Shown here in pieces: positions 1-64,000 of a stretch of DNA of 64,000 nucleotides. Under the pieces are notes generated by a model. That model searched no databases and had not been told where the DNA came from. It was given only the letters and a program-made list of their open reading frames with translations. The translations under genes were made by a program, and so were the position numbers. The stretch lies in the IMG/VR virus record IMGVR_UViG_2974784677_000001, one strand, 5' to 3'. Numbering within the stretch: position 1 is the first letter of the stretch; every line of letters begins with the position of its first letter. The DNA is from Thalassavirus gary (Duplodnaviria > Heunggongvirae > Uroviricota > Caudoviricetes > Demerecviridae).

Positions 1-1782
1 GAACGTGATAGCTTTAGCAGCTTGACGCATCGCAGGGAACTTCTTCTTAACCTCATTAGGCTCACAAGGTAGGTTAAATACCATGTGTGCAATAGTTGAG
101 TGGAAGTCGGCATATTTATCAGGCTCATTGGTCATGTTGATAAATACTTGCTGTAGGTTACGGTCGCCAGATAGTACAGCAGCGTAGTAAACCTCAGCGG
201 TTGTCAAGTCTTTTGCGACAATCTTGTAGCCTTCTGGAGCTACGATACAACCTTTGATAATCGGGTTATCACGAGGAAGTTGTTGCGCGTTAAATGTACC
301 AGACGAACTCAAACGACCAGAAGTTGTACTTGTACATAGGAAGTTAGTACGAATACGACCATCTGCATCAATGTTGTCTAGCAACTTAATGATGAATGAG
401 TTAATCAGTTTACTGGTCTGACGAATTTTAAGGATAAGCTTAGGAATCGCGTGTTGCTCACCTAGTTTCTCCAATACCTCTGCATCAGTTGAATCAGCAC
501 CAGTTTCTGTCATTTTACCTGTAGGAGTAAGACCCACTACGTCGAATAATAGAGTACGTAGTTGTTGAGTAGAGTTAGGGTTAAACTGTTTGTCAAGCAT
601 AGCCTCACATTGTTTAACTTCTGGGTACTCGTATAGTTTCTCCGTGTATTCACGAAGTTGTAGTTCTAGATGCTCATGCGCTCTGTGTAGGCGACTGCGA
701 GATAGTGGCAAACCACGGTTCTCCATACGGCCTAGGAATCGAGTAGCCGGCATTAGCAAGTTCTCATACAACCATTTAAGCTTGTATGACGTGTCGCGAC
801 ATAGAATGTTCCAGAACTTATGGTATAGACGGATAGTTGCGTCTGTATCACCTGCTGCATATTTCCACATAATATCAAAAGGAATAAGGTCATAGGTGAA
901 CTCTTCCTGCTTGATTTTATGCTCTTTACAGTAGTTTTTCTTGAACTCGTCAAGCTCAAAGTCGTAATCACCCATATCGGTGTACTTCATTGCTAGTGAT
1001 TTCAAGCCGTGAGTACCTTGACGTTCATCAAGTACGTAGTGCATTACCATAGTATCGTGAAGACGACCTTCTTGGTGTGCTTTCTCGAAATCAGTACCGA
1101 AGTGGAAAGTCATGATGTGATCATCAAACTTCGAGTTGTGTAGAACAACGTCACGTTTCGGTGTATCAATAATTTTCTGTAGTAGCTCTGCACACTCATC
1201 ATCGAAATAGTCTGCGTCGATGTACACACCTTGATGTGTCATGTGAGACATAGAGATACCTAGTGGTTGACATTTACGAGCTGCCAGACCAGTAGTCTCC
1301 GTATCGAGTGCAATTACAGGCACTTGAGTGATAGGAAGCATGTACACAAGGTTTAGATATTCTAGAATACCTTCTGTACTTTGAATAGGTTTGTAATCTA
1401 CCTTAGCTTTTGCTGCTTTTGTTCCGTCCATAATAGACTTGATTTCAGCTACAGTTGCTTCGAATGCTGGACGCATTTCTGGTTTAATGAACAACATTGC
1501 TGGATTGGTAGATACTAGGAAGTTCTTATACGAACCGTCTTTAGATTCTACTTGCTTACCTGAGTAGTCTGATATACGAGTATGACGAGTGTACTGTTTT
1601 AGAGCTTCTGCACCGATAAGAATAATCCAGTCATAATCCTGCGGATCAATATCTAGAGTAATATCGGCTTTCTTTAGACGCTGAACTTTCTTGTCAGCTA
1701 GGTGTAGGGTTTCGACTGGGAAACCAAATAGTTTTGAGTAGTTTACCTTGTTAGGGCATTTATCAATTACGGCTACTTTCAT
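1..1782 (-). CDS. DNA polymerase family A (PolA-like), N-terminal ~590 aa; gene continues beyond window start
   Basis: Manual minus-strand translation from ATG at 1782: MKVAVIDKC.. with exo motif ALDTETTGL and motifs RIRTNFLCTSTTSGRLSSS..QQLP and AKAITF typical of Pol I family. Confidence 0.7.
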   Translation of the reverse strand, partial: MKVAVIDKCPNKVNYSKLFGFPVETLHLADKKVQRLKKADITLDIDPQDYDWIILIGAEALKQYTRHTRISDYSGKQVESKDGSYKNFLVSTNPAMLFIKPEMRPAFEATVAEIKSIMDGTKAAKAKVDYKPIQSTEGILEYLNLVYMLPITQVPVIALDTETTGLAARKCQPLGISMSHMTHQGVYIDADYFDDECAELLQKIIDTPKRDVVLHNSKFDDHIMTFHFGTDFEKAHQEGRLHDTMVMHYVLDERQGTHGLKSLAMKYTDMGDYDFELDEFKKNYCKEHKIKQEEFTYDLIPFDIMWKYAAGDTDATIRLYHKFWNILCRDTSYKLKWLYENLLMPATRFLGRMENRGLPLSRSRLHRAHEHLELQLREYTEKLYEYPEVKQCEAMLDKQFNPNSTQQLRTLLFDVVGLTPTGKMTETGADSTDAEVLEKLGEQHAIPKLILKIRQTSKLINSFIIKLLDNIDADGRIRTNFLCTSTTSGRLSSSGTFNAQQLPRDNPIIKGCIVAPEGYKIVAKDLTTAEVYYAAVLSGDRNLQQVFINMTNEPDKYADFHSTIAHMVFNLPCEPNEVKKKFPAMRQAAKAITF

Positions 1783-1878
1783 ATAATTCCTTACAATTAC
1801 TATGGGATGTGTACAACCAAATAAAAAGAGGTAATCCAGACTTCTCCGAATTACCTCAGTATTATATCAAAATTAGAA

Positions 1879-2751
1879 TTACCTTGCAATTAGTTTTTCA
1901 ATTTGGTATGCTAGTTTGTCTACGTCTGCTTTAGATAGGCAACCTGGGTCATCACCAGGGTCTAGCATGTAACTAATATCAAGGGCTTCCATCTTAGTTT
2001 TCATACGGATAATATCTTCGATCTTCTTGGCGGCGTACCTGCCAGCCTTATCATTATCCATAAGTATCAAGAAGCGTCTAACCCCTGATATTAGATAAGG
2101 CAATAGTTTTTGGTAAGCATTGGAGAATGTTAAGTTGTGCGTACCGAATACACATACTGCATTAGTAATCCCTTTATCATGTAAGTTAATCATATCGAAT
2201 AAACCTTCGGTAATAATTAACGTGTCAACTCCTTTGACAAATGGGAACACAGGTATGGTTGCTCGTTCTGGATAGAACTTATACTTAGGCTTCACATCTG
2301 AATACATATGTCTGCCATTGAAGCACTGGATTTTACCAGTGGCATCGCTGATTGGAAAGATAATTCTGTTCTCGTAATCTTCATGTCCATAAGTAAACGC
2401 CCCAAACTTTTCATAGGTCTCTCCGGAAATGTCACGGAAATCCTCAGAATAGGGACAGGCGCCAGCTGGAATTTCCATTCCACGAGTTTCTCTTTGTATA
2501 TCTGCGATTTTATCACGTACACTGTAAACTAAGTCATAAACAGGGCTTTGATACTCACCAAAGTGGACGAAGATATTTCCGTGAAAGCCACAACTAAAAC
2601 AGTTAAACTTCCCTGTTTCACTGTCAATCCGCATGGAAGGATTGGAATCATCGTGTTCTGGATTTATACACTTGACAAGGAGATCTCTCCCCTTGTTGAT
2701 ATAGTGTATATCTCTGTCTTTTAATAGCTTTTCCACATTAGTCGAGTTCAT
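1879..2751 (-). CDS. DNA primase (CHC2-type zinc finger + TOPRIM). Start taken at MNSTNVEK because the track ORF extends upstream into the helicase gene.
   Basis: Zn motif C..H..C..C (KCINPEHDD..FNCFSCGFHG), TOPRIM LIITEGLFDMI and LMDNDKAGR; start overlaps helicase stop by a few codons. Confidence 0.65.
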   Translation of the reverse strand: MNSTNVEKLLKDRDIHYINKGRDLLVKCINPEHDDSNPSMRIDSETGKFNCFSCGFHGNIFVHFGEYQSPVYDLVYSVRDKIADIQRETRGMEIPAGACPYSEDFRDISGETYEKFGAFTYGHEDYENRIIFPISDATGKIQCFNGRHMYSDVKPKYKFYPERATIPVFPFVKGVDTLIITEGLFDMINLHDKGITNAVCVFGTHNLTFSNAYQKLLPYLISGVRRFLILMDNDKAGRYAAKKIEDIIRMKTKMEALDISYMLDPGDDPGCLSKADVDKLAYQIEKLIAR

Positions 2752-4138
2752 AACTTGTGTCCTGTACTGATGTTGCAACCTGTGACTCTGCTTTATTTTG
2801 TTCTGCTTCAACCAAAGTGACCTCTCTAGGGTCGGCTTTAAGGCTTGTCCAATCCATACCAATGTTAAATTGGCAGTTAGGCATTGAACGAACTTTGTCA
2901 GTAGTAAGTTGTATAATTCCAGCTTCATGGTCAGCGTCCAATCTGACAGCAATGTCTACTGGTACTAGAATCGCTTTGGAGAAGCGAGCCTGTCCATTTT
3001 CATTAAGCTGGTACGGTGAGAAGATAGCACAATCATGTTTACGTGCCAGGGATTTGAAACCGCGAGATAGCTCTAGCTGGTAAACCCAATCATATGGATC
3101 TCCCTGTGTATCTAGTCTTGTCTCGTTAATGTAGTCTACAATACCCATTGTTAACTTCTTACCGTATTGCGATCTAAACTTACTTAAACTAACATCAATA
3201 GTAGATAGACGCAAGTTAGAATCATCAATGATAATCATAGGATGAATTTCCTCATGATTACGCATTAGTTCTTGGTCTAGTTCTACAAAGTCATCGGTTA
3301 TAAGATGGTTTTTATTTCGTACAAAATTCTTATAGGCTTCTGCGCCTCCATGAAACATTTTTGCTCTAGTCAGTGCTAGTTTACGTAGCTCATCACCCTC
3401 AAGGCATCCTTGCTTGGTGTGCAGAGCATTTACACCTGCCATAATTGCTAGGTTTCTTAACAGAACCTCACGACCTGACATCTCGATTGAGTAGTAGGGT
3501 GCAATATTACCTGCATTCCACTGTGCTACTTGTAGGTTTGAACAAAATACTGACTTACCTGAACCAGTACCACCACCAAGAAGAATGAACTCCTGACGGG
3601 CAGCTCCACCAAACTCGGAATCCCATTTATTAGAGATACCTGTATAAATCATTTCCATTTCTTTATCATTTGAGTGTTGGAATACTGGGATTTGAGAAGC
3701 AGTTAGGATAGTACCACTATTCTCTACTTTCTCTTCTAGTTTTAGAGGTAATGAGTTTAATCTATCAATTAGATCTTCTGCTGTTAGCATTGTAATATCA
3801 TCCAAAATACTACGGCTAATCAGCGTCAATGTTTCTTGTTGTGCAAATTCGTTTCTTAGAGCTTCGATTGCCATGTCGAAGTCTATGTCTAGATCATCAA
3901 GGTGCTGTAAGGCGGATAACGACATTTGTATGTTGTTATTACGACTAAATTTAATGCTAAGCTCATCCATGCTTGGCAGTTTACCATGGTCTTGGTAGTA
4001 TTTAGCGATTGCCTTATGAATTGTACCGTATGAACTAGAGAAGAAATGAGGCTTGATCTTGTCGAAGCAAGCTAGTGCTAATTCTTTATCAGTACAAGAC
4101 AGAAGTAGTTTAAGTACGACTGCTTGAACGTTTATCAT
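2738..4138 (-). CDS. DnaB-like replicative helicase (RecA-fold)
   Basis: Walker A GGGTGSGKSVF, Walker B-like IIIDDSNL, DnaB C-terminal domain pattern; directly upstream of primase. Confidence 0.65.
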   Translation of the reverse strand: MINVQAVVLKLLLSCTDKELALACFDKIKPHFFSSSYGTIHKAIAKYYQDHGKLPSMDELSIKFSRNNNIQMSLSALQHLDDLDIDFDMAIEALRNEFAQQETLTLISRSILDDITMLTAEDLIDRLNSLPLKLEEKVENSGTILTASQIPVFQHSNDKEMEMIYTGISNKWDSEFGGAARQEFILLGGGTGSGKSVFCSNLQVAQWNAGNIAPYYSIEMSGREVLLRNLAIMAGVNALHTKQGCLEGDELRKLALTRAKMFHGGAEAYKNFVRNKNHLITDDFVELDQELMRNHEEIHPMIIIDDSNLRLSTIDVSLSKFRSQYGKKLTMGIVDYINETRLDTQGDPYDWVYQLELSRGFKSLARKHDCAIFSPYQLNENGQARFSKAILVPVDIAVRLDADHEAGIIQLTTDKVRSMPNCQFNIGMDWTSLKADPREVTLVEAEQNKAESQVATSVQDTSYELD

Positions 4139-4149
4139 TATTGCTCCGA

Positions 4150-4195
4150 TAATAAAAAAGGGAAGCTATGCAGCCTCCCTCTTTTTAACTTAATA
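4150..4195 (-). terminator. rho-independent terminator (minus strand) after 4200-4964 gene
   Basis: minus-strand hairpin GGGAGGCTGCATAGCTTCCC followed by TTTTTTATT. Confidence 0.5.
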
Positions 4196-4199
4196 AGAA

Positions 4200-4964
4200 T
4201 TACTCAGCTTTTTCAGCTTTAGCGTCTAGTTTTGCACGTTGTTTTTCACCGTTATGGTCAGCACAAGCAAGACCACGACGAGTTAGAGCGTTTTTAACAC
4301 CGCGTTCTGATTTACCAACTTTTTCAGCGATTTCCGCAACAGTTAGATCAGCCATAACGTCCATTACAGGTTCTAACCAGTCAGCGCGTACTGTAGCTTT
4401 GCTTTCTGCTTGATGAGGGATTTCGTTGATACGACCTTCACGATGTAGGCTTAGACCTTTACCGCGTACAGATTGTAGTGGACGACCCATAGCTTCTGCG
4501 ATTGCTTCTAGTGAATCACCAGCGTTAGCCATTTCGATGAAAGTAGCTTCTTCTGCTTCAGTGTAAGTACGTTTAGCAGCAACTTTTTCAGCTTTCTTCA
4601 CAGCATCAGTCATTTCTAGAGAAAGAACCTTACCTTGAATTTGTTTAGCACTGAACTTACCAGCTAGGAAAGTAGCAGCTACTTCGTTGTAAGTCATTTC
4701 ACCGTTGTGAGCGTTTAGGAAGTCTACTAGAGCAGCTTCTTCGTCTTCAGCCCATGCTGATTTGTTAGCATCAGATGCTTTTTGAACTTCTAGAGAAAGT
4801 TCACCAACTTTTACAAGTTGACGTAGTTTAGAACCGATACCGCGTGCTGTGTGACCTAGCTCATCAGCAATGTCTTTTAGCAAATCTTGTGATACTAGAG
4901 TAACACCTTCTACACGAGCTTTAAGTACAGATACGTTTTCTTCATTCCAAGCGAATTTAGCCAT
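4200..4964 (-). CDS. hypothetical protein with repeated HTH-like segments
   Basis: 254-aa ORF; repeated AEIAEKVGKSERGV / AIAEAMGRPLQSV motifs; terminator hairpin downstream at 4150-4195. Confidence 0.35.
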   Translation of the reverse strand: MAKFAWNEENVSVLKARVEGVTLVSQDLLKDIADELGHTARGIGSKLRQLVKVGELSLEVQKASDANKSAWAEDEEAALVDFLNAHNGEMTYNEVAATFLAGKFSAKQIQGKVLSLEMTDAVKKAEKVAAKRTYTEAEEATFIEMANAGDSLEAIAEAMGRPLQSVRGKGLSLHREGRINEIPHQAESKATVRADWLEPVMDVMADLTVAEIAEKVGKSERGVKNALTRRGLACADHNGEKQRAKLDAKAEKAE

Positions 4965-4968
4965 TATT

Positions 4969-5745
4969 TTATTCTCCGATAATATTAATTAATTCTTTGA
5001 TAGTTACAATTGGTAGGTCGTTTGCAAGAGCTTTCTTGTAAGACGAAGATCCTTTCTTCGTCTCGTCTTCACAAACGAGATATTTAACAGTTTTGGTAAC
5101 GCTGCCTTTGACAGTGATACCGAATTGTGATAAGTAGTCAGCAGCCTTAGTACGACTAGCGTAGTCGTTAAGCTTGCCTGTGATACATACATCGAATTTG
5201 TGCTCTGTATTTTGTGTCGGTTTTGTGCTTACTTCCGCAAAAGTAATAAAACCGTCTAGAGCTTCGATTGTATCTAAACCCTCTAGTGAATTACACCAGT
5301 CCATGAGGGATTCCGTAGCTTTCGCACCTAGACCTGCATCCGTACAGGCTTTAGCAGTGATTTCCTGAAAGCTATTGATTTTTGTAGCAAGCTTCTCAGC
5401 GGCTACTTTACCGATTAACTTAATACCAAGTGAGCCAAGAACTAAGGCAAATTCACTGGTTTTAGTTTTCTGTATTTCGGTAAAGAGTTTCGAACCTACT
5501 TTGTCTCCAAGAACTGATGTGAGCCGCTGCTCGGTCAGGTTATATAGTCCTGAAATAGTAGTTAGTTCTAGTTTGGAAACAGTTGCAGAGCCAAAACCCT
5601 TAATTTTCATTTTCTTACAGTAGTTCTCAACAAGTTTTGAACTCTGTGCGGGACAAGCAGTTTTATTTCGACAGAATAATTGACCGTTAACGTTTTCAAG
5701 CGTTGAGCCGCATGACGGACATTCTGTTGGAATTACTATTTGCAT
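4969..5745 (-). CDS. NAD-dependent DNA ligase, C-terminal part (Zn-finger + HhH domains) = ligase subunit B
   Basis: CPSCGSTLENVNGQLFCRNKTACPAQ aligns with LigA C4 zinc finger; KGFGSATVSKL HhH motifs follow. Confidence 0.7.
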   Translation of the reverse strand: MQIVIPTECPSCGSTLENVNGQLFCRNKTACPAQSSKLVENYCKKMKIKGFGSATVSKLELTTISGLYNLTEQRLTSVLGDKVGSKLFTEIQKTKTSEFALVLGSLGIKLIGKVAAEKLATKINSFQEITAKACTDAGLGAKATESLMDWCNSLEGLDTIEALDGFITFAEVSTKPTQNTEHKFDVCITGKLNDYASRTKAADYLSQFGITVKGSVTKTVKYLVCEDETKKGSSSYKKALANDLPIVTIKELINIIGE

Positions 5746-5901
5746 TTCATTATCTCCCTCAACTTTATGATAATATTATAGCAAGAAATTTAGCAGTTGA
5801 GCAATTAACTTTTTAATCTTTTTGGTAACTGCTAAATTAATTAATTTGCTTTCCCTCAATTCGTGATAGATAGTATATACCGATTATCCAAAATTGTCAA
5901 A

Positions 5902-6462
5902 TCAGTTTTCTAGCATCTCTTCGAGGATAGCTTTCAACTCTTCGAAATCCGAGGTGAAGCGCAAGTTGAAAGTAGGGATACCGTAACTACGTGATATTTC
6001 CACAGCAGTTCTAGTACCACCCTTGACTACTCGTGCTGGAGTCTCACTAGCAGTATAGATTGTCAAGTCTGCCATAGTCTCAGGACTTAGTGATGTACCT
6101 AATGCTTGGAATACATTTCTAGTATGCATAGCACGGCCACCACGTTTTAGGTGATCCCACGCAGGGTGATGCTCTTCAGCGATACGACGAGCTTCCATTA
6201 ACAGTGCTTCTGGGCATGTATCAATAGATAACATCTGGGCATCGTCTGTTTCGAAGCCATCATTATACCCATTCCAAGGTAGGAAGTGCTGGACAAAGAT
6301 ATAGTTATCCCATTCTTTGTCGCTACCTAGAGCGTTACCAGAAGCGCCAGCAACACCTAGCTTTGCCAGTAACTCACCGATAACCATAATTCGGTGTCTA
6401 TCTAGCTCATCAATATTACGAGAGCCTACAACACAGGCTCTATGATTCTTTAGTTTTACCAT
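5902..6462 (-). CDS. SLOG/DprA-like Rossmann-fold protein (inserted between the ligase halves)
   Basis: VVGSRN...GASGNALGSD resembles the DprA/LOG GxxGxD nucleotide-binding motif; weak. Confidence 0.3.
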   Translation of the reverse strand: MVKLKNHRACVVGSRNIDELDRHRIMVIGELLAKLGVAGASGNALGSDKEWDNYIFVQHFLPWNGYNDGFETDDAQMLSIDTCPEALLMEARRIAEEHHPAWDHLKRGGRAMHTRNVFQALGTSLSPETMADLTIYTASETPARVVKGGTRTAVEISRSYGIPTFNLRFTSDFEELKAILEEMLEN

Positions 6463-6860
6463 GATACGTGTACCTCATTCTTACTTCTTGAAATGGTAGT
6501 TTTAGCTTCGTATCCCAATACTCTTAGTGCTGTTTTTAGTCTACATGCTTGGGAATAATCTTCTTTATATATAATCACACTATTTTTGAACTTAGACTCA
6601 GCTTCAGCAATTTTCTCACGAGCACCAACTTCCTCTACATAGATAGCTGCACTCGCTTTCATACAACGACGAGAGTATGCTGCATCCTTTATAGGTACTG
6701 GTCGCATTGCAGCAGCACCTAGAGTCGGTTCTACACGGGGCATTTTAGAACCAGAGCTTGGTTTAGGTGGGTCTTCTTTGGGGCATAGTGCAGCCGCCCC
6801 CGTAAGTGTTGCCTTTGGTTTTAGACCAGGCAGTCGTATATCCCAAAGTCTAATTCCCAT
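6456..6860 (-). CDS. hypothetical protein (inserted between ligase halves)
   Basis: 134-aa ORF, stop/start coupled with flanking genes; no recognisable nuclease motif. Confidence 0.3.
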   Translation of the reverse strand: MGIRLWDIRLPGLKPKATLTGAAALCPKEDPPKPSSGSKMPRVEPTLGAAAMRPVPIKDAAYSRRCMKASAAIYVEEVGAREKIAEAESKFKNSVIIYKEDYSQACRLKTALRVLGYEAKTTISRSKNEVHVSW

Positions 6861-7828
6861 TAGAAAGCCTCCACAATCTTAGGAATGATACCACCTGCAC
6901 GAATAATACGAACTTCTTGACCGATATGCGTGATACCCATCGCTTTCATATATTCTACATTATTTAAAGTAACACGAGTTACCTTGGCATCTTCAAGAAC
7001 TACTTCTTTAACAATAGCAACCGGAGTTACTTTACCGGAAGCGCCTACCCCCCAGATAACGTTTTCGATGGTAGTGATCTCACCTTCATCGTCTTCCTTA
7101 ACAGCGAATGCGCCTTTAGGGTACTTAGAAGTGAAACCCGCTGCGAAGTAAGCACGGTTACGTTTTAGACGGTATACTAGACCATCAGTCATGATTAGAC
7201 CATGCTCTACAGCTTTCTTAACGTTGTCGCTAAGAATAGTATGGAATCCTAGATTCTCTAGTTCTTTCATATCGTTATCGTACATAGCGCCTAGGCAACC
7301 ATCAGCACAAGTCTGTACGTTGTAAGCGATGAAACGCAAGCCGCCTTCCATGAGACGAGTCATGAACTCCTGACCATTATCAAGGTTCATAGCACCTGAC
7401 GCATAGTTACGAGCATTTTCAATATCTTTAGTAGTTACTACTTCACCAGTTACCTGCATAATCGGAGCGTAGTAGTCTACATTTGCAGGTACTAGATGCT
7501 CTAGGTTCTGTGTAATATCACGACCTTTAACACCGTCACCACGAGTCAAACATTGAACCAGCTTACCATTAATATATAGACAATCAACAGCACAGCCATC
7601 AAGTTTTGGTGACTCGATGTACGGTTCTAGATTAGGTAGTTCGTCACCACGACAAGGGTATTTCTTCTCTAGCGACCACATACGAAACATGTGAGCTTCC
7701 TCACCCTTGTGACCAATAGTTACTTCTGCATCTGGGAAGCGACGAATAAGAGCATCATACTCTTCGTCAGAGATTAGTGGTTCACCATCGTAGTACGCAC
7801 GCTGAAGTTCTGCAATAAATTGTTTCAT
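6860..7828 (-). CDS. NAD-dependent DNA ligase, N-terminal part (Ia + adenylation + OB domains) = ligase subunit A
   Basis: N-terminal Ia motif YYDGEPLISDEEYDAL, adenylation lysine motif KLDG, ends after OB fold (EVRIIRAGGIIPKIV). Confidence 0.8.
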   Translation of the reverse strand: MKQFIAELQRAYYDGEPLISDEEYDALIRRFPDAEVTIGHKGEEAHMFRMWSLEKKYPCRGDELPNLEPYIESPKLDGCAVDCLYINGKLVQCLTRGDGVKGRDITQNLEHLVPANVDYYAPIMQVTGEVVTTKDIENARNYASGAMNLDNGQEFMTRLMEGGLRFIAYNVQTCADGCLGAMYDNDMKELENLGFHTILSDNVKKAVEHGLIMTDGLVYRLKRNRAYFAAGFTSKYPKGAFAVKEDDEGEITTIENVIWGVGASGKVTPVAIVKEVVLEDAKVTRVTLNNVEYMKAMGITHIGQEVRIIRAGGIIPKIVEAF

Positions 7829-7861
7829 TCAAATCTCCTTTAATTTATAAACATATTATAC

Positions 7862-8128
7862 TTACATTCTACCTGAAACGCAAGTTGAGATTTGCGGAAT
7901 TGAGACCTGTAAATGCTTCTCAATTAAATCCGCAGATTCGTTTGCAGAAAATTGGTGACAGGCGCAGATAAAAACTCGAACCTGGGCACAGAACGTTTCA
8001 TAGTTATCACCCTGATTAAGCATCAAGATATGAGACTTACCCTTAGCTAAGTCATCAGCAGCTGCCTTACAACGACGATGGAATGACTGCTGTAAGTCTT
8101 TTTGTGATAGTGGTTTGCCATATTTCAT
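7862..8128 (-). CDS. hypothetical protein
   Basis: 88-aa ORF in co-directional gene string. Confidence 0.3.
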   Translation of the reverse strand: MKYGKPLSQKDLQQSFHRRCKAAADDLAKGKSHILMLNQGDNYETFCAQVRVFICACHQFSANESADLIEKHLQVSIPQISTCVSGRM

Positions 8129-8493
8129 TTTAGTTCCTCTACTTTGGTTGCTAGTGGGTCTGCATGTTTAAGTACTAACCCATAAGCCATTGGGGCTAGG
8201 CTTCTTACTACAGTATCTTTGTTTTCATCTACGTAGCCATCTAGCATACGACAGGATGGTGCTACATACATTTCTTTGGCTTGTTTTTCAAACTGAGGCA
8301 GGATTGTTCCAGTTATACGTAGTTTATTGCCGTCTACTTTAGCTGTATGAACTGTACCAACTGGTGGCTTGGAGCTATCGTAGCTAGCAAAGATTCTACC
8401 CTTAATACCCTCGAACTGTTTTAAAGCTTCGGGTGAGAATTTCAGCCCATTTTTATCCACTTCAGTAGAGGACGCAATACATGAAAAGTACAT
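8125..8493 (-). CDS. hypothetical protein
   Basis: 122-aa ORF, overlapping start/stop with neighbours. Confidence 0.35.
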   Translation of the reverse strand: MYFSCIASSTEVDKNGLKFSPEALKQFEGIKGRIFASYDSSKPPVGTVHTAKVDGNKLRITGTILPQFEKQAKEMYVAPSCRMLDGYVDENKDTVVRSLAPMAYGLVLKHADPLATKVEELK

Positions 8494-8726
8494 TAGTTTA
8501 CCTCTATAATTACATTGTCAAAACGAATAGTCGCCATCTCAAATGGGATACATTCCACTTGTAGTTCATCATCAATAATAATAAAGTGACCTTTATTATC
8601 TTTTACGTAACATTCTACGTATTTGTCTTTTGTATTTAGGTTGGCTACACCAAAAACTTCAACCCCATCTAGGTATATTTTTACGCCACCTGTAGTAGCC
8701 CCAATTGTACTTGAATTAATTAACAT
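8493..8726 (-). CDS. hypothetical protein
   Basis: 77-aa ORF, coupled ATGA junction. Confidence 0.3.
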   Translation of the reverse strand: MLINSSTIGATTGGVKIYLDGVEVFGVANLNTKDKYVECYVKDNKGHFIIIDDELQVECIPFEMATIRFDNVIIEVN

Positions 8727-8756
8727 TTATATTCCTTATATATGAGAAAAGCCGAA

Positions 8757-9062
8757 TCATTTACGATTCGGCTCATAGTCTATGTGCTTTAGCACTTCAT
8801 GTAACACTTCACCCTTACTTAATATCTTAGTCAATGCTCCGAATAACGCACCTGTAGTATTTAAGTTGTAAGGGAAAGTAAATCCTTGTCTAGTTGGCAT
8901 CCATGAATCATCTATATCTATGACCCACTTTCTCATGCCTAGATACAGATTGCCTCGAAACTCTGAGACTGTTAGACGAATCTGAGTGTCTTTCTCAAAA
9001 CTCTCGTAGATTATTTCGTCTAACAGATCATCATGCCCGTTGTAATTATCGGTTACGTCCAT
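8757..9062 (-). CDS. hypothetical protein
   Basis: 101-aa ORF. Confidence 0.3.
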   Translation of the reverse strand: MDVTDNYNGHDDLLDEIIYESFEKDTQIRLTVSEFRGNLYLGMRKWVIDIDDSWMPTRQGFTFPYNLNTTGALFGALTKILSKGEVLHEVLKHIDYEPNRK

Positions 9063-9366
9063 TACGTAGCTCCGCTGCTAACGGAGACATACGACGTACA
9101 TCTTGAGCGTGAATTAAGCGGAACTTATCATTAGTCCAGCTAAATACTAAGATGCTGTTCTCACCCTTAGCATGGTCTTGTGCTTCATCCAAAGGTAGGT
9201 CTGCACGAACGCCAGCTTTACCAGAAGCATGTTTTGCTTGGATGTATTTGTTGTCGAAGTCAGTAGTACCAACTAGGTAAGTAGTACCTTTGCCAGTATG
9301 TTTACGGTAGTATAGATAGAAATCACCGTGTTTGTCAGCCTGTTCTAGAATATGATTTAATTTCAT
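9046..9366 (-). CDS. hypothetical protein
   Basis: 106-aa ORF. Confidence 0.3.
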   Translation of the reverse strand: MKLNHILEQADKHGDFYLYYRKHTGKGTTYLVGTTDFDNKYIQAKHASGKAGVRADLPLDEAQDHAKGENSILVFSWTNDKFRLIHAQDVRRMSPLAAELRNGRNR

Positions 9367-9405
9367 AGCAACTTTCCTATGTTAGTTGTAGAAGGGAGGT
9401 GACGA

Positions 9406-9816
9406 TTACTCGTCGTCACCCATTGTGCGGATTGCGCCAGCAAGAGCTTGAGCTGCTTTACCAGTAAGTTTTTCGATCACTTCCATAAGTTCGTCACTTA
9501 CTTCTGCACCACCGTCTTGAAGTGCTGATACAAGCTCTGCTTGAGCGTCAGCTTTAGACATTTTCTTGCCACCAGTTGAAGCTGCTTTAGCTTTTGGAGC
9601 TTTAGTTGCTTTGATGTAAACTGGATTGCCTTCATCGTCAGTTGCACGTTGTAGAATTGCGCGAACAGAGTTCACAGAGAAATCTAGCTCATCAGCGATG
9701 CCCTTACAAACTTCGGTAGAGTTTGTTGCACGATCAGCTTCTTCAAATTCACCGATACGTTCTAGGTACATTTCAACAGCTTCTGCGCGTAGTTCATCAG
9801 TCCAAGTATTAGCCAT
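9406..9816 (-). CDS. hypothetical acidic protein
   Basis: 136-aa ORF with RBS. Confidence 0.35.
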   Translation of the reverse strand: MANTWTDELRAEAVEMYLERIGEFEEADRATNSTEVCKGIADELDFSVNSVRAILQRATDDEGNPVYIKATKAPKAKAASTGGKKMSKADAQAELVSALQDGGAEVSDELMEVIEKLTGKAAQALAGAIRTMGDDE

Positions 9817-9895
9817 AATTATATTTTCCTTTGGTTTGTTGTTTAACTTTGAGATTATATTATACGAAAGTTTCAGTGTTTTAGCAATTCAAGTT

Positions 9896-10726
9896 TTATT
9901 TTGATTTACGTGCTGCTAGTAAAGCTTTGTTTAGCATTTCAGCACATGTAGTACCATTTAGGTATGTACCGCGACTCTTAATATCTACACCTAGTTTTTC
10001 AAGGTGACGTAGAGAGCCAATATCCCAGTATAGTACGTTCACATACTGGTGACGGTCTGCATCTAGCAGATATAGTTGGTAAGCTTTTCCCTGCTTACAA
10101 GGTACTTCTTTAATAACTTCTGCGAGACATTGGTAGCCAGGTAGCCACACAACTTCACCTTTGAAGTCAAGAGCACACTCAGGACGCCATTTACCTGCTT
10201 GAGAACGAACATCCACAACTTGTGATGGTTGCCAGCCTTTCTCAGCGATAATTTTCTTCTTCTGAGTATCGAACTCAGAGATAGAGCTACACTCAAAATC
10301 CACACGCTCACGACAAGCAAAGTCTGGTTCTAGAAGAACGCACTCTTCTGGTAGCATAGGTGGTTTTAGTGGGTTACGTTCACCACGAGAACGAATTAAT
10401 GCGCCTGCAAGCTCTAAGCGATGCTTTATGTATGCAGTAGAGCGGTAGTAACGGCTTGAAAGTTCTTCAAATGGAGCACCATCAAAGTAGTCTTCGATGA
10501 TATTTACAAGTTCTGCACCTGTACAAGGCTGACGACGTTTCTCTTTACGCATACGCGCAGAAACTTCTAGTTCAGTTTTGTACTCTTCAATACGAGATTC
10601 CATTGTCTTGTTATTCGACACACCTAGAATCTCACAAGCACCTTTCTTAGTGCCACCGTTTTCTAGCCATGCAATAGCTTTCTTGAATTGTTCTTCTGAA
10701 ATATCCGCACGTTGACGTCTAGCCAT
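9896..10726 (-). CDS. hypothetical protein with N-terminal HTH-like segment
   Basis: 276 aa; GACEILGVSNNKTMESRIEEY resembles an HTH. Confidence 0.35.
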   Translation of the reverse strand: MARRQRADISEEQFKKAIAWLENGGTKKGACEILGVSNNKTMESRIEEYKTELEVSARMRKEKRRQPCTGAELVNIIEDYFDGAPFEELSSRYYRSTAYIKHRLELAGALIRSRGERNPLKPPMLPEECVLLEPDFACRERVDFECSSISEFDTQKKKIIAEKGWQPSQVVDVRSQAGKWRPECALDFKGEVVWLPGYQCLAEVIKEVPCKQGKAYQLYLLDADRHQYVNVLYWDIGSLRHLEKLGVDIKSRGTYLNGTTCAEMLNKALLAARKSK

Positions 10727-10735
10727 GATTAGCTC

Positions 10736-10936
10736 CTACTTAAATTTAGCAAATAAATCCGCTAAAGGATTTGATTCTTTATTTTCGTTCATTTTAGCAA
10801 GGAATCGTAAGTTTTGCAATTCCTTTTTTAATTTTTCTTCACACTTAGCGCAACGAACAACACATCCTTTTGCAAGTCTACCATCTTCTATTTCCATAGC
10901 GATTTTATTGCAACCAGCACATTTAATCAAACGCAT
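10736..10936 (-). CDS. small zinc-ribbon protein
   Basis: CAGC..(x17)..CAKC four-cysteine motif. Confidence 0.35.
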   Translation of the reverse strand: MRLIKCAGCNKIAMEIEDGRLAKGCVVRCAKCEEKLKKELQNLRFLAKMNENKESNPLADLFAKFK

Positions 10937-10937
10937 G

Positions 10938-11204
10938 TTAGATCTCCGTTAGAGTTTCTAGGGTTTGTTCATATGTAGCGTCTTTAGGCATAACTACATC
11001 GCCAATATATTCCATATCACCTTCTAGTGTATCCCAAACATGCATTTGGCAATGTTCGGGCGGTACTTTTGGCAGATAGGGTTTATCGTCGAAAGCAAAT
11101 ACTTCACCGTCAGAGTCAGCAGCCAAGAAGTTAAACGCGTCTTTAACATCTTCTGCATACACGCCAGAACGTAGACTTACTAGTAAACCATTACTTAATT
11201 TCAT
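10938..11204 (-). CDS. hypothetical protein
   Basis: 88-aa ORF. Confidence 0.3.
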   Translation of the reverse strand: MKLSNGLLVSLRSGVYAEDVKDAFNFLAADSDGEVFAFDDKPYLPKVPPEHCQMHVWDTLEGDMEYIGDVVMPKDATYEQTLETLTEI

Positions 11205-11529
11205 TATATTCTCCTCTTTTTCAATTTATGAGATTATTATATTACATATCACACATGTCTGCAATTGAATTTTCAAATTGAGTTATCTCAGGCTCTATAA
11301 ATGACCAATCCAATCCGAAGTCACCTTTCTCTGAGTAATTATAGGCACATGCGCAGAGAAGTCCGACAGTAACGTTGAATATTAATATTTTCCACACAGC
11401 TTGTCCTCCACGAGAGATGAAATTCTTCTTTCTATCTTTTTATAATATATCGCAGGTCTTGTAGTGACTTTGACGGGTTTTGGGAAGTTGAGTATTTCCG
11501 GATGCCTAGCAACTATTGGTGGAACAACT

Positions 11530-11766
11530 CTACATAGCATAGTTTTCTTCCTCATGGTCAGGCACTACTGGATAGAACTTATTATATATAGTATTTCCTA
11601 CTAAGGGGCAGGTAAAGACTCTGTGCTTAAACTTTCGTTCAGTCTTATCATAGATTGTACCCCAAGTCTTGTTGGCTAAATCTATAATATGGTCACGCTC
11701 TTTTTCACTGTACTTTCTAGTTTTAAGTAGCCACTCGATAGTGCCCACTGATTCTTCTCTATCCAT
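11530..11766 (-). CDS. hypothetical protein
   Basis: 78-aa ORF. Confidence 0.3.
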   Translation of the reverse strand: MDREESVGTIEWLLKTRKYSEKERDHIIDLANKTWGTIYDKTERKFKHRVFTCPLVGNTIYNKFYPVVPDHEEENYAM

Positions 11767-11815
11767 AACTCACCTATTAGTTTGTTGGGGTGTAAAAAAG
11801 TAGGGCTTTCAATCC

Positions 11816-14683
11816 CTACAGTAGTAATACGTCTTTATCACCTAGCATTGACAGCTCAAACTCAGTCATAAACTCAGTTGGAATCTGAATGCCTTCGATT
11901 TTGCAGTAAGTACGATACCAGCCAACAATATTATCGAAATCACCAGGCTCGGTAATTCCCATCATTTTGAAGTAGCGTTTAATACGCCATGGCTCTGTAC
12001 GTACATCTAGACCAGTACATTGATACCATTCACTAGGGAATCTCTTCAAATGATTAATAAATGGGTCGTAACTAGCTTCGCAAGACTTAATAATCTTCCA
12101 AAACTTCTTATGTACTTTATGGAAGAAGGCTGCACGATCATGCGGTTTTTGTTTCAACCACAACTCAACCATCTCTTCGTTAACATCACCCAAGTCGTCT
12201 ACATCCTCGTAGTAACGAGTAATAAACTGCTTCACTTCCCAAGCATCGTTATGACGCTGTAGCTGGAAGCTAGGTGTTGCTGATAGAATCGCATTAACTC
12301 GTTCTTCGTGATACTCCGAGTTAGCCGATTCAATTGTACCCCACTTGCCTGGGTCTAGGGAGATAGAACAACCTTGGTCACGTAATAGCATACGGAAGGT
12401 TGACTTATATTTACTACATTCTTCTTCTCGTCGTTTAGCAAAAATCTTACGACAACGCTGTAACCATCCTAGCGATTCTTCATACTTATCAGCACCCGCT
12501 TTAAACCCTTCGGTAGCCGGAGCAGTGTAGTAATAAATAGTTCTCGCACCACGGTCACGTCGGAGTGCTTGGAATCGTAGGTTTGGAGCATGAATACCTG
12601 AATCTCGTGTAATTAGGAATACAGTATCAAAGTAACTGAAATCCACCCCACTAGTAACAGAAGGGCTACACAATAGGCCATCAACTCTTTGTTGTTGAAG
12701 TGACGGGTTTCCATATGTTAGAATCTCCTTAATATCCGCATCTTTCGTAGAGTTCTTATGAATCTCTTTGATATTAGCTGCGGTTACACTTCTGAGAGCG
12801 ATACCTTTCTCATTTAGTTCATCAGGTGAACAATCGGATACAAGCAAGCATTTCTCACCAATCTCTAGAGCACCTTGCATTGCAGCCCATACAGAGTTTT
12901 CATCAAACAGTTCGATAGCTTGGGCGTTAGCTAGCATCTTTCTGTCGTGCTGATAAATAACCACTTGTTTTACAGGGTCACATAGACGAGCATACGCTTC
13001 GATAGTTTCAGGTGAAATGTCACCATCCGACAATACTACGTACTTAGCCTCTTGCAAGATTAGTTTTAGGGTCTTAATACACTTATCCTTCTCCTTGATT
13101 AGATCACTGAAAAGAATATCGTTCATTACGGCATCGCATTCATCAATGAATACCATGTCAAGACCTTTCTGATTGATTGTGTCGTAGAAACGGTGTAGCG
13201 AGTGAATAGTAGTTGACATGCGGTCAATCTTACCATCACGAAACTCAGTGTAATCTTTCAGCTTATTATAACATCCAGATTCAAGTTTCTTAGCGTTACC
13301 TTCTACTAGAGAAACGGTGTTTGTAATAGACAGGAAACGTCCTTTGAACAAACCACTAGCCAACCAAGTCTGAACAGTTGTAGTTTTACCAGTACCAAGA
13401 CTAGCTTTTACAAACGTCAGAGAATCTTCTGGTGGAAGATGGTTAATCTTCAAGAATCTGTCATTATCCGCACTGTCGGTTGCTTCATCTTTAACTGGAA
13501 GCATAGTAGATACCGTTGGGTCAGATGATACATTGATATTACCATCAACCTTACGAAGGCTACGAGATAGAATAATCTTTAGCGCCGCTTCCTTAGCGTT
13601 GCCAATATATTCCTTAACAGAACGAGTTCTGTTCTCATACCCTTCTAGAATCTTCTCTACCTGAGCGTCTAGCCAGTTAATATCCACACCCTGCTCTACT
13701 GCTGCACAGTAAACAGAGATGGTATGTCGCATGAATACGTTATCTTTTGCTTCTTTCAGCGTTTCAATACGCTTTTCGAAGTCCTTGCTAGGAAAGTCGT
13801 GTAGACCTTCGATACCAGTAATATAGGAAAAATGTTCCTTTTTAAGGACATAGTTCGAAATACCTTGGTACTCTTGCAAGTTTTCTGGCAATGTAATACT
13901 ATCCCCAAGAATATGCACTGCTCTTTCCTTATCCTTGAATGGATTGATTTCTGGATTCTCAAATACTGGTTCAGCAGTGTACATCAAATGCACTTTATCA
14001 TAAACCGAAGTATCCAGTAGCTCAAAACCATATTCTTCCTGAGCTTTCTTATTCAACTGATACGACAGGTACTTTAGCTGACCGTTAGACACGGCTTTGC
14101 TAGTCTGCATGTACATATGCAAACGAATACCTGGCTTAATACCTGCACTACCACTAGCTTTAGCGATAAATGCAGGATTATCCGGAAAGATGTCAGGCTC
14201 TAGTTTACGTAGAAGATCAATACAGTATCTGCCTTGGTCTTCGATAGACATTCCCTCACGAGGGGCTGAAATACCATCAATATCCATATGGATAATACGA
14301 GAACGTACAGAGCAATTAAATGTTTCTGCATTACGTCTAATATTACGGATATTAGAAATAGGGGCAGCTCGAACTAGAGCCACCTCTGGATTCTTTTGGT
14401 ACTCTGAAATCAGCTTAAACGTCTGGTCTAGAGAGTTAGGGTTAGTTGACTCTATCACGTTAAAGAACTTCGGCATGATAGGGTCTACAGATTTGCCATT
14501 TTTGTCAAAAACTTTTGCTAAACGAACTTTGCTATCTGGAGCGGGTTCGATGTACTCGTTTCCAGAAAAGTAAGGCTTAAATACGCCTTCGATAAACGTT
14601 AGCATTAAAAAATCTCCCATGTTAGTTAAACATATACATTTAAAGTGTGTAATACCAAAACCATTACTGATACCGACTTTCAC
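11816..14683 (-). CDS. large P-loop ATPase / SF2-type helicase, candidate replication-origin-binding protein
   Basis: 955 aa; Walker A LGTGKTTT and DExD-like box VFIDECDAV about 100 aa downstream; ~400-aa N-terminal extra domain. Confidence 0.5.
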   Translation of the reverse strand: MKVGISNGFGITHFKCICLTNMGDFLMLTFIEGVFKPYFSGNEYIEPAPDSKVRLAKVFDKNGKSVDPIMPKFFNVIESTNPNSLDQTFKLISEYQKNPEVALVRAAPISNIRNIRRNAETFNCSVRSRIIHMDIDGISAPREGMSIEDQGRYCIDLLRKLEPDIFPDNPAFIAKASGSAGIKPGIRLHMYMQTSKAVSNGQLKYLSYQLNKKAQEEYGFELLDTSVYDKVHLMYTAEPVFENPEINPFKDKERAVHILGDSITLPENLQEYQGISNYVLKKEHFSYITGIEGLHDFPSKDFEKRIETLKEAKDNVFMRHTISVYCAAVEQGVDINWLDAQVEKILEGYENRTRSVKEYIGNAKEAALKIILSRSLRKVDGNINVSSDPTVSTMLPVKDEATDSADNDRFLKINHLPPEDSLTFVKASLGTGKTTTVQTWLASGLFKGRFLSITNTVSLVEGNAKKLESGCYNKLKDYTEFRDGKIDRMSTTIHSLHRFYDTINQKGLDMVFIDECDAVMNDILFSDLIKEKDKCIKTLKLILQEAKYVVLSDGDISPETIEAYARLCDPVKQVVIYQHDRKMLANAQAIELFDENSVWAAMQGALEIGEKCLLVSDCSPDELNEKGIALRSVTAANIKEIHKNSTKDADIKEILTYGNPSLQQQRVDGLLCSPSVTSGVDFSYFDTVFLITRDSGIHAPNLRFQALRRDRGARTIYYYTAPATEGFKAGADKYEESLGWLQRCRKIFAKRREEECSKYKSTFRMLLRDQGCSISLDPGKWGTIESANSEYHEERVNAILSATPSFQLQRHNDAWEVKQFITRYYEDVDDLGDVNEEMVELWLKQKPHDRAAFFHKVHKKFWKIIKSCEASYDPFINHLKRFPSEWYQCTGLDVRTEPWRIKRYFKMMGITEPGDFDNIVGWYRTYCKIEGIQIPTEFMTEFELSMLGDKDVLLL

Positions 14684-15185
14684 TAGCTATCCTGAACGCA
14701 CTCCCTCAGAGATCATCATGGACACAGACTTCACTAGCTTCATTCTCTACGTAACCCTTGCATATCCCTACTCCAATTGTAGGTCGGTTAGTCACTCAAT
14801 CCCGATTCGCGTACTACTTCCACTAGGTGGTGGGCGAGTCTTCCTCCGTTAGACAATATGTTACTACCATCGCTATCCTTGGCGATAGGTACGTTGTTCG
14901 TTGGCTTCTGGAACTCCCCCATTAACATCCAACCTGAACACTTAGTTTTTGTTACCATTCCACTCTTATACCAATCAAGAATATACCAAAATACGGAAGA
15001 CTCCCACAGAGATCACTGCCTTAAGTACCCCAATATACCTATCATACTCACATATTATGTGCCACATAACCTTGTACCTCCGGAGCATTTCCGAGTCATA
15101 CCAAAATCAGTTACCAGCGATGTGGACGCCATACAGTTAGCCAAACCATACGGGTAAGTTATTTTTATAGACACTCCTAGAATGC

Positions 15186-15218
15186 CCATAAAGATAACGG
15201 GGTAGAGGGCACTACCCC
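15186..15218 (-). terminator. hairpin terminator after 15318-15758 gene (minus strand)
   Basis: GGGGTAG-AGGGCA-CTACCCC 7-bp stem, U-rich tail on minus strand. Confidence 0.4.
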
Positions 15219-15317
15219 AGGAGAAGCGTAATATGGAAATCGACTCTTTCGAATCAATACATATATTTTATAACATCTGGTTAACAATGTCAAACTAAAA
15301 ACTTTAATTGTTAACTG

Positions 15318-15758
15318 TTAACTGATGCCAAGCATCTTGCAACCGAGTTCCATTTTCAACTCTTTAGCGATTTGTTTGCCTTGGCCTTCGACGAAGTGCT
15401 TATAATTGTTAGGACGAATTATGTGCTCTGAGTGATGGACTGAGGCATCGTAGTAAACTTCCGCGATAACTTTAAGTTCGGGATGCTCTGCTAATAGGTC
15501 TACTTTTTTCTGTAGGTTGCATGGACGGACATTGTGTGCACGTCCTTCGGGATCAACAACGGTGACGTTAACATTAGATACCAAATGTTTTAAAATCTCC
15601 GTCAAATAACGTACTTTATCTGTCATATTCATTAAAATTTTCCTATGTCTTCTGAAACTGCATATATTATACGATAAATTGGGGCATCCTGGCAAATACA
15701 TTTTTGCTCTACTGCCAAACTCGTTCGCCCATAATATAAGTATGATGTCAAGTACCAC
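15318..15758 (-). CDS. hypothetical protein
   Basis: 146-aa ORF divergent from nrdD. Confidence 0.35.
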   Translation of the reverse strand: MVLDIILILWANEFGSRAKMYLPGCPNLSYNICSFRRHRKILMNMTDKVRYLTEILKHLVSNVNVTVVDPEGRAHNVRPCNLQKKVDLLAEHPELKVIAEVYYDASVHHSEHIIRPNNYKHFVEGQGKQIAKELKMELGCKMLGIS

Positions 15759-15823
15759 ATTTTAGGGAAACTTGTCAACTTGATTTTTACGATAAAAGGC
15801 ATAGCAGAAACTTAAAAACTTTA

Positions 15824-15852
15824 TTTGATCTATATCAACTTTTTTGCTATAA
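15824..15852 (+). promoter_or_regulatory. sigma70-type early promoter (TTGATC-17-TATAAT) for nrdD operon
   Basis: -35/-10 hexamers with 17-nt spacer upstream of RBS GGAGGAG and ATG at 15907. Confidence 0.5.
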
Positions 15853-15906
15853 TATATGTCCAATTTGGGAATTTTATAAACCAACCACAGACGTTGGAGG
15901 AGAAGT

Positions 15907-18081
15907 ATGATTATAATCAAACGTGATAACACACGACAAGCATTTAACTTACATAAACCGTATGAAGCTGCTTTCATGGCTGCTAGTGACGCGGGTTATG
16001 ATTACTCTGACGCTAGCCAAATCGCTAATGATACAACTCAATTAGTAATCCATAGACTTCAAACAGAAGCTAGAGAAGAAGTAAGTGTATACGAGATCGA
16101 ACAATTAGTAGAAGACACACTTATGTCTAGTTGCTGGAAAGATGTAGCAAGAAAGTACATCGAGTATCGTCACGATCGCCAACAGGCGCGAGATTTGGAA
16201 AGTGATCTGCACAAAAACATTGTGGGATTAGTTGACCAGACTAACCCAGATATTCTGCATGAAAATGCAAACAAGGAATCAACAGTATTCCACGTACAAC
16301 GGGATTTACTAGCGGGTGAAATTTCTCGCCACTATGCACTAAACTACCTACTACCACGCGAAGTAGCTCGTGAGCATATCGCCGGTAATCTTCATTTTCA
16401 CGACCTAGACTACTTCCCAATGATGGGTATGACAAACTGCTGTCTAGTAGATCTTGAAGGTATGTTGAAGAACGGCTTTAAAATGGGTAACGCACAGATT
16501 GAGTCTCCAAACTCAATTCAAACTGCTGCTACCGTAGTATCACAAATTGCCGCGGCTGTTGCAAGCTCACAGTATGGTGGTACATCGTTTGACCGTCTAG
16601 ATGAAGTTCTAGCACCTTACGTGACTAAGACTTACCAGAAAGAATATAAGCGAGCTATGTCATTATTCCGTCGCTTTACTGGTACAGATGTTGTAACTGG
16701 CGACCTAGCCTTAAACTGTATAAAATCCGAAGCGCGTATCGCTACTGAAAAAGCAGTATTCGATGCTTGCCAAACACTAGAGTACCAAGTAAACACTATT
16801 TACTCAACTAACGGTCAGACTCCATTCTTGACCTTCGGTTTTGGTCTAGGCACGTCATGGGAAGCTAAGCTAGTTCAAAAAGGTATTCTACAGAACCGTA
16901 TTGCAGGTTTAGGTAAAGAAGCAGCTACGCCTGTGTTCCCTAAACTAGTATTTGGTCTGCGTGATGGTGTTAACCTAAAACCGGAAGATCCAAACTACGA
17001 TATTAAGCAACTAGCATTAGAGTGTGCTACTAAACGCATGTATCCAGATATTCTTAACTATGATAAGACAGTCGAGATAACTGGCGGGTACAAAGCACCT
17101 ATGGGTTGTCGTTCATTCCTGTCTCCTTGGCACGATGAAAACGGTAAAGAAACTTATTCTGGTCGTAACAACTTAGGAGTTGTTTCACTGAACATCCCTA
17201 AAATCGCTCTAGAAGCTCAACTAGATTACGATAAATTCTGGGATCTACTAGACAATTACTGTGAAGTAGCACATCGTGCGCTACAGTACCGTTTAGAACG
17301 TTTATCAACCGTAAAAGCTAAATCCGCGCCGATTATGTATATGGAAGGTGCGCTAGGTCTACACCTAGACGGCGAAGAGCTTGTCCTTCCACACCTGTTG
17401 AAGCGCGGTGCTAGCATCTCCTTAGGTTACATTGGCCTAGAAGAAGCAGCTAACGCAATGCTAGGAAGTATGATTCATACTTATGATGAGCCAGAAAAGC
17501 AACAATTCGCTCTAGATATTGTTAAGTTCCTTGACAAGAAAGCTACAGAGTGGAAAGAGGCAGAGGGTATTGGTTACTCAATTTATGCAACTCCAAGTGA
17601 GTCTCTATGTAACCGATTCTGTAAAGCAATCGTTAGAGAATACGGTGAGTTTGAAGGTGTAACGGATAAAGGCTACTTGACTAACTCATTCCACTTAGAC
17701 GTACTGAAGAAGGTTAATCCTTATGACAAAATCGACTTTGAAGCCCAGTTTATCCCATACAGCTCAGGCGGTCACATCTGTTATGGAGAGTTCCCGAACA
17801 TGCGCCATAACATCGAAGCACTTGAAAATGTGTGGGATTTTTCCTACACAAGAGTACCGTACTACGGTACAAACACGCCTATCGACGAATGCTACGAATG
17901 TGGCTTCAAAGGTGAGTTCAATTGTACCAGTAAAGGTTTCGAGTGCCCCAATTGTGGCAACCATGAACCTGATAAATGCTCCGTCACTCGTCGTGTCTGT
18001 GGCTATCTAGGTAATCCTGGTACTCGTCCATTCAATGCAGGTAAACAGTCAGAAATGACTAAACGTGTAAAACATCTTTAA
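15907..18081 (+). CDS. nrdD: anaerobic ribonucleoside-triphosphate reductase (class III RNR)
   Basis: 724 aa; C-terminal glycyl-radical motif RVCGYLG and Zn cysteines CYECG..CPNCG. Confidence 0.9.
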   Translation: MIIIKRDNTRQAFNLHKPYEAAFMAASDAGYDYSDASQIANDTTQLVIHRLQTEAREEVSVYEIEQLVEDTLMSSCWKDVARKYIEYRHDRQQARDLESDLHKNIVGLVDQTNPDILHENANKESTVFHVQRDLLAGEISRHYALNYLLPREVAREHIAGNLHFHDLDYFPMMGMTNCCLVDLEGMLKNGFKMGNAQIESPNSIQTAATVVSQIAAAVASSQYGGTSFDRLDEVLAPYVTKTYQKEYKRAMSLFRRFTGTDVVTGDLALNCIKSEARIATEKAVFDACQTLEYQVNTIYSTNGQTPFLTFGFGLGTSWEAKLVQKGILQNRIAGLGKEAATPVFPKLVFGLRDGVNLKPEDPNYDIKQLALECATKRMYPDILNYDKTVEITGGYKAPMGCRSFLSPWHDENGKETYSGRNNLGVVSLNIPKIALEAQLDYDKFWDLLDNYCEVAHRALQYRLERLSTVKAKSAPIMYMEGALGLHLDGEELVLPHLLKRGASISLGYIGLEEAANAMLGSMIHTYDEPEKQQFALDIVKFLDKKATEWKEAEGIGYSIYATPSESLCNRFCKAIVREYGEFEGVTDKGYLTNSFHLDVLKKVNPYDKIDFEAQFIPYSSGGHICYGEFPNMRHNIEALENVWDFSYTRVPYYGTNTPIDECYECGFKGEFNCTSKGFECPNCGNHEPDKCSVTRRVCGYLGNPGTRPFNAGKQSEMTKRVKHL

Positions 18082-18103
18082 GAGGGCAATTGCCCTCTTT
18101 TTA
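18081..18103 (+). terminator. rho-independent terminator after nrdD
   Basis: AGAGGGCAATTGCCCTCT + TTTTT. Confidence 0.6.
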
Positions 18104-18120
18104 ACCCTAGGAGAAAGTAT

Positions 18121-18333
18121 ATGAAATTATTTATGGCATCTTGGTGTACATACTGCCAACCAGTTAAAGAACTAATCAAAAATAAAGGACTGGATGTACA
18201 ACTATTGGATATTGACCACTCGTTTGAGCTAGCTAGTCAATACCGCATCAAACAAATCCCTGCACTAGTATTAGACGATGACACAGTAATGTTAGAATCA
18301 CTAGAAATTATGCGCTACTTGGAGACCCTATAA
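18121..18333 (+). CDS. glutaredoxin/NrdH-like redoxin
   Basis: 70 aa, CxxC active site WCTYC, thioredoxin-fold length. Confidence 0.6.
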   Translation: MKLFMASWCTYCQPVKELIKNKGLDVQLLDIDHSFELASQYRIKQIPALVLDDDTVMLESLEIMRYLETL

Positions 18334-19325
18334 TGCCAGTACGTTGTCAAACATATAAAGAAGCCTACACCTTCGATTACCCTGAGGCAGTTGCATTTGC
18401 AGACGCCCAAAACTCAGTAATATGGTTTCACCACGAAATTAACGTAGAAAAAGACATTCAAGATATTCGTGTTAACATGACACCAGCAGAAGCTCACGGT
18501 GTTATTACTACACTAAAGCTGTTCACACTATATGAGCTAGTTCTAGGTAATGAATATTGGGGTGGTAGATTTAAACGCATGTTCCCCCGCCATGACTTCC
18601 GTCAGATGGGTAACGCATTCGCATTTGCTGAAATCAACATGCACGCACCTTTCTACAATAAAATCAATGAAGCTCTAATGCTTAATACAGATGAGTTCTA
18701 CACCAGCTACGTAGACGACCCTATTCTTAAATCTCGCATGGAATTTGTAGAATCATTAGTCTGCGATCCTGATGATCTAGTATCTGTAGGGGCATTTAGT
18801 ATGATTGAAGGTGCTGTACTGTATAGTGCATTCGCTTACCTAAAGCACTTCCAAGCACAAGGTAAGAACAGGATTCTAAACGTAGTACGTGGTATTAACT
18901 TCTCTGTACGTGATGAAAACCTACACTGTGAGGGCGGGGCTTGGGCATTCAATACATTGCGTCGTGAAATGGAACAATCCGGAGAGTTAACAGCTTCCCA
19001 ATTTAACAAGGTATCAAAACGCCTACAAAGTGCAGGACGTCAAGTATATGAGCACGAGGCTCGTATTATTGATATGATGTTCGAGAAAGGTGAGATTGAA
19101 GGCTTCCATGCAGAAGACCTAAAAACCTTTGTTAAATCACGTATCAACCTATGTCTAGGGCATCTAAGAATTGCTCCAATTTTTGAAATTGGTGAAAACC
19201 CTATTGCAGAATGGTTCTATGATAATATCAATGCCCTGAAGTTCCATGACTTCTTTACAGGTACAGGTTCAGAATATAACCGTGATTGGGATGAATCACG
19301 ACTAAGATGGAAGGTGAAAGCATAA
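18333..19325 (+). CDS. nrdB: ribonucleotide reductase class Ia small subunit
   Basis: Iron ligands and radical Tyr: AFAEINMHAPFY (E..H...Y), MIEGAVLYSAF, RDENLH. Confidence 0.85.
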   Translation: MPVRCQTYKEAYTFDYPEAVAFADAQNSVIWFHHEINVEKDIQDIRVNMTPAEAHGVITTLKLFTLYELVLGNEYWGGRFKRMFPRHDFRQMGNAFAFAEINMHAPFYNKINEALMLNTDEFYTSYVDDPILKSRMEFVESLVCDPDDLVSVGAFSMIEGAVLYSAFAYLKHFQAQGKNRILNVVRGINFSVRDENLHCEGGAWAFNTLRREMEQSGELTASQFNKVSKRLQSAGRQVYEHEARIIDMMFEKGEIEGFHAEDLKTFVKSRINLCLGHLRIAPIFEIGENPIAEWFYDNINALKFHDFFTGTGSEYNRDWDESRLRWKVKA

Positions 19326-21022
19326 TGGCAAGTATTTACGATAAATTAGGTGCAGAACGAAAAGAAGGTCAAGCAAAGGGTCAAATTCCTCAATGGATGA
19401 CTACTGCTGGATACCAGTTACTAAAACAAAAGTATCTCTCAGAAGGCGAAACTGTATTAGGTAGATACATCGCTATCGCTAAGACAGCAGCTAAACATAT
19501 GCCTATGGATAGAGAACTATGGGAAGATAGATTCTTCCAGCTATTCTGGAAAGGTTGGCTTGCAGCATCAACACCTGTACTTGCAAATATGGGTACAAAT
19601 AAAGGTATGCCTGTTAGCTGTTCCGGCGGATATATTGACGACTCAATTCATGGTTTCTACGATACTCTACACGAAACAGCAATGCTAACTAAAAATGGGT
19701 TTGGTACATCAGGTTATCTTGGTGATATTCGTCCTCGTGGAGCTAGTATCTCTATTGGTGGCACAGCCGCAGGTGTTATGCCTGTAATCGAAGATTACGT
19801 ACAATGTATGCGAGATGTAGCTCAAGGTGCTACAAGACGTGGTGCTTGGGCAGGGTATCTTCCAATGGATCATGGTGACTTCTACGAAGTAGTTACATTC
19901 TTAAAGAACTACCCTGACGATTTAAATCTAGGTTGGAATATTTCAGATGAGTTCGTAAGAAAACTTGAAGCTGGTAATGAAGACGCTATTGATCGTCTAG
20001 CTAAGTCTTTACATACTAAACTGATTACAGGTAAAGGTTACTACTTCTTCCCAGATAAAGTTAACCGTCAGTCACCTCAAATGTACAAAGATTTAGGTCT
20101 AGATGTACGTGCAAGTAACTTGTGTACTGAAATCAACTTGTTTAGTGACCCAGACCATACGTTTACGTGTGTACTAAGCTCAATGAACTTAGCAAGATTC
20201 GATGAGTGGAAAGTCACCGAAGCCGTATTTCATGCAACAGTATTCTTAGACTGTGTTGCGCAGGAGTTTATTGAACAAGCATACGATATTCCTGGTCTTG
20301 AAAAGGCTATTCGCTTCACCGAGAAATCTCGTGCATTAGGTCTAGGCGGTCTAGGTTTCCATACGTACCTACAGGACAACATGATTGCATTCGAAACATT
20401 CGAAGCTCACATGAAGAACCTAGAAATCTTTACCCATATGTCCAATGAGTCACTAAGAGCTTCTAAGTGGATGGCAGAAGAACTAGGTGAACCTGAGTGG
20501 TGTAAAGGTTACGGAGTACGCAACACCCACCGTCTAGCAGTAGCCCCAAATACTTCAAGTGCATTAGTATGTGGTGGGGTATCTCAAGGTATCGAACCAA
20601 TCCCAGGCAACAGCTATGTACAACCAAGTGCTGCTGGTGAGTTGACTCGCCTGAACCCTTCTTTCTTGAAATTCTGTAGAGAAAAGGGTGTAGAAGTAGA
20701 TAGAGAACTCATCAAGTCAATCAATGATAAGTTAGGTTCGGTACAGCATCTAGATTGGTTATCAGACCACGAAAAGATGGTGTTTAAGACTGCCTACGAG
20801 ATTGATCAAATGGCACTGATTCGTTTAGCAGCAGCTAGGCAGCCACGAATTTGTCAAGGTCAATCATTGAACCTATTCTTTGATGCTGATGAGGACGAGG
20901 AATACATCCTAGAAGTACATCAAGCCGCATTTACAAATGAAAATATTAAACAACTATACTACATGCGTACTATGGCAGGTGTTCAAGCATCCAAAGGTGA
21001 ATGTGTAGCGTGTGAGGGCTAA
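19307..21022 (+). CDS. nrdA: ribonucleotide reductase class I large subunit, lacking N-terminal ATP-cone
   Basis: 571 aa; active-site SNLCTEI, C-terminal CVACEG redox cysteines; overlaps nrdB stop (coupled). Confidence 0.8.
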   Translation: MEGESIMASIYDKLGAERKEGQAKGQIPQWMTTAGYQLLKQKYLSEGETVLGRYIAIAKTAAKHMPMDRELWEDRFFQLFWKGWLAASTPVLANMGTNKGMPVSCSGGYIDDSIHGFYDTLHETAMLTKNGFGTSGYLGDIRPRGASISIGGTAAGVMPVIEDYVQCMRDVAQGATRRGAWAGYLPMDHGDFYEVVTFLKNYPDDLNLGWNISDEFVRKLEAGNEDAIDRLAKSLHTKLITGKGYYFFPDKVNRQSPQMYKDLGLDVRASNLCTEINLFSDPDHTFTCVLSSMNLARFDEWKVTEAVFHATVFLDCVAQEFIEQAYDIPGLEKAIRFTEKSRALGLGGLGFHTYLQDNMIAFETFEAHMKNLEIFTHMSNESLRASKWMAEELGEPEWCKGYGVRNTHRLAVAPNTSSALVCGGVSQGIEPIPGNSYVQPSAAGELTRLNPSFLKFCREKGVEVDRELIKSINDKLGSVQHLDWLSDHEKMVFKTAYEIDQMALIRLAAARQPRICQGQSLNLFFDADEDEEYILEVHQAAFTNENIKQLYYMRTMAGVQASKGECVACEG

Positions 21023-21024
21023 AT

Positions 21025-21507
21025 ATGAATTATATGAATTACTACCCAACAGATGTAGTTAATGGAGAGGGGACGCGATGCGTCCTCTTTGTTTCTGGAT
21101 GTTCACATGGATGTAAGGGCTGCTACAATGAGGTAGCTTGGAATCCAAATAATGGACACGAGTTCACCCAAGAACTAGAAGACCAGATTATCAAGGACTT
21201 ACAAGATACTCGTATCAAGCGTAAAGGTATCACGCTATCTGGCGGAGATCCTATGCATAAACGTAATGCGCAACAACTAGTTCAGTTATGTCATAGAATT
21301 AAGACAGAATGCCCAGGAAAGGACATTTGGTTGTACACAGGATACGCTCTAGAAGAACTCAAGGAAGACAAAAATCCATACCGTCAAGCACTGCTAGGAT
21401 ATACAGATGTTCTAGTAGACGGCAAATTCGAACAAGAACTATATGATCCAGGCTTACGCTTCCGTGGAAGTAGTAATCAACGTATCATTTATCTAGGGGA
21501 CGCATAG
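21025..21507 (+). CDS. nrdG: anaerobic RNR activating enzyme (radical SAM)
   Basis: CSHGCKGC radical-SAM cysteine motif, 160 aa. Confidence 0.85.
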   Translation: MNYMNYYPTDVVNGEGTRCVLFVSGCSHGCKGCYNEVAWNPNNGHEFTQELEDQIIKDLQDTRIKRKGITLSGGDPMHKRNAQQLVQLCHRIKTECPGKDIWLYTGYALEELKEDKNPYRQALLGYTDVLVDGKFEQELYDPGLRFRGSSNQRIIYLGDA

Positions 21508-21520
21508 TCCCCTTTCATGT
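21495..21520 (+). terminator. hairpin terminator after nrdG
   Basis: AGGGGACGCATAGTCCCCT followed by TTCATGTCTTT. Confidence 0.45.
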
Positions 21521-21558
21521 CTTTATAGATGTTAACGTCATGTTATATAAAAATCTTC

Positions 21559-21588
21559 TTGCTATTTCGAGAGAATTTTTATATAATA
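21559..21588 (+). promoter_or_regulatory. early promoter TTGCTA-18-TATAAT
   Basis: member of the conserved promoter family, followed by leader CCATAAATTGAAAAGGAGATT. Confidence 0.6.
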
Positions 21589-21617
21589 GTTCCATAAATT
21601 GAAAAGGAGATTGTATT

Positions 21618-22001
21618 ATGTTTTTAGATTATCAATTCTGCGAAGATAATGATGTACGTATCGAAAAGATGCACCATCTTTCTACGCTAATCTCTAGTGA
21701 TAGACGCAGCGATGTTGACGAGCTAATGCACGACCTAGATGGTTGCCAAACTCAGTTCCACATCACAGAAAGAACAAAAGAGTTAGCTGACTTCCTAGAC
21801 TCTGCTTATGAGCAAAAACTGCCTGACTACGCTATCAAAAACGAACTCTTTAATAAGGGTTTCCATAAAGGTATTGTGCTAGAAACCACGGTATTTAAGC
21901 AAGGACAGATTGGACGTCCTATATTATACATTTACGCCGAATCCGAATTGGAAGTTAAAGCTTTCATGGAAGAAGTATCTAATATTGTTTGGGGTGAGTA
22001 A
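21618..22001 (+). CDS. hypothetical protein
   Basis: 127-aa ORF with RBS AAGGAGA. Confidence 0.4.
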   Translation: MFLDYQFCEDNDVRIEKMHHLSTLISSDRRSDVDELMHDLDGCQTQFHITERTKELADFLDSAYEQKLPDYAIKNELFNKGFHKGIVLETTVFKQGQIGRPILYIYAESELEVKAFMEEVSNIVWGE

Positions 22002-22360
22002 TGAATATTCTATTAAGAGAGCGTTGGGAGCAAATCGTAAGTAATGTTCCAGCAACAAACGTATCGGCATCAGATATACAAGACTTCGAATGCGAGTTCG
22101 GAGAGTCTCTAATTGACTCTAATGAGTGGCATGAAAACAGTTGGACTCTACTTGGCTTCGCTTTTGGCAATCCAAAGTGGTATCCCTTCGCCATAGAACT
22201 AGATATGGAAAAAGACTACACATACTGCCACATGGTGCATGAGTTATTCGATGGTGATGCTGGCTTAGAAAACGAATTTTTCGCAGACCTAATGAATGCT
22301 ATCCCTGCGTACCGTAAACGCTTCTGTGATAATTTACTGGAGTTATTGAATGACGATTAA
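22001..22360 (+). CDS. hypothetical protein
   Basis: 119-aa ORF, coupled start. Confidence 0.35.
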   Translation: MNILLRERWEQIVSNVPATNVSASDIQDFECEFGESLIDSNEWHENSWTLLGFAFGNPKWYPFAIELDMEKDYTYCHMVHELFDGDAGLENEFFADLMNAIPAYRKRFCDNLLELLNDD

Positions 22361-22799
22361 CAGTTTCAGAGGAGAACATGCGTTCCTCTCTAATATGTTT
22401 GAAGTGGTAATTGAACATGACGGCATTACTTATCCTTCTAGCGAGAACATGTATCAAGCGTTCAAAACGCCGGAAAGACGAGAACGTAAGTTAATAGCTA
22501 AGTTACCACCAAACCAGTCTAAGAACTACTGGAAATTCAACGTAGTTAAAAATCTAGACTTCCATTATAATAAACTAGATTACATGGAAACATGTCTAAG
22601 AGCCAAGTTCGCAAACAAACACCTAGCACATCTATTGCTAGCAACTGGTGACGCAGAGCTTATTGAAGGCAATTGGTGGGGTGACGGTTTCTGGGGTGTA
22701 ATTGAAAAGACCGGTCACGGCCATAACCACCTTGGTAAACTATTGATGAAGATTAGGGAGGAACTACGTGAAAAACTTGAAGAAGAAACTAACGAATAA
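22350..22799 (+). CDS. NADAR-domain protein (YbiA-like ADP-ribose/N-glycoside processing)
   Basis: GEHAFLSNMFEV...YPSSENMYQAFK...WGDGFWG matches the DUF1768/NADAR signature. Confidence 0.65.
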   Translation: MTINSFRGEHAFLSNMFEVVIEHDGITYPSSENMYQAFKTPERRERKLIAKLPPNQSKNYWKFNVVKNLDFHYNKLDYMETCLRAKFANKHLAHLLLATGDAELIEGNWWGDGFWGVIEKTGHGHNHLGKLLMKIREELREKLEEETNE

Positions 22800-22998
22800 T
22801 CCTAAGCTAACTTGTGGTGTAGGATTAAGAGACGCTACCCCAGAAGAAATAGCTGATATTAAGCAGTGGTTAGATGTTCGCGGTATTAAATACGTGCATA
22901 AGACAAAACATCTAAAAACAGGTAAGCCATTACCGTATAATGGGTTGTTAATAATCAATTACGTAGGAACTAAGAAAAATGCTAAAAATTTACACTGA
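22768..22998 (+). CDS. hypothetical small basic protein
   Basis: 76-aa ORF overlapping NADAR 3' end. Confidence 0.25.
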   Translation: MKNLKKKLTNNPKLTCGVGLRDATPEEIADIKQWLDVRGIKYVHKTKHLKTGKPLPYNGLLIINYVGTKKNAKNLH

Positions 22999-23437
22999 TG
23001 GTGCTTGCCGTGGTAATCCTGGGGTAGGTGCTTGGGCTTTCGCGGTTTTTGAAGGCTGGGCTAAGAAAGGTACTAAAAGCGCAGCTATGCCCCACACTAC
23101 AAACAATGAGGCTGAACTTACAGCCATTGTAAAAGCGTTAGAGTGGGCTATTCGTGCTAACCTATCTCAAGTAGAGATTCTTACAGACTCTAACTACGCA
23201 TGTCAAGGTTATAAAACGTGGATGCACGGTTGGGTGAAGAAAGGCTGGGTGACTGCGGGAGGTACTCCAGTCAAGAACCTAGAACTTTGGAAGACATTAT
23301 ATAATATTTCTCAAAAAATCAATGTAACCATGACAAAAGTCAAAGGTCACTCTGATGATGAAGGTAACGAGCTAGCAGATACTATATGCAATTGCGCAAT
23401 TGATGAGTACGAGCTACAGACAGTGGTGATGAAATGA
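22979..23437 (+). CDS. rnh: ribonuclease H (RNase HI family)
   Basis: IYTDGACRGNPG..., TDSNYA, HGW..KGW motifs of RNase HI. Confidence 0.85.
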   Translation: MLKIYTDGACRGNPGVGAWAFAVFEGWAKKGTKSAAMPHTTNNEAELTAIVKALEWAIRANLSQVEILTDSNYACQGYKTWMHGWVKKGWVTAGGTPVKNLELWKTLYNISQKINVTMTKVKGHSDDEGNELADTICNCAIDEYELQTVVMK

Positions 23438-23614
23438 GTAATTTTATTTGGAACATCAACTTTCTTATATTCTGGCGTCTAGCTTGGCTAAGAAAGACCA
23501 GCGGTAAAGTATATATGGATAATTGGGGCAATATTGGTCGTCTATACTTTACTACACAACCTAAACCATTTTTGTTCGTTATTCAACCAAAGATCACAAA
23601 AATTAAAAATTGGT

Positions 23615-23644
23615 TTGCTAATTTGGATAATAACTTGCTATAAT
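23615..23644 (+). promoter_or_regulatory. early promoter TTGCTA-18-TATAAT
   Basis: promoter family member; leader CGCATAGTTTGAAAGAACGGAGATA. Confidence 0.55.
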
Positions 23645-23676
23645 ATTCGCATAGTTTGAAAGAACGGAGATAAAAA

Positions 23677-23871
23677 ATGATTTTAAAAGAAGAAACCCCT
23701 GACAACTTCATCGTAGCCAAATCAAAAATCGACTACGGTGATATTCGTAAAGGTGGAAACGTGTTCGTGTATAAGACCATCCCAGGTCTAAAAGACTTGT
23801 CGGTTCACAAAGCCGTACAAGGGGACGAAAACAAAGTACACTACTTCTTCAACCACGAATTGGAGTTTTAA
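23677..23871 (+). CDS. hypothetical protein
   Basis: 64-aa ORF after promoter. Confidence 0.35.
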   Translation: MILKEETPDNFIVAKSKIDYGDIRKGGNVFVYKTIPGLKDLSVHKAVQGDENKVHYFFNHELEF

Positions 23872-23872
23872 T

Positions 23873-24133
23873 ATGACAGAACGAGTTGTAGCAACCGGCT
23901 TTGAGAAATTCTTTGTAAAAGCATGGAAAGACTGGGACGGTGATCAATCTTTCCTAGCATTTTACGACTGCGAACTAGATCCTATTTTTGCGGTAATCGC
24001 AGGCATTAAAGAAGTTGACGTAGTTGAAATTAGTATGGAAGACTGTGAAGTACGTCTATACAATAGTGGTGACGACGGCGTTCCATTCTTTAAACAACCT
24101 TATAAAATCACGTTGGTAGAGCCAACTAATTAA
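23873..24133 (+). CDS. hypothetical protein
   Basis: 86-aa ORF. Confidence 0.35.
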   Translation: MTERVVATGFEKFFVKAWKDWDGDQSFLAFYDCELDPIFAVIAGIKEVDVVEISMEDCEVRLYNSGDDGVPFFKQPYKITLVEPTN

Positions 24134-24137
24134 GTTA

Positions 24138-24166
24138 AAACTTGAATTGCTAAAACATCAAAAACT
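24138..24166 (+). promoter_or_regulatory. early promoter TTGCTA-17-TATAAT
   Basis: AACTTGAATTGCTAAAACATCAAAAACTTTATATAAT. Confidence 0.6.
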
Positions 24167-24186
24167 TTATATAATATTCCCATAGT

Positions 24187-24489
24187 TTGAAAACAAAGAA
24201 AGGAAAAATCAATATGACTGAACAAAAAGTAACTCTAAAACCTGTAGCTGGTGACTCTCTTCTAATCGGTAAATACCAGTCTGGTGTAGACCGTAAGGGA
24301 AAACCTGTGTTCCGTTCAATGTCAAAAGGCAAAGAACCTTCTACTATCGTGGAAGTGGTCTATGAAGACGGTCGTGTTCGCTCTAAAGAAGGCGATGTGT
24401 ACGCAGTACGTCTGAACAAACGTCCAACGGTCATTAAGACCCGTCATGGCAAGAAAGCACTTCCTGCCCAATGGATTACCGTAGCGTAA
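24187..24489 (+). CDS. hypothetical protein
   Basis: 100-aa ORF. Confidence 0.35.
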   Translation: MKTKKGKINMTEQKVTLKPVAGDSLLIGKYQSGVDRKGKPVFRSMSKGKEPSTIVEVVYEDGRVRSKEGDVYAVRLNKRPTVIKTRHGKKALPAQWITVA

Positions 24490-24656
24490 TGGCTAAGGTA
24501 CTTGTTGATGAGTCCGTATTGTGGGGACTCATTAACTCCGACTTACTACTTCAACACCTAGAAAACGAAGGTGTTGATAACTGGTCTGGGTACTATCATC
24601 CTGAAGACCTAGACGAACAAACTAACAAATTATTGAAGGAAATTAAGCATGGCTAA
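24471..24656 (+). CDS. hypothetical protein
   Basis: 61-aa ORF. Confidence 0.25.
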   Translation: MDYRSVMAKVLVDESVLWGLINSDLLLQHLENEGVDNWSGYYHPEDLDEQTNKLLKEIKHG

Positions 24657-24891
24657 GAAATCATCTGTAATGGCAACTGTAACAGCTAAAAACAAAGCAC
24701 GTCGTCTAGCACGCCACGTTAAGGCTCATCCAAAAGACGCACAGTCTGCTGCACGTGTAGGTAAACCACGTTCAGTACGCAAAGCACCTTTTGTTAAAGG
24801 TAGCTTTCGCAAGGTTAACAAAGCATACCGCGATGAAGCGGGTCACGTATTGGAAGCACCTCGCTTTGCTCCGGTCGCTAAACAAGCTTAA
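24649..24891 (+). CDS. hypothetical highly basic protein
   Basis: 80 aa, K/R-rich. Confidence 0.35.
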   Translation: MAKKSSVMATVTAKNKARRLARHVKAHPKDAQSAARVGKPRSVRKAPFVKGSFRKVNKAYRDEAGHVLEAPRFAPVAKQA

Positions 24892-24898
24892 CAAAATG

Positions 24899-24925
24899 AA
24901 AGGGGTTGGGTAATCCAGCCCCTTA
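24899..24925 (+). terminator. hairpin (weak terminator)
   Basis: AAGGGGTTGGGTAATCCAGCCCCTT, poor U-tract. Confidence 0.35.
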
Positions 24926-24939
24926 TTAAGGAGAAAGAA

Positions 24940-25926
24940 ATGAATAACTTCGTAGCAAAACACTGCCGAACATTTAACAAGGCAACTGTCCAACGTGACA
25001 GAACTAAGTATCATCGTCCTAGCTCTCGTAGCCTAATGGATGAGTGGTTTGAAGACGAAAATGACGGGTTCGAGCACCCAGGAATGGTCGAGCCAAAGGA
25101 GCTTGAGACTCCTTCTATAAGCGATAACGTTTATAAAAGAAGTTTCACTAACAAACAGGAGATAAATATGCCAGAGAACGCAATTGGTATAGCTTGCCCA
25201 CATGCAGTAGGTGAGCCAGGTGTAGACGCTAAACAGTGTGTACTAAACCACCAACTCTATGGTAATGTAAATCAAGAGCTAATGGAGTTAAGTCCAGTAA
25301 CTCACTACCATCTAAACTGGGTATTTGACCTAGAAACATACGCAACTTGTCAAAACGCTATCGTGCCTGAAATTTCAGCAGTAGCATTCGACATTCTTTC
25401 TGGTGAAGTATTTCACGAGATTACGTTGCACATTGATGTAGATTCTCAAGTTGCTCTCGGGCGCGAAGTTTCAGCTTCTACGCTATCATTTTGGCTAATG
25501 CAGTCAGAAGAAGCACGCCGTAAGATGTTGCTTGCTGACCCAGATTACTGCCGTAAGCGTGGTATTGAACTACCGATGCCTATCTGCGGAGCGATGAGCA
25601 AACTTTACCAAGAAATTATTGATGTATCAGCTAAGTGGGCAGAACAAACTGGCTTCAGCAAAGAACCTCTAGTATGGGGTAATGGTATCACCTTCGATTT
25701 AGGTAAAACTATCTCGTTGTTTGAAACAGCTCAAGTCCCATTGCCTTGGCAATTCTGGGCAGAGCGCGATGCTCGTACAATCATGGACTTAGCTCCAGAG
25801 ATTAAGAAACAATTTAGCCTAGACTTCCGTGGTGTACCTCATTATGGTCTTGACGACTGTAAGCACGAGCTACGTTACTTGTCTGCTACATACATCAAAA
25901 TCTGGGAAATGAGCAAAGAAAAGTAA
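24940..25926 (+). CDS. DEDDh-family 3'-5' exonuclease with N-terminal extension
   Basis: Exo I FDLETYA, Exo II GNGITFDLG, Exo III HYGLDDCKHE. Confidence 0.6.
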   Translation: MNNFVAKHCRTFNKATVQRDRTKYHRPSSRSLMDEWFEDENDGFEHPGMVEPKELETPSISDNVYKRSFTNKQEINMPENAIGIACPHAVGEPGVDAKQCVLNHQLYGNVNQELMELSPVTHYHLNWVFDLETYATCQNAIVPEISAVAFDILSGEVFHEITLHIDVDSQVALGREVSASTLSFWLMQSEEARRKMLLADPDYCRKRGIELPMPICGAMSKLYQEIIDVSAKWAEQTGFSKEPLVWGNGITFDLGKTISLFETAQVPLPWQFWAERDARTIMDLAPEIKKQFSLDFRGVPHYGLDDCKHELRYLSATYIKIWEMSKEK

Positions 25927-25934
25927 AAACTTAA

Positions 25935-25962
25935 TTGCTTAAACATCAAAAACTTTATATAA
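25935..25962 (+). promoter_or_regulatory. early promoter TTGCTT-16-TATAAT
   Basis: promoter family member. Confidence 0.55.
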
Positions 25963-26001
25963 TATATTCCTAAACTGAGAAAACAAAAGAAGGAAATCAA
26001 A

Positions 26002-26196
26002 ATGGCTAAACGTTCTAAAATGATTGGTATTAAAATGTCTGACCGCACTCGTAAAATGGCAGGTGAATACGGCATTGAAATTCTTGAGCAACGTCGCTCT
26101 GGTCTGGCTAAAGTCCTAGGCTTACTTGCTCGTGGTACTCGCGTCTCCAATCATCCTCGCGCTGTTGAATACACTGCGGCTCAATTCGGTCTTTAA
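26002..26196 (+). CDS. hypothetical protein
   Basis: 64-aa ORF with RBS AAGGAAA. Confidence 0.35.
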   Translation: MAKRSKMIGIKMSDRTRKMAGEYGIEILEQRRSGLAKVLGLLARGTRVSNHPRAVEYTAAQFGL

Positions 26197-26245
26197 TTAG
26201 ACCGTCTTAAAACTTTCTCATTAACTAATTATAAGGATACCAAAT

Positions 26246-26482
26246 ATGAATGGTAAAATGGCAAAAAATCTTCGTCGTATTGCACGTGGTCTTACTACTG
26301 TGGATTCTAACGAACTTGTAGACGTAACAGGTACAACCCGTATTCGTACTGCATCAAACGGTACTAAAGTAGCTACACGAACTCAAGCTCACGCTAAAGG
26401 TAGCTTCCGAAACATGCTTAAAGCGTGTAAATCAAATCGAATCTTCTCGTTTAACCCAGAAGAAAACGCTCACGTAGCTTAA
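26246..26482 (+). CDS. hypothetical basic protein
   Basis: 78-aa ORF. Confidence 0.35.
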   Translation: MNGKMAKNLRRIARGLTTVDSNELVDVTGTTRIRTASNGTKVATRTQAHAKGSFRNMLKACKSNRIFSFNPEENAHVA

Positions 26483-26615
26483 TAATTATGCAGAGAGCAT
26501 AAAAATTAAAAATATAATTGCTCTCTGCTAAAACCTTTGTTATAATGGTTATCTAAATTAAAGAAAACCTCTTCATCAAATTTGAAAGCATTTGGTACTT
26601 AAATTAAAAAATGTC

Positions 26616-26644
26616 TTGCTAAGTGCTTTGAAACTTGATATAAT
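26616..26644 (+). promoter_or_regulatory. early promoter TTGCTA-17-TATAAT heading the tRNA cluster
   Basis: promoter family; followed by a 51-aa ORF (26675-26830) and then tRNAs. Confidence 0.55.
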
Positions 26645-26674
26645 AGTTCCATAAATTGATAAGGAATTGAAGAT

Positions 26675-26830
26675 ATGAAAAAACGTGGTAAAATTCAAAA
26701 GATTGCAATGTTCGCTCTTGGTTACGGTTCTAGTATTCCTCTAGCGAGTAAGAAATCTGGTTTAGGTTTACGTCGTACTAAGACTCTAGCTAAACATATT
26801 GCCGAAAACGGTTTTCGTATTCGAGACTAA
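26675..26830 (+). CDS. small hypothetical protein (51 aa)
   Basis: ATG at 26675 after leader with AAGGAAT; below ORF-track cutoff. Confidence 0.25.
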   Translation: MKKRGKIQKIAMFALGYGSSIPLASKKSGLGLRRTKTLAKHIAENGFRIRD

Positions 26831-26835
26831 ATAAT

Positions 26836-26912
26836 TGCGAGGATGGAGAAATGGCGTCTTGCGAGTTTCATAAGCTCGATAACGTGGGGTTCGAATCCTC
26901 ACCTCGCATCCA
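26836..26912 (+). tRNA. tRNA, anticodon CAT (Met/fMet or Ile2)
   Basis: acceptor TGCGAGG/CCTCGCA, T-loop GGTTCGAATCC, anticodon loop TTCATAA, 3' CCA encoded. Confidence 0.55.
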
Positions 26913-26918
26913 AATTAT

Positions 26919-26995
26919 GCGCGTGTAGCTCAGTTGGTTAGAGCATCTGACTTTTAATCAGGTGGTCGAAGGTTCGAGTCCTTCTACGCGCACCA
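26919..26995 (+). tRNA. tRNA-Lys (TTT)
   Basis: GCGCGTG.../TACGCGC acceptor, D-loop TAGCTCAGTTGGTTAGAGC, loop CTTTTAA, T-loop GGTTCGAGTCC, CCA. Confidence 0.75.
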
Positions 26996-27015
26996 AATTA
27001 CTCTAGGAGTGAAGA

Positions 27016-27186
27016 TATGTATTATCAAGGAGAGCGTATTGTTATAAAGAGATACGACCCTACTCAGGCACAAAAGCGAAAGCTATTTAAGCGTCTAGAG
27101 AAAAAGAAGTTAGTAGAAAAAGTGTCCACAGAGAAAGAATGGTTACGCTACAAAGTTCTACGAAACTTCGATGAAGTAAATTATTA
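27016..27186 (+). CDS. small hypothetical protein (56 aa) between tRNAs
   Basis: RBS AGGAGTGAAGAT then ATG; MYYQGERIVIKRYDPTQAQKRKLFKRLEKKK... Confidence 0.3.
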
Positions 27187-27192
27187 AACAAT

Positions 27193-27269
27193 TCTCGGGC
27201 AGACCATCTGGTTGAGTCACTACCCTTTCAAGGTAGGATTAGCGGGTTCAATTCCCGTCCCGAGAACCA
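27193..27269 (+). tRNA. tRNA-Glu (TTC)
   Basis: acceptor TCTCGGG/CCCGAGA, anticodon stem CTACC/GGTAG, loop CTTTCAA, CCA. Confidence 0.55.
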
Positions 27270-27275
27270 AATTAC

Positions 27276-27352
27276 GGGGAATTAGCTCTAATTGGGAGAG
27301 CACCTGCTTTGCACGCAGGGGGTTATCGGTTCGAATCCGTTATTCTCCACCA
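27276..27352 (+). tRNA. tRNA-Ala (TGC)
   Basis: anticodon arm CCTGC-TTTGCAC-GCAGG, T-loop GGTTCGAATCC, CCA. Confidence 0.7.
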
Positions 27353-27358
27353 AATTCT

Positions 27359-27435
27359 AGAGGCTTGGCTGAGTTGGTTATAGCGACTCCTTCATGCGGA
27401 GTAAGACGTGGGTTCGAGTCCCTCAGCCTCTACCA
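27359..27435 (+). tRNA. tRNA-Met (CAT), second CAT tRNA
   Basis: acceptor AGAGGCT/AGCCTCT, anticodon arm ACTCC-TTCATGC-GGAGT, T-loop GGTTCGAGTCC, CCA. Confidence 0.6.
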
Positions 27436-27443
27436 AGAATATT

Positions 27444-27451
27444 TATAAATA
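27444..27451 (+). promoter_or_regulatory. TATAAATA motif (T4-late-like / extended -10) upstream of the T5orf172-like ORF
   Basis: exact TATAAATA 13 nt before the ATG; no -35 because a tRNA lies upstream. Confidence 0.3.
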
Positions 27452-27463
27452 GGAATAACCTAT

Positions 27464-27997
27464 ATGCCAAAACTAGTTACAAACAATAGAAAACAAAACC
27501 TAGAGAAAATAGAAGAACTATTTCTCGAACGCCTAAAATCAGAAGGTATCACAGAAGCTCTAATGGGTAAGATGGTAAAAACCTTTTACGGTACAGCTCC
27601 TTGGTATTCTGCTAGAAGCAGAAAAGCACAGAAATCTCGTAGACAAATGTTCTACTACATGGGTCACTCTCTGCTACTACTATGCAAAAAACACAGTATA
27701 CCTACTAAAGCTGGTTTTGTGTACGCTGTAACTAATAAAACATTTCCAAACTGTGTAAAGTTGGGACACACAAAAGATTGTGAAGACCGACTAATGCAGT
27801 ACCAAACACATAGCCCACTAAAAGACTATGAAATGACTTGGCAGCAGTTCACCCTAGACTCTTATGCTGCAGAGCAGAAACTTCTTTCATTATTTGAGAG
27901 AATACGCCCTAACGGGGAGTGGGTAAGTCTACAAACTGAGGACACTTTAAAGTTGAAACAGTTACTAAATAAAAGTTTTAAAAGTTTGTCGTATTAA
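27464..27997 (+). CDS. T5orf172 / GIY-YIG-like domain protein embedded in the tRNA cluster
   Basis: GFVYAVTNKTFPNCVKLGHTKDCEDRLMQYQ matches the GIY..YIG..R pattern of GIY-YIG/T5orf172 domains. Confidence 0.5.
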   Translation: MPKLVTNNRKQNLEKIEELFLERLKSEGITEALMGKMVKTFYGTAPWYSARSRKAQKSRRQMFYYMGHSLLLLCKKHSIPTKAGFVYAVTNKTFPNCVKLGHTKDCEDRLMQYQTHSPLKDYEMTWQQFTLDSYAAEQKLLSLFERIRPNGEWVSLQTEDTLKLKQLLNKSFKSLSY

Positions 27998-28000
27998 ACG

Positions 28001-28078
28001 TCTATGGAGGGCGGCGGGATTGTAGACCCCGTGTTGCGAAAGCAGCTCCCTAGGTTCGATTCCTAGATGCGGCACCAT
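28001..28078 (+). tRNA. tRNA-like element (degenerate: T-arm and 3' CCA present, acceptor and anticodon arms do not fold canonically)
   Basis: T-arm CTAGG-TTCGATT-CCTAG then ATGCGGCACCA; central GTTGC-GAAA-GCAGC tetraloop hairpin instead of a 7-nt anticodon loop. Confidence 0.3.
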
Positions 28079-28083
28079 ATTTT

Positions 28084-28159
28084 GGGGGATTAACTCAGTG
28101 GTTAGAGTGGCATCCTGTTAAGTTGCTGGTCGGTGGTTCGAGTCCACCATCCCTCGCCA
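28084..28159 (+). tRNA. tRNA-Asn (GTT)
   Basis: acceptor GGGGGAT/ATCCCTC, D-loop TAACTCAGTGGTTAGAGT, loop CTGTTAA, T-arm GGTGG-TTCGAGT-CCACC, CCA. Confidence 0.6.
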
Positions 28160-28177
28160 TTTTAAGTTAAAAAGTAA

Positions 28178-28206
28178 TTGCTCAACTAGTTACTTTTCTG
28201 TATAAT
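28178..28206 (+). promoter_or_regulatory. early promoter TTGCTC-17-TATAAT with conserved leader
   Basis: leader AGTTACATAAAGTTGAGAAACGGAGATAACAAA. Confidence 0.6.
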
Positions 28207-28239
28207 AGTTACATAAAGTTGAGAAACGGAGATAACAAA

Positions 28240-28434
28240 TTGAATAAACTAGGGCGACTAAAAGAAGCTGTTAAAGAGATTCGTAACGATACTGTTCACA
28301 ATCTTCTAACCAAGCTTGTTAATGCTGGTGACATGAGACAAGCTCTCTACTTTACAGCAGGTTGTTTAATGTACATTGAGCACGACAAACGTGACCGTGT
28401 ACATCTAGAATACATTCGAGACATTTTGTTATAA
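28240..28434 (+). CDS. hypothetical protein (probable TTG start)
   Basis: ORF begins LNKLGRLKEAVKEI...; the track start at 28219 uses the TTG inside the conserved leader; TTG at 28240 follows the GGAG RBS. Confidence 0.35.
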   Translation: MNKLGRLKEAVKEIRNDTVHNLLTKLVNAGDMRQALYFTAGCLMYIEHDKRDRVHLEYIRDILL

Positions 28435-28443
28435 AAGAATTAT

Positions 28444-28521
28444 GCGGCTGTGTGCGAGATGGTTTAGGCAACCTCCCTGTCACGGAGGAGTACGTGGGTT
28501 CAAGTCCCATCGGTCGCGCCA
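28444..28521 (+). tRNA. tRNA-Asp (GTC)
   Basis: acceptor GCGGCTG/CGGTCGC (G-U pairs), anticodon arm CCTCC-CTGTCAC-GGAGG, T-loop GGTTCAAGTCC, CCA. Confidence 0.6.
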
Positions 28522-28530
28522 AATTTAAAG

Positions 28531-28827
28531 GTGAAGATAATGATTAAAGTAATTGCATGTGGTGAAGTTGTTGAGTTTGATAGCATTAATGACGCTTTCG
28601 ATGAAGTAGACTTCTGGGCAGAAGTAACAATGATTGATACTGAAACCAACACAGTATACTGCTACAACGAGCAAGGTGTTCTAGAACACACAGAAAAGCT
28701 AAGTGTACACAAGAATCTTTTCTCTAAAGAAGAAATGGAAATCGTTAAGTCAGCGCTAGAGTTCGCAAACAACAATTCAGAAGGCTTAACTAAGATGGTC
28801 ATTGAAAACATTATCAATAAGATTTAA
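28531..28827 (+). CDS. hypothetical acidic protein
   Basis: 98-aa ORF with RBS GGTGAAGAT. Confidence 0.4.
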   Translation: MKIMIKVIACGEVVEFDSINDAFDEVDFWAEVTMIDTETNTVYCYNEQGVLEHTEKLSVHKNLFSKEEMEIVKSALEFANNNSEGLTKMVIENIINKI

Positions 28828-28905
28828 CGGGGTGTAATGTCAGTCTGGTAGACGGCTCGCTTTGGATGCGAGAGGTCGCTGGTTCGAATCCAGCCTCCCC
28901 GACCA
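28828..28905 (+). tRNA. tRNA-Pro (TGG)
   Basis: anticodon arm CTCGC-TTTGGAT-GCGAG, T-arm GCTGG-TTCGAAT-CCAGC, CCA. Confidence 0.7.
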
Positions 28906-28909
28906 AATG

Positions 28910-29205
28910 AGGAAACAGTATCCTTGCTCAAATGGGTACTCACTGAGGGACGAGCAATCCCAATATGTGCGGGCTGTCTAGCATATGCAGCTTTCGGTTG
29001 AAGTCACATGTTTAGTAATGCAAACCCATTAGCTACGGCTTGGGAGCTTGCCACTTACTCGGTTAAGTCCAAGAACCGCTGTGGAATATGTAAAGTCGTG
29101 ATTCCTTCGGGATAGCGCCTTCGGAAGTTATCTTCTGACTGCTAGCAAGTCCATAGCTATAGACTGTTGCAAAAGGCCGCAACAGGGCAGTACAAAAGAT
29201 AATTT
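28910..29205 (+). ncRNA. candidate small stable RNA(s) inside the tRNA operon (about 300 nt, non-coding)
   Basis: No ORF with RBS; several short GC hairpins with UUCG loops (GATTCCTTCGGGATAGCGCCTTCGGAAGTTATC); flanked directly by tRNAs on the same strand. Confidence 0.35.
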
Positions 29206-29208
29206 AAT

Positions 29209-29293
29209 GCAGAAGTGGTGAAATTGGCAGCCACGCTAGATTTAGGTTCTAGTGCCTTCGGGCGTGAGGGTTCGAGTCCCTCCTTCTGTACCA
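29209..29293 (+). tRNA. tRNA-Leu (TAG), long variable arm
   Basis: acceptor GCAGAAG/CTTCTGT, anticodon arm CTAGA-TTTAGGT-TCTAG, variable arm TGCCTTCGGGCGT, T-loop GGTTCGAGTCC, CCA. Confidence 0.7.
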
Positions 29294-29299
29294 AACAAT

Positions 29300-29396
29300 G
29301 GAAGAGTAAGCCAACAGATTCTGGGTACTGGCAACTGTCTTGAAAACAGTCGATCCTTGAAAGGGTGTGTGGGTTCGAATCCCACTTCTTCCGCCA
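29300..29396 (+). tRNA. tRNA-Ser (TGA), long variable arm, unusually long D region
   Basis: acceptor GGAAGAG/TTCTTCC, anticodon arm ACTGT-CTTGAAA-ACAGT, variable arm CGATCCTTGAAAGGGTGTG, T-loop GGTTCGAATCC, CCA; 97 nt. Confidence 0.5.
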
Positions 29397-29403
29397 AATT
29401 AAT

Positions 29404-29490
29404 GCGTACTGAAGACTGAGTGGTCGGTCAGCAGCCTTCCAAGCTGTCGCTCCGAAAGGGGCTGGGGTTCGACTCCCCCTGTACGCTCCA
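29404..29490 (+). tRNA. type-II (long-arm) tRNA, anticodon ambiguous (loop CTTCCAA reads TCC)
   Basis: acceptor GCGTACT/TGTACGC, extra arm GCTCC-GAAA-GGGGC, T-loop GGTTCGACTCC, CCA. Confidence 0.45.
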
Positions 29491-29575
29491 ACTTTAGGAA
29501 CTAGACAAAGATACTGACATCTCTAGTTCGACGCTGAAAAATTGCCCGTCAGACGAATATAAATTAAAAACGTAA

Positions 29576-29604
29576 TTGCTAAACATCGCATTTTAACGTA
29601 TAAT
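29576..29604 (+). promoter_or_regulatory. early promoter TTGCTA-17-TATAAT with conserved leader
   Basis: leader AGTTACATAAAGTTGAGAAACGGAGATAATAA then ATG 29637. Confidence 0.6.
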
Positions 29605-29636
29605 AGTTACATAAAGTTGAGAAACGGAGATAATAA

Positions 29637-29873
29637 ATGGCAATTTCAAAAGTACCACAATCTGCACAGAAACAGCTTGAAACACTAATCCATGTGTTTG
29701 CAGCAGGTGACGGTGGCGTATCGTTATGTCACTTTAAGGCTAACTACGAAGCTATCGAACGCGATGCTTTAGCTGGTGATGAAAACTCAATCACTATTAT
29801 GGCAAAAGTGCAGGGCGTTATCAATCTAGTTCAACACCTAGCAGGTATTGACAACGATAATCTACAGTATTAA
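29637..29873 (+). CDS. hypothetical protein
   Basis: 78-aa ORF immediately after conserved leader. Confidence 0.45.
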   Translation: MAISKVPQSAQKQLETLIHVFAAGDGGVSLCHFKANYEAIERDALAGDENSITIMAKVQGVINLVQHLAGIDNDNLQY

Positions 29874-29950
29874 GCTTCCTTAGCTCCAATTGGCAGAGCA
29901 TCTGTTTTGTACTCAGAGGGTTGTCCGTTCGAATCGGACAGGGAGCACCA
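29874..29950 (+). tRNA. tRNA-Thr (TGT)
   Basis: acceptor GCTTCCT/AGGGAGC, D-arm GCTC-CAATTGGCA-GAGC, loop TTTGTAC, T-arm GTCCG-TTCGAAT-CGGAC, CCA. Confidence 0.6.
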
Positions 29951-29954
29951 TACA

Positions 29955-30105
29955 ACGTTATATAGTTACTACTCCATAGTGCCGCTCTACGATGCCAGAG
30001 AATAGGACTGTTGTACTGCGATAATGTTAAGCAGTTAAAAGAAGATGCATGAGTGACACCTACTGTGAGTGGTGTGACCTTCCCACTAGGAGAGTTGAAG
30101 TGGAT
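29955..30105 (+). ncRNA. candidate small RNA between tRNA-Thr and tRNA-Gln (about 150 nt, non-coding)
   Basis: no plausible plus-strand ORF; co-transcribed position inside the tRNA operon. Confidence 0.3.
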
Positions 30106-30108
30106 AAT

Positions 30109-30184
30109 AGCGAGGTAGTTTAATTGGTAAAACATCGGACTTTGACTCCGACGTCGGTGGGTTCAAATCCCCCTCTCGCCGCCA
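30109..30184 (+). tRNA. tRNA-Gln (TTG)
   Basis: D-arm GTTT-AATTGGTA-AAAC, anticodon arm TCGGA-CTTTGAC-TCCGA, T-loop GGTTCAAATCC, CCA. Confidence 0.6.
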
Positions 30185-30185
30185 T

Positions 30186-30261
30186 ACTCCCTTAGCTCAG
30201 TGTGTAGAGCACCTCCCTTACAAGGAGGGGGTCGTTGGTTCGAATCCAACAGGGAGTACCA
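30186..30261 (+). tRNA. tRNA-Val (TAC)
   Basis: acceptor ACTCCCT/AGGGAGT, anticodon arm CCTCC-CTTACAA-GGAGG, T-loop GGTTCGAATCC, CCA. Confidence 0.7.
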
Positions 30262-30347
30262 TCTCTAAATATCTTGTCCTAGCAACGCGAATCCAATGGA
30301 TGGGCAGGATGTTTACAAATGGTAACACAATAACAAAGGATGAAGAT

Positions 30348-30752
30348 ATGCAACTTGATGAAATGAAAGCAAAATTGCTAGAAGTACGTAAAGCTCGTAA
30401 CGCAGTAGGTAAAGCAGCAATGCAATCACTTATCGCTGATTTCGACAAACAAGCACGTACTGGTAAAGAAGTTGACGGTATGGCTCTTATCAAGAAATAT
30501 GTAGCTAATGCCAAAGGTAACATGCGTCTAGAAAAAGACCGTGGCAACACCGCAGGTTACGAAGCTTACCGCGCAGAAGTAGATTTCCTAGAAACTCTAT
30601 TGCCAAAGCAGCTAACCGAAGCAGAGCTTCGTGAAGTAATCGAAGGTGGCTGTTTCAATAACATTGGTCAAGTAATGAAGCACTTGCGTGAACATTACCA
30701 AGGTCAATACGATGGTGGTCTAGCGTCTAAAATCGCTCGTGAGGTTGTATGA
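30348..30752 (+). CDS. GatB/YqeY-domain protein (start taken at MQLDEMKAK after RBS AAGGATGAAGAT)
   Basis: C-terminal LTEAELREVIEGG...GQVMKHLREHYQGQYDGGLASKIAREVV resembles the YqeY/GatB C-terminal domain. Confidence 0.5.
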   Translation: MQLDEMKAKLLEVRKARNAVGKAAMQSLIADFDKQARTGKEVDGMALIKKYVANAKGNMRLEKDRGNTAGYEAYRAEVDFLETLLPKQLTEAELREVIEGGCFNNIGQVMKHLREHYQGQYDGGLASKIAREVV

Positions 30753-30979
30753 ACCCAGCAGAAGTAAAAGCTAAACTAGACATTCTTGATGGGGAGCTTA
30801 AAGACCTCACCATCAAAGCAAAAGTCCTAGCAGATAAGAAACGCGAGTGTGAGAACGAGAAAGCTCGCTTGCGAGTAATTCAACAATCTGCTTGCGACCA
30901 TCCAAGAGAAGCACGTAGTTCAGTTATGGTAAATAACGAACCCGAATACTTCTGTACATTGTGTGGAAAAGATTTTTAG
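30749..30979 (+). CDS. small zinc-ribbon protein
   Basis: 76 aa, C-terminal CDHP...CTLCG cysteine cluster; ATGA coupling to upstream gene. Confidence 0.35.
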   Translation: MNPAEVKAKLDILDGELKDLTIKAKVLADKKRECENEKARLRVIQQSACDHPREARSSVMVNNEPEYFCTLCGKDF

Positions 30980-31049
30980 GGCTGAGCCGGTGGCGGCAAA
31001 GAGGATTCCAAACCCTCCTACGTAGGTTCGACTCCTACCAGTTCTGCCA
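30978..31049 (+). tRNA. tRNA-Trp (CCA), compact D-arm
   Basis: acceptor AGGGCTG/CAGTTCT (G-U pairs), anticodon arm GAGGA-TTCCAAA-CCCTC, T-arm GTAGG-TTCGACT-CCTAC, CCA; 72 nt. Confidence 0.45.
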
Positions 31050-31067
31050 AATTTATTAAAAATGCGT

Positions 31068-31096
31068 TTGCAAAACACATATTAACTTGCTATAAT
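31068..31096 (+). promoter_or_regulatory. early promoter TTGCAA-17-TATAAT that reads directly into tRNA genes
   Basis: TTTGCAAAACACATATTAACTTGCTATAAT then leader CGCATAAATTAAGAAATA and tRNA-Ile. Confidence 0.55.
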
Positions 31097-31116
31097 ATAC
31101 GCATAAATTAAGAAAT

Positions 31117-31192
31117 ACTTCCGTAGCTCAGTTGGTAGAGCAAACGACCGATAATCGTTAGGTCACTGGTTCGACTCCAGTCGGGAGTACCA
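31117..31192 (+). tRNA. tRNA-Ile (GAT)
   Basis: acceptor ACTTCCG/CGGGAGT, anticodon arm AACGA-CCGATAA-TCGTT, T-arm CACTGG-TTCGACT-CCAGT, CCA. Confidence 0.7.
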
Positions 31193-31197
31193 ATTTT

Positions 31198-31290
31198 AGT
31201 TCCTTAGCTCAGTTGGTAGAGCAGCGGGTTTATACTCCGTAGCAACAGATAATTGGCTGGTCATGGGTTCGAGTCCCATAGGAACTACCA
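31198..31290 (+). tRNA. atypical 93-nt tRNA, anticodon loop TTTATAC (TAT), with a 22-nt extra region before the T-arm
   Basis: perfect acceptor AGTTCCT/AGGAACT, canonical D-arm TAGCTCAGTTGGTAGAGC, anticodon stem GCGGG/TCCGT, T-arm ATGGG-TTCGAGT-CCCAT, CCA. Confidence 0.5.
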
Positions 31291-31321
31291 TATTTTTAAC
31301 TAACAAAACAAGGACACTTAT

Positions 31322-32701
31322 ATGTCAACATTTATTATTGCAGGTGTATCAGCAGCAGTATTAGCGGTACTTTTTATCATTCTAGCACTAGTACGAACAG
31401 TAGTTCCTGCCAATGAGGTTCACATCCTCCAGACGGCACGAAAGACAACCTCGTATGGTAAAGGTCAAAAGAACGGTAACGTTTACTTTGATTGGCCAGC
31501 GTCTATCCCGTTACTAGGTAACGTGGTCACGACCTTACCGGTATCAGTGTTCAGTGTAGATCTTCATAGTTACGAAGCCTACGATGCTGACCGACTACCG
31601 TTTGTAGTTGATGTCACCGCGTTCTTCCGAATTGAAGACTCAAATACCGCAGCACAGCGTGTAAGTGACTTCCACGAGTTGCGAGAGCAATTAGAAGCAA
31701 TCTTACAAGGTGCTACCCGTACAATCCTAGCTGGTTCTACTATCGAAGAAATCATGCAAGGTCGTTCAGAATACGGTGATAAGTTTACAGCAGAAGTAAA
31801 TGGTCAACTAGCAGAATGGGGTGTACAAACAGTTAAGAATATCGAGCTAATGGATATTCGTGACGCAAATAGCTCTAACGTTATCAGCAACATCATGGCT
31901 AAGAAAAAGTCTGAAATCGAGAAAGACTCTCGTATCGAAGTAGCTAATAACAAACGTGCAGCTGAAATTGCAGAAACAGAAAACTCGCGCGAAGCAGAAC
32001 TAGCTGCTCAAGAGGCACAACAACAAGTAGGTATTCGTACTGCTGAGAAAAACCGTGAAATCGGTCTAGCCAAAGAAAAAGCAGAACAAGCGGTTCAGGA
32101 ATCAGCAAAAATCACTGCTGAACGTGAAATGGATGTTAAACGTGTTAACGATACACAAGCAGCTAACATCGCTAAACAGGTTACACAAACCCGTGCAGAA
32201 GAAAACAAAATTGAAGTAGAGCTAAACGCCCAAGCAGCTAAAGCTAAAATTATTCTAGAAGCTGACGCTAAGTTAGCACAAGATACCAAACTTGCAGAAG
32301 GTACTAAGATTAAAGCAGACGCAGACGCAGAACAGATTCGCCTAACTGGTGAAGCTAAAGCAGAAGCAGCTAAGAAACTAGAACTTGCAAGCGTTGAGCC
32401 TCAAATCGTCCTTGCTCAAGAAATCGGTGAGAACGAAGGCTACCAAAGATACCTAATCGAAATTCGTAAGGTAGAAGCAGATGAAAATGTTGGTCTAGAA
32501 CAGGCTAAAGCACTACAGACTGCTGAAATGAAAGTCATCGCTAACTCTGGTGACGTAAATGGTGGAGTTAACTCCCTTATGAACTTGCTAACACCTGATG
32601 GTGGTACTAAAATGGCAGGTTCTCTAGAAGCTCTAGCGCAATCTGATGTTGGTCAGGCGTTCTTAACCAAGATTGGCTTCGACATGGTTAACAAACAATA
32701 A
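31322..32701 (+). CDS. SPFH/band-7 (flotillin/YqiK-like) membrane protein
   Basis: N-terminal TM helix IIAGVSAAVLAVLFIILALV, SPFH-like core, long Ala/Glu/Lys-rich coiled coil. Confidence 0.55.
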   Translation: MSTFIIAGVSAAVLAVLFIILALVRTVVPANEVHILQTARKTTSYGKGQKNGNVYFDWPASIPLLGNVVTTLPVSVFSVDLHSYEAYDADRLPFVVDVTAFFRIEDSNTAAQRVSDFHELREQLEAILQGATRTILAGSTIEEIMQGRSEYGDKFTAEVNGQLAEWGVQTVKNIELMDIRDANSSNVISNIMAKKKSEIEKDSRIEVANNKRAAEIAETENSREAELAAQEAQQQVGIRTAEKNREIGLAKEKAEQAVQESAKITAEREMDVKRVNDTQAANIAKQVTQTRAEENKIEVELNAQAAKAKIILEADAKLAQDTKLAEGTKIKADADAEQIRLTGEAKAEAAKKLELASVEPQIVLAQEIGENEGYQRYLIEIRKVEADENVGLEQAKALQTAEMKVIANSGDVNGGVNSLMNLLTPDGGTKMAGSLEALAQSDVGQAFLTKIGFDMVNKQ

Positions 32702-32777
32702 GTAACACCAAAACCCGCAGGTAACACTGCGGGTATATAAAACAAAATTCTAATTATAAATATCATGGAGATACTAT

Positions 32778-32996
32778 ATGAAAACAGCTAACCTACTTAA
32801 ATTCGCATCAGAAAAAGCTTTCGTTGTTAACCGTCACAAGCGTTCTCAAGAAAAGTTGCGCTCTCAGTGCCAACGCTTGTTAAAGGCAGGTCGTTTAGTA
32901 GAAGTTGAGAAGACACATGATCAAGTCATGTATCGTACTCCAGAATCAGTAGAGCAAGACGCTATCGCAGCATCACATCTACGAGAAGAAGTTTAA
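32778..32996 (+). CDS. hypothetical protein
   Basis: 72-aa ORF with RBS GGAGATACTATATG. Confidence 0.4.
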   Translation: MKTANLLKFASEKAFVVNRHKRSQEKLRSQCQRLLKAGRLVEVEKTHDQVMYRTPESVEQDAIAASHLREEV

Positions 32997-32997
32997 A

Positions 32998-33073
32998 GCG
33001 GGAATAGCTCAGTAGGTAGAGCACTTGGTTGAAGACCTAGGTGTCGCTGGTTCAACTCCAGCTTCCCGCACCA
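32998..33073 (+). tRNA. tRNA-Phe (GAA)
   Basis: acceptor GCGGGAA/TTCCCGC, D-loop TAGCTCAGTAGGTAGAGC, loop TTGAAGA, T-loop GGTTCAACTCC, CCA. Confidence 0.7.
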
Positions 33074-33082
33074 CAATTTAAT

Positions 33083-33158
33083 GCAGCTATAGTTCAACTG
33101 GATAGAGCACCACCCTACGAAGGTGATAATCTAGGTTCGAGTCCTAGTAGCTGCGCCA
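33083..33158 (+). tRNA. tRNA-Arg (ACG)
   Basis: acceptor GCAGCTA/TAGCTGC, loop CTACGAA, T-arm CTAGG-TTCGAGT-CCTAG, CCA. Confidence 0.65.
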
Positions 33159-33181
33159 ATTTAATAAAATAGGAACAGAAG

Positions 33182-33469
33182 ATGATTACAGCAAAAGAAC
33201 TTCAAGCATTAAATGTAGCTAAACACATGCAAAACGAACAACGTGTTAGCGATGCCCTAGACAAAGCTCTTACAGGCGTTACACTTAACTATAATCAACG
33301 CACAGTTTCAGGTTTATATGTTCCTGGTCTTAAATCTACAGATAGACCTTATGTGGAGTCAATGATGCGTGACGCCGGATATGATCAAGTATCCTTTGTT
33401 GCACAGAATGATGGGCGTAACGGTACAGATGTTCATATCTCGTTTGTACTACCACCACAAGCAGAATAA
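33182..33469 (+). CDS. hypothetical protein
   Basis: 95-aa ORF with RBS GGAACAGAAGATG. Confidence 0.4.
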   Translation: MITAKELQALNVAKHMQNEQRVSDALDKALTGVTLNYNQRTVSGLYVPGLKSTDRPYVESMMRDAGYDQVSFVAQNDGRNGTDVHISFVLPPQAE

Positions 33470-33471
33470 TT

Positions 33472-33561
33472 GGAGAGATGCCTGAATTGGTTAAGGGAGC
33501 GGGTTGCTAACCCGTCGGCTGCTTCGGTGGTCTCTGGGTTCGAGTCCCAGTCTCTCCGCCA
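33472..33561 (+). tRNA. tRNA-Ser (GCT), long variable arm
   Basis: acceptor GGAGAGA/TCTCTCC, anticodon arm GCGGG-TTGCTAA-CCCGT, variable arm CGGCTGCTTCGGTGGTC, T-loop GGTTCGAGTCC, CCA. Confidence 0.7.
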
Positions 33562-33689
33562 AATTTAATATTGTTATAACCATAACAGAGTCCACGAGAA
33601 CTCCTAAGGATGCTCGAAGATGTTTTATTACTTTAATGACTTCTTTCCTGAAACTGTAACTCCCGTTACAGTCACAATAGGAGAGAAAC

Positions 33690-33893
33690 ATGTGGCGAAG
33701 ACACAAAGTAAGAGTAAATTGGCATCGCCGTCTAAAAGACGATGAAATTGCAAAAGAAAACGGTTTTAACCAACGCTTGTTCAAACAAACTGAAGTCTAT
33801 GAATATGACTTGTCTTGGTGGGACTACCCACATAGAACAGTACAGCGTAACTGGAAAAGCCAAACTAAGAACAGAAAACAATGGGAACGCTAG
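33690..33893 (+). CDS. hypothetical basic protein
   Basis: 67-aa ORF with RBS AGGAGAGAAACATG. Confidence 0.35.
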   Translation: MWRRHKVRVNWHRRLKDDEIAKENGFNQRLFKQTEVYEYDLSWWDYPHRTVQRNWKSQTKNRKQWER

Positions 33894-33918
33894 ACGTTCC
33901 CTTTCTTGTGGAGAATAT

Positions 33919-34464
33919 ATGAAGAATCAAATTTACCTAGCAGGCGATATGCTAAACCGTGGTGCTCAACTTCAACGAGCAGAAGAAAAACGTGATTTGC
34001 TTAATCTAGGGTACGAATTATACGTGCCACAGGATAATAAAGATATAAATGATAAAGAAAATCTTAACTCGAATGATGGTCTAGCAGAGAAAATTGTTCG
34101 TGCAGATACAGATGGTATCGTGAATTCTGATATCGTGGTCATGGAAGCTCGTGAAGCAGCTCTTGGTACTTGTATTGAACTTGGTCAGATTAAAGGCATG
34201 AAAGACGTCGCTAAAACAGTCTTGTCTATGCTAGAGTCTGGTTGCTCTCTTAAAGAAGTAATTCATAATATGGAGCAAATTCGTGATAAGCTTGTTCTAG
34301 TTCACAACTCAGATATTCGTCGTGCAGGTAATCCTACCGAAACAGGCGATCGTCGCAGCTATGCCCCTCACCAGTACATGTACGGTGTAGTGCTTGATGT
34401 AACCAACGGTCATGGTTACTACGATTGGAACGAAGTTACATACATCCTAGACCGAGGTGTATAA
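33919..34464 (+). CDS. nucleoside 2-deoxyribosyltransferase-like (NDT/Rcl fold) protein; start taken at MKNQIYLAGD after RBS GGAG
   Basis: IYLAGDM motif (NDT family YLAGP-like) and downstream acidic GTCIELG; track ORF starts further upstream at 33742. Confidence 0.45.
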   Translation: MKNQIYLAGDMLNRGAQLQRAEEKRDLLNLGYELYVPQDNKDINDKENLNSNDGLAEKIVRADTDGIVNSDIVVMEAREAALGTCIELGQIKGMKDVAKTVLSMLESGCSLKEVIHNMEQIRDKLVLVHNSDIRRAGNPTETGDRRSYAPHQYMYGVVLDVTNGHGYYDWNEVTYILDRGV

Positions 34465-35090
34465 TGTTAGAAAAGATTTGGTCAGTTATTGCGGTGCTCC
34501 TAGTAATCGGAGCATCAATCATCTCAGGGGCAGATTTGTTTGTGTCTGCCTTGAGTCTAGTAGGTATTCTGTTTGTACTAGGTGTCGCCTTTAAGCGACC
34601 AGAGTCACAGTTACTGGGTGCTGTATTCTGCGGGTTCTTGGCGTTTGCCTCGATGGGCGCAGGCTTTTATGCGAATGCAGTCGTTAATGGATTGATACTA
34701 ATCCCCGCCTCTATATATGGATATTTTCATTGGAAGCGAAGAAAAGGTTTTCAATTAGAGCAAAGTATGTCTAGTGGTGGACTCACTAATATGATTGTTT
34801 CATTAGTGGCCGTCACAGCATTAGTGTTCTTCTTTGGAACTATGGGAGCAGGTGGGGCTATGCCTCTACTAGATGCCCTAACTGGAGTCATGCCAGTATT
34901 TGCAACATTCTTAATGATTGGTGCATATCGAGAGCAATGGCTTCTATGGATACCCTTTAATGCAATACAAGCCTTTATGTGGTTTACCGCCGCGTCTTTG
35001 CAGCCTGCGGTACTGGCGGTGTTTGTGTTGAAACTGGTATTCTTGATTAATTCATTAATCGGATTTTATACTTGGAGAAAAGAGGCGTAA
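34464..35090 (+). CDS. pnuC: PnuC-like nicotinamide riboside/NMN transporter (multi-TM)
   Basis: 6-7 predicted TM helices, IYGYFHWKRRKG resembles the PnuC GW..W motif; TAATG coupling to upstream NDT-like gene. Confidence 0.5.
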   Translation: MLEKIWSVIAVLLVIGASIISGADLFVSALSLVGILFVLGVAFKRPESQLLGAVFCGFLAFASMGAGFYANAVVNGLILIPASIYGYFHWKRRKGFQLEQSMSSGGLTNMIVSLVAVTALVFFFGTMGAGGAMPLLDALTGVMPVFATFLMIGAYREQWLLWIPFNAIQAFMWFTAASLQPAVLAVFVLKLVFLINSLIGFYTWRKEA

Positions 35091-35101
35091 GCCTCTTTTT
35101 A
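35078..35101 (+). terminator. rho-independent terminator
   Basis: AGAGGCGTAAGCCTCT + TTTTT. Confidence 0.6.
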
Positions 35102-35111
35102 AAAAGTTTTA

Positions 35112-35140
35112 TTTGCTAACTTCTCTTATTTAACGTATAA
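35112..35140 (+). promoter_or_regulatory. early promoter TTGCTA-17-TATAAT
   Basis: promoter family; leader AGTTATATAAATTGATGAGAGAGG. Confidence 0.6.
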
Positions 35141-35172
35141 TAGTTATATAAATTGATGAGAGAGGTTATCAA

Positions 35173-35433
35173 ATGATTGAAGAATGGGGATGGGCAGAGG
35201 TTGCCGCTAAAATCTTAGGTCTTCCAGAAGAAACCGACGAAGAAGTTGTAGAACACCACCTACTACAGGAGTATGGTCTAGACTTGGAAGGTTTTGGTAA
35301 TGTAGCTGAGAAGCTACTAGGTATGACTGCACCTATGCGAACTGTACTTGGTAATGAGTTAGTACAAGCGTTCGTTGTAAATGATGAGCATGGTACTCGT
35401 GCTATCGTCAAACAGGAGTTCAAACGTGATTAA
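35173..35433 (+). CDS. hypothetical acidic protein
   Basis: 86-aa ORF after promoter. Confidence 0.4.
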   Translation: MIEEWGWAEVAAKILGLPEETDEEVVEHHLLQEYGLDLEGFGNVAEKLLGMTAPMRTVLGNELVQAFVVNDEHGTRAIVKQEFKRD

Positions 35434-35573
35434 TTTATCCCTAAAACAAGCAGAAGCTATGTTGGCTTTCCTTAATGACATTGAAGAAGAGAAAGGCAAT
35501 CTACTCCCACAAGAAGAAGAATTACAAGCCTATCTTGACGCAGCAATTGATGCTGAAAAAGATAAAAACTGAA

Positions 35574-35602
35574 TTGCTAACTAGCCTTAAAATCTGTATA
35601 AT
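35574..35602 (+). promoter_or_regulatory. early promoter TTGCTA-17-TATAAT with conserved leader
   Basis: AGTTACATAAAGTTGAGAAACGGAGATTGTTAATG. Confidence 0.6.
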
Positions 35603-35628
35603 AGTTACATAAAGTTGAGAAACGGAGA

Positions 35629-36123
35629 TTGTTAATGAGTAAAGCACTTTTTGATTTAGTAACTGAAATGCGTGAAAAAGACATGAAAGCGCATTCCCTA
35701 GCATTATCTTATTTGGAAGATTTTGATACCATGCTTCTGGTAGAGCCCACCAAGAAACTAGCCTCACCATCGCTAGAAAACAACTATCGTGGGCGTCTTG
35801 CACTGTACTTCGAGAAAGAATTTAGCCAGCATATGGCTATACCTGAATATCGTGGTACTTATATTAAAGAGTATAGTCTAGAAGGTATCGACTATGAAAA
35901 CCGGACTATTATGCTAGAAAGTTGGGTAGGTGATTCTTGTGAGACTCTACGAGTACCTGTATTTGACTTCGCCAAACTGCGTGAAATACAAGAAGTAGCA
36001 AACGAAATTGCAACCAAGCTTAATGTTTTCCATGAAAACAGAAAAGAAGAAAAAGAAGCCAAGGCTAAAGAAGAACGTCGTAACCAATATCTTGAACTTC
36101 AAAAGGAGTTTGGTGATGAGTAA
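35629..36123 (+). CDS. hypothetical protein
   Basis: 164-aa ORF right after the conserved leader. Confidence 0.45.
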   Translation: MLMSKALFDLVTEMREKDMKAHSLALSYLEDFDTMLLVEPTKKLASPSLENNYRGRLALYFEKEFSQHMAIPEYRGTYIKEYSLEGIDYENRTIMLESWVGDSCETLRVPVFDFAKLREIQEVANEIATKLNVFHENRKEEKEAKAKEERRNQYLELQKEFGDE

Positions 36124-36334
36124 AGTAGTTATCAGTGCAACAACCCTACAGAATCTTATCAATCTAGCCTATCTTGCGAAAGAATGGGCGGATAATGACG
36201 AAGATGGGCTAATTGCAGAAACAATTGCTTACGGTGAAGCAGCATTATCAGAAGCTTCGCCTTATGTCTTCACTAAAGAAGAATACGAGCAGCTAGAAAA
36301 ACATTTTGACTTGGAGGCATTCTTCAGTGAGTAG
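36116..36334 (+). CDS. hypothetical protein (start at MSKVVISAT)
   Basis: GTGATGAGT coupling with upstream gene; the track ORF extends upstream in another frame. Confidence 0.35.
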   Translation: MSKVVISATTLQNLINLAYLAKEWADNDEDGLIAETIAYGEAALSEASPYVFTKEEYEQLEKHFDLEAFFSE

Positions 36335-36479
36335 AAAAGAATTAGACTACTACTGGGAACAGATTCGTACCCTAGCAAATAAAATCGACTCTGGGGCTAT
36401 CCGACATGGTACTCAAGCAGAGCGTAACGATGCTCAAGAAATTAGACAGCTAGCAGAGGCTAGACTGAAAAGAAAATAA

Positions 36480-36556
36480 GGGTTGTATGCTGAAGTGGAC
36501 GAAGCGCGGGATTGCAAACCCCGTCTTACTCGGTTCGAGTCCGAGACTTCCCTCCA
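36480..36556 (+). tRNA. tRNA-Cys (GCA)
   Basis: anticodon arm CGGGA-TTGCAAA-CCCCG, T-arm CTCGG-TTCGAGT-CCGAG, CCA; acceptor stem has two U-U mismatches. Confidence 0.45.
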
Positions 36557-36574
36557 AATTAATTAAAAATGGAA

Positions 36575-36603
36575 TTGCTAAATAACTAAAAATTCCGTAT
36601 AAT
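36575..36603 (+). promoter_or_regulatory. early promoter TTGCTA-17-TATAAT with conserved leader, driving a non-coding transcript and tRNA-His
   Basis: TTGCTAAATAACTAAAAATTCCGTATAATAGTTACATAAAGTTGAGAGAG. Confidence 0.6.
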
Positions 36604-36604
36604 A

Positions 36605-36868
36605 GTTACATAAAGTTGAGAGAGTCAAGTAAGCGCGGTAACTGGCGTAATGTAGTCACTACTTCGTGGATTGTAATTCTTTCTCGACTTGTCACATTAA
36701 AACATTCTTGAATTGTCTGGTGGAGTAAGAGCCGTCAGAAAAAGACAGAAAGCCGTGCTACTCACACTAGACTCTTACAGTGTTGGGTACGAAAGCCTGA
36801 ATAAGAATACGGTCAGGTCATGCCGTGGGGATAGCTACCTCTAGAGCTAACTGTGTAGAGTGTTTTAA
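36605..36868 (+). ncRNA. candidate structured ncRNA (about 260 nt) between promoter and tRNA-His
   Basis: no ORF; long-range complementarity TGTCACATTAAAACATTC (about 36686) with GAGTGTTTTAATGTGACG (about 36856) closes a roughly 170-nt domain; internal hairpins. Confidence 0.4.
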
Positions 36869-36869
36869 T

Positions 36870-36946
36870 GTGACGTTGGCTGAAGTGGGAATGGCTCTGG
36901 GTTGTGATTCCAGAATATGCGGGTTCGATCCCCGTACGTCACCCCA
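36870..36946 (+). tRNA. tRNA-His (GTG)
   Basis: acceptor GTGACGT/ACGTCAC, anticodon arm CTGGG-TTGTGAT-TCCAG, T-loop GGTTCGATCCC, CCA. Confidence 0.65.
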
Positions 36947-36965
36947 AATTTAATAGGAGATAACA

Positions 36966-37160
36966 ATGATTAAGAAAATCATTCGTCGTAATAAACAAAA
37001 ATTTACTGCAATCTTCAAAGAAGGTCGCACAATGTTCCCTCGTTACGAGTTTAATAACGTAACTTATCTAGGCAAAGCAAACGGTATTAACCTGTTCCGT
37101 GCTGATGAAGGCTTTGCTTACAAAGGTATGACTTTCTGTAACGAAGCGACTTGGTCTTAA
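36966..37160 (+). CDS. hypothetical protein
   Basis: 64-aa ORF with RBS AGGAGATAACAATG. Confidence 0.4.
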   Translation: MIKKIIRRNKQKFTAIFKEGRTMFPRYEFNNVTYLGKANGINLFRADEGFAYKGMTFCNEATWS

Positions 37161-37170
37161 ACAAATTAAT

Positions 37171-37255
37171 GCTCCGTGTGCCGACATCGCTCTTCTAAAG
37201 CGATACGTAAAACGTTGGGTGGACGTGAGAGGTTCGACTCCTCCACGGAGTGCCA
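37171..37255 (+). tRNA. tRNA-Arg (TCT) with extended variable region
   Basis: acceptor GCTCCGT/ACGGAGT, anticodon arm TCGCT-CTTCTAA-AGCGA, T-loop GGTTCGACTCC, CCA; 85 nt. Confidence 0.5.
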
Positions 37256-37438
37256 TTTTTATCGGAGAAGATTATGTTCACACTAGGCGTAATATGGCTA
37301 ATATTTCAAGGGATAACTTGTATTGCACTAGCCGATTGTAAAAGTGAAGACATGTGCAATAAAATCATGTGGATGCCAACTGTACTACGTTGGATTATCT
37401 TTACAGTCCCGTCATTAATTGTATGGGCTACTAAATAG
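37250..37438 (+). CDS. small membrane protein
   Basis: 62 aa, two hydrophobic helices. Confidence 0.35.
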   Translation: MPFLSEKIMFTLGVIWLIFQGITCIALADCKSEDMCNKIMWMPTVLRWIIFTVPSLIVWATK

Positions 37439-37447
37439 GGAGAAGAT

Positions 37448-37783
37448 ATGTCTTTCAAACGACAAGTAAAGTATGGTGTCTTTAGTCACAAAGATGCTGC
37501 TGTGCATTTAAGTAATGAAGAATACTTGCAGTTAGTATCCCTGATGTCAAAGATAGAAGAAAAACGCATGCAAAGTGGCAAAGCTCCAATTTCTGCGGTT
37601 GTTATTGACCAGAATACTTTAGGCAAAGAAGCATATGAAGCGGGCTTTAAAATAGTTGAAACAGCAGTAACTGCAAAACTTCAACGTGCTTGCACCCATC
37701 CAGAGTGGAAAACAGACTATGCTATAATGGGTGGATTCGATGTCCATACTTGCACTAAGTGCGGATACACAGAAACAAATTAA
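37448..37783 (+). CDS. hypothetical protein with C-terminal zinc ribbon
   Basis: CTHPEW...CTKCGYTETN. Confidence 0.4.
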   Translation: MSFKRQVKYGVFSHKDAAVHLSNEEYLQLVSLMSKIEEKRMQSGKAPISAVVIDQNTLGKEAYEAGFKIVETAVTAKLQRACTHPEWKTDYAIMGGFDVHTCTKCGYTETN

Positions 37784-37784
37784 T

Positions 37785-37871
37785 GCTGGCGTGGTGGAAT
37801 TGGTAATACACGTGGGACTTAAAATCCCATGCCCTAGAGGATTGAGAGTTCGAGTCTCTCCGCCAGTACCA
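37785..37871 (+). tRNA. tRNA-Leu (TAA), long variable arm
   Basis: acceptor GCTGGCG/CGCCAGT, anticodon arm TGGGA-CTTAAAA-TCCCA, T-loop GAGTTCGAGTCTC, CCA. Confidence 0.7.
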
Positions 37872-37888
37872 AATTCCTAAAAACTTGA

Positions 37889-37918
37889 ATTGCGAAGTAG
37901 GTCAATCTCAAGTATAAT
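37889..37918 (+). promoter_or_regulatory. early promoter TTGCGA-18-TATAAT
   Basis: promoter family; leader ACATAAATTGAAGAAGGAAACAGAATATG. Confidence 0.55.
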
Positions 37919-37948
37919 ATATACATAAATTGAAGAAGGAAACAGAAT

Positions 37949-38575
37949 ATGCAAATTACAGTAACTAAAGCACTTACTGAAATCAAAAAACTAGACAAAC
38001 AAATTGCTAAACATACCCAACGTGGTCAGTTTATCCTGACGGCAACTCGCGGTCGTGTAGCGGGTTTCACTTCTGTTGAAGAAGCAGGCAAAGCTGTTAA
38101 AAGCAACTTTGATAAAATTCAAGCTCTGATGAAGCGTCGTGCTAACATCAAAGCAAAAGTTACAGCATCTAACGCTGCAACTAAGCTAACAATCGCTGGT
38201 AGCGAAATGACAGTAGCGGAAGCGATTGAACGCAAAGATTCAATCGAGATGGAAGAAAACCTTCTTCAAGTAATGAAGAACCAGTTCAACCAAGCTGTTA
38301 ATAAACAGGTTCGTCACGAATCTCAAGTTCAAGACGAAATCGACCGTAAGGTTGAGCAAGTCTTCGGTAACGCGAAGAAAATCGACACCAACGATGGTAC
38401 TTACAAGGCTATCCGTGAGCAAGTCGAAGCAGCTAACAAGTTTGAGCTTGTTGACACGAACAAGCTAGCGGATCAAATCGAGCAGTTGGAAGACCGCATC
38501 GACGACTTCCGTGCTAACGTTGACGTAGAGTTGTCCGTTTCTAACGCGACTACTAGCATCGAAATCGACGATTAA
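37949..38575 (+). CDS. hypothetical coiled-coil protein
   Basis: 208 aa, heptad-rich, acidic. Confidence 0.4.
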   Translation: MQITVTKALTEIKKLDKQIAKHTQRGQFILTATRGRVAGFTSVEEAGKAVKSNFDKIQALMKRRANIKAKVTASNAATKLTIAGSEMTVAEAIERKDSIEMEENLLQVMKNQFNQAVNKQVRHESQVQDEIDRKVEQVFGNAKKIDTNDGTYKAIREQVEAANKFELVDTNKLADQIEQLEDRIDDFRANVDVELSVSNATTSIEIDD

Positions 38576-38739
38576 TAAAATTTCTAGGGGTTGGTGAAAA
38601 GAAGTAACTAGCTCACTCTTCCAAAGCGGTAGGGAGTATAAACAATACCGCTTACCAAACTAACTAATCGACATAGTATGATAAATGTTTTCGGGCTTTG
38701 CCGCTCTAACTCATTTCCTTAGTAAAAGTTCAGCTTTTA

Positions 38740-38816
38740 GCGTTCAAGATTTAAGTGTTAGTTTTTAAGTTTTAAGTATTACGCCTTACACGCTTATGCT
38801 TTATACGCTTATCAAA
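38740..38816. repeat. short tandem direct repeats (TTAAGT x3; ACGCTTAT x2) in an untranslated region
   Basis: TTAAGTGTTAGTTTTTAAGTTTTAAGTATTACGCCTTACACGCTTATGCTTTATACGCTTATC. Confidence 0.4.
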
Positions 38817-38893
38817 TCCCTGAGTAGTTTAGTGAGTGTCGAGGCTATTGACTCCATTCTTTGTACAGGGCTGCCAATTCCTAGAACCCATTC

Positions 38894-38926
38894 AGCCCCT
38901 TAGCTATCAGCGAGGGGCTTTCTTGT
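38894..38926 (+). terminator. rho-independent terminator-like hairpin
   Basis: AGCCCCT-(12 nt)-AGGGGCT + TTCTTGT. Confidence 0.4.
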
Positions 38927-38939
38927 AGGTGTCAGATTT

Positions 38940-39206
38940 ATGACAAAAATTATTAATATAAAGAATGAAGATTGTGATGTGTATATCGGTAGAGGCTCTC
39001 CATTAGGTAATCCTTTTTCTCGTGCCACATTTGGGAGATTAAAAGCAATCGAACTGTATCATGAACATTACTTACCTGCCATGAGAAAGCAAGGAAGAAT
39101 TACGGACGATTACTTACGTTCTCTAAAAGGTAAAAGACTAGGATGCCATTGCAAGCCACAACCTTGTCATGGAGATAAGCTAGTAGAGATTATAAACAAT
39201 GTTTAA
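38940..39206 (+). CDS. hypothetical protein
   Basis: 88-aa ORF. Confidence 0.35.
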   Translation: MTKIINIKNEDCDVYIGRGSPLGNPFSRATFGRLKAIELYHEHYLPAMRKQGRITDDYLRSLKGKRLGCHCKPQPCHGDKLVEIINNV

Positions 39207-39570
39207 CCCATACGTAATCATTGGTGTACTTTCTGTATCGCTGGCAGGCGCAGGGTATTTTGGATACTACCAAACCAAACAGCTAGGTGCAGCCGAAGCA
39301 AAGCTAGAAGCTGCTAATTTAGAAATTAAAAATAAAGAAGCTACCATTACACAGCTTCAAATAGAAAATGGAAAAATTATCGAAAAAGCTCAACGGTATC
39401 AAGCTGATGTTCAGCGTGTACAGATTGAGAAAGATAGAATAAAAGAAAAAGCCATTAAAGACTTAGGTAGGGTCGAGAAGATCGCTAAAAGAAAGTCAAA
39501 ATTATATGAAAAATTAATAAATAAAGATTATAAGAATACACAACGTCAATTGGAGGAGCTAACTCAATGA
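39199..39570 (+). CDS. i-spanin-like (Rz-like): N-terminal TM helix + periplasmic coiled coil
   Basis: VIIGVLSVSLAGAGYFGYY TM helix, then a K/E-rich coiled coil; followed by a lipoprotein gene. Confidence 0.5.
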   Translation: MFNPYVIIGVLSVSLAGAGYFGYYQTKQLGAAEAKLEAANLEIKNKEATITQLQIENGKIIEKAQRYQADVQRVQIEKDRIKEKAIKDLGRVEKIAKRKSKLYEKLINKDYKNTQRQLEELTQ

Positions 39571-39857
39571 GATATTTAGCTACTCTTCTATTGCTAGTTG
39601 GCTGTGTGTCTGTAGAACCAAAACCTGATAGTGTTACACTACAAACATATAAACCTACCAAACCATCACCAGTACAAACCTATAATGTAGATTGGAAAGT
39701 AGATACTAATGGCAATGTGTATCTTTCTAGTGAAGACGGTGTTAAAGTAAATGCCGAAAGAAAAGATACTCTAAGATATATTAAAGACATGCAAAATCTT
39801 GTATGTTACTACGAAGACTCATACTCATTCTGTAAGGAGAATATTAATGAAAAATAA
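39567..39857 (+). CDS. o-spanin-like outer-membrane lipoprotein (Rz1-like)
   Basis: lipobox LLLVGC at residues 9-14; 96 aa; ATGA coupling to the i-spanin-like gene. Confidence 0.5.
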   Translation: MRYLATLLLLVGCVSVEPKPDSVTLQTYKPTKPSPVQTYNVDWKVDTNGNVYLSSEDGVKVNAERKDTLRYIKDMQNLVCYYEDSYSFCKENINEK

Positions 39858-40494
39858 ATGCACCGCTGGCTTTGCTCGTTCAGGAAAAGATACTTTTGCA
39901 GGATTTCTAGCAGATAAGCTAAATATGGATACATATGCTCTAGCACAACCTATTAAAGACATTATGTGCGCCCTATTTGGTTGGGGTGACGAGCATCGTG
40001 ATGGTTCTTATAAAGAAATAGAAATGTTGTACTCAATCTCACCTGAAACCCTTGATCAAGCGGGTATTCTATATAACCAATATGGACTAGACACCTATGA
40101 AGCATTTCATGATTGCTGGGATAAGCTTGTAATTCTATTCGGTATAGAAATCAAAGAAGATGATCTAGGTTACTGTGTAATTAGTCCTAGACGCGCATTC
40201 CAACTATTTGGTACAGAGTGGGGCAGAACCCTCCATGATGATATTTGGCTAGAGATTGCTCCTAAAGAAAATACAATAATTACTGATGTTCGTTTCGACA
40301 ATGAAGCTAAGTATTTCAGTGCGTTAGGTGCTGAAATAATTCACATTGAACGTCCTGGATTCAGACCAGTAACAAACGGACATGCTAGTGAAGCTGGTGT
40401 ATCCTACGAGCTTGTAGACTTCTTTATTGTTAATGATAAAGGATTAAAAAAGTTACAAGAAGCCGCCAACGAAATAGCTAAGTTAGTGAAATAA
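39847..40494 (+). CDS. dnk: deoxynucleoside monophosphate kinase (T4 gp1 / T5 Dnk-like)
   Basis: MKNKCTAGFARSGKDTFAGFLADKL matches the T4 gp1 N-terminus LSGVKRSGKDTTADFI P-loop; start at ATG 39847 overlapping o-spanin stop. Confidence 0.65.
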   Translation: MKNKCTAGFARSGKDTFAGFLADKLNMDTYALAQPIKDIMCALFGWGDEHRDGSYKEIEMLYSISPETLDQAGILYNQYGLDTYEAFHDCWDKLVILFGIEIKEDDLGYCVISPRRAFQLFGTEWGRTLHDDIWLEIAPKENTIITDVRFDNEAKYFSALGAEIIHIERPGFRPVTNGHASEAGVSYELVDFFIVNDKGLKKLQEAANEIAKLVK

Positions 40495-40503
40495 ATAAGT
40501 TTA

Positions 40504-40533
40504 AGCCCTTGCAGAGATGCAGGGGCTTTTTTG
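40504..40533 (+). terminator. rho-independent terminator
   Basis: AGCCCTTGCAGAGATGCAGGGGCT + TTTTTTG. Confidence 0.65.
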
Positions 40534-40577
40534 TATCTGAATAAAATGATCTTCATGTAACATCTATTAAACATTTC

Positions 40578-40606
40578 TTTACATTTTTGTAAAATTCTCC
40601 TATAAT
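40578..40606 (+). promoter_or_regulatory. sigma70-like promoter TTTACA-17-TATAAT before the tail-fibre genes
   Basis: hexamers with 17-nt spacer, AT-rich upstream. Confidence 0.4.
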
Positions 40607-40649
40607 ATTAACAAATGTTGAACAAATTTTTATAAGGAGAAAGAAATAA

Positions 40650-40985
40650 ATGGCATATCAAATTTTTACAAGTGACAAGAAAGGTATTGGTGAAATCATT
40701 GAACTACCTATATCCCCAGAGTACGCTCACTGTTTTGCAGGAGTTCGATACTTCGATTCTAACGATGATCAAATAGTTCCTACATCTGGCTCAGTAAATA
40801 TTAAAGCCAGACACCTAACTAATAACAACTACGATGACGTAGTTAATGCGGATCTAGATGCATCAGAAGCAGGTGCGGAAGCAGAATGGGGTGGTAATGT
40901 TACCTCAGTAAAAGCAACGCCTTCTAGTCTTGCCGGAACAGATCTTGCTACATATCAAGTAGTGGTTGTTCAAAACCTAAGTTAA
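40650..40985 (+). CDS. hypothetical structural protein
   Basis: 111-aa ORF with RBS AAGGAGAAAGAAATAAATG. Confidence 0.4.
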   Translation: MAYQIFTSDKKGIGEIIELPISPEYAHCFAGVRYFDSNDDQIVPTSGSVNIKARHLTNNNYDDVVNADLDASEAGAEAEWGGNVTSVKATPSSLAGTDLATYQVVVVQNLS

Positions 40986-40995
40986 GGAGAAAAAT

Positions 40996-43900
40996 ATGGG
41001 ATTTGGCCCAGCCTATGGTACTGGTAGGGGCGGTGGAGCAGTAGACATCTTTACTAAAAAAGATGGTAACCCTGCCATTTTCGCCAATACTGGTGCTAGA
41101 GACACATACTTTACAACAAACCCTGACGAACTAACAAAAGTTAAGTCTTCAGGTAATGCAGTAGCAATAGGTACTACTAACCAAATAACAGCCGCCTACG
41201 TATATAAAGGTAACACATGGCAAGCAATAGCAACTAACTTCAAAGGTGACAAAGGTGCGCCTGGAGCACCTGGTGATGGTATTGACTATAGCCACCTAGA
41301 AGATAACCAAGTGCCTAAGTGGGACTCGAAAACTAAGATGTTTATTAGTTCCGGTGTACGCTCCCTAGAAGATGGCTCTATCTCCCTAGAACCAGCGTCA
41401 ATGCACTTAGGCTCTCACACTATTTCTAGCAGTGCTGAGAACGTAACATTCACTAATATCGTTACAAGAAAAACATACTCACCTTTATGGCAAGAGGTAG
41501 CGCCAGGAGCTAAGACAGGATATATTAGAGCCCATGGTGAGTACCAAGATGTAATGCTAGAGGCTGATGGTTCTGTTGACTTACTGAATCCATCATTTAT
41601 ATACACAGCACCTACAGATGCATCTCTATTTGGTGCTACAATAGAATTATCAAGGGATGCTACAAATGTAGAGATACATGTAGAGTTCAATAATGAAGAA
41701 CTATGGTTAGCTAGGCTCGGTGATCTGTCGGCAGGTGAAAGAAAAATATTATTCAGTAATCCAGCTGATTTCAAGATGGGGAATAATTACAGGGTAATAA
41801 TTGATAGCTCTGATGGGTCTGAGGTTATTCTAAAAGGTAGTAACTTCAACACACCAAAAGCAACCCTCCATGCAGCGAAATGGGAAGATAGGGTAGTCAC
41901 TTCTATGAGAGAAGGGGCACTAGAAACCGGTGATGTCCCAGTATGGTCTGAGAAAGAAAATGAGTTTATAAAAAATAGTCTAAGCGTTACTCCTGCTGGA
42001 GGCTTGGAAGTTAGCGCAGATGGGGTAAAATTAGGTACTACAAAAGTAACTTCTTCATCATCTGGTCTAACATTTAACTCAGACCTAGACTTATACTCCT
42101 ATAAACCTATAGTACAGGCTGTAGAAGAAGACTCAACGGCTGTATACTCCAGAATCTATAAAGATTCTGAGGATTTCGAGGTAAATACTACAATAGGTAA
42201 GGAGATAGTATCTCCTATAGTATCGTATACTCCAACAGAAAATGTGACACTAACTGCACTAAAAATACATTTATCTAAAGATGCTTCAGTACTTAGAGTG
42301 AGCATTTTCCAAGGACTTAGAGAGGTATCAACACTTGTCGAAACTAATGTATCTGCAGGACAGCATATACTCCAGTTAGAGGACTATCCTGACTTAAAAG
42401 CAAATACAGAATATAGGTTAGCGTTTACAGGTACTAATAAAGATGGCACTACTGATTTTAAATTAGTGGGGGATTCATTACCTTATTTAGTAATAAGTAC
42501 AATACCTTGGTCTGGACATGAGTTAGCGAGTAGAAGTTGGGTTTCTGATCAAATCAAGGCTGTGGCTCATGGTACAGATAAGTTCTTGGTAGAAAGAACA
42601 GCATCACCAACATATTATGTACCGGCTGACAAGGCATTTGAGCAAAGAACCACATTTATCTATTCTGGAGTAGAGAATGGTCGTTTTATTCTACCAGATA
42701 TTAGTAATCCTGCGAATCACCCAGGTGGATCTCTTCTTTTACTAAAAAATGAGTCTAGTACTAGTAGCCCACTAACTGTAATAACGTCGGCTGGGGCAGG
42801 ACTAAATACTAGATCTGTAACATCAGCTTCAGTACCCTTTAGTCACGTGATGTTATTTATAGCAGATATAAGTAATAACATTTGGATAATGCTACCTCTA
42901 GTAGGTGGTGGAACTGGTGGGCAAACACTAGATACAGATAAAGTGGTAAAAAACGTTGGGACTAGTGTATCTGGTAATCAGTTGGTTGTAACTTATTATG
43001 ATGATTCTAGTGTTACATTGGACTTTGACCCTTGGGTTGATGATATAACCAAACTAAACACTGCTGTAGCTTCCTTTGAGAAACAACTGAAATCTAGAAC
43101 TAGGTTCTATATTTATAAAGGTGATAACTCTACACCACCTGATTTCCCAAGAGGTAATAGGGGTGGTTACTACTTAACTTTCTATGGGTTGAGTTCGACA
43201 GCAGACATTACCATACCTACAGGGGCTAGGGATGGTACTATATTATTCTTAGATAACGACTCTACCAGCTACTCTGTTAGCGCTACAGCAGGGCAGGGGG
43301 AGACTATAGCCACCCAAAGTAAAATTACAATAGTACCAGAGAGCACTGCTTGGTATGTGAAGAGCGGTACAAACTGGCAAGAATTATATTCTGGTTACTT
43401 ACCCGCCTCGCATAAGAAGCTGATAGATGAGATTAAAACTCTAATCTCAGCAAGTAATACATTCATGCGAGATGTTGGTGTACAGGGTGATGATCCTAAC
43501 GCTGGTAAAGTAGAATGTACAGAGCTAGAGTTTCATAAGTGTAAGGTAACTCAAGATACTACAGTACCTACTAAAGGTATTGTTAAGTTTGAAGGTACTA
43601 CGTTTGTAAACCCAGACGGTTCAGAAATAACTACTGATAAAATCAAGCTAGTAGGTATGGAATTAGTGGATCCATTAGACGGAACTCCACCTAAACTATT
43701 ACTACATGGCAGCGGTAACTTACCTACACCACACCCAACTAGTGGTTATGGTTTCTTTAGTGATTCTGCTACTGCTCCTGATACTATTAACTTAAATAGT
43801 CTTCCAGTGTTTAGGAATGGTAGAGTAAGCATCCATAAAGACACCGCGGATCCACAATATGCATATATCTTACTACCACCAGGTGAAGGTGCTGACGCTG

Positions 43901-44049
43901 ATCGAATTGGTGAGCTAGGTGGACTTCCTTCTTACTGGGCTAAGAGTGAGAAAATCTATAATATTGGTGGCGTATCAAGAACATATACAGTGTTCCGTTC
44001 TCCTTATCCATTTAAGGAGCAAGATGTAACACTAATAATTTACCATTAA
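40996..44049 (+). CDS. tail fibre protein with collagen-like Gly-X-Y segment
   Basis: 1017 aa; GDKGAPGAPGDG near the N-terminus, Ser/Thr/Gly/Asn-rich beta-type composition. Confidence 0.55.
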   Translation: MGFGPAYGTGRGGGAVDIFTKKDGNPAIFANTGARDTYFTTNPDELTKVKSSGNAVAIGTTNQITAAYVYKGNTWQAIATNFKGDKGAPGAPGDGIDYSHLEDNQVPKWDSKTKMFISSGVRSLEDGSISLEPASMHLGSHTISSSAENVTFTNIVTRKTYSPLWQEVAPGAKTGYIRAHGEYQDVMLEADGSVDLLNPSFIYTAPTDASLFGATIELSRDATNVEIHVEFNNEELWLARLGDLSAGERKILFSNPADFKMGNNYRVIIDSSDGSEVILKGSNFNTPKATLHAAKWEDRVVTSMREGALETGDVPVWSEKENEFIKNSLSVTPAGGLEVSADGVKLGTTKVTSSSSGLTFNSDLDLYSYKPIVQAVEEDSTAVYSRIYKDSEDFEVNTTIGKEIVSPIVSYTPTENVTLTALKIHLSKDASVLRVSIFQGLREVSTLVETNVSAGQHILQLEDYPDLKANTEYRLAFTGTNKDGTTDFKLVGDSLPYLVISTIPWSGHELASRSWVSDQIKAVAHGTDKFLVERTASPTYYVPADKAFEQRTTFIYSGVENGRFILPDISNPANHPGGSLLLLKNESSTSSPLTVITSAGAGLNTRSVTSASVPFSHVMLFIADISNNIWIMLPLVGGGTGGQTLDTDKVVKNVGTSVSGNQLVVTYYDDSSVTLDFDPWVDDITKLNTAVASFEKQLKSRTRFYIYKGDNSTPPDFPRGNRGGYYLTFYGLSSTADITIPTGARDGTILFLDNDSTSYSVSATAGQGETIATQSKITIVPESTAWYVKSGTNWQELYSGYLPASHKKLIDEIKTLISASNTFMRDVGVQGDDPNAGKVECTELEFHKCKVTQDTTVPTKGIVKFEGTTFVNPDGSEITTDKIKLVGMELVDPLDGTPPKLLLHGSGNLPTPHPTSGYGFFSDSATAPDTINLNSLPVFRNGRVSIHKDTADPQYAYILLPPGEGADADRIGELGGLPSYWAKSEKIYNIGGVSRTYTVFRSPYPFKEQDVTLIIYH

Positions 44050-44062
44050 GGAGTGAGTAAAT

Positions 44063-46627
44063 ATGACAAAAATAACAGTTGGTACTCCAGTTACAGCACC
44101 TCTTACACCAGGTCGTGATGACACCAATGTTTGGCCAACACATTTAGCCAAGTATGGTGCTGGTGGTTTAGAGGTAGTAGAGACTACCTCTGATAGAGAT
44201 GGTATTTCAGATGCTAGAAAAACAGATAAAGCTGTACTAGTACGTTCAGACGATGGAGGGCGAGCAGCCCTCTATGAATGGTCTTCAGGTGGTTGGAATA
44301 AAGTAGATATCGGCGATTTCTCTGGTATGACAATCTCAGATGGAACTAATGTCTTTAACGATATAGTAGAAATAAAATTAGCTAATATGACAGCTAATCA
44401 GTACCCTAACGACTCAATTGACTCTGTGACACTAACAGCAGAGGGATCTCTAGATTGGGCTACGATGGGTGATCCTTCCTCTGGTAGTAGGGCAACATCA
44501 GTATTAGTAGAGCCACCCCTACAAACATACCCAGACCCAGATAATACCGGGGTTACTCGTCTTAGAGTGAAGGAAGGTTCCTATGAGCCAATGAAAGCTC
44601 CAGGATACTTAGCTTACGTTGACTTCCCAGAAAAAGTCATCGGTAAGTTGGGCTACCATACTCTAGGTCACTACGATAGCGCTATTTGGCCTACTGATAC
44701 TGTAGTATCTGGTGGTGGGTTAATTCCTACTATTACGGACAAAAAGCACATTGGGCTACAAGAGTATGACGGTAAAGACCCTAATAAGACAGGTGGTACA
44801 GACTTTTTAGTAGCTTTCCGAGTCGCCTTTAAAGGGCATGCTGTAAACGCAGGTAAAATTAAAGCTTACCTAGCTAAACAACCTGCACCAGGTACATCTG
44901 ACTCTGCTGATTACCTAAGAGATGTAAACGGTGAGTTACTAGTTCGAGAAGTGAACTATAAAGCCGGAGATGAGTACGGTTATATAGAGGTACTTGGTAT
45001 TGTTAATGCCAAGGGTCTTACTAACATGTCTATGCATGTTGAGCACAACTTCAGTGATAGCTTACTTATTGAAGAGCGTGCTGTAGGACTGTCTGGTGTA
45101 ATGGTACAAGCACTAGAATCTAAGTCTAAAACCGGTGCTGCGTTAATGCAGTATGAAATAGATACTAAACAAAACATTGAGTTTAATAAGATCTATTACG
45201 GGGACAGTATTATGGATTTCAATTGGGAAGCTACTCATGGCCTACCAATGGAAGAAATCCAAGCCGGTATAGGGGCAAACCTGCCTGATGGTTTCCACTT
45301 TAAAAACCTGTCAAACATCCATATCGGTAGTAAAGATGACCACATCTATATACACGATGCTGGTACAGTGTGTGACTTCAGTCTAGGTAAGATCTTTAAT
45401 GCCTTCGATACTAGATCATTGCATGGTAAAGAAATCAACGTTAAAGCTACGATTATAGACAAAGATGCACCATTTACTATTGGTGTAGTTAAATGGACAG
45501 GAAAACCAGACCAATACACTAATAACATCTTCTCTAGCAGAAACAGTGCAACGGTTGTATTTGACGCTGGCTGGGAACTAGTAGGTTCGCTATTCTTCCC
45601 TTCAGAATCTGTAACAGGTGACCATACACTAACTAAGAAGTTTACAGTTCCTTCGGATGCTAATAACTTTGCAGTTATTATTTATCCTGGCGTGCCTAAC
45701 TCTCCGCTTACACTGAAGATTAAGGACTTTGATGTTGATGTAGTCAATCCTTTCTATGGCTACGAAATGTATGTAGCAGGAAAACTTAACGAGCTACACC
45801 TAGAAGAAGACACTGAGTTTGCACACTTCAGTCAAGCTAACGAGAACTATGTATCTCTACGCTATACAATAGGTAAGTCAGCAGATGGTGACCCAATGCC
45901 TGTTGGTGTTTTGAGAAAAGGTAAAGCTGATATTACTCTAGACCCATCAATCAATAAAATTGTTGGCTCAGCTGCTACTAGTGGTGAGGGTGGTCTTAAA
46001 TTCGGAAAAGATGGTAAAGCTATTGTTAATACCACTTTATGGATTCATTCAGAGCAACCTGAAAAGACTGCGTCAGACGTTACATTCTGGTATGAGTTAG
46101 TTAACTCTCACGGCATAGCTACTAAGATTATTCCATCAGAAACTACCTTTAAGGTTAGTGGTGACTCTTCAGGGGATTACTCAATGAAAGAGTTTTCACT
46201 TGATGTAATAACTGGCGATAGAATCGTTCTTAAAGCTTCTGCTGATAAGGATGATGGTGCATTTATTCAATCCAACTCACCAGCACACCCACTGGTTGAT
46301 ATTGAGATTAGAATTGATGAGTTAACCGCTTTTGCTAATGACGACCCATTTACAGGTGTAGAGCTAGATCAATTTGATAAAGTATACACCGGAGTACTTA
46401 CAGCTACTAAATATGTATCACATACTGACTCAGCTACCTTCCATATTGAGGTACCAGATGATATGAATGTGTCAGTGCTAGAAGCTATTAAGAAACTAGA
46501 TGATGGCACTGTAACAACAGTGAAAAGCCTAGACTGGTCTTACAACTTGAAATCACAAATGCTAACAGTATATTTTGGTGAAGTTGTAGAGGAATGTGCT
46601 ATTACTCTAGGTATTTATACAGCATAA
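44063..46627 (+). CDS. tail fibre / candidate receptor-binding protein
   Basis: 854 aa, Gly/Thr/Asp-rich, RBS AAGGAGTGAGTAAATATG; followed by small secreted proteins and a lipoprotein. Confidence 0.5.
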   Translation: MTKITVGTPVTAPLTPGRDDTNVWPTHLAKYGAGGLEVVETTSDRDGISDARKTDKAVLVRSDDGGRAALYEWSSGGWNKVDIGDFSGMTISDGTNVFNDIVEIKLANMTANQYPNDSIDSVTLTAEGSLDWATMGDPSSGSRATSVLVEPPLQTYPDPDNTGVTRLRVKEGSYEPMKAPGYLAYVDFPEKVIGKLGYHTLGHYDSAIWPTDTVVSGGGLIPTITDKKHIGLQEYDGKDPNKTGGTDFLVAFRVAFKGHAVNAGKIKAYLAKQPAPGTSDSADYLRDVNGELLVREVNYKAGDEYGYIEVLGIVNAKGLTNMSMHVEHNFSDSLLIEERAVGLSGVMVQALESKSKTGAALMQYEIDTKQNIEFNKIYYGDSIMDFNWEATHGLPMEEIQAGIGANLPDGFHFKNLSNIHIGSKDDHIYIHDAGTVCDFSLGKIFNAFDTRSLHGKEINVKATIIDKDAPFTIGVVKWTGKPDQYTNNIFSSRNSATVVFDAGWELVGSLFFPSESVTGDHTLTKKFTVPSDANNFAVIIYPGVPNSPLTLKIKDFDVDVVNPFYGYEMYVAGKLNELHLEEDTEFAHFSQANENYVSLRYTIGKSADGDPMPVGVLRKGKADITLDPSINKIVGSAATSGEGGLKFGKDGKAIVNTTLWIHSEQPEKTASDVTFWYELVNSHGIATKIIPSETTFKVSGDSSGDYSMKEFSLDVITGDRIVLKASADKDDGAFIQSNSPAHPLVDIEIRIDELTAFANDDPFTGVELDQFDKVYTGVLTATKYVSHTDSATFHIEVPDDMNVSVLEAIKKLDDGTVTTVKSLDWSYNLKSQMLTVYFGEVVEECAITLGIYTA

Positions 46628-46675
46628 TATAGGGGCGTGATAGCCCCTATAAAAGAGGGGTGAAAGCCCCTATTA
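46628..46675 (+). terminator. tandem hairpin terminators after the fibre gene
   Basis: TATAGGGGCGTGATAGCCCCTATA and AGGGGTGAAAGCCCCT. Confidence 0.5.
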
Positions 46676-46687
46676 TAGGTAAAAACT

Positions 46688-47158
46688 ATGAATAAACTAA
46701 AACTACTAACGTTAGCAGTACTAACATCAGTAGGTATGAGCGGAGCAGCTTTAGCAAATACAATTAATGCTGATTTCTCTACAAACCTACAAAGTTACTG
46801 TACTATTGGTCAAACCTCCCCAGGTATTATGCACCTAGATGGTACAGCCCTTACTACAGATACCCCTGCACAACTCGTTGTAAATAACAACGATGCTGGT
46901 ATTTATCAAGTAAGTATCAATGCTCCTGCTGACTTTACAAATAAACCAAATAGCTATGCAGGTACTACATCGTTTACGTCAGCATTTGGTCTACAGGGGC
47001 AAAACCCTACAGACAACCCTGTTGCTAATGGTGCAACTCATGCGCTAGCTAACAGTGGTACTGATAATATGAGTGTATCTCTATTTGGTACTTCTACAAC
47101 TGACTTTACGGCAGGTAACTACTCGGCGGTAGTTGTAGCATCATGCGTAGCTCAGTAA
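46688..47158 (+). CDS. secreted protein (signal peptide)
   Basis: MNKLKLLTLAVLTSVGMSGAALA signal, 156 aa. Confidence 0.45.
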   Translation: MNKLKLLTLAVLTSVGMSGAALANTINADFSTNLQSYCTIGQTSPGIMHLDGTALTTDTPAQLVVNNNDAGIYQVSINAPADFTNKPNSYAGTTSFTSAFGLQGQNPTDNPVANGATHALANSGTDNMSVSLFGTSTTDFTAGNYSAVVVASCVAQ

Positions 47159-47550
47159 TACTATTAAGCCTATTAATCTCAGGGTGGGCAAATGCGCTCA
47201 CCCTGTCACCAATGTATAAAGATGACTTGGTGTACCAGGATTTATATATGGCTAAGTTTAAACTAGAGAATAATGGAGCAGATCTACAAGAGTACGATGT
47301 ATCATTGCATAAAGAATCCCCAGAAGGTGAAATACTATATACTTCAGAGGATGTACTAGGTGGTGATGGGTATAAATCTTTAAGTGTTCCTATTTACGAT
47401 ATAAAACCAGATAAGTTACAAAAGTATTATATATGTGTAACGGAAAAGCCTAAGGAGAACCAAAAATGGGGTGTAGTTGGAAGAGCTTGTGCAAAAGTGC
47501 GATTATATTGGCCACAATCACAGCTACGTCAGTTAGCGCAGCAGGATTAA
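47143..47550 (+). CDS. secreted/periplasmic small protein
   Basis: N-terminal hydrophobic signal SVILLSLLISGWANA. Confidence 0.4.
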   Translation: MRSSVILLSLLISGWANALTLSPMYKDDLVYQDLYMAKFKLENNGADLQEYDVSLHKESPEGEILYTSEDVLGGDGYKSLSVPIYDIKPDKLQKYYICVTEKPKENQKWGVVGRACAKVRLYWPQSQLRQLAQQD

Positions 47551-47843
47551 TTCCTAGCCCAGAGCTACCTTACGGTAATGATTCAATACGTACACCGGAT
47601 GGTTTCCAATGTTCTAGTGCCATAGCTCCCTCTGCTTACATGGATGCTGGTGTGTACCAAGAAGATGATAATAGTAAGTATGGGGACCCTGATAGGGGTG
47701 TGTACGTACGAATAATGGTACCATTATACAGTGGTACTAAGAGGCTTGATTGTAGTCAGCTTTACAAACAAGCATTAAAGGAGAGGCAGCGTGAGCAAGC
47801 TCTCAGCAATATTAAAGACAACGTGTTTAAGTCTAATAATTAG
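47466..47843 (+). CDS. secreted small protein (overlaps upstream ORF; start may be internal)
   Basis: signal-like AIILATITATSVSAAG. Confidence 0.3.
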   Translation: MGCSWKSLCKSAIILATITATSVSAAGLIPSPELPYGNDSIRTPDGFQCSSAIAPSAYMDAGVYQEDDNSKYGDPDRGVYVRIMVPLYSGTKRLDCSQLYKQALKERQREQALSNIKDNVFKSNN

Positions 47844-47994
47844 TGGCTGTACATTTAACTTTACTATAGACACAGATTATGCATCACAAAGAGATCATGG
47901 TGGACCAATTGAAGAAGAAGTCACAACTCATAACAAAACTGAGACAGATCCTAATGTCGACGCGAACATAGAAGTTCCTGGAGCAGCCCTATGA
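47791..47994 (+). CDS. small lipoprotein, candidate receptor-blocking/superinfection-exclusion lipoprotein (T5 Llp-like by context)
   Basis: lipobox LIISGC at residues 14-19, 67 aa, downstream of the putative receptor-binding gene. Confidence 0.4.
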   Translation: MSKLSAILKTTCLSLIISGCTFNFTIDTDYASQRDHGGPIEEEVTTHNKTETDPNVDANIEVPGAAL

Positions 47995-48200
47995 GATTAT
48001 CCCCAGATGTGGAAAGAATCCTAGAGGCTATTAACACTATAAAAGGTGGAGCAAGTATTGTTCCGGAAGACATAGACTCTGCAGTTAGTCACGTACTATC
48101 AGGCTTACCTAAAAATGCTCGAATGGAGTGTATAGGCATGAGACCAGAACAGAAACGTGCATTTTTACTTGGGTATGCAGCATGTATGCGCTTTCAATAA
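47991..48200 (+). CDS. hypothetical protein
   Basis: 69-aa ORF, ATGA coupling. Confidence 0.3.
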   Translation: MRLSPDVERILEAINTIKGGASIVPEDIDSAVSHVLSGLPKNARMECIGMRPEQKRAFLLGYAACMRFQ

Positions 48201-48288
48201 TATCAGCTGCAGCATGTACTAGTTATATACTAGATTGGAGTATACCAAAATCATTAGCAGTATTATTTATTACTCTATTAATTATATA

Positions 48289-48318
48289 AGCCGAGGTTAA
48301 AAGCCTCGGCTTTTTATT
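48289..48318 (+). terminator. strong rho-independent terminator
   Basis: AAGCCGAGGTTAAAAGCCTCGGCTT + TTTATTTG. Confidence 0.7.
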
Positions 48319-48424
48319 TGTTACATGTCCATAACACTTCTCCCCACAAGTTCTTAACATCTCTATTAATTGTCTTGAAATTGAGACATTTATATTATAT
48401 ACTAACAATTGGAGGTGTTTATTT

Positions 48425-49096
48425 ATGAACAAAATGAATCTTTTAGCCTCTCTATATGCTTTATTGCAGGATATAAAAGATCCAAAAACTCTGTTAATGA
48501 GAGTAATTTCTATTTTTATTCTCTTGGTTAGCTATCTAATAGTAACCAATCAGAGCACCTTCTTTGACTTTGCAAAAAACTTTTCTAGGACTACCGTTGT
48601 AGAGCAAGTACAGGCTGAAAGAGTAGCGCAATATCCTAGGGTTGCCAAGGAGAAAGCTTCAATGCTATACGTGCAAGCTAACTCTGATGCTGTATTTATC
48701 GCAGAATATACACCTAAGTTTATTAATAACTATCAGGATATTATAGCTTGGGAAGGTAGAATAAACGTAGATCCGTCTAAACTAAGAAAAGCAGTTATTG
48801 ATAAATCAAGCACCACTTACCAAAATCATTTGGTTGGTCGCAATGAGGTAGTAACCTTTGAAAATAACTCACCAATACGTGGGGCATTTGTAACTAATGG
48901 ACTAGAGTATGAATCTCTAGGAATAAAATATATGTACACTTGTCCTATATTCAACCAGGCTAATAGCTACTCTGGTTATATTGGTATAGCATGGGCGGAT
49001 AAACCGTTTGAAGATAAAAACGAAAAGGCTCTATTGGAAGCATACCTAGAAAGAGTATGTAATCCACAAGCAAGGGCACTGGGGAGATCTAAGTAA
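48425..49096 (+). CDS. holin-like membrane protein (single N-terminal TM, about 220 aa, directly upstream of endolysin)
   Basis: TM helix VISIFILLVSYLIVT; gene order and size as for the T5-type holin-endolysin pair. Confidence 0.4.
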   Translation: MNKMNLLASLYALLQDIKDPKTLLMRVISIFILLVSYLIVTNQSTFFDFAKNFSRTTVVEQVQAERVAQYPRVAKEKASMLYVQANSDAVFIAEYTPKFINNYQDIIAWEGRINVDPSKLRKAVIDKSSTTYQNHLVGRNEVVTFENNSPIRGAFVTNGLEYESLGIKYMYTCPIFNQANSYSGYIGIAWADKPFEDKNEKALLEAYLERVCNPQARALGRSK

Positions 49097-49097
49097 T

Positions 49098-49487
49098 ATG
49101 GGTTGGTCATTACCTTTCGGAAAACTATGGACTGGATTCAGTCGTAAAGAGTTTGCATGTAAATGTGGTTGTGGTTACGATACTGTAGACGCTGAATTAC
49201 TAGCTGTACTCAAGAAGTTGAAAAAACACTTTAAGAATAAAGCGGTATTTATTGATAGTGGTTGCAGGTGTGTACAACATAACAAGAAAATCGGGGGTAC
49301 TCCTAAGTCTAGTCATTTATCTGGTAGGGCAGCAGATATTAGAGTAGCTGGGGTATTTCCAGATATGGTAGCGGAGTATTTATTGGAAACATATCCCGAT
49401 AAATATGGTATTGGACGATACCGATCATTTACGCATATTGATACTAGAAAAGGAAAAGCACGTTGGGATAACCGTGCTAAACTGTAA
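49098..49487 (+). CDS. endolysin, peptidase M15 (L-alanyl-D-glutamate peptidase family)
   Basis: Zn-ligand motifs H..(6)..D: SSHLSGRAADI and C-terminal FTHIDTR. Confidence 0.65.
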   Translation: MGWSLPFGKLWTGFSRKEFACKCGCGYDTVDAELLAVLKKLKKHFKNKAVFIDSGCRCVQHNKKIGGTPKSSHLSGRAADIRVAGVFPDMVAEYLLETYPDKYGIGRYRSFTHIDTRKGKARWDNRAKL

Positions 49488-49490
49488 TCT

Positions 49491-49522
49491 ATGGGAGCTT
49501 CGGCTCCCATTTTTTATTTTTT
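49491..49522 (+). terminator. rho-independent terminator
   Basis: ATGGGAGCTTCGGCTCCCAT + TTTTTATTTTTT. Confidence 0.7.
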
Positions 49523-49525
49523 GAA

Positions 49526-49554
49526 TTGTCAACTTACAAAAATTTTCATATAAT
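49526..49554 (+). promoter_or_regulatory. promoter TTGTCA-17-TATAAT
   Basis: hexamers and spacing; leader AAGAAATTAAGGAGAGCTTATG. Confidence 0.5.
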
Positions 49555-49578
49555 ATATAAAGAAATTAAGGAGAGCTT

Positions 49579-50040
49579 ATGAAGATTGAAAAATTAGAAC
49601 ATCTACTGGCAACAGCAGAACAATGGGCAAAAGACCTACATTACGGACAAACCTACGCTTTTGGTGATGATTACTTTGAGGCTCACATCAAAGAAGTAGA
49701 GAAGACGGTAATTGAACTTACTCGTAGCGATTCGTATACACGAACAGATCGTTACCTAGCACGAATTGTAGCACTCCTGCATGATGCTGTGGAAGATACA
49801 GATTGCACTATCGCAGAGATTCAACGCACATTTGGTACTCGTATTGCACAGTGTGTAATGAACCTAACCAAAGTAGATAAAGAGTCTTGGGAATCGCAAT
49901 GGTCTAGAGCTACACGTGACCCTATCTCTCTGGTAGGTAAGAAAGCAGACATAATGGTTAACCTTCGAGTTTCTTTAGCAAACAACCGTGTAAACCTAAT
50001 TGAAAAATACACAACAGGCTTACGTTATTTATCTCTTTAA
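49579..50040 (+). CDS. HD-domain hydrolase, SpoT/Mesh1-like small alarmone hydrolase candidate
   Basis: H..(about 30)..ALLHDAVEDT motif, 153 aa. Confidence 0.5.
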   Translation: MKIEKLEHLLATAEQWAKDLHYGQTYAFGDDYFEAHIKEVEKTVIELTRSDSYTRTDRYLARIVALLHDAVEDTDCTIAEIQRTFGTRIAQCVMNLTKVDKESWESQWSRATRDPISLVGKKADIMVNLRVSLANNRVNLIEKYTTGLRYLSL

Positions 50041-50069
50041 TTGCTAAACATCGTTAAATAACGTATAAT
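50041..50069 (+). promoter_or_regulatory. early promoter TTGCTA-17-TATAAT with conserved leader
   Basis: AGTTACATAAAGTTGAGAAATGGAGATTGTCTTG. Confidence 0.6.
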
Positions 50070-50088
50070 AGTTACATAAAGTTGAGAA

Positions 50089-51141
50089 ATGGAGATTGTC
50101 TTGAACATTTTCGTATTAGACCTAGACCCCAAGCTAGCAGCACAGTATCACTGTGATAAGCACATTATTTCTCAAATGAAAGAAAGTGTACAGATGTTAT
50201 GTACGGCTATGATTCATTGGGGCAATAAACCACCACTTAATAAATCTGGTGAGCCATATAAGAAAGCTCACGAAAACCATCCGTGTACTAAATGGGTACG
50301 CGACGGTATTGACAACTATCAATGGTTATGGGATTTGACTTATGCGCTTGTCGAAGAAGCTGAGTATCGTTTTGGTAATACATACCATATTGCAAGTATT
50401 ATACGTGATGGCTCACTACCTCGCTTACCAGAGCAGCACCCCACACCCCGTACTCGCACACCTTTCGCTAATGCTACAGCAGATTGGCTTAAGTCTAGTG
50501 ACAATTGGGAGAATAAGTCGTCTTTCGTGACGCTTAACGCTGTTGATATTTATCGTCTTTACTACATTGTAGATAAGATGCACATGACAGCAGTTGATAT
50601 GGGTGAGCAAAACCTACACTGGCAATCTAAGCATACTCTAGGTGAAGAGTTCACTGAGTATTCTATTTGGACTAAACGTGGAGCACCAGAATTTATGAGT
50701 GATCGTTTCTATGCACAGCAATGTGAATACTTTGGTATCAAACCAGCACAACTTATTCATATGGGTCGTTACCCAGACTCAGATGAAGCCAAAAAGCTTA
50801 AAGCTAAGATGTATCGTAAGCTTGGCAAAAAGTCTACAGGTACAGTGGCTAACGCTAAAGCTAAGAAAACAACCAAAGCAGATGTGCTAGTAGACGTTCG
50901 TGAGCTTATGGGTCACGAGGGTATGGATTGCCTACTTAAACTAACGCTACCTGACTTACAGAAACTTAAGTTAGCACTTGTTGCTATGCACGAGAACCAA
51001 GTAGAATGTCCAGATATGCCAACTGGTCGTACGAAAGCGCCATTTATTACAGCGTTAAATACGTTTTTCAATAGCGATATTGACTTCGCTAAAATGACTA
51101 TCGCAGGTCTTAAAGAAGTTCTTGAGCACTTCGGTGCTTAA
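50089..51141 (+). CDS. hypothetical protein; N-terminus weakly resembles pyrimidine-dimer DNA glycosylase (DenV family). The start may be the TTG at about 50101.
   Basis: NIFVLDLDPKLAAQYHCDKHI versus DenV [20 protein letters not shown] pattern; the ATG at 50089 lies inside the conserved leader (C to T change). Confidence 0.3.
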   Translation: MEIVLNIFVLDLDPKLAAQYHCDKHIISQMKESVQMLCTAMIHWGNKPPLNKSGEPYKKAHENHPCTKWVRDGIDNYQWLWDLTYALVEEAEYRFGNTYHIASIIRDGSLPRLPEQHPTPRTRTPFANATADWLKSSDNWENKSSFVTLNAVDIYRLYYIVDKMHMTAVDMGEQNLHWQSKHTLGEEFTEYSIWTKRGAPEFMSDRFYAQQCEYFGIKPAQLIHMGRYPDSDEAKKLKAKMYRKLGKKSTGTVANAKAKKTTKADVLVDVRELMGHEGMDCLLKLTLPDLQKLKLALVAMHENQVECPDMPTGRTKAPFITALNTFFNSDIDFAKMTIAGLKEVLEHFGA

Positions 51142-51156
51142 TAAACAAAACTTGAT

Positions 51157-51185
51157 TTGCTTAAACATCAAAATTTTTATATAAT
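51157..51185 (+). promoter_or_regulatory. early promoter TTGCTT-17-TATAAT
   Basis: AACTTGATTTGCTTAAACATCAAAATTTTTATATAAT. Confidence 0.6.
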
Positions 51186-51212
51186 ATACGCATAGTTTGA
51201 AAGGAGATTAGC

Positions 51213-51518
51213 ATGGCTAAAGAAGAATTTGAAAAACCAGCAAATGACTACGATAAACCTGAGCTTGTGTACGCAGTTACTTTACTGCTTAACCTACACG
51301 ACATGCCTCAAGAAGTAAACAAGCTTTCTAAAAAGGCTCTATGGCGTATTTATGATGCGTTCCAAGAACGTGGTAATGCATTTGCAAACATCGAAGACGA
51401 CCTTCGAAAAGCAGAACGAGAACGTAACGAATGGCAAACTCGTGCAGTAGTTGCAGAGCGTAAAGTTAAGAAAATGGAAGGAGCACGACATGGTAAGCGT
51501 ACCAAGCCACGTAAATAA
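51213..51518 (+). CDS. hypothetical protein
   Basis: 101-aa ORF with RBS AAGGAGATTAGCATG. Confidence 0.45.
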   Translation: MAKEEFEKPANDYDKPELVYAVTLLLNLHDMPQEVNKLSKKALWRIYDAFQERGNAFANIEDDLRKAERERNEWQTRAVVAERKVKKMEGARHGKRTKPRK

Positions 51519-51690
51519 CACTCTACCACCAGTAGACTTATTTATCTATGTTAAGGTAGAGGGCGAGTTCAAGCGTGTAAAACGTAAGACTTGGGCTACG
51601 TCTAATCATCCAAACCATATTGAAGTCTTCGATGAAGAAGACAACTCTTACCTAGTTAAGATGGAGAAAGTACAATGGTTCTATCCTTAG
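51451..51690 (+). CDS. hypothetical protein (start probably internal, about 51492)
   Basis: 79-aa ORF overlapping upstream gene. Confidence 0.3.
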   Translation: MQSVKLRKWKEHDMVSVPSHVNNTLPPVDLFIYVKVEGEFKRVKRKTWATSNHPNHIEVFDEEDNSYLVKMEKVQWFYP

Positions 51691-51868
51691 AGACAACTTT
51701 ACTAGTAGTTGGTACAGTAGCTACTGTAGCCAACACGCTAACTAACGGTTTTACAGCAGACTTATATAATAGTGTGTGTATCTTATTCGCTATCTGGGAT
51801 ATGAACAGATGGCTAGACGAAGGTTGGACTACTTCTAGCCTACGTAAATACTTCTTTGGAGACAAGTA

Positions 51869-52240
51869 GTGTCAACAGAATTAAAGGACTTTTTAGTAGA
51901 AAAGATTCTACCTCAATACTGCGAGGAGACTAATTCGTTCTCCCCGCAAATTCAAGAAGAATATCTAACCAAGGAAGGTTGGCTAGATAAAACTTACATA
52001 TGTAAAAGCTTAAAGCTGCATATGTCAACTGCTACTTTTCGTAAGGTAGTAAAACATGTATTTGATGAAGCACAATTCATCCAGATGCCGACGGAAACCG
52101 AACTAACAAAAGAAGAGTTCCTAGAACATTATGAGTTCGAGAAATTCCCATTCGGTCGTGGTTGGATTGGCTACATGTACGGACTAACTGGTAAGGTGGT
52201 TAAACGTGAAGATGTATTTAAGTGGGTTTGCAGTATTTAG
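51869..52240 (+). CDS. hypothetical protein
   Basis: 123-aa ORF. Confidence 0.35.
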   Translation: MSTELKDFLVEKILPQYCEETNSFSPQIQEEYLTKEGWLDKTYICKSLKLHMSTATFRKVVKHVFDEAQFIQMPTETELTKEEFLEHYEFEKFPFGRGWIGYMYGLTGKVVKREDVFKWVCSI

Positions 52241-52457
52241 CCTATGTGTATCTAGTTTCTTTGCAGGAGCTTATGTACAACGCTTACGACTAGAGGCGGA
52301 GAAGCCCACATTCCCATTACGGGCAATTCAAGCGACGTGTACAAAAACAAACGACTGCACAATTTTTCTATACCAGAACAAACCAGAGATTCAATCCGTA
52401 GCTTCGGGTAAAGATCAAACGCCTATAAAGGCAAAAACGGTAATAGTGAGAAACTAA
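52206..52457 (+). CDS. small secreted/membrane protein
   Basis: N-terminal hydrophobic segment LSGFAVFSLCVSSFFAGA. Confidence 0.3.
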   Translation: MKMYLSGFAVFSLCVSSFFAGAYVQRLRLEAEKPTFPLRAIQATCTKTNDCTIFLYQNKPEIQSVASGKDQTPIKAKTVIVRN

Positions 52458-52458
52458 T

Positions 52459-52782
52459 ATGAAGATGATAGTACCGCAAGACCAAATTGATACTCTAATG
52501 ACTAGAGAAGATTTCATCAAGCGAGTAGAAGAGTGTGTTAACTCTGAAAACCTCCGCCTAGTTGGAATCACTCTATTCAACATCACCAATATCAATGCAA
52601 AAGCAGGTTCACATATCTTGCAAGCACTAGCGTTGCTAAAACCTATTGCACTCGAAAATCCTGAGCTTGCTGCAAAAATCAACAGAGAGCTAGTAGCTGC
52701 TTCCGATACTTTGAAACAGCTTACTCAGCATTTCGAAATCGAAAAAGCAATGGGGGAGAAGCTCCATGAAACACAACATTAA
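52459..52782 (+). CDS. hypothetical protein
   Basis: 107-aa ORF. Confidence 0.35.
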   Translation: MKMIVPQDQIDTLMTREDFIKRVEECVNSENLRLVGITLFNITNINAKAGSHILQALALLKPIALENPELAAKINRELVAASDTLKQLTQHFEIEKAMGEKLHETQH

Positions 52783-52981
52783 CCTAGTTGAAATTAATAA
52801 GTTTCTGGACACTACCCATGAAAAGAACCTAGAAAGGCTACGTGCTAAGTTAGCTAAAGGTGAGTGGCATTGGTTATTCCCAGATAATTGGGTTAACGAT
52901 GCCACCAATCGTAACGTACTATTCCACGCTATCAACGCTAAACTAATGCCCAAGCCTAAGTTCTTCGGGAGCGCCAGTTAA
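52766..52981 (+). CDS. hypothetical protein
   Basis: 71-aa ORF. Confidence 0.3.
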   Translation: MKHNINLVEINKFLDTTHEKNLERLRAKLAKGEWHWLFPDNWVNDATNRNVLFHAINAKLMPKPKFFGSAS

Positions 52982-53144
52982 AAATGAGTTGGATAGGCAT
53001 AACAGCCCTGGTGTCGCTATTTGTAGTCTTTGCGGCACTTATTAGCGCGTATAGCAGAGGGTATGCGGTAGGCTACAAGGATGGTGAGGAATCAGGGCAA
53101 GTATTAAGTTCACTGGAGTCTCTCAAGCCAGTGGAGGAGAAAAA

Positions 53145-53459
53145 ATGAAAGGCTCAATGAAACTTAAATTCGACCTAGGTTGGGTTTTCTCGGTAACACT
53201 TGCAGTAGGTGTGGTTATGTTTGGTGCTGCTAGAATTAGTCTGGCAATGGAAGCGCAGGAACGTCTAGCCACCTCGTGTCAATTGTTCGAAGAAAGTTTG
53301 TATGATGCTCTAGAGAAAGATCCAGGTGAGAAGCGTGGTATAATAACCGCACGTTGTATTAATGAGTATAAAAAGCCTACTTTGGCAATAGCTCTAGATA
53401 CAGATAAGTGGTCTTACCAAGAAATTTACGCTAAAGCGGTAAGAACTTTAAAGATGTAA
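53145..53459 (+). CDS. small membrane-anchored protein
   Basis: TM helix LGWVFSVTLAVGVVMFGAA. Confidence 0.35.
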   Translation: MKGSMKLKFDLGWVFSVTLAVGVVMFGAARISLAMEAQERLATSCQLFEESLYDALEKDPGEKRGIITARCINEYKKPTLAIALDTDKWSYQEIYAKAVRTLKM

Positions 53460-53488
53460 TTGCTAAACAACCTGAAATTCTCTATAAT
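53460..53488 (+). promoter_or_regulatory. early promoter TTGCTA-17-TATAAT
   Basis: leader ACATAAATTAAAGAGAAGGAAGATTAAAATG. Confidence 0.6.
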
Positions 53489-53520
53489 ATATACATAAAT
53501 TAAAGAGAAGGAAGATTAAA

Positions 53521-54759
53521 ATGTTAAATAAAGATATGAATGGCAAGATGCTCTCTAAGGAGATGGCAGTTGCCCTAGGCAAAGCCAAACCTCTTCTTGA
53601 GCCTATCCGCCATCTATTACGTGCTAACCGCGCGGCCATCTTTGAAGCATCTCGTGCAATTATCAGTGTACCACGCAGTTACGGTACATACTGTGATTGG
53701 GCAGTACAAAAGCCTAGTAAGCATGGTTTCAAGTTCGATGCTAGATTCGACTTCTGGGCTGAGACTAAGAAAGGTATGGAAGGCGTGGCTTTCATCAACA
53801 ACTATGGTGAAGTGTTTATGCCTATATATCGAGATGGCTATGTAGTATATGCAGTACACCTAGCATCAGGTAGAAAACATGCACTGGACATAGAGCACCT
53901 AATGCCTCTGTTCCCACGCGCAGTGTGCCAAACACTAAACAAAGAACAGAAGCGTATGTTCAATGACTTCCAAGACCAAATCTCGAATGTCTGTGATGCT
54001 CGTACAGACTGGTTAAACGGAAAAGGTACTTATACTCAGGGTCAACTAGACCAAGATTACACAGGCAGCCTAACTCATTGTGAGCAGGAAGCAATTTCAG
54101 AATTGGATGATGATATGGGATATACAACTTGTGACTACGACAACTCTTGGGCAACTGTGGGTCGTCGCGGAATGGGTGGGGGTATTAAAGATAAGAAACC
54201 AAACCCTTGGGCAACTCGCACTCCGGAAGGTAAGCAGTTCATCACAAAAGAAATGCTTGAAAAAGCAATGGTAAAAGAATCAGTTCTAAACGCACAAACT
54301 ATTAAATCAGAAAAAGGTACAGAAGATATGACTAAAGCAACTCAAGTAAAAACTGGCATGATCAACGTAAACAAAGAAGCTCTTAAACAAGTAGGTTACT
54401 TAAATGCAGGTCGTGCTTCAAACAAACTAATCAAAGAATCGGTTCGTCCACTATTGAACGTAATGTTCAAACCAACCTTCATGCAAAAAATCGCTATGAA
54501 GCTATTCAAAATGGAAAACCCAGTGGACGTAGCACTAAAATCAGGTCTATCTGACTTGCTATGTGCTCAAATGGTTCAAGCAATCGTGGAAATCAAGGGC
54601 GTAGAAAACGAATACGTTCGTGAAGTAACTCAAGCAGGTATCACTCAAGCGGGTTACGAACTATCTAAGTCTATCCCATTCGAAGATGCTATCGACAAAG
54701 TGGTTGCAAACCTAGAGAAAGGTGCTGAAGGCATCGTGGCAAAAATCTCTAAAAAATAA
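53521..54759 (+). CDS. hypothetical protein (412 aa)
   Basis: long ORF after promoter; no recognisable motif. Confidence 0.45.
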   Translation: MLNKDMNGKMLSKEMAVALGKAKPLLEPIRHLLRANRAAIFEASRAIISVPRSYGTYCDWAVQKPSKHGFKFDARFDFWAETKKGMEGVAFINNYGEVFMPIYRDGYVVYAVHLASGRKHALDIEHLMPLFPRAVCQTLNKEQKRMFNDFQDQISNVCDARTDWLNGKGTYTQGQLDQDYTGSLTHCEQEAISELDDDMGYTTCDYDNSWATVGRRGMGGGIKDKKPNPWATRTPEGKQFITKEMLEKAMVKESVLNAQTIKSEKGTEDMTKATQVKTGMINVNKEALKQVGYLNAGRASNKLIKESVRPLLNVMFKPTFMQKIAMKLFKMENPVDVALKSGLSDLLCAQMVQAIVEIKGVENEYVREVTQAGITQAGYELSKSIPFEDAIDKVVANLEKGAEGIVAKISKK

Positions 54760-54823
54760 TTGCTAAAGCGGGTTAAAACCCGCTGTAATAACCTCATAAA
54801 TTGATAAACAAAGAGAGAAAATT

Positions 54824-55153
54824 ATGTTTAATAAACAAGAACGCAAAGAAATTCGTGGTGGTATTTTTCAGACTTTTGGCTTCTGGGTACTAATTGTCTG
54901 TCTATTCGGTGGCTTTGGCTTTATCGCTAACTCGGTAGGTCTTATTGGACAAACAGCAGTAGAACATGCCGTTATCAAAAACTCCTTCCAGTACAAAGAA
55001 GGTATGGAACAACAAGCAGCTATATGGGAATCAACTCTAGTAGAGCTAGAAGAACAGCGTATGCAATGCCAAGACGAAGCAGCATGTGCTAATATTGATG
55101 GTCAAATCCGTATGGTCAACGCTCGACTACGTGCAGTAACAATCAATAAATAA
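54824..55153 (+). CDS. small membrane protein
   Basis: TM helix IFQTFGFWVLIVCLFGGFGFI. Confidence 0.4.
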   Translation: MFNKQERKEIRGGIFQTFGFWVLIVCLFGGFGFIANSVGLIGQTAVEHAVIKNSFQYKEGMEQQAAIWESTLVELEEQRMQCQDEAACANIDGQIRMVNARLRAVTINK

Positions 55154-55157
55154 TTAA

Positions 55158-55186
55158 TTGCCAAATCACTGAAATTTCCGTATAAT
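55158..55186 (+). promoter_or_regulatory. early promoter TTGCCA-17-TATAAT
   Basis: leader AGTTATATAAATTGAGAAAAGAGAAGATTATG. Confidence 0.55.
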
Positions 55187-55197
55187 AGTTATATAAA

Positions 55198-55785
55198 TTG
55201 AGAAAAGAGAAGATTATGAATAAATTCGTACTAACAGCAATCACAGCGTCATTACTTTCAGCTCAAGCTTTTGCAGGTTGGGGTACTGATACCGCAGCAA
55301 CTATTGAGGCAAATGGTGTTAACCGCCAACAAAAACAATATGCTAAAGTTCAGCCAGTACCGTTCTACCAATGGTCACTAGAACGTGACTTAGTTATCCA
55401 GCTGTATAATACACGTAACCTAAAAGCAGCCACTCACGTAGTATGGCGTGGAGATACTTCTGTTATCGAAGGTGATTGTCCTGCAATTGGCTACGGTATT
55501 CCTTACGACACCAGCTTGACTAACCCACAAACAGCTACAGACGAAGATAACTACGGTGGCCGTAACAATGCGCTGTCAAGTATTGGTCAAGCAGAACCTA
55601 ATGGTGTTTACGCTTCAACCAATACATCAGCTACTTGGGTGATGTGTGTAAATGAACAAGGCTTGATTGAGCCAGTGTACGTTGAAGCAAAAGTTACTGG
55701 TTATCCTTACCCAGTTAACGTTGATTACAACACTAACCGTGTTACTAAAGCAGGTAGAGCATCAGTAACACTACGAGTTAAGTAA
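55198..55785 (+). CDS. secreted protein (signal peptide)
   Basis: signal FVLTAITASLLSAQAFA, 195 aa. Confidence 0.45.
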   Translation: MRKEKIMNKFVLTAITASLLSAQAFAGWGTDTAATIEANGVNRQQKQYAKVQPVPFYQWSLERDLVIQLYNTRNLKAATHVVWRGDTSVIEGDCPAIGYGIPYDTSLTNPQTATDEDNYGGRNNALSSIGQAEPNGVYASTNTSATWVMCVNEQGLIEPVYVEAKVTGYPYPVNVDYNTNRVTKAGRASVTLRVK

Positions 55786-55799
55786 TAACTGCATAATTG

Positions 55800-55820
55800 G
55801 CTACCTTCGGGTGGCTTTTT
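55800..55820 (+). terminator. rho-independent terminator
   Basis: GCTACC-TTCG-GGTGGC + TTTTT. Confidence 0.55.
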
Positions 55821-55841
55821 GCGTATATGTACACGTAACAC

Positions 55842-56264
55842 TTGGAGGATTTCATGAATTGGCGGAAAGACGCGGGTAAAATCTGTCGTGGTATTTGTTA
55901 TTTAGGTATATGTTTTTATTTTATGCTGGTAGGCACATATATACACGCAGTTACAGGTTCTGCTTTCTTAATGGGGGCCGCTATCTTCATTATAAACCTA
56001 CTATTCTGGCAAGCGATGGGCTATATCCAGAATAAAACAGATAAATTAAAAGAAGAACGCATAGAAGCCGAAACAGAAGCTATGCGGAAGCAAAATATTG
56101 CTGACCAACGGGCTTGGAATCACGTATCTTTAGTAATTTATATGATACTTGTAAGTAATATGTCTGAAAAACCTATTAACACATTTGAAACACTATCATT
56201 TAAGATGGGTTACAGAGACTTGCTAAAAGCTATAGCTAGAGGAGAAAGAGTATGGCGAATATAG
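55842..56264 (+). CDS. membrane protein
   Basis: two TM helices (ICYLGICFYFMLVGTYI; MGAAIFIINLLFWQAMGYI). Confidence 0.4.
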   Translation: MEDFMNWRKDAGKICRGICYLGICFYFMLVGTYIHAVTGSAFLMGAAIFIINLLFWQAMGYIQNKTDKLKEERIEAETEAMRKQNIADQRAWNHVSLVIYMILVSNMSEKPINTFETLSFKMGYRDLLKAIARGERVWRI

Positions 56265-56653
56265 ATAATTTTGCTAAAAAGTTCAGTCTATTGACAGAAG
56301 AAGAAAGAAAACAATTGCTTGATATAGTAAAACTTGATAAAATTAAGTCTGAATTTGAAAATCACAAAAACTCACTTTCAGAGAAAGGTTATCACCTTAG
56401 TTCACATTGTACGTCATACGAACAGTCACATTTTTCAAAGAATGTACTGAATGACGAGCCAATGTTACACGTTAAACTCGTTCGAAACGACTTAGGTGAG
56501 TGGAAGTGTGAAATCTCGCATATGATAGGGCTGATTAAAGTCACATCAGGAGAATTTTGCTATCCTCATGATGGATTTTCAAGAGTCTTTGAGAAACAGG
56601 TCTTAAATGTTGCTATGGCAACAGAGCACCTTCAGCCAGAGAGGTTACGATGA
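56252..56653 (+). CDS. hypothetical protein
   Basis: 133-aa ORF. Confidence 0.35.
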   Translation: MANIDNFAKKFSLLTEEERKQLLDIVKLDKIKSEFENHKNSLSEKGYHLSSHCTSYEQSHFSKNVLNDEPMLHVKLVRNDLGEWKCEISHMIGLIKVTSGEFCYPHDGFSRVFEKQVLNVAMATEHLQPERLR

Positions 56654-56756
56654 AGACACGAGCTATTTGGGCAACTATTCTAGGGCTGTTAGGCTTCGCA
56701 TTAACGGGAAGCCTGCTAGCAGGTATTATTAGTTCAATTATAGGAGCATTACTAGT

Positions 56757-57506
56757 ATGAGCGTAATTGATATTACAGATCGTCGCCATATTTACTTCGT
56801 TGGCGACCTTCATGGTGACTGGAAAGCACTAAAGTTTTTCCTAGACCAAGTAGAATTCAACTACAGAGACATTATTGTCTCTGTAGGGGACTTATTCGAC
56901 CGTGGTGAGAAGCCACTAGAAGTAATTAACTTCTTCCTATACACTGAGAACGCTTTAGCAGTTCTTGGCAACCACGAAGATATGGCAATCCAAGGTCTAG
57001 TGCATGGCGATAACCGTTGGGCTATGACTTGGATACAAAATGGCGGGGATTGGTTCTTAGACTATCCTGAAGGTATGATTAAAGGGATTCTCAAGCAGAT
57101 TGAGAAGGAGTTCCCGTACCAGCTAACATTGCGATACGAAAATACAAAATTTGGAGTAACACATGCAGAAGCACCAACAGAGCACTGGGATGACTATGTT
57201 CAAAGAGCAGGCAAATACCATCCTGACGACAATCGAGCAATCTGGGGACGCAGCGCCATCAAAGGTAATAGATTTACTAACATTCGTGGGGTGGACTTCA
57301 CTATTCACGGGCACAGTGTTCGTGACTCTGTTACTAACATCGGTAATCAAATGTGGATTGATACTGGCTCAGTATTTGATGGGGGCGACCGTAAATACGG
57401 ACTCACAGTAATGGAGTGGGACAAATCTGGTAAAGGTGGTTGGGTAAATCACCGTATAATCAGAAATCATTTTGAACGTGGTGGTCTAGAACATCTAATT
57501 ATCTAA
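56757..57506 (+). CDS. Ser/Thr protein phosphatase (PPP-family metallophosphatase)
   Basis: GDLHGD, GDLFDRG, GNHE signature motifs. Confidence 0.8.
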   Translation: MSVIDITDRRHIYFVGDLHGDWKALKFFLDQVEFNYRDIIVSVGDLFDRGEKPLEVINFFLYTENALAVLGNHEDMAIQGLVHGDNRWAMTWIQNGGDWFLDYPEGMIKGILKQIEKEFPYQLTLRYENTKFGVTHAEAPTEHWDDYVQRAGKYHPDDNRAIWGRSAIKGNRFTNIRGVDFTIHGHSVRDSVTNIGNQMWIDTGSVFDGGDRKYGLTVMEWDKSGKGGWVNHRIIRNHFERGGLEHLII

Positions 57507-57535
57507 TTGCTAAAACACGTTAAAAAGCGTATAAT
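57507..57535 (+). promoter_or_regulatory. early promoter TTGCTA-17-TATAAT with conserved leader
   Basis: AGTTACATAAAGTTGAGAATCGGAGATAGTCATTATG. Confidence 0.6.
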
Positions 57536-57569
57536 AGTTACATAAAGTTGAGAATCGGAGATAGTCATT

Positions 57570-57833
57570 ATGGTAGATTTTTGGGACAAACACCTTAACA
57601 AAGTGCAACAATTCGAAATCGTAGATTCAGTAGCAGGTACTTGTGAAACAGGTTGTGATGCTGAATACTGGCAAAAAGAATTTGGATTCAGCGATGAAGT
57701 ACGTGACGAGCTAGATTGGGACTTCCCTAGTCTAGCTGCTAAATTCGAGCTATTCCGCTGTGAAGACTGCATGTGGTGGGGCGACATGGGTGAAGTTGGC
57801 GAATGTAATGAATGTGGGGGAGATTTAGTATGA
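57570..57833 (+). CDS. small cysteine-rich protein (zinc-binding candidate)
   Basis: CETGCDAEYW ... CEDCMWWGD..CNECGG. Confidence 0.4.
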   Translation: MVDFWDKHLNKVQQFEIVDSVAGTCETGCDAEYWQKEFGFSDEVRDELDWDFPSLAAKFELFRCEDCMWWGDMGEVGECNECGGDLV

Positions 57834-58078
57834 ACGTAATTATTTTTAACGGAAACGTACTACCAGCAGATAGAGCCGCTCTGTTTGGTGACGAAGAGGT
57901 AGTGTTCGTAGCTCCTAGTGATGCCCGAGATCTACCTAGCCTGTTAGCTTTCCTAGGCATCTACAAGTCTACCTCTCAGGCTCGTCAGGCAGGTCGTAAA
58001 GGCAAAATCCCTACTGGCTGGACAGTGATGAAGGCTAGTAAGAAAGTTGAACTATTTATTTGGAATCCTACGGAGTAG
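57812..58078 (+). CDS. hypothetical protein
   Basis: 88-aa ORF. Confidence 0.35.
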   Translation: MWGRFSMNVIIFNGNVLPADRAALFGDEEVVFVAPSDARDLPSLLAFLGIYKSTSQARQAGRKGKIPTGWTVMKASKKVELFIWNPTE

Positions 58079-59010
58079 AAGATATGAAATTTAACGTACA
58101 AGATTTGATCGACCGTGGCTTGGTTAAAGCTAAAGAATACGACAATGGACTAAAAGTATTGAAGTACGACCGTAAGGTATTCTTCAAGAACTTGTGGCAT
58201 CTAGACGAACGCTTGCTTGAGTGTCGTGGTCGTGTGGTAGACGCTGACTGGAATGTGATTGTTAATCCATTCAAGAAAGTATTCAACTATGGTGAAAACG
58301 GTACTGGTAACGAACTACGTACTGACTGCCTGTACCGTGAAGTACACAAGCTTAATGGCTTCTTGGGCTGCGTGACTAACTCGTCTGAATATGGTATGTT
58401 GTACTCTACTACTGGTACACTGGATTCTACGTATGCACAGATGGTTAAAGATATGTTCGTACACCATACTCACCATGCAGATCTGCTTCACAAAGACTTT
58501 ACTATGATGTTTGAGGTGTGTCACCCAGATGACCCACACATTGTAGAAGAGCAAGTGGGTCTATATCTAATTGGTATCAGACACACTGGTGAAGGCGACG
58601 AGTGTGAAGAAGACCAGTTTACAGAAGCAGAGCTAGATAAAATGGCACGCTGGTTCGGTTGGAGTCGTCCAGAGCATCGTCTAGATACACTCGACAATAT
58701 CCTAGCACGAGCTAAAATGTCTAAAACAGAAGGTGTTATGGTGTGTTCAGCATTAAATGACGAGCACTTGTTTAAATACAAGACTCCACACTATCTGTCT
58801 AAAAAGCTGCTGATGCGTCTAGGTAAAGCTCGTGTGGAGCAGTTGTTTGACAACCCAGAGCAGTTTAAGAAGAACTTAAAGGATGAAGAGTTCTTTGGTT
58901 TTGTGGAATATGTTTCTTCTAATATCCCCCGCGATGTGTGGAAGACCATGAAAGATCAAGAACGACGTAACCTTATTGAGTGTTGGTTCGATAAAAACAA
59001 CGCTTTTTAA
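58060..59010 (+). CDS. ATP-dependent RNA/polynucleotide ligase (covalent nucleotidyltransferase superfamily, Rnl-like)
   Basis: motif I HKLNGF (KxNG), motif III FEVCH, motif IV TEGVMV, motif V LFKYKTP. Confidence 0.5.
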   Translation: MESYGVEDMKFNVQDLIDRGLVKAKEYDNGLKVLKYDRKVFFKNLWHLDERLLECRGRVVDADWNVIVNPFKKVFNYGENGTGNELRTDCLYREVHKLNGFLGCVTNSSEYGMLYSTTGTLDSTYAQMVKDMFVHHTHHADLLHKDFTMMFEVCHPDDPHIVEEQVGLYLIGIRHTGEGDECEEDQFTEAELDKMARWFGWSRPEHRLDTLDNILARAKMSKTEGVMVCSALNDEHLFKYKTPHYLSKKLLMRLGKARVEQLFDNPEQFKKNLKDEEFFGFVEYVSSNIPRDVWKTMKDQERRNLIECWFDKNNAF

Positions 59011-59030
59011 ATTGCCAAAGCAGGGATGCT
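59002..59030 (+). promoter_or_regulatory. early promoter TTGCCA-17-TATAAT
   Basis: inside the 3' end of the ligase gene; leader TAGAAATTGAGGAGATTGTTATG. Confidence 0.5.
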
Positions 59031-59065
59031 TTGATATAATATCTGTAGAAATTGAGGAGATTGTT

Positions 59066-59470
59066 ATGAAAAAACTATATTTGATTCGCGGTGTATCTGG
59101 TTCTGGCAAAACTACTCTAGCTAAAACAATGGAACAAGGTATGCTATACTCTCGTGCTGTTGCTGCTGATGACTACTTTATGGTAGAAGGCAAATATCTG
59201 TTTGATGTAAACAAGCTACATGCAGCACATCAATGGTGTCAAGACCAAGTTGATGGTCTTATGGTTTGCGAAATGCACCACATTATTGTGCATAACACCT
59301 TCACTACAGAAAAAGAAATGAAACCATACCTTAACCTAGCAGAAAAGTATGGTTATGAAGTAACAACTCTAGTGGTTGAAAATCGTCACGAATCGGAATC
59401 GGTACACGATGTACCAGAAGAAACTCTAACACGTCAGCATCAACGCCTACGTGCGAACATCCGTCTATAA
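59066..59470 (+). CDS. polynucleotide 5'-kinase (T4 Pnk kinase-domain-like P-loop protein)
   Basis: LIRGVSGSGKTTLAK Walker A; C-terminal VHDVPEETLTRQHQRLR resembles T4 Pnk VFDVPWTELVKRNSKR; start at MKKLYLIRG after RBS GAGGAG. Confidence 0.5.
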   Translation: MKKLYLIRGVSGSGKTTLAKTMEQGMLYSRAVAADDYFMVEGKYLFDVNKLHAAHQWCQDQVDGLMVCEMHHIIVHNTFTTEKEMKPYLNLAEKYGYEVTTLVVENRHESESVHDVPEETLTRQHQRLRANIRL

Positions 59471-59479
59471 GGAGATAAT

Positions 59480-60043
59480 ATGCGTCTACAGTTCGGAGCA
59501 AAACTAAATCCAGATGTGAATTATTTTATCACGTCTGACTTACACTTCTTTCATACTAACATTATGAAGTTCTGCCCAGAGACGCGTCCTTGGGCTGACC
59601 ATAATGAAATGACGGAAGCACTTATTGCACATTGGAACTCTATTGTGGGTGAAGATGATGTAGTGTTCCACCTTGGAGATTTTTCATTCGCAGGAATGGA
59701 GAAAACTCAGGCTGTCCTAGACCGATTGAATGGTACAATTGTATTTGTAATGGGCAACCACGACAAAACTGTTCGAAATCAGTTGAAGTCACCAAACAAG
59801 TTCGAATATCTCGAAGTTACTTATAATAAAATCAAAATCTGTATGTTCCACTATGCAATGCGTGTATGGAATATGCAACATCATGGTAGCATCCATTTCT
59901 ATGGTCACTCTCATGGGTCACTAGAAGGTACTGGACGCTCTATGGACGTGGGCTATGATGCTCATGGTCGAATCCTGCCGCTAGATTGGGCAGTAAAACG
60001 AATGCAGAAAATTCAAGACATCGAAACAGAGGATCATCACTAA
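59480..60043 (+). CDS. calcineurin-like metallophosphoesterase (candidate 2',3'/3'-phosphatase partner)
   Basis: DLHFFH, GDFSF, GNHD, GHSHG motifs. Confidence 0.6.
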   Translation: MRLQFGAKLNPDVNYFITSDLHFFHTNIMKFCPETRPWADHNEMTEALIAHWNSIVGEDDVVFHLGDFSFAGMEKTQAVLDRLNGTIVFVMGNHDKTVRNQLKSPNKFEYLEVTYNKIKICMFHYAMRVWNMQHHGSIHFYGHSHGSLEGTGRSMDVGYDAHGRILPLDWAVKRMQKIQDIETEDHH

Positions 60044-60627
60044 TGAAAAAGTTTCTAGTATTAATGGCGGCAGTACTATCTTTCAACGCATCTGCTGGTA
60101 GCTGTGCGCAGCAGGTAGGAAATATTAGTGGTCTAGATAAGGCTACTAAACAAACAATGATAATTCAGTGTGAGCAAGCAAAGCTAACAAGCATTAAAAA
60201 TGCTCCACAAGAAGTTGGTGAGATTTCGGATGCAACCGTCGAAAAGATGGATAAATGGTCAGAAATTTCCTTGAAGTTCGCGAAAGCGATTGGTGTGGCA
60301 GCTAAGGAAGTTGGTGTAGCCACTAACGAGTTCCTAGGGACTCCGGCTGGTAAGTTTACAGCAACTATTATAGCATGGAAGATATTTAATGGTACATCAT
60401 GGCTTGCTTTCTTTTTGATGCTAGCTATTACTACCATTATAATCCGAAGTTTCATTCGATTCGTACGCCATAGCGGGTACGAGGAAGTATCTGGTAAGCT
60501 CTTTAATTATAAGAGACCAACCAAGTATACATGGAAAGAAATGGGTGAGAACCAAGTTGGTATGTGCGTTCTAGCATATATTGTCTATATAGTAGTCGTA
60601 TTCTTTACAGCAGTTAATTTATTCTAA
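59986..60627 (+). CDS. membrane protein with signal peptide and C-terminal TM helices
   Basis: signal FLVLMAAVLSFNASA; TM WLAFFLMLAITTIII and LAYIVYIVVVFFTAV. Confidence 0.4.
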   Translation: MGSKTNAENSRHRNRGSSLMKKFLVLMAAVLSFNASAGSCAQQVGNISGLDKATKQTMIIQCEQAKLTSIKNAPQEVGEISDATVEKMDKWSEISLKFAKAIGVAAKEVGVATNEFLGTPAGKFTATIIAWKIFNGTSWLAFFLMLAITTIIIRSFIRFVRHSGYEEVSGKLFNYKRPTKYTWKEMGENQVGMCVLAYIVYIVVVFFTAVNLF

Positions 60628-61088
60628 TGATTAAATATATTGCAATACTATCAAGCCTAGTGCTAATGCTAGGCTTTGCTCACGATGCCCTTGCAACTGA
60701 AAAAGTTGAAGACCCCACTAAGATTGAAGTCTATGGCGGGGCTCTGTCGTATCACTTCGATACTGATAAAGACCTTAACAATGTAAACCCACTAGTCATT
60801 GCTACATATGACGATTGGGCTACAGGCTACTTCTATAATAGCTATAAAGAGAACTCCTTTATGGTAGGTAGAAACTTCTACCTAGAAAGACCTGATCGTT
60901 CTCCTGTAGTTATAGGGGTAATACTCGGAGCTGTAACGGGCTATAATAAAAATCAAGTACCTATGTGCTTTACAGATGGATTCTGTCCTATGGTAATGCC
61001 TTATATTCAATGGCATTATGGAAACTGGAAGCCAACCATAATCTTCGGCGGAGCATTTGTGTCTGCTGCTGTTGGGTACGAATTTTAA
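60627..61088 (+). CDS. outer-membrane beta-barrel protein candidate (PagL/OmpW-size)
   Basis: signal peptide ILSSLVLMLGFAHDALA, alternating amphipathic strands, C-terminal GYEF ending in Phe. Confidence 0.4.
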   Translation: MIKYIAILSSLVLMLGFAHDALATEKVEDPTKIEVYGGALSYHFDTDKDLNNVNPLVIATYDDWATGYFYNSYKENSFMVGRNFYLERPDRSPVVIGVILGAVTGYNKNQVPMCFTDGFCPMVMPYIQWHYGNWKPTIIFGGAFVSAAVGYEF

Positions 61089-61093
61089 ATCTT

Positions 61094-61117
61094 AGGTTGC
61101 TTCGGCAACCTTTTTTA
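61094..61117 (+). terminator. rho-independent terminator
   Basis: AGGTTGC-TTCG-GCAACCT + TTTTTT. Confidence 0.65.
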
Positions 61118-61125
61118 CGTATAAT
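61097..61125 (+). promoter_or_regulatory. early promoter TTGCTT-17-TATAAT overlapping the upstream terminator
   Basis: leader ATGTATAAATTAAAGAGAAGGAAACAATATG. Confidence 0.55.
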
Positions 61126-61155
61126 ATATGTATAAATTAAAGAGAAGGAAACAAT

Positions 61156-62028
61156 ATGTCAAATATTAGCATTATGTGTAACGGCGACAACCACCATTAC
61201 GAACTACAAGTAGACTTCACTAAATTCTCAGATGGAGCAGAAACTTGTACTATTCGCAAACCAAATGTAGACCTTACTAAGTCTAACTTCGTGGTCGTTA
61301 CTATTAACTTCCAAGACGTTACTCGTGATATTGTACGTCTACTCCTAGTGAAAGATGCGCTAGACAATATGCGTGCTGAAAACTGTATCAATTGGGGACG
61401 TATCTCACTAAACATGCCATATATCCCTAACGCCCGTGCTGACCGTAAGTTTGGTTTCGGTATGCCGCTACCTGTTAAGGTATTTGCTAACCTTATCAAT
61501 GCAATGAACTTCGATGAAGTAATGGTAGAAGACCCTCATTCAGATGTTAGTGTGGCACTTATCAACAACGCCACTGTGCTAGACCAATCAGCATTGGTTA
61601 GTATGATGGAACATCATATCGAAAGATACATGCCAGACTTCACTCTGTGTGCACCAGACCTAGGTGCTGCAAAGAAAATCTTTGATGTAGCGTTTGCTAT
61701 GGATAAGCGTGACTGGATTCAAGGTCTTAAAATCCGTGACGTACTTACAGGTGATATTGTTAAGTGTGACCTAGTGCAAGATGAAGTGCCTGAAAATGTT
61801 CTTATTGTAGACGACATTTCAGACGGTGGAGCATCATTCAAGTTCTTGGCTAAGAAACTAAAAGAGCGCGGAGCTAAGAAAGTAGGTCTATATGTTACTC
61901 ATGGTATCTTCTCTAAGGGTCTAGACCCAATCCGCGAAGATATTGATTATGTATTCGTACACAACTTCATTGGTGGCTACATCAATGCAGCAAACGTTCT
62001 AGCATTCAACGAAGGTAAGGATCAATAA
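61156..62028 (+). CDS. ribose-phosphate pyrophosphokinase (PRPP synthetase) family protein; candidate ADP-ribose pyrophosphokinase (Adps-like)
   Basis: VLIVDDISDGGASFKFLAKKLKERGAKKVGLYVTHGIFS closely parallels Prs [38 protein letters not shown]. Confidence 0.7.
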   Translation: MSNISIMCNGDNHHYELQVDFTKFSDGAETCTIRKPNVDLTKSNFVVVTINFQDVTRDIVRLLLVKDALDNMRAENCINWGRISLNMPYIPNARADRKFGFGMPLPVKVFANLINAMNFDEVMVEDPHSDVSVALINNATVLDQSALVSMMEHHIERYMPDFTLCAPDLGAAKKIFDVAFAMDKRDWIQGLKIRDVLTGDIVKCDLVQDEVPENVLIVDDISDGGASFKFLAKKLKERGAKKVGLYVTHGIFSKGLDPIREDIDYVFVHNFIGGYINAANVLAFNEGKDQ

Positions 62029-62504
62029 TGATTAAAGTAGTTCATGGTGATATGGTCAAACATCTACAATCAAAAGACCACCTAGATGCATATGCTCACC
62101 AATGTAACTGTTTCTGTAGAATGGGGAGAGGCATTGCGCCTCTTCTAGCTAAGGCAGTTCCTGGCCTTAGAAAAGCAGATGATATGACTGTTCCTGGTGA
62201 TAAGTCTAAGTTAGGTAGTGTATCTTTATCTGCACATCCTAACGGAGCAGTAGTATTTAATGTCTATGGTCAATATCATTGGCACGCACATAAAGTAGCA
62301 CCAGGCAGAAATACTGACTATGGTGCGCTTAGAAATGGACTAATTACAGTTATTGATCTAATGCAAGAGCATGATTTTAAGACTCTAGGTCTACCTTTGA
62401 TTGGCTGTGGGCTAGCAGGTGGCGATTGGGATAATGTTGTACTCCCAATGATTCACGAATTATTTAATGGATCGGGTGTTGACGTTACTATTTTTAAATT
62501 GTAA
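62028..62504 (+). CDS. macro-domain protein (ADP-ribose binding/processing)
   Basis: 158 aa; HQCNCFCRMGRGIA and GLPLIGCGLAGGDW resemble macro-domain Gly-rich loops; ATGA coupling to the Prs-like gene. Confidence 0.55.
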   Translation: MIKVVHGDMVKHLQSKDHLDAYAHQCNCFCRMGRGIAPLLAKAVPGLRKADDMTVPGDKSKLGSVSLSAHPNGAVVFNVYGQYHWHAHKVAPGRNTDYGALRNGLITVIDLMQEHDFKTLGLPLIGCGLAGGDWDNVVLPMIHELFNGSGVDVTIFKL

Positions 62505-62533
62505 TTGCTTAACTAACTAAAATCTCGTATAAT
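62505..62533 (+). promoter_or_regulatory. early promoter TTGCTT-17-TATAAT
   Basis: leader ACACATAAATTAAAGAAGACAACAAAGGAAATAATCTATG. Confidence 0.55.
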
Positions 62534-62572
62534 ATACACATAAATTAAAGAAGACAACAAAGGAAATAATCT

Positions 62573-64000
62573 ATGTCATACAATATCCCTTACCTAGCAG
62601 CACTTATCACTGACGGTTACAAAGTATTCCACCCGTTTGCTTACCGCCCAGGCACTACTCACGTGTACAGTAACGGTACTGCTCGATTTAATAAACACTC
62701 GAACGTACCAAACAACGCTGAAATTGTTCACTTTGGTATCCAAATGGCTCTACAGAAGCTAAACACATTGTGGAACGAAAACTTCTTCAAGCACCCTAAA
62801 GAAGCAGTTCTAGCAGAATACCAACGTGTTATCTCTGGCTACCTTGGCAAGAAAATCAGCGTAGACCATATCGATAAACTACACGATGTTGGTTATCTGC
62901 CAATCGAAGTTAAGTCGCTACCAGAAGGTTCTCTTGTACCTTATGGTGTGCCACCATACACTATTCATAACACTGTGGAAGGTCTAGGTTGGGTAACTAA
63001 CTTGCTAGAAACTCCGTTCAGTGCTGAATACTGGCCTGCTGTAACATCTGCAACTACTGCGTTTGCTTACCGCTCTCGCTTCGAACAAGTACCTGCACTA
63101 CGTGCTGGTGGCATGATTAAGTTCATGGGTCACGACTTCTCTGCTCGTGGTCTATGGGGTATGTTTGCACCCGAACAGAATGGTCACTTGACTTCATTCG
63201 TTGGTACAGACTCTATGGTATCTGGTCTGGCAATGGAGCAATACTACGATGCTCGAATCGACAAAGAGCTAGTAATGGCTTCTGTTGATGCTACTGAGCA
63301 CTCAGTAATGTGTTCATACGAAACAGAGAACGAGCTAGAGTCATTGATTCACTTGATCAGTAATGTTACCCCAAACGGTATCATCTCTATCGTTTCTGAT
63401 ACATGGGACTTCTGGCAGTTGGTAACTCAGTACCTACCAGAAATCAAAGACCTAATCATGTCTCGTGATGGTACAGTGGTTATTCGTCCAGACTCAGGCG
63501 ACCCAGTTAAGATTCTTACTGGTTACACTATCGGCGAACAAGAGTTCGTAAGCGTAGATGACTACTACGAATACTATGACTACCGAATCGCTCCTAAACC
63601 AGAAGCGGTTAAAATCGGTGGAGTCTACCATGAAATGGGTGGTATTTCACAAGATGGTCGAGTTGGTCTAGGTAAAACGCTAGAAGAACACGAAGTAAAA
63701 GGTCTAATCGAGTGCCTATGGGATACATTCGGTGGTACAGAAGTTGATGGTCTACGTCTACTAGACTCACACATTGGAGCTATCTATGGTGACTCTATTA
63801 CCCTAGAACGTCAAGACCAAATTATCAAGCGTTTGCTTGCTAAAGGTTTCGTTCCTAGCGTAGTTCTTGGTATTGGTTCATTCACATACCAGTACGTTAC
63901 TCGTGATACTCACGGCTTTGCTATTAAAGCTACTGACATTCAAGTTGGTGAAGGCAATCACATTGCTATTAGCAAAGACCCTAAAACTGACCAAAGCAAA
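62573..64000 (+). CDS. nicotinamide phosphoribosyltransferase family protein (NadV/Nampt or Namat-like), 5' partial; continues beyond window end
   Basis: ITDGYKVFH..., LPIEVKSLPEGSLVPYG..., EYWPAVTSATTA closely parallel human NAMPT LATDSYKVTH, LPIEIKAVPEGFVIPRG, SWYPITVATNS. Confidence 0.75.
   Translation, partial: MSYNIPYLAALITDGYKVFHPFAYRPGTTHVYSNGTARFNKHSNVPNNAEIVHFGIQMALQKLNTLWNENFFKHPKEAVLAEYQRVISGYLGKKISVDHIDKLHDVGYLPIEVKSLPEGSLVPYGVPPYTIHNTVEGLGWVTNLLETPFSAEYWPAVTSATTAFAYRSRFEQVPALRAGGMIKFMGHDFSARGLWGMFAPEQNGHLTSFVGTDSMVSGLAMEQYYDARIDKELVMASVDATEHSVMCSYETENELESLIHLISNVTPNGIISIVSDTWDFWQLVTQYLPEIKDLIMSRDGTVVIRPDSGDPVKILTGYTIGEQEFVSVDDYYEYYDYRIAPKPEAVKIGGVYHEMGGISQDGRVGLGKTLEEHEVKGLIECLWDTFGGTEVDGLRLLDSHIGAIYGDSITLERQDQIIKRLLAKGFVPSVVLGIGSFTYQYVTRDTHGFAIKATDIQVGEGNHIAISKDPKTDQSK

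What the first reader, a model, noticed from the sequence alone, without database searches (positions are those of the whole stretch)
26836..37871. About 25-gene tRNA cluster with atypical members, interleaved small ORFs and internal promoters
tRNAs for Lys, Glu, Ala, Met (two CAT), Asn, Asp, Pro, Leu (TAG, TAA), Ser (TGA, GCT), Thr, Gln, Val, Trp, Ile (GAT), Phe, Arg (ACG, TCT), Cys and His were folded by eye. All encode their 3' CCA. Several are unusual. A 93-nt tRNA at 31198-31290 has a perfect acceptor and D-arm, an anticodon loop TTTATAC (TAT, which would read AUA) and a 22-nt extra segment. A long-arm tRNA at 29404-29490 has a loop that reads TCC. tRNA-Arg(TCT) and tRNA-Ser(TGA) carry extended D or variable regions. 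A tRNA-like element at 28001-28078 keeps its T-arm and CCA but replaces the anticodon arm with a GAAA-tetraloop hairpin. No Gly(TCC) or Tyr tRNA with a canonical fold was found. The cluster is broken by at least six promoters of the conserved family, so the tRNAs lie in several transcription units.
Basis: seen in the sequence. Interest (0 to 1): 0.55.

Follow-up and report, generated by a model that had tools for sequence, protein, structure and literature searches.

The report
Phage tRNA cluster with odd-shaped tRNAs
This is the known tRNA gene cluster of the T5-like Vibrio phage Gary, with 25 tRNAs covering all 20 amino acids, and several members have non-standard shapes, including an arginine tRNA with no D-arm, held together by a pseudoknot, for which I found no published description.

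Summary
The window is 100% identical to Vibrio phage Gary (Demerecviridae, Thalassavirus), where GenBank annotates 23 tRNAs in this stretch. I confirm 25 plus-strand tRNA genes. All encode CCA, their discriminator bases fit their anticodons, all 20 amino acids are covered, and six promoters of the phage's TTGC-N19-TATAATA family lie inside the cluster.

- The "tRNA-like element" is a wrongly bounded class II tRNA-Tyr(GUA), 27988-28077. Its GAAA hairpin is the variable arm.
- The TCC tRNA carries the full GlyRS identity set.
- The "Arg(TCT)", 37171-37255, is unannotated. It has no extended D region and no D-arm at all.

The Arg gene belongs to a family found in more than 300 phage records, in IMG/VR contigs and in bacterial tRNA arrays. 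Anticodons are UCU or CCU. It has an 8-bp acceptor stem, a 4-bp T stem and a 6-bp anticodon stem. A D-region strand pairs with the variable-arm loop, forming a pseudoknot (98.7% of cells paired; 18 of 26 pairs compensatory).

The 93-nt tRNA-Ile(UAU) belongs to a widespread phage class. Its variable-arm loop is a conserved YAGAUWA, which resembles the tRNA-Ile(GAU) anticodon loop.

The cluster is known. Some member architectures appear undescribed.

The parts
26836..26912 (+). tRNA(CAT)-1, atypical: U1-A72, U73, one extra nucleotide between acceptor and D stem
   Evidence: ARAGORN. Rfam tRNA 34.0 bits. Annotated tRNA-Met. CCA.
26919..26995 (+). tRNA-Lys(TTT)
   Evidence: (74.8 bits).
27193..27269 (+). 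tRNA-Glu(TTC)
27276..27352 (+). tRNA-Ala(TGC)
27359..27435 (+). tRNA(CAT)-2, with G37 and C38 in the anticodon loop
   Evidence: (61.1 bits).
27988..28077 (+). tRNA-Tyr(GTA), 90 nt, class II, not annotated in the Gary record. Anticodon 28022-28024. A31.C39 mismatch, G37, and a 3-4-nt connector before the D stem. The variable arm carries a GAAA loop. The first 10 nt overlap the end of ORF gp103.
   Evidence: ARAGORN -ps90. No Rfam hit at E<=1. The homologue is annotated tRNA-Tyr in Chester, Dax, Athena, ABurr and X1. Compensatory changes in acceptor pair 7-66, the anticodon stem and the variable-arm stem.
28084..28159 (+). tRNA-Asn(GTT)
28178..28207 (+). Promoter of the TTGC-N19-TATAATA family
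28444..28521 (+). tRNA-Asp(GTC)
28828..28905 (+). tRNA-Pro(TGG)
28906..29208 (+). Conserved, unannotated non-coding element of about 300 nt between tRNA-Pro and tRNA-Leu; candidate structured RNA
   Evidence: Conserved in 63 Vibrio phage records and never annotated. 19 of 75 predicted pairs are compensatory in 5 sequences. No Rfam family. Folding z-score only -1.5.
29209..29293 (+). tRNA-Leu(TAG)
29300..29396 (+). tRNA-Ser(TGA), 97 nt, with a 17-nt D-loop. Anticodon 29341-29343.
   Evidence: Rfam tRNA 40.1 bits. Annotated tRNA-Ser. ARAGORN finds it only at -ps90 and misreads the anticodon. Homologues in many phages.
29404..29490 (+). tRNA-Gly(TCC), 87 nt. Anticodon 29438-29440. 6-bp D stem with a 4-nt loop, 16-nt variable arm with a GAAA loop. 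Acceptor/T branch is either 8/4 or 7/5 with two mismatches. G1-C72, C2-G71, G3-C70, U73.
   Evidence: tRNA-Sec model 42.7 bits, below the cut-off of 47. Compensatory changes at anticodon-stem pairs 27-43 and 28-42 and at the first T-stem pair, compared with Ceto, pVp-1 and VF16. Present in 52 records.
29576..29605 (+). Promoter of the family
29874..29950 (+). tRNA-Thr(TGT)
30109..30184 (+). tRNA-Gln(TTG)
30186..30261 (+). tRNA-Val(TAC)
30978..31049 (+). tRNA-Trp(CCA), 72 nt. Reduced D-arm (3-bp stem, 4-nt loop) and an A31.C39 mismatch.
   Evidence: Annotated. ARAGORN finds it only at -ps90. Rfam tRNA misses it. Compensatory changes in the D stem and anticodon stem compared with pVp-1 and VF16.
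31068..31097 (+). Promoter of the family
31117..31192 (+). tRNA-Ile(GAT); its anticodon loop has C33
   Evidence: (68 bits).
31198..31290 (+). tRNA-Ile(TAT), 93 nt. Anticodon 31231-31233. 22-nt variable region 31241-31262 with a hairpin whose 7-nt loop is CAGATAA (31246-31252).
   Evidence: Rfam tRNA 62.7 bits. Acceptor and T stems are fully compensatory among Gary, Hades, henriette and V6Aob while the core is invariant. Family-wide covariation of the variable-arm stem and a conserved YAGAUWA loop.
32998..33073 (+). tRNA-Phe(GAA)
33083..33158 (+). tRNA-Arg(ACG)
33472..33561 (+). tRNA-Ser(GCT)
35113..35142 (+). Promoter of the family
35574..35603 (+). Promoter of the family
36480..36556 (+). 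tRNA-Cys(GCA)
   Evidence: Not above the Rfam gathering score.
36575..36604 (+). Promoter of the family, followed by about 260 nt with no ORF and then tRNA-His
36870..36946 (+). tRNA-His(GTG)
37171..37255 (+). Non-canonical tRNA-Arg(TCT), 85 nt, not annotated.
- Acceptor stem 37171-78 with 37244-51 (8 bp).
- D-region strand 37181-85, paired with 37214-18 in the variable-arm loop.
- Anticodon stem 37186-91 with 37199-204 (6 bp).
- Anticodon loop 37192-98; TCT at 37194-96.
- Variable-arm stem 37205-08 with 37223-26.
- T stem 37229-32 with 37240-43 (4 bp).
- G73, then CCA at 37253-55.
   Evidence: ARAGORN -ps90, anticodon misread as aaa. tRNA-Sec model 29.5 bits with the D-arm deleted in the alignment. 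Family alignment A1 and pair counts. Own covariance model 89.9 bits. Sits in the same slot as the canonical 77-nt tRNA-Arg(TCT) of sibling phages.
37785..37871 (+). tRNA-Leu(TAA)

Best explanation
The region is the tRNA gene cluster of the T5-like Vibrio phage Gary. It holds 25 co-oriented, functional tRNA genes that cover all 20 amino acids.

How it works:
- It is transcribed in several units from the phage's own sigma-70-type promoters, together with small ORFs (shown: the promoter family and gene layout; inferred: the transcription units).
- The tRNAs are cut out by host RNase P and 3' processing enzymes. They need no CCA addition because CCA is encoded (inferred).
- They are charged by host synthetases. 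They supply decoders, 13 of the 25 with U34, for A-ending codons that the phage uses heavily (CTA, ATA, AGA, GGA). They may also keep translation running if host tRNAs are depleted (inferred).

Six members are real tRNAs with non-standard bodies:
- Tyr(GUA), Trp(CCA) and Ser(UGA) are moderately odd.
- Gly(UCC) has a tRNA-Sec-like D-arm, a long variable arm and a possible 8/4 acceptor/T branch.
- Ile(UAU) is an otherwise canonical tRNA with an inserted variable-arm hairpin whose loop is conserved.
- Arg(UCU) belongs to a family with an 8/4 acceptor/T branch, a 6-bp anticodon stem and no D-arm hairpin. The strand at the D position pairs with the loop of the variable arm, which gives a pseudoknotted core and an 11-bp stack continuous with the anticodon stem. 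This should keep an L-like shape (the pairings are shown by covariation; the three-dimensional shape and the charging by ArgRS are inferred).
For: Identity and annotation: 100% match to Vibrio phage Gary, where 23 tRNAs are annotated.

Gene set: 25 tRNAs, all on the + strand, all with CCA and with discriminator bases that fit their anticodons. Promoter family: 26 matches against 2.5 expected. Phage codon use per 1000 codons: CTA 35.4, ATA 11.7, AGA 9.9, GGA 10.0.

Tyr, Trp, Gly and Ile(UAU): compensatory changes in relatives.

Arg family:
- 31 distinct members with 8-bp acceptor stems.
- 98.7% of cells paired against 38-45% when the partners are slid; 18 of 26 pairs have double changes.
- The eighth acceptor pair is GC 25, AU 3, UA 2.
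- The D-strand/variable-loop helix and the variable-arm stem both covary, and they cross.
- In the anticodon-independent scan every family member carried UCU or CCU; one contig carries both, 150 nt apart.
- Members always lie inside tRNA clusters or arrays.
- In Gary it occupies the slot where sibling phages have a canonical tRNA-Arg(UCU).

Ile(UAU): 93% of cells paired, all five helices covary, and the variable-arm stem has 12 different compensatory closing sequences. It replaces a CAT tRNA that looks like tRNA-Ile2 (my recollection of the E. coli sequence, not tested here) in the same slot of Ceto, pVp-1 and VF16. It is the only tRNA, or nearly so, of the unrelated phages henriette 12B8 and V6Aob.

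Gly(UCC): among 32 distinct long-variable-arm phage tRNA(UCC) sequences, 28 start with GCG and 29 have U73.

An 8/4 branch, 12 bp in total, works in E. coli translation for allo-tRNAs (PMC5389517).
Against: - There are no expression, processing, aminoacylation or decoding data for any of these genes.
- Standard tools reject or misread four members.
- The Arg family lacks the D-loop that carries A20, a major ArgRS identity element in E. coli (established knowledge). Its discriminator base varies among G, U and A.
- The Arg family's T stem and anticodon loop were fixed by my search patterns. The acceptor helix was partly selected by a filter of at least 7 of 8 pairs. The evidence for those parts is therefore weaker than the numbers suggest.
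- For Gly(UCC), the choice between 8/4 and 7/5 cannot be settled, because the relevant positions never vary.
- Host codon usage was not available, so codon compensation is argued from the phage side only.
Confidence: 0.85

Rival explanations
1. The atypical members are decaying tRNA pseudogenes or leftovers of recombination in a fast-changing cluster, and only the roughly 20 canonical genes work.
For: - Default ARAGORN and Rfam miss Tyr, Trp and Arg(UCU), and score Gly below the cut-off.
- Cluster content changes between close relatives. Slots are swapped and 150-300-nt insertions come and go.
- The VF16 record flags its tRNA-Cys as a possible pseudogene.
Against: - Each atypical gene keeps perfect or compensated helices, a 7-nt anticodon loop with U33, an identity-consistent discriminator base and CCA.
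- Compensatory substitutions are seen in every one of them except Ser.
- The Arg and Ile types are conserved across unrelated phage lineages and in bacterial tRNA arrays.
- Without them the phage set would lack Tyr, Gly and Trp and the AGA and AUA decoders.
Confidence: 0.04
2. The long-variable-arm tRNAs with Ile(UAU) and Gly(UCC) anticodons are charged with a different amino acid (Leu or Ser) and recode AUA or GGA. Nematode nev-tRNAs are charged this way in vitro, and some allo-tRNAs may work this way.
For: - Class II tRNAs with Gly and Ile(UAU) anticodons exist in nematodes and are charged with Leu in vitro (PMC3333845, PMC4300185).
- Allo-tRNAs with UAU anticodons are common (PMC5389517).
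- The Ile(UAU) class has A73, which is also the LeuRS discriminator (established knowledge).
- The Gly tRNA scores best on the tRNA-Sec model.
Against: - Gly(UCC) has U73 and G1-C72, C2-G71, G3-C70, which is the E. coli GlyRS identity set (established knowledge), not the G73 used by SerRS. The same signature holds in 28-29 of 32 long-variable-arm phage tRNA(UCC) sequences.
- It is the phage's only Gly tRNA.
- Ile(UAU) takes the slot of a tRNA-Ile2-like CAT gene and has a canonical class I D-arm.
- Its variable arm has only 3-5 bp.
- Phage ORFs use ATA and GGA at about 10-12 per 1000 codons, like ordinary sense codons.
Confidence: 0.05
3. Some atypical members are not translation adaptors. They could be decoys or insensitive substitutes aimed at host tRNA-cleaving defence nucleases, aminoacyl donors for non-ribosomal reactions, or processing punctuation for the polycistronic transcripts.
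For: - Phage tRNAs are proposed to evade anticodon nucleases through changes in the anticodon loop (PMC10264068). This cluster has several such deviations: G37 in Tyr and in CAT-2, C33 in Ile(GAU), and A31.C39 in Tyr and Trp.
- A changed tRNA body could escape nucleases that read the D-arm or the elbow (inference).
Against: - Evading nucleases is compatible with the main explanation rather than a rival to it, because an insensitive tRNA must still decode.
- The T-loops are standard (TTCGAnT) and the acceptor/T branch has 12 bp, which suits EF-Tu.
- In the anticodon-independent scan the Arg family carried only the two AGR anticodons. A pure decoy would not be expected to keep the anticodon that tightly.
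- No Mom-like gene was seen among the 10 cluster ORFs scanned.
Confidence: 0.06

Closest known systems
tRNA gene clusters of T5-like phages (Demerecviridae); specifically the annotated cluster of Vibrio phage Gary and other Thalassavirus, Cetovirus and Vipunavirus genomes
   Same: It is the identical sequence. The layout is the same: more than 20 co-oriented tRNAs interleaved with small ORFs, including a T5orf172/MUG113 protein.
   Different: Nothing at the level of the cluster. The deposited Gary annotation lacks tRNA-Tyr and the non-canonical tRNA-Arg(UCU).
(8/4) tRNAs and allo-tRNAs (Mukai et al. 2017, PMC5389517)
   Same: A 12-bp acceptor/T branch split 8/4, a long variable arm and a long anticodon stem. 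That paper already reported (8/4) tRNA-Ser and tRNA-His in phages. Gary's Gly(UCC) also has the 6-bp D stem with a tetraloop.
   Different: The Arg(YCU) family has no D-arm hairpin; its D strand pairs with the variable-arm loop. The anticodons here match the likely identity (Arg, Gly) rather than Ser-type identity paired with a foreign anticodon. Gly has U73, not G73. For Gly the 8/4 split is unproven.
Bacterial tRNA-Sec (Rfam RF01852)
   Same: It is the best-scoring Rfam model for both Gly(UCC) and Arg(UCU). Shared features are the 8-bp acceptor stem, the 6-bp anticodon stem (Arg), the 6-bp D stem (Gly) and the long variable arm.
   Different: Scores of 42.7 and 29.5 bits fall below the cut-off of 47. 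The anticodons are UCC and UCU, not UCA. The branch has 12 bp rather than 13. The discriminator is not the Ser/Sec type in Gly.
Nematode nev-tRNAs (PMC3333845, PMC4300185)
   Same: They are class II-like tRNAs carrying Gly and Ile(UAU) anticodons.
   Different: They are eukaryotic, restricted to nematodes and Leu-accepting in vitro. The phage tRNAs have Ile-type or Gly-type acceptor features and a short variable arm with a conserved YAGAUWA loop (Ile).
tRNA-Ile(UAU) of Mycoplasma mobile and other TilS-less bacteria (PMC3575796)
   Same: An unmodified-type UAU anticodon is used to read AUA without TilS.
   Different: Those tRNAs are canonical class I and depend on a changed IleRS, with Arg in place of Trp905. 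E. coli-type IleRS charges UAU poorly. The phage class works in hosts that have their own IleRS, and it carries an extra hairpin that displays GAU.
D-arm-lacking mitochondrial tRNAs, for example metazoan mt-tRNA-Ser (review PMC7609411)
   Same: No D-arm hairpin.
   Different: Mitochondrial forms are truncated and flexible, with a simple connector. The phage Arg family is longer than normal (85-88 nt) and replaces the D-arm with a covarying long-range helix plus a variable-arm stem.

Membership tests
T5-like phage tRNA cluster (Demerecviridae, Thalassavirus gary) | Sequence identity to a classified, annotated genome | tested here: met
   100% identity over 11,036 bp to MW344054/NC_055913. Taxonomy as given in the record.
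T5-like phage tRNA cluster (Demerecviridae, Thalassavirus gary) | Many co-oriented tRNA genes interleaved with small ORFs | tested here: met
   25 tRNAs and 21 annotated ORFs, all on the + strand. T5orf172/MUG113 domain in gp103.
Canonical tRNA (Rfam RF00005) | Score at or above the gathering cut-off of 29 bits | tested here: met
   Met for 20 of 25 genes, including Ile(TAT) at 62.7 bits and Ser(TGA) at 40.1 bits. Not met for Tyr, Gly(TCC), Trp, Cys and Arg(TCT).
Canonical tRNA (cloverleaf) | A D-arm hairpin between the acceptor and anticodon stems | tested here: not met
   This row concerns Arg(TCT) at 37171-37255. Only 7 nt separate the acceptor stem from the anticodon stem. The tRNA-Sec model deletes its D-arm in the alignment. 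The strand pairs with the variable-arm loop instead. The other 24 genes have a D-arm.
(8/4) tRNA / allo-tRNA (PMC5389517) | A 12-bp acceptor/T branch made of an 8-bp acceptor stem and a 4-bp T stem | tested here: met
   Arg family: the eighth pair covaries (GC 25, AU 3, UA 2), while the 7/5 alternative would give A.C or A.A there. For Gly(TCC) this is inconclusive: G8-C and U7.U never vary.
(8/4) tRNA / allo-tRNA (PMC5389517) | A tRNA-Sec-like D-arm (long stem, tetraloop) and a long variable arm | tested here: inconclusive
   Gly(TCC) has a 6-bp D stem, a GYGG loop and a 16-nt variable arm, judged by pairing only, with no covariation in the D stem. The Arg family has a long variable arm but no D-arm.
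(8/4) tRNA / allo-tRNA (PMC5389517) | Serine identity (G73 and recognition of the variable arm), often with a non-serine anticodon | tested here: not met
   Gly(TCC) has U73 and G1C2G3. The actual charging is not testable with these tools.
tRNA-Sec (Rfam RF01852) | Score at or above 47 bits, and a UCA anticodon | tested here: not met
   42.7 bits (Gly TCC) and 29.5 bits (Arg TCT).
Class II tRNA-Tyr (bacterial) | GUA anticodon, A73 and a long variable arm | tested here: met
   27988-28077. The stems covary. Deviations: G37, A31.C39 and a longer connector.
nev-tRNA-like mischarged class II tRNAs | Charged with Leu despite a Gly or Ile anticodon | not testable with these tools
   Sequence features argue against this, but only an aminoacylation assay can decide.
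tRNA-Arg (bacterial identity set) | C35, with U36 or G36; A20 in the D-loop; A73 or G73 | tested here: inconclusive
   In the anticodon-independent scan every family member had C35 and U36; the first scan fixed the anticodon loop by its pattern. Gary has G73, but the family varies among G, U and A. There is no D-loop, so an A20 equivalent cannot be assigned.

The most novel reading that the evidence does not exclude
Two members represent natural tRNA architectures that have not been described.

(1) A tRNA-Arg(UCU/CCU) that works on bacterial ribosomes with no D-arm. Its core is a pseudoknot between the D-position strand and the variable-arm loop. It is spread through phage tRNA clusters and bacterial tRNA arrays, is missed by tRNA finders, and has been left out of more than 300 deposited phage annotations.

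(2) A tRNA-Ile(UAU) whose inserted variable-arm loop, YAGAUWA, copies the GAU anticodon loop of tRNA-Ile1. This would present the IleRS identity nucleotides (G34, A35, U36, A37 or U37, A38) that the real UAU loop (U34, C38) lacks, so that a host IleRS which charges UAU poorly can still charge an AUA decoder that does not depend on TilS.
Probability: 0.3. Interest if true: 0.85.

Novelty: new variant of a known kind. Interest (0 to 1): 0.62.

Why it matters
The cluster itself is ordinary and already deposited. The members matter for three reasons.

[quoted passage not shown] The Arg(YCU) family, if it is functional, is a widespread natural exception. It would show that the D-arm hairpin can be replaced by a long-range helix while the anticodon and acceptor ends are kept.

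Second, it exposes an annotation gap. The gene is unannotated in Gary and in roughly 330 matching phage records. Phage tRNA repertoires, and arguments about codon use built on them, may therefore be systematically incomplete for AGA and AGG.

Third, the tRNA-Ile(UAU) class with a conserved GAU-bearing extra hairpin gives a directly testable idea for how phages obtain AUA decoding without TilS in hosts whose IleRS disfavours UAU. Together with the long-variable-arm tRNA-Gly(UCC) class, it offers natural scaffolds for tRNA engineering.

Tried and rejected
- Literature. Nine full-text searches found no description of a D-armless, pseudoknotted tRNA-Arg, of a phage tRNA-Ile(UAU) with a conserved variable-arm loop, or of class II-like phage tRNA-Gly. 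The library lacks most subscription journals, so prior description cannot be excluded.
- Rfam in permissive mode on the cluster and on single elements gave no family other than tRNA or tRNA-Sec. Hits to plastid UTR, snoRNA and miRNA families are tRNA look-alikes on the opposite strand or chance matches.
- 8/4 against 7/5 for Gly(UCC). There are only three distinct sequences and the decisive positions never vary. The IMG/VR scan found no further relatives of this subtype.
- A base-pairing interaction between the Ile variable-arm loop and the anticodon loop (AUAA with UUAU) fits only the CAGAUAA variants and not CAGAUUA, so I rejected it.
- I first considered that the 22-nt insert in Ile(UAU) is an intron. 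It is too short for a group I intron, it lies in the variable region rather than the anticodon loop, and it forms a covarying hairpin.
- Folding energy alone for the three ORF-free gaps gave weak z-scores of -1.5, -2.5 and -0.9. Only 28906-29208 gained support, from comparative data.
- The idea that the pseudoknot fold is exclusive to Arg was weakened. My covariance model found the same layout with a Trp(CCA) anticodon in a 543-kb IMG/VR contig, and related D-armless Arg(ACG/TCG) genes in D126, valsw3 and that contig.

Full report
**Source of the window.**
The stretch 26836-37871 is 100% identical to Vibrio phage Gary (MW344054 / NC_055913, record positions 73148-84183). Gary is a T5-like phage of Vibrio harveyi (Demerecviridae; Ermolyevavirinae; Thalassavirus). 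About 50 close relatives have been deposited. Window coordinate equals record coordinate minus 46312. The records annotate 23 tRNAs and 21 ORFs here, all on the + strand. At the level of "a phage tRNA cluster", the finding is already known and annotated.

**Checking the observation.**
ARAGORN at default settings finds 21 tRNAs. Rfam's tRNA model finds 20 above its gathering score. Lowering ARAGORN's threshold to 90% adds exactly four more. All four are on the + strand and all sit flush in intergenic slots:
- Tyr(gta) at 27988-28077;
- Ser at 29300-29396;
- Trp(cca) at 30978-31049;
- an 85-nt gene at 37171-37255.

At 80% and 70%, false calls appear on both strands, so 90% is a natural break. 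All 25 genes end in CCA, and their discriminator bases fit their anticodons: U73 for Gly and Cys, C73 for His, G73 for Ser, Trp, Asn, Asp and Gln, and A73 for Tyr, Leu and Ile. The set covers all 20 amino acids, and 13 of the 25 anticodons start with U.

The promoter claim holds. TTGC-N19-TATAATA occurs 26 times in the window against 2.5 expected, and none of 100 shuffles reached 26. Six copies lie inside the cluster, two just upstream and one just downstream, all on the + strand.

The interleaved ORFs include a T5orf172/MUG113 protein, a YqeY-like protein, an SPFH/Band-7 protein, a nucleoside 2-deoxyribosyltransferase and a PnuC transporter.

**The "tRNA-like element" is tRNA-Tyr.**
With its true 5' end at 27988, the element folds as a 90-nt class II tRNA with anticodon GTA (28022-28024) and A73. 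The same gene is annotated tRNA-Tyr in Chester, Dax, Athena, ABurr and X1. Relatives show several compensatory changes:
- PG07 changes acceptor pair 7-66 from U-A to A-U, and the variable-arm stem from UGC/GCA to CAC/GUG;
- valsw3 and SJ1 change an anticodon-stem pair from G-C to A-U;
- one D-stem pair is U.G in some relatives and U-A in others.

The tRNA is still unusual. It has a 3-4-nt connector before the D stem, an A31.C39 mismatch and G37. Rfam gives no hit for it. Ceto, pVp-1, VF16 and Hades carry a different, canonical class II tRNA-Tyr in the same slot.

**Gly(UCC), 29404-29490.**
Its best Rfam hit is tRNA-Sec at 42.7 bits, below that family's cut-off of 47. It has these features:
- a 6-bp D stem (GACUGA/UCGGUC) with a 4-nt loop;
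- a 16-nt variable arm closed by GAAA;
- either an 8/4 acceptor/T branch (U7.U mismatch plus G8-C) or a 7/5 branch with two mismatches.

The versions in Ceto, pVp-1 and VF16 are 84-85% identical. They show double compensatory changes at two anticodon-stem pairs and at the first T-stem pair, and they have a different variable arm. The positions that would distinguish 8/4 from 7/5 never vary, so that point stays open.

It carries G1-C72, C2-G71, G3-C70, U73 and the anticodon UCC. These are the E. coli GlyRS identity elements (established knowledge), not the G73 expected for SerRS. An IMG/VR scan shows that tRNA(UCC) with a long variable region is common in phages. Of 32 distinct sequences, 28 begin with GCG and 29 have U73. 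I therefore read it as the phage's glycine tRNA.

**Ile(UAU), 31198-31290.**
Rfam tRNA scores it at 62.7 bits. Its body is a canonical class I tRNA with a 22-nt variable region. Four variants are known: Gary, Hades, and the unrelated phages henriette 12B8 and V6Aob, where it is the only tRNA or one of two. They differ by fully compensated changes in the acceptor and T stems, while everything from the D-arm to the end of the variable region is identical. In Ceto, pVp-1 and VF16 the same slot holds a 76-nt CAT tRNA that closely resembles E. coli tRNA-Ile2 (my recollection of that sequence).

An IMG/VR scan anchored only on the anticodon loop and the T-arm returned 50 distinct long-variable-region tRNA-like sequences. 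About 45 of them have a variable-arm hairpin whose 7-nt loop reads YAGAUWA. AGAU is invariant in all 39 loops that my parser resolved, and the closing three pairs occur in 12 different complementary versions. On a 34-sequence alignment, 93% of cells pair against 39-47% when the partners are slid. All five helices carry compensatory changes, including the variable-arm stem.

With the same anchors, the canonical-spacing form gave 19 distinct tRNA-like sequences in a complete scan.

The loop matches the tRNA-Ile(GAU) anticodon loop CUGAUAA (the E. coli sequence, from memory) except at position 33. The real anticodon loop, UUUAUAC, lacks G34 and A38. E. coli IleRS charges UAU poorly (PMC3575796). 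One reading is therefore that the extra loop supplies IleRS identity. This is a hypothesis only. The geometry is not obviously favourable, because a 3-5-bp variable arm does not reach where the anticodon sits.

**Arg(UCU), 37171-37255, is the most unusual member.**
It is unannotated. ARAGORN reads the wrong loop, and Rfam gives only tRNA-Sec at 29.5 bits with the D-arm deleted in the alignment. Among the Thalassavirus genomes in the collection only Gary and GRLPWR have it. The four sibling genomes I examined (Ceto, pVp-1, VF16 and Hades) have a canonical 77-nt tRNA-Arg(TCT) between the same flanking ORFs.

Homologues at 73-88% identity occur in about 330 phage records, comprising 294 Vibrio phages and 32 Acinetobacter T4-like phages. 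In the records listed they are never annotated as a tRNA, and in every locus I fetched they lie inside a tRNA cluster. IMG/VR pattern scans gave 31 distinct members. A scan that did not fix the anticodon added members with CCU. One 176-kb contig carries a UCU copy and a CCU copy 150 nt apart.

On a 30-sequence alignment the following structure is supported:
- an 8-bp acceptor stem, whose eighth pair is GC 25, AU 3, UA 2;
- a 2-nt connector;
- a 5-nt strand (CCNNC) that pairs with GNNGG, which lies after the anticodon arm;
- a 6-bp anticodon stem, compensated at five of its six pairs;
- the loop CUYCUAA;
- a 3-4-bp stem that encloses an A-rich stretch, the GNNGG and an RNGG motif;
- GA;
- a 4-bp T stem.

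Overall, 98.7% of cells pair against 38-45% when the partners are slid, and 18 of 26 pairs have changes on both sides. The CCNNC/GNNGG helix crosses the short stem, so the core is a pseudoknot.

Three caveats apply. The T-arm and anticodon loop were fixed by the search patterns. The acceptor helix was partly selected by my filter of at least 7 of 8 pairs. The two core helices and the anticodon stem were not selected in any way.

Because the CCNNC strand runs directly into the 5' strand of the anticodon stem, the two helices can stack into an 11-bp arm, about the length of the normal D-plus-anticodon stack. The acceptor/T branch keeps 12 bp, and the conserved GG could play the role of G18 and G19. 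This three-dimensional picture is inference.

A genome scan found 11 members in bacterial genomes or MAGs: seven Verrucomicrobiota, two Pyrinomonadaceae, Vibrio injensis and Spirabiliibacterium. Eight of the 11 lie within tRNA gene clusters of 4 to 30 genes; at the other three loci ARAGORN found no neighbouring tRNA.

A covariance model built from the alignment scores Gary's copy at 89.9 bits. It finds new UCU members (L123, L239). It also finds the same layout with a Trp(CCA) anticodon in a 543-kb contig, and related D-armless Arg(ACG/TCG) genes in D126, valsw3 and that contig. The fold is therefore not strictly confined to AGR decoders.

**Ser(UGA) and Trp(CCA).**
Ser(UGA) passes Rfam at 40.1 bits. 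Its only oddity is a 17-nt D-loop, and homologues are widespread. Trp(CCA) has a 3-bp D stem with a 4-nt loop and an A31.C39 mismatch. pVp-1 and VF16 carry compensatory changes in its D stem and anticodon stem.

**How the cluster most likely works.**
Transcription starts at the phage promoters and runs through tRNAs and small ORFs. Host RNase P and 3' trimming release the tRNAs. CCA is encoded in every gene, and the spacers are short and AT-rich. Host synthetases charge them. Phage ORFs in the window use CTA at 35.4, ATA at 11.7, AGA at 9.9 and GGA at 10.0 per 1000 codons, and the cluster supplies decoders for each. Host usage was not available, so codon compensation is argued from one side only.

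A second benefit, not exclusive of the first, is to keep translation going when host tRNAs are cleaved by defence nucleases (PMC10264068). The anticodon-loop deviations (G37 in Tyr and CAT-2, C33 in Ile(GAU), A31.C39 in Tyr and Trp) and the altered bodies are compatible with that idea but do not prove it.

**Comparison with what is known.**
(8/4) tRNA-Ser and tRNA-His in phages and allo-tRNAs have been described (PMC5389517). tRNA-Sec, nev-tRNAs, D-armless mitochondrial tRNAs and the Mycoplasma tRNA-Ile(UAU) are the other near neighbours.

None of them has the D-strand/variable-loop pseudoknot or the GAU-bearing variable loop. A 2020 review of non-canonical tRNAs does not mention phages or pseudoknots. 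A 2024 paper states that all known bacterial tRNAs are canonical cloverleaves. I found no paper that describes these classes, but the library is incomplete.

**Verdict.**
The cluster is already known. Several member architectures are new variants of the tRNA kind, and one of them (Arg-YCU) is a well-supported, widespread and unannotated fold.

Noticed in passing
window 28906-29208: An ORF-free element of about 300 nt between tRNA-Pro and tRNA-Leu is conserved in 63 Vibrio phage records from several T5-like genera, including Thalassavirus, Cetovirus, Vipunavirus, Jesfedecavirus and Pogseptimavirus (down to about 70% identity), and is never annotated. RNAalifold on 5 sequences gives 75 pairs, 19 of them with compensatory changes. 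There is no Rfam match. It is absent from Hades and VF16, where Pro and Leu are adjacent. It may be a structured RNA co-transcribed with the tRNAs.
   Followed up: partly
window 36575-36869: A promoter of the phage family is followed by about 260 nt with no ORF that runs straight into tRNA-His. The region is conserved at 96-100% in 27 records, all from phages of V. harveyi or V. campbellii. Its folding z-score is -2.5. In Ceto, Cys and His are adjacent instead.
   Followed up: partly
window 29951-30108: A 158-nt ORF-free spacer lies between tRNA-Thr and tRNA-Gln. Hades lacks it, with Thr and Gln 6 nt apart. There is no folding signal (z-score -0.9).
   Followed up: partly
window 31117-31192, 27359-27435, 27988-28077, 30978-31049: There are several anticodon-loop and stem deviations. 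tRNA-Ile(GAU) has C33 instead of the near-universal U33. tRNA(CAT)-2 and tRNA-Tyr have G37. Tyr and Trp have an A31.C39 mismatch, and the 31-39 pair is also non-standard in 10 of 34 aligned phage tRNA-Ile(UAU) sequences.
   Followed up: partly
window 26836-26912: The first tRNA(CAT) scores only 34 bits. It has U1-A72, U73, an A11-U24-type D-stem pair and an extra nucleotide before the D stem. It has no run of three G-C pairs in the anticodon stem. Its identity (initiator-like, elongator Met, or other) is unresolved. It is conserved as the first gene of the cluster in the five relatives whose full clusters were examined, and a CAT tRNA also comes first in valsw3 and D126.
   Followed up: no
L095 6235-6323 (-); L004 11187-11269; L003 13055-13137: The D-armless, pseudoknot-type layout also occurs with a Trp(CCA) anticodon in a 543-kb IMG/VR contig. 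Related 83-84-nt Arg(ACG/TCG/TCT) genes with a shared ...GAUGYUGAAAA / AGCUGAAAAUGG... segment occur in that contig and in Vibrio phages D126 and valsw3. ARAGORN misreads them (Arg ccg, or a 96-nt Arg acg).
   Followed up: partly
L315, L320, L325, L339, L359, L362, L363, L364: In bacterial MAGs (Verrucomicrobiota, Pyrinomonadaceae) the non-canonical tRNA-Arg(UCU) sits in tRNA gene clusters of 4 to 30 genes. ARAGORN finds several other Arg anticodons in these clusters but no canonical Arg(TCT).
   Followed up: partly
window 27464-27997 and 27988-28077: ORF gp103 (T5orf172/MUG113 domain, a family typical of T5 tRNA regions) overlaps the first 10 nt of tRNA-Tyr. Its stop codon lies inside the connector between the acceptor and the D stem.
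   Followed up: no
window 30309-30752, 31322-32701, 33919-35090: Larger genes are embedded in the tRNA cluster: a YqeY-like protein (RefSeq calls it 'tRNA amidotransferase'), a 459-aa SPFH/Band-7 protein, and a pair consisting of a nucleoside 2-deoxyribosyltransferase and a PnuC NMN transporter.
   Followed up: partly
related GenBank records: Annotation is inconsistent between sibling genomes. Bennett labels the identical 87-nt Gly(TCC) gene as tRNA-Thr. Chester annotates tRNA-Tyr as a shifted 72-nt feature. Most Thalassavirus records, including Gary, omit tRNA-Tyr. In several Vibrio phage records the non-canonical Arg gene lies under short 'hypothetical protein' CDS calls.
   Followed up: no
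window 1-64000: The promoter family TTGC-N19-TATAATA has 26 copies. The four copies before position 12000 are on the minus strand and all later ones are on the plus strand, which suggests divergent transcription from a switch point between about 11.3 kb and 15.8 kb.
   Followed up: no

Follow-up and report, generated by a model that had tools for sequence, protein, structure and literature searches.

GOLLD, a giant ornate RNA of phages and prophages, forms a 14-mer nanocage, and the two small RNAs of phage T4 known as species 1 and 2 are released by tRNA-type processing. The latter are annotated as rnaC and rnaD beside tRNA-Arg, and the tRNA region of T5 (NC_005859) holds eight RNAs (RNAI, RNAIII, RNAIV, RNA1, RNA2, RNA2H, RNA3 and RNAX) that are annotated as 'stable RNA with unknown functions'. 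ROOL and the Y RNA-like YrlA are likewise structured and tied to phage tRNA islands. Here we describe an element of ~300 nt from the tRNA island of a Vibrio phage which, on comparative grounds, appears to be a conserved, modular and pseudoknotted non-coding RNA, new to Rfam 15 but of a familiar kind, that of the structured RNAs carried in the tRNA islands of phages.

The T5 stable RNAs are the closer precedent, as they too are encoded by a member of the Demerecviridae, lie within the tRNA gene region and are flush with tRNAs. The sequence-only reading of this locus had pointed to T4 species 1 and 2, which resemble the element in being small RNAs that directly adjoin a tRNA in a cluster, but come from another phage family, measure 119-139 nt and show no similarity by nhmmer; they stand as positional and functional analogues, not as homologues. 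The same holds for T5, where our covariance models of the 5′ part (R1) and the 3′ part (R2) of the element gave only E≥0.37 in the tRNA region, that is, no homology, and a nhmmer profile of the element matched neither the T4 nor the T5 region. Both sets are therefore analogues and not relatives. GOLLD shares with the element a phage origin, a place in tRNA islands next to tRNAs, and an elaborate fold with kissing loops and pseudoknots. It differs in size, at >800 nt compared with 230-340 nt, and the element has no sequence or structure match to the GOLLD model, RF02032. For ROOL and YrlA no Rfam match reaches threshold, and in the window the only YrlA matches are sub-threshold and overlap tRNAs elsewhere.

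The window, the whole 64,000-nt stretch of DNA that was analysed, comes from a Thalassavirus (Vibrio phage GRLPWR/Gary, with 100% identity by BLAST; Ermolyevavirinae, Demerecviridae), a T5-like phage of Vibrio harveyi. Its tRNA island lies on the plus strand at 26836-37871 and comprises 21 tRNAs detected by ARAGORN and one extra, at 29300-29393, detected by Rfam. Between tRNA-Pro and tRNA-Leu a non-coding insert of ~300 nt had been noticed at 28910-29205; this is borne out, and the ARAGORN borders of the two tRNAs extend it slightly, so that it runs flush from the CCA end of one to the 5′ end of the other (Table 1). The element is single-copy in the 128-kb source genome, with a G+C content of 0.48 in its 5′ part and 0.40 in its 3′ part, and neither the tRNA covariance model nor ARAGORN detected a cloverleaf or T-arm in it. 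Its sole ATG open reading frame on the plus strand encodes 35 aa (29008-29115); only 10-13 aa of it remain in pVp-1, VPT02 and JSF10, and Pogseptimavirus and D260 lack it, which indicates that protein-coding capacity has not been conserved and agrees with the description of the element as non-coding. Small ORFs are frequent between the tRNAs of the source cluster. In several deposited genomes the element and GOLLD are overlaid with tiny genes for 'hypothetical proteins', annotations that can now be corrected.

Table 1. Predicted features of the element and its surroundings. Positions are those of the window, except in the last four rows, which give the arrangement at GOLLD loci of other phages.
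Feature	Position	Strand	Remarks
Promoter-like site TTGCTA-17-TATAAT, 5′ of first tRNA	26616-26644	+	Consensus scan only
tRNA-Pro(UGG), CCA encoded	28828-28905	+	ARAGORN
Whole element, putative structured non-coding RNA	28906-29208	+	303 nt; flush from tRNA-Pro CCA end to tRNA-Leu 5′ end
5′ module core	28914-28999	+	Closing helix Px and three hairpins
Px	28914-28916 with 28997-28999	+	AAC/GUU covaries with GAC/GUC
H1	28917-28923/28934-28940	+	
H2	28947-28950/28958-28961	+	
H3	28972-28977/28987-28992	+	
PK1 kissing helix	28924-28929 with 28952-28957	+	H1 loop UUGCUC with H2 loop GAGCAA
PK2 H-type pseudoknot	28981-28986 with 29086-29091	+	H3 loop with AUAUGU, ~100 nt downstream
Middle domain	29004-29084	+	Three-way junction; optional
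H4	29004-29008/29080-29084	+	
H5	29014-29059	+	Long variable hairpin
H6	29061-29064/29074-29077	+	Loop AAGUCCAAG
Variable linker	29095-29119	+	UUCG-capped hairpins; lineage indels ≤37 nt; alignment A3
3′ module	29125-29205	+	
H7 long helix	29125-29142 with 29187-29205	+	18 bp; one bulge, A29192
H9 cap hairpin	29143-29146/29156-29159	+	Loop AAGUCCAUA
H8 cap hairpin	29164-29170/29179-29185	+	Loop AAAAGGCC
tRNA-Leu(UAG)	29209-29293	+	ARAGORN
X1: tRNA-Gln, then whole element, then GOLLD	892-1125 (element)		Gap to Rfam 3′ region, 409 nt
D260: tRNA-Ser(GGA), then element, then GOLLD	L027 393-652 (element)		Gap to Rfam 3′ region, 409 nt
70E35.6, 234P1, 294E48.1: only H7 stem-like hairpin before GOLLD			Gap to Rfam 3′ region, 399 nt
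D239 copy 2: only H7 stem-like hairpin before GOLLD			Gap to Rfam 3′ region, 398 nt

A promoter-like site stands ahead of the first tRNA, and the consensus scan finds the next match of 10/12 on the plus strand only at 29576-29604; three weaker matches of 9/12 lie on the same strand at 26628-26657, 26667-26694 and 28382-28411. No terminator-like site was found by scanning the plus strand between 26644 and 29576. The upstream site is likely to be the start of a polycistronic transcript that carries the element. The element itself is also encoded on the plus strand, on which R2 scores 101.5 bits (29120-29208) versus 13 bits on the minus strand, and its helices contain G-U pairs; R1 scores 114 bits at 28905-29000.

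Sixty-three phage records match the interval, every one of them a Vibrio phage, and the homologues are confined to Vibrio-infecting Demerecviridae, in which they are kept in at least five genera at 70-100% identity. The sequence of related phages at this locus is thus neither unrelated nor absent, as the sequence-only reading had allowed it might be were this plain spacer. Full-length copies hold a constant position between tRNA-Pro and tRNA-Leu in Thalassavirus (87-100% identity, with a 25-nt hairpin insert in one subgroup), Cetovirus (94%), KIT04 (83%) and the Vipunavirus phages pVp-1 and VPT02 (~72%). In Ceto, Wyman and KIT04 an element of ~300 nt is kept though only 6-9 nt lie between neighbouring tRNAs and though the small ORFs found between tRNAs in the source cluster are missing there. 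The copy of JSF10, a V. cholerae phage, is preceded by a tRNA-like sequence, and in both JSF10 and VPT02 an ORF intervenes between the element and tRNA-Leu with the element fully conserved. Elsewhere the element takes other forms or other positions: Pogseptimavirus (X1, VspSw_1, SJ1 and PG07) has a 234-nt version immediately 3′ of tRNA-Gln, D239 has, besides a GOLLD locus, a full copy that stands by itself with a tRNA on either side (L023 3036-3338), and PVo5 has the 3′ module alone, the last ~90 nt, between tRNA-Pro and tRNA-Leu. Across lineages the length ranges from 230 to 340 nt, and in all lineages examined the 5′ end follows directly on a tRNA 3′ end, or on the tRNA-like sequence in JSF10.

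R1, although trained on Ermolyevavirinae only, detects the copies in Pogseptimavirus (27-29 bits) and D260 (42.6 bits), and R2 scores 96-110 bits in Pogseptimavirus and PVo5, the 3′ module being the most conserved part of the element. Exact-pattern scans of IMG/VR returned the same isolates and no further relatives, and the element was not found in GTDB bacterial genomes. A single pattern hit in JGI metagenomes was set aside as chance; its surroundings have 61% G+C and no tRNAs, and it pairs poorly.

The fold was derived from alignments A3-A6 and A11 and consists of a 5′ module, an optional middle domain and a 3′ module (Table 1). The middle domain, formed by H4-H6, occurs only in Ermolyevavirinae, and its place is taken by a short hairpin in Pogseptimavirus, D260 and D239. 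In the 3′ module the cap hairpins are joined by the junction sequence CUAUAGA, and the invariant loops of the element read AAGUCC (two copies), RAARGGCMGC and CUAUARAC. Several short hairpins with UUCG-type loops had been read from the single sequence. Three UUCG motifs are indeed present. One forms part of a helix and junction; the other two, which serve as hairpin caps (~29100-29119), fall outside the conserved core, where the alignment is least conserved and rich in indels. In nature the 5′ and 3′ modules can occur apart, as PVo5 has only the latter, and 70E35.6 and D239 copy 2 have only an H7-like hairpin. The plural in the original suggestion of one or more small RNAs was therefore apt.

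Across the homologues, compensatory substitutions preserve ~84 base pairs and every one of the helices. As a control we slid the pairing partners by a few columns, and in each module the proposed pairing stands well above the slid registers. For the 5′ module, 99.0% of cells are paired within Ermolyevavirinae alone, compared with 33-42% when slid, and 8 pairs have changed on both sides; with Pogseptimavirus and D260 included (12 sequences), 97.7% are paired compared with 34-40%, and both-side changes are seen in 18 of 26 pairs, PK1 counted in. The corresponding values are 95.8% compared with 32-44% for the middle domain (11 pairs changed on both sides) and 94.4% compared with 37-44% for the 3′ module (10 pairs). 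H3 and PK2 taken together reach 89% compared with 28-57%. All 12 sequences pair throughout the 6-bp PK2 core, two positions of which covary; a C-G pair has become U-A in 5 sequences from two lineages, and in JSF10 an A-U pair has become G-C in a helix lengthened to 9 bp. Four of the six pairs of PK1 covary, for example as UUGCAC/GUGCAA in pVp-1 and UUCACC/GGUGAA in D260. The elaborate fold that covariation across related phages might reveal is thus well supported, and it appears to be under purifying selection.

The weight to be given to these figures depends on how they were obtained. The homologues represent ~8-9 independent lineages, all of them Vibrio phages, and their relatedness inflates shuffle-based covariation statistics, so that more reliance is to be placed on the slid-partner controls. 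The nested helices of the model were those to which alignment A10 was fitted. PK1, by contrast, was left out of the covariance model, and the alignment was therefore not fitted to it; the evidence that deserves most trust comes from the slid-partner controls and from PK1 and PK2, both unmodelled. The helices of the 3′ module also emerge independently from RNAalifold. Since single-sequence folding energy is unremarkable (z=-1.5 on the plus strand and -0.4 on the minus strand), the case rests on comparison between phages. An all-against-all scan for covarying columns that would link the two modules yielded 240 single-column coincidences but not one consecutive run, and is uninformative because there are so few lineages.

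Searched with Rfam, the 64-kb window contains nothing but tRNA that reaches threshold. Within the element, even at E≤10, no catalogued family among the 4227 models of Rfam 15 was matched: the only hits were the tail of tRNA-Pro and a snoRNA match ascribed to chance, its 19.5 bits falling short of the gathering threshold of 35. The element therefore belongs to no known family, and our literature searches found no paper describing it. Resemblances to RNase P RNA or a group I intron that had been noticed by eye (AAGUCC, an ACAAAAG...UUA tail and the pseudoknot topology) failed the required pairings, and Rfam gave no match to either at E≤10. Nor is there support for an alternative pairing, of the kind seen in riboswitches, between the 5′ strand of H7 and sequence upstream of it, as the registers are not homologous between lineages; the window offers GAAG/CUUC, Wyman AAAAGA/UCUUUU and JSF10 AAAUAAUAAC/GUUAUUAUUU as candidates. 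Pairing of the AAGUCC loops with the anticodon arm of tRNA-Gln (GGACUU) was rejected, as the X1 tRNA-Gln has GGAAUU and the X1 loop is still AAGUCC.

A permissive Rfam scan of related loci revealed a previously unreported feature, the adjacency of the element to GOLLD in sister phages. In X1, GOLLD (RF02032) is matched at L008 1535-1955 with 186 bits, and no tRNA, promoter-like site or sizeable plus-strand ORF lies between the element and this match. In Pogseptimavirus and D260-like phages the whole element runs directly into a full GOLLD at the latter's 5′ end. The GOLLDs of D239 and of V. crassostreae phages have only an H7 stem-like hairpin upstream, with a different apex, which in 70E35.6, 234P1 and 294E48.1 is not homologous to that of the 3′ module. 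The element is absent from the GOLLD loci of Roseobacter, Caulobacter and Erythrobacter phages, including DSS3P8 and phiCbK. Conversely, RF02032 has no match in the element at E≤10 and none in the window at E≤1, and the rest of the 128-kb source genome has no GOLLD or ROOL at the gathering threshold.

These arrangements raise the question of whether the element is simply the 5′ domain of GOLLD. The Rfam model covers the conserved 3′ region only, and in GOLLD env-38 the 5′ domain spans nt 1-420 of an RNA located downstream of tRNA-Met (PMC12286853). The gap of 398-409 nt between the element, or the hairpin, and the Rfam 3′ region amounts to the whole of this 420-nt domain, and the spacing thus argues that the element is a unit separate from it, lying upstream of the GOLLD 5′ domain; the element also occurs alone in GOLLD-less genomes. 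There are further grounds for the separation, namely the GOLLD start motif 3′ of the element and the stand-alone copies. After the element or the H7-like hairpin, all four lineages share a GOLLD start, UUUUCGGCUGUAUCUGGUCGUUAGAAUAAUCUA..GAAAGGUAGGA, and nt 10-38 of env-38 align, weakly (z about 2.5), just past the end of the element. By this alignment of loci the element would occupy the position held by a tRNA at the env-38 locus. The adjacency ties it to GOLLD, an RNA whose nanocage structure has been solved but whose role has not.

We propose that the element is an uncatalogued, pseudoknotted non-coding RNA of ~300 nt that is excised by tRNA processing and acts in trans, a reading that we hold to be probable as a whole. 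Its ends lie flush with a tRNA 3′ CCA on one side and with the 5′ end of a tRNA or of GOLLD on the other, RNAs whose own ends are formed by processing, and these ends, together with conservation and covariation, uphold the suggestion that a discrete RNA is placed here for release by tRNA processing; most likely, the element is a discrete folded RNA cut out by the tRNA-processing machinery. It would be transcribed within the polycistronic tRNA precursor that is predicted to start at the upstream promoter-like site, its 5′ end would be set by 3′ maturation (trimming) of tRNA-Pro, and its 3′ end by RNase P cleavage at the 5′ end of tRNA-Leu, a role that we infer from established tRNA biology. Once freed, it may act in trans as a folded RNA, as a member of the guild of GOLLD, ROOL and the T5 and T4 stable RNAs, and its invariant loops probably engage some macromolecule, from the host or the phage, that belongs to the translation or tRNA apparatus. 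It counts against this proposal that the 3′ module occurs alone in PVo5, and a lone H7-like hairpin at GOLLD in 70E35.6 and D239 copy 2, observations that fit a cis-acting processing signal as well as they fit a trans-acting RNA.

Such a cis-acting signal is the main rival, and we consider it unlikely. The element, above all the long helix of its 3′ module, would then be a structured signal that directs processing or maturation within the precursor, by providing an entry site for RNase III or RNase E or by serving as a surrogate upstream tRNA; it would set where tRNA-Leu or GOLLD begins downstream, or insulate the folding of these RNAs, and have no role after excision. H7 is an imperfect duplex of 18-25 bp, and a single H7-like hairpin lies flush with the GOLLD start in 70E35.6, 234P1, 294E48.1 and D239 copy 2, as does the whole element in X1 and D260, at the position where the env-38 locus has a tRNA (PMC12286853); PVo5 shows the 3′ module by itself between tRNA-Pro and tRNA-Leu. 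Against this, two pseudoknots in the 5′ module and loops that are invariant across genera exceed the needs of a cleavage site, and the apex of the 3′ module (H8, H9 and the junction) is conserved in sequence between subfamilies. Most other tRNA junctions, moreover, manage with spacers of 6-9 nt, and in VPT02 and JSF10, in which an ORF parts the element from tRNA-Leu, conservation is still full. A catalytic RNA acting at precursor junctions, for instance a new class of self-cleaving or processing ribozyme, would be consistent with the compact pseudoknotted fold, the invariant unpaired nucleotides and the location exactly at processing junctions. We nevertheless regard it as very unlikely: none of the Rfam 15 ribozymes (RNase P, group I and II introns, small self-cleavers) matches at E≤10, comparison by eye with the conserved regions of RNase P and the P3-P7 topology of group I introns failed, and the flanking tRNAs already supply processing sites.

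The adjacency to GOLLD admits two further readings, one of partnership and one of descent. The element may be a self-contained functional partner of GOLLD-class nanocage RNAs, as an adaptor, a cap or a cargo-recruiting module, or may itself multimerise, which we think rather improbable; that it is fused to GOLLD in some Vibrio phages and works alone in Thalassavirus, as this partnership would entail, is doubtful to the same degree. If the element is such a partner, it offers a small and tractable way into the role of the ornate RNAs of tRNA islands. Alternatively, it could be a relic, the upstream leader left behind by a GOLLD locus that Ermolyevavirinae have lost, now hitch-hiking or slowly decaying and no longer serving any purpose of its own. 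GOLLD does lie 3′ of the element in Pogseptimavirus and D260, and the whole GRLPWR genome is without it. However, GOLLD-less Ermolyevavirinae, comprising four genera at 70-88% identity, keep the helices by compensatory changes and have gained a lineage-specific, covarying middle domain, which together point to ongoing purifying selection, and D239 has both a stand-alone full copy and a GOLLD locus; we give a relic very little credence. That the element is plain spacer, a degenerate tRNA pseudogene or a gene for a small protein has next to no probability. This reading could appeal to the 35-aa ATG ORF and to the frequency of small ORFs between the tRNAs of the cluster, but other lineages have that ORF in shortened form or lack it, the tRNA model and ARAGORN both report no match, and the element persists while neighbouring small ORFs come and go; the strong covariation and the ORF results effectively refute it.

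The RNAs of tRNA islands gain with this element a family whose covariation is well supported, with ~84 pairs, two pseudoknots and a minimum size of ~230 nt, carried by cultured and genetically tractable Vibrio phages. Its natural variants, with the 3′ module alone, with or without the middle domain, and with or without GOLLD, amount to a ready-made deletion series.

A second gap in the tRNA cluster, which had been described as similar and placed at about 29955-30105, is present at 29951-30108 between tRNA-Thr and tRNA-Gln, but its sequence is unrelated to the element. It also occurs in D260 and D239, flanked there by the same two tRNAs, with 98-100% identity within Thalassavirus and 83-88% in those two phages, and its folding z is -0.9. 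As a structured RNA, it is suggestive only, on the three lineages compared. Compensatory changes are limited to its terminal hairpin, in which CCACU/AGUGG is replaced by CUGCU/AGCAG and UUGUU/GACAA among the three lineages around an invariant loop, AGGAGAGUUGA.

The gap between tRNA-Thr and tRNA-Gln in the window is 83-88% conserved at the same tRNA junction in D260 and D239, two unrelated-looking Vibrio phages, and in its terminal hairpin compensatory changes flank an invariant loop, AGGAGAGUUGA. The gap may encode a second small non-coding RNA, in addition to the structured RNA element located between tRNA-Pro and tRNA-Leu. The small open reading frames that lie between other tRNAs of the window vary in presence among close relatives, and in the Vibrio phages Ceto, Wyman and KIT04 these ORFs are missing and the tRNAs are spaced 6-9 nt apart. 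Their variable occurrence therefore suggests that, unlike the retained RNA element, they are mobile or dispensable genes. VPT02 and JSF10 carry ORF insertions precisely at the boundary between the element's 3′ end and tRNA-Leu; insertion may favour such junctions of processed RNA units.

Features of the tRNA region and of related loci in Vibrio phages
Feature	Sequence	Coordinates	Remarks
Second inter-tRNA gap	window	29951-30108
Terminal hairpin of gap	window	30086-30106
Inter-tRNA ORFs	window	28531-28827, 27464-27997, 28219-28434, 29637-29873
Inserted ORFs	VPT02 (L017)	1311-2069
Inserted ORFs	JSF10 (L007)	1302-1487
tRNA-like sequence	JSF10 (L007)	about 905-981	T-arm (GGGUUCGACUCCC)
GOLLD	X1 (L008)	892-2065	span includes the element
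GOLLD	D260 (L027)	393-1477	span includes the element
GOLLD	D239 (L023)	4345-5128
GOLLD	70E35.6 (L024)	2268-3175
Class II tRNA-Ser	window	29300-29393	Rfam, 40 bits
tRNA-Trp candidate	window	30978-31046	26.8 bits
tRNA-Gly(UCC)	window	29404-29490	ARAGORN, 87 nt
tRNA called Ile(UAU)	window	31198-31290	Rfam tRNA, 62.7 bits; 93 nt

Several Vibrio Demerecviridae, namely X1, D260, D239 and 70E35.6, carry complete copies of the giant phage RNA GOLLD. In the D260 and D239 records, both strands of the GOLLD region, as well as of the element, are filled with strings of 'hypothetical protein' coding sequences of 30-60 aa, which have almost certainly been annotated in error.

Two tRNAs of the window received no ARAGORN call: a class II tRNA-Ser, which is annotated in Gary, and a weak, below-threshold candidate that the Gary annotation gives as tRNA-Trp. 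Directly upstream of the element copy in JSF10 lies a tRNA-like sequence, likewise not called by ARAGORN, which could be an amber suppressor, because the anticodon position apparently reads CUA. The tRNA-Gly(UCC) call, which has a long variable arm, is not reported by the general Rfam tRNA model; the family that it matches best is tRNA-Sec, with a score of 42.7 bits that falls short of the threshold for tRNA-Sec. This tRNA is also conserved in Ceto, KIT04, pVp-1 and PVo5. A glycine anticodon on a class II tRNA body is unusual, as is the length of the tRNA called Ile(UAU), which is long for an isoleucine tRNA.
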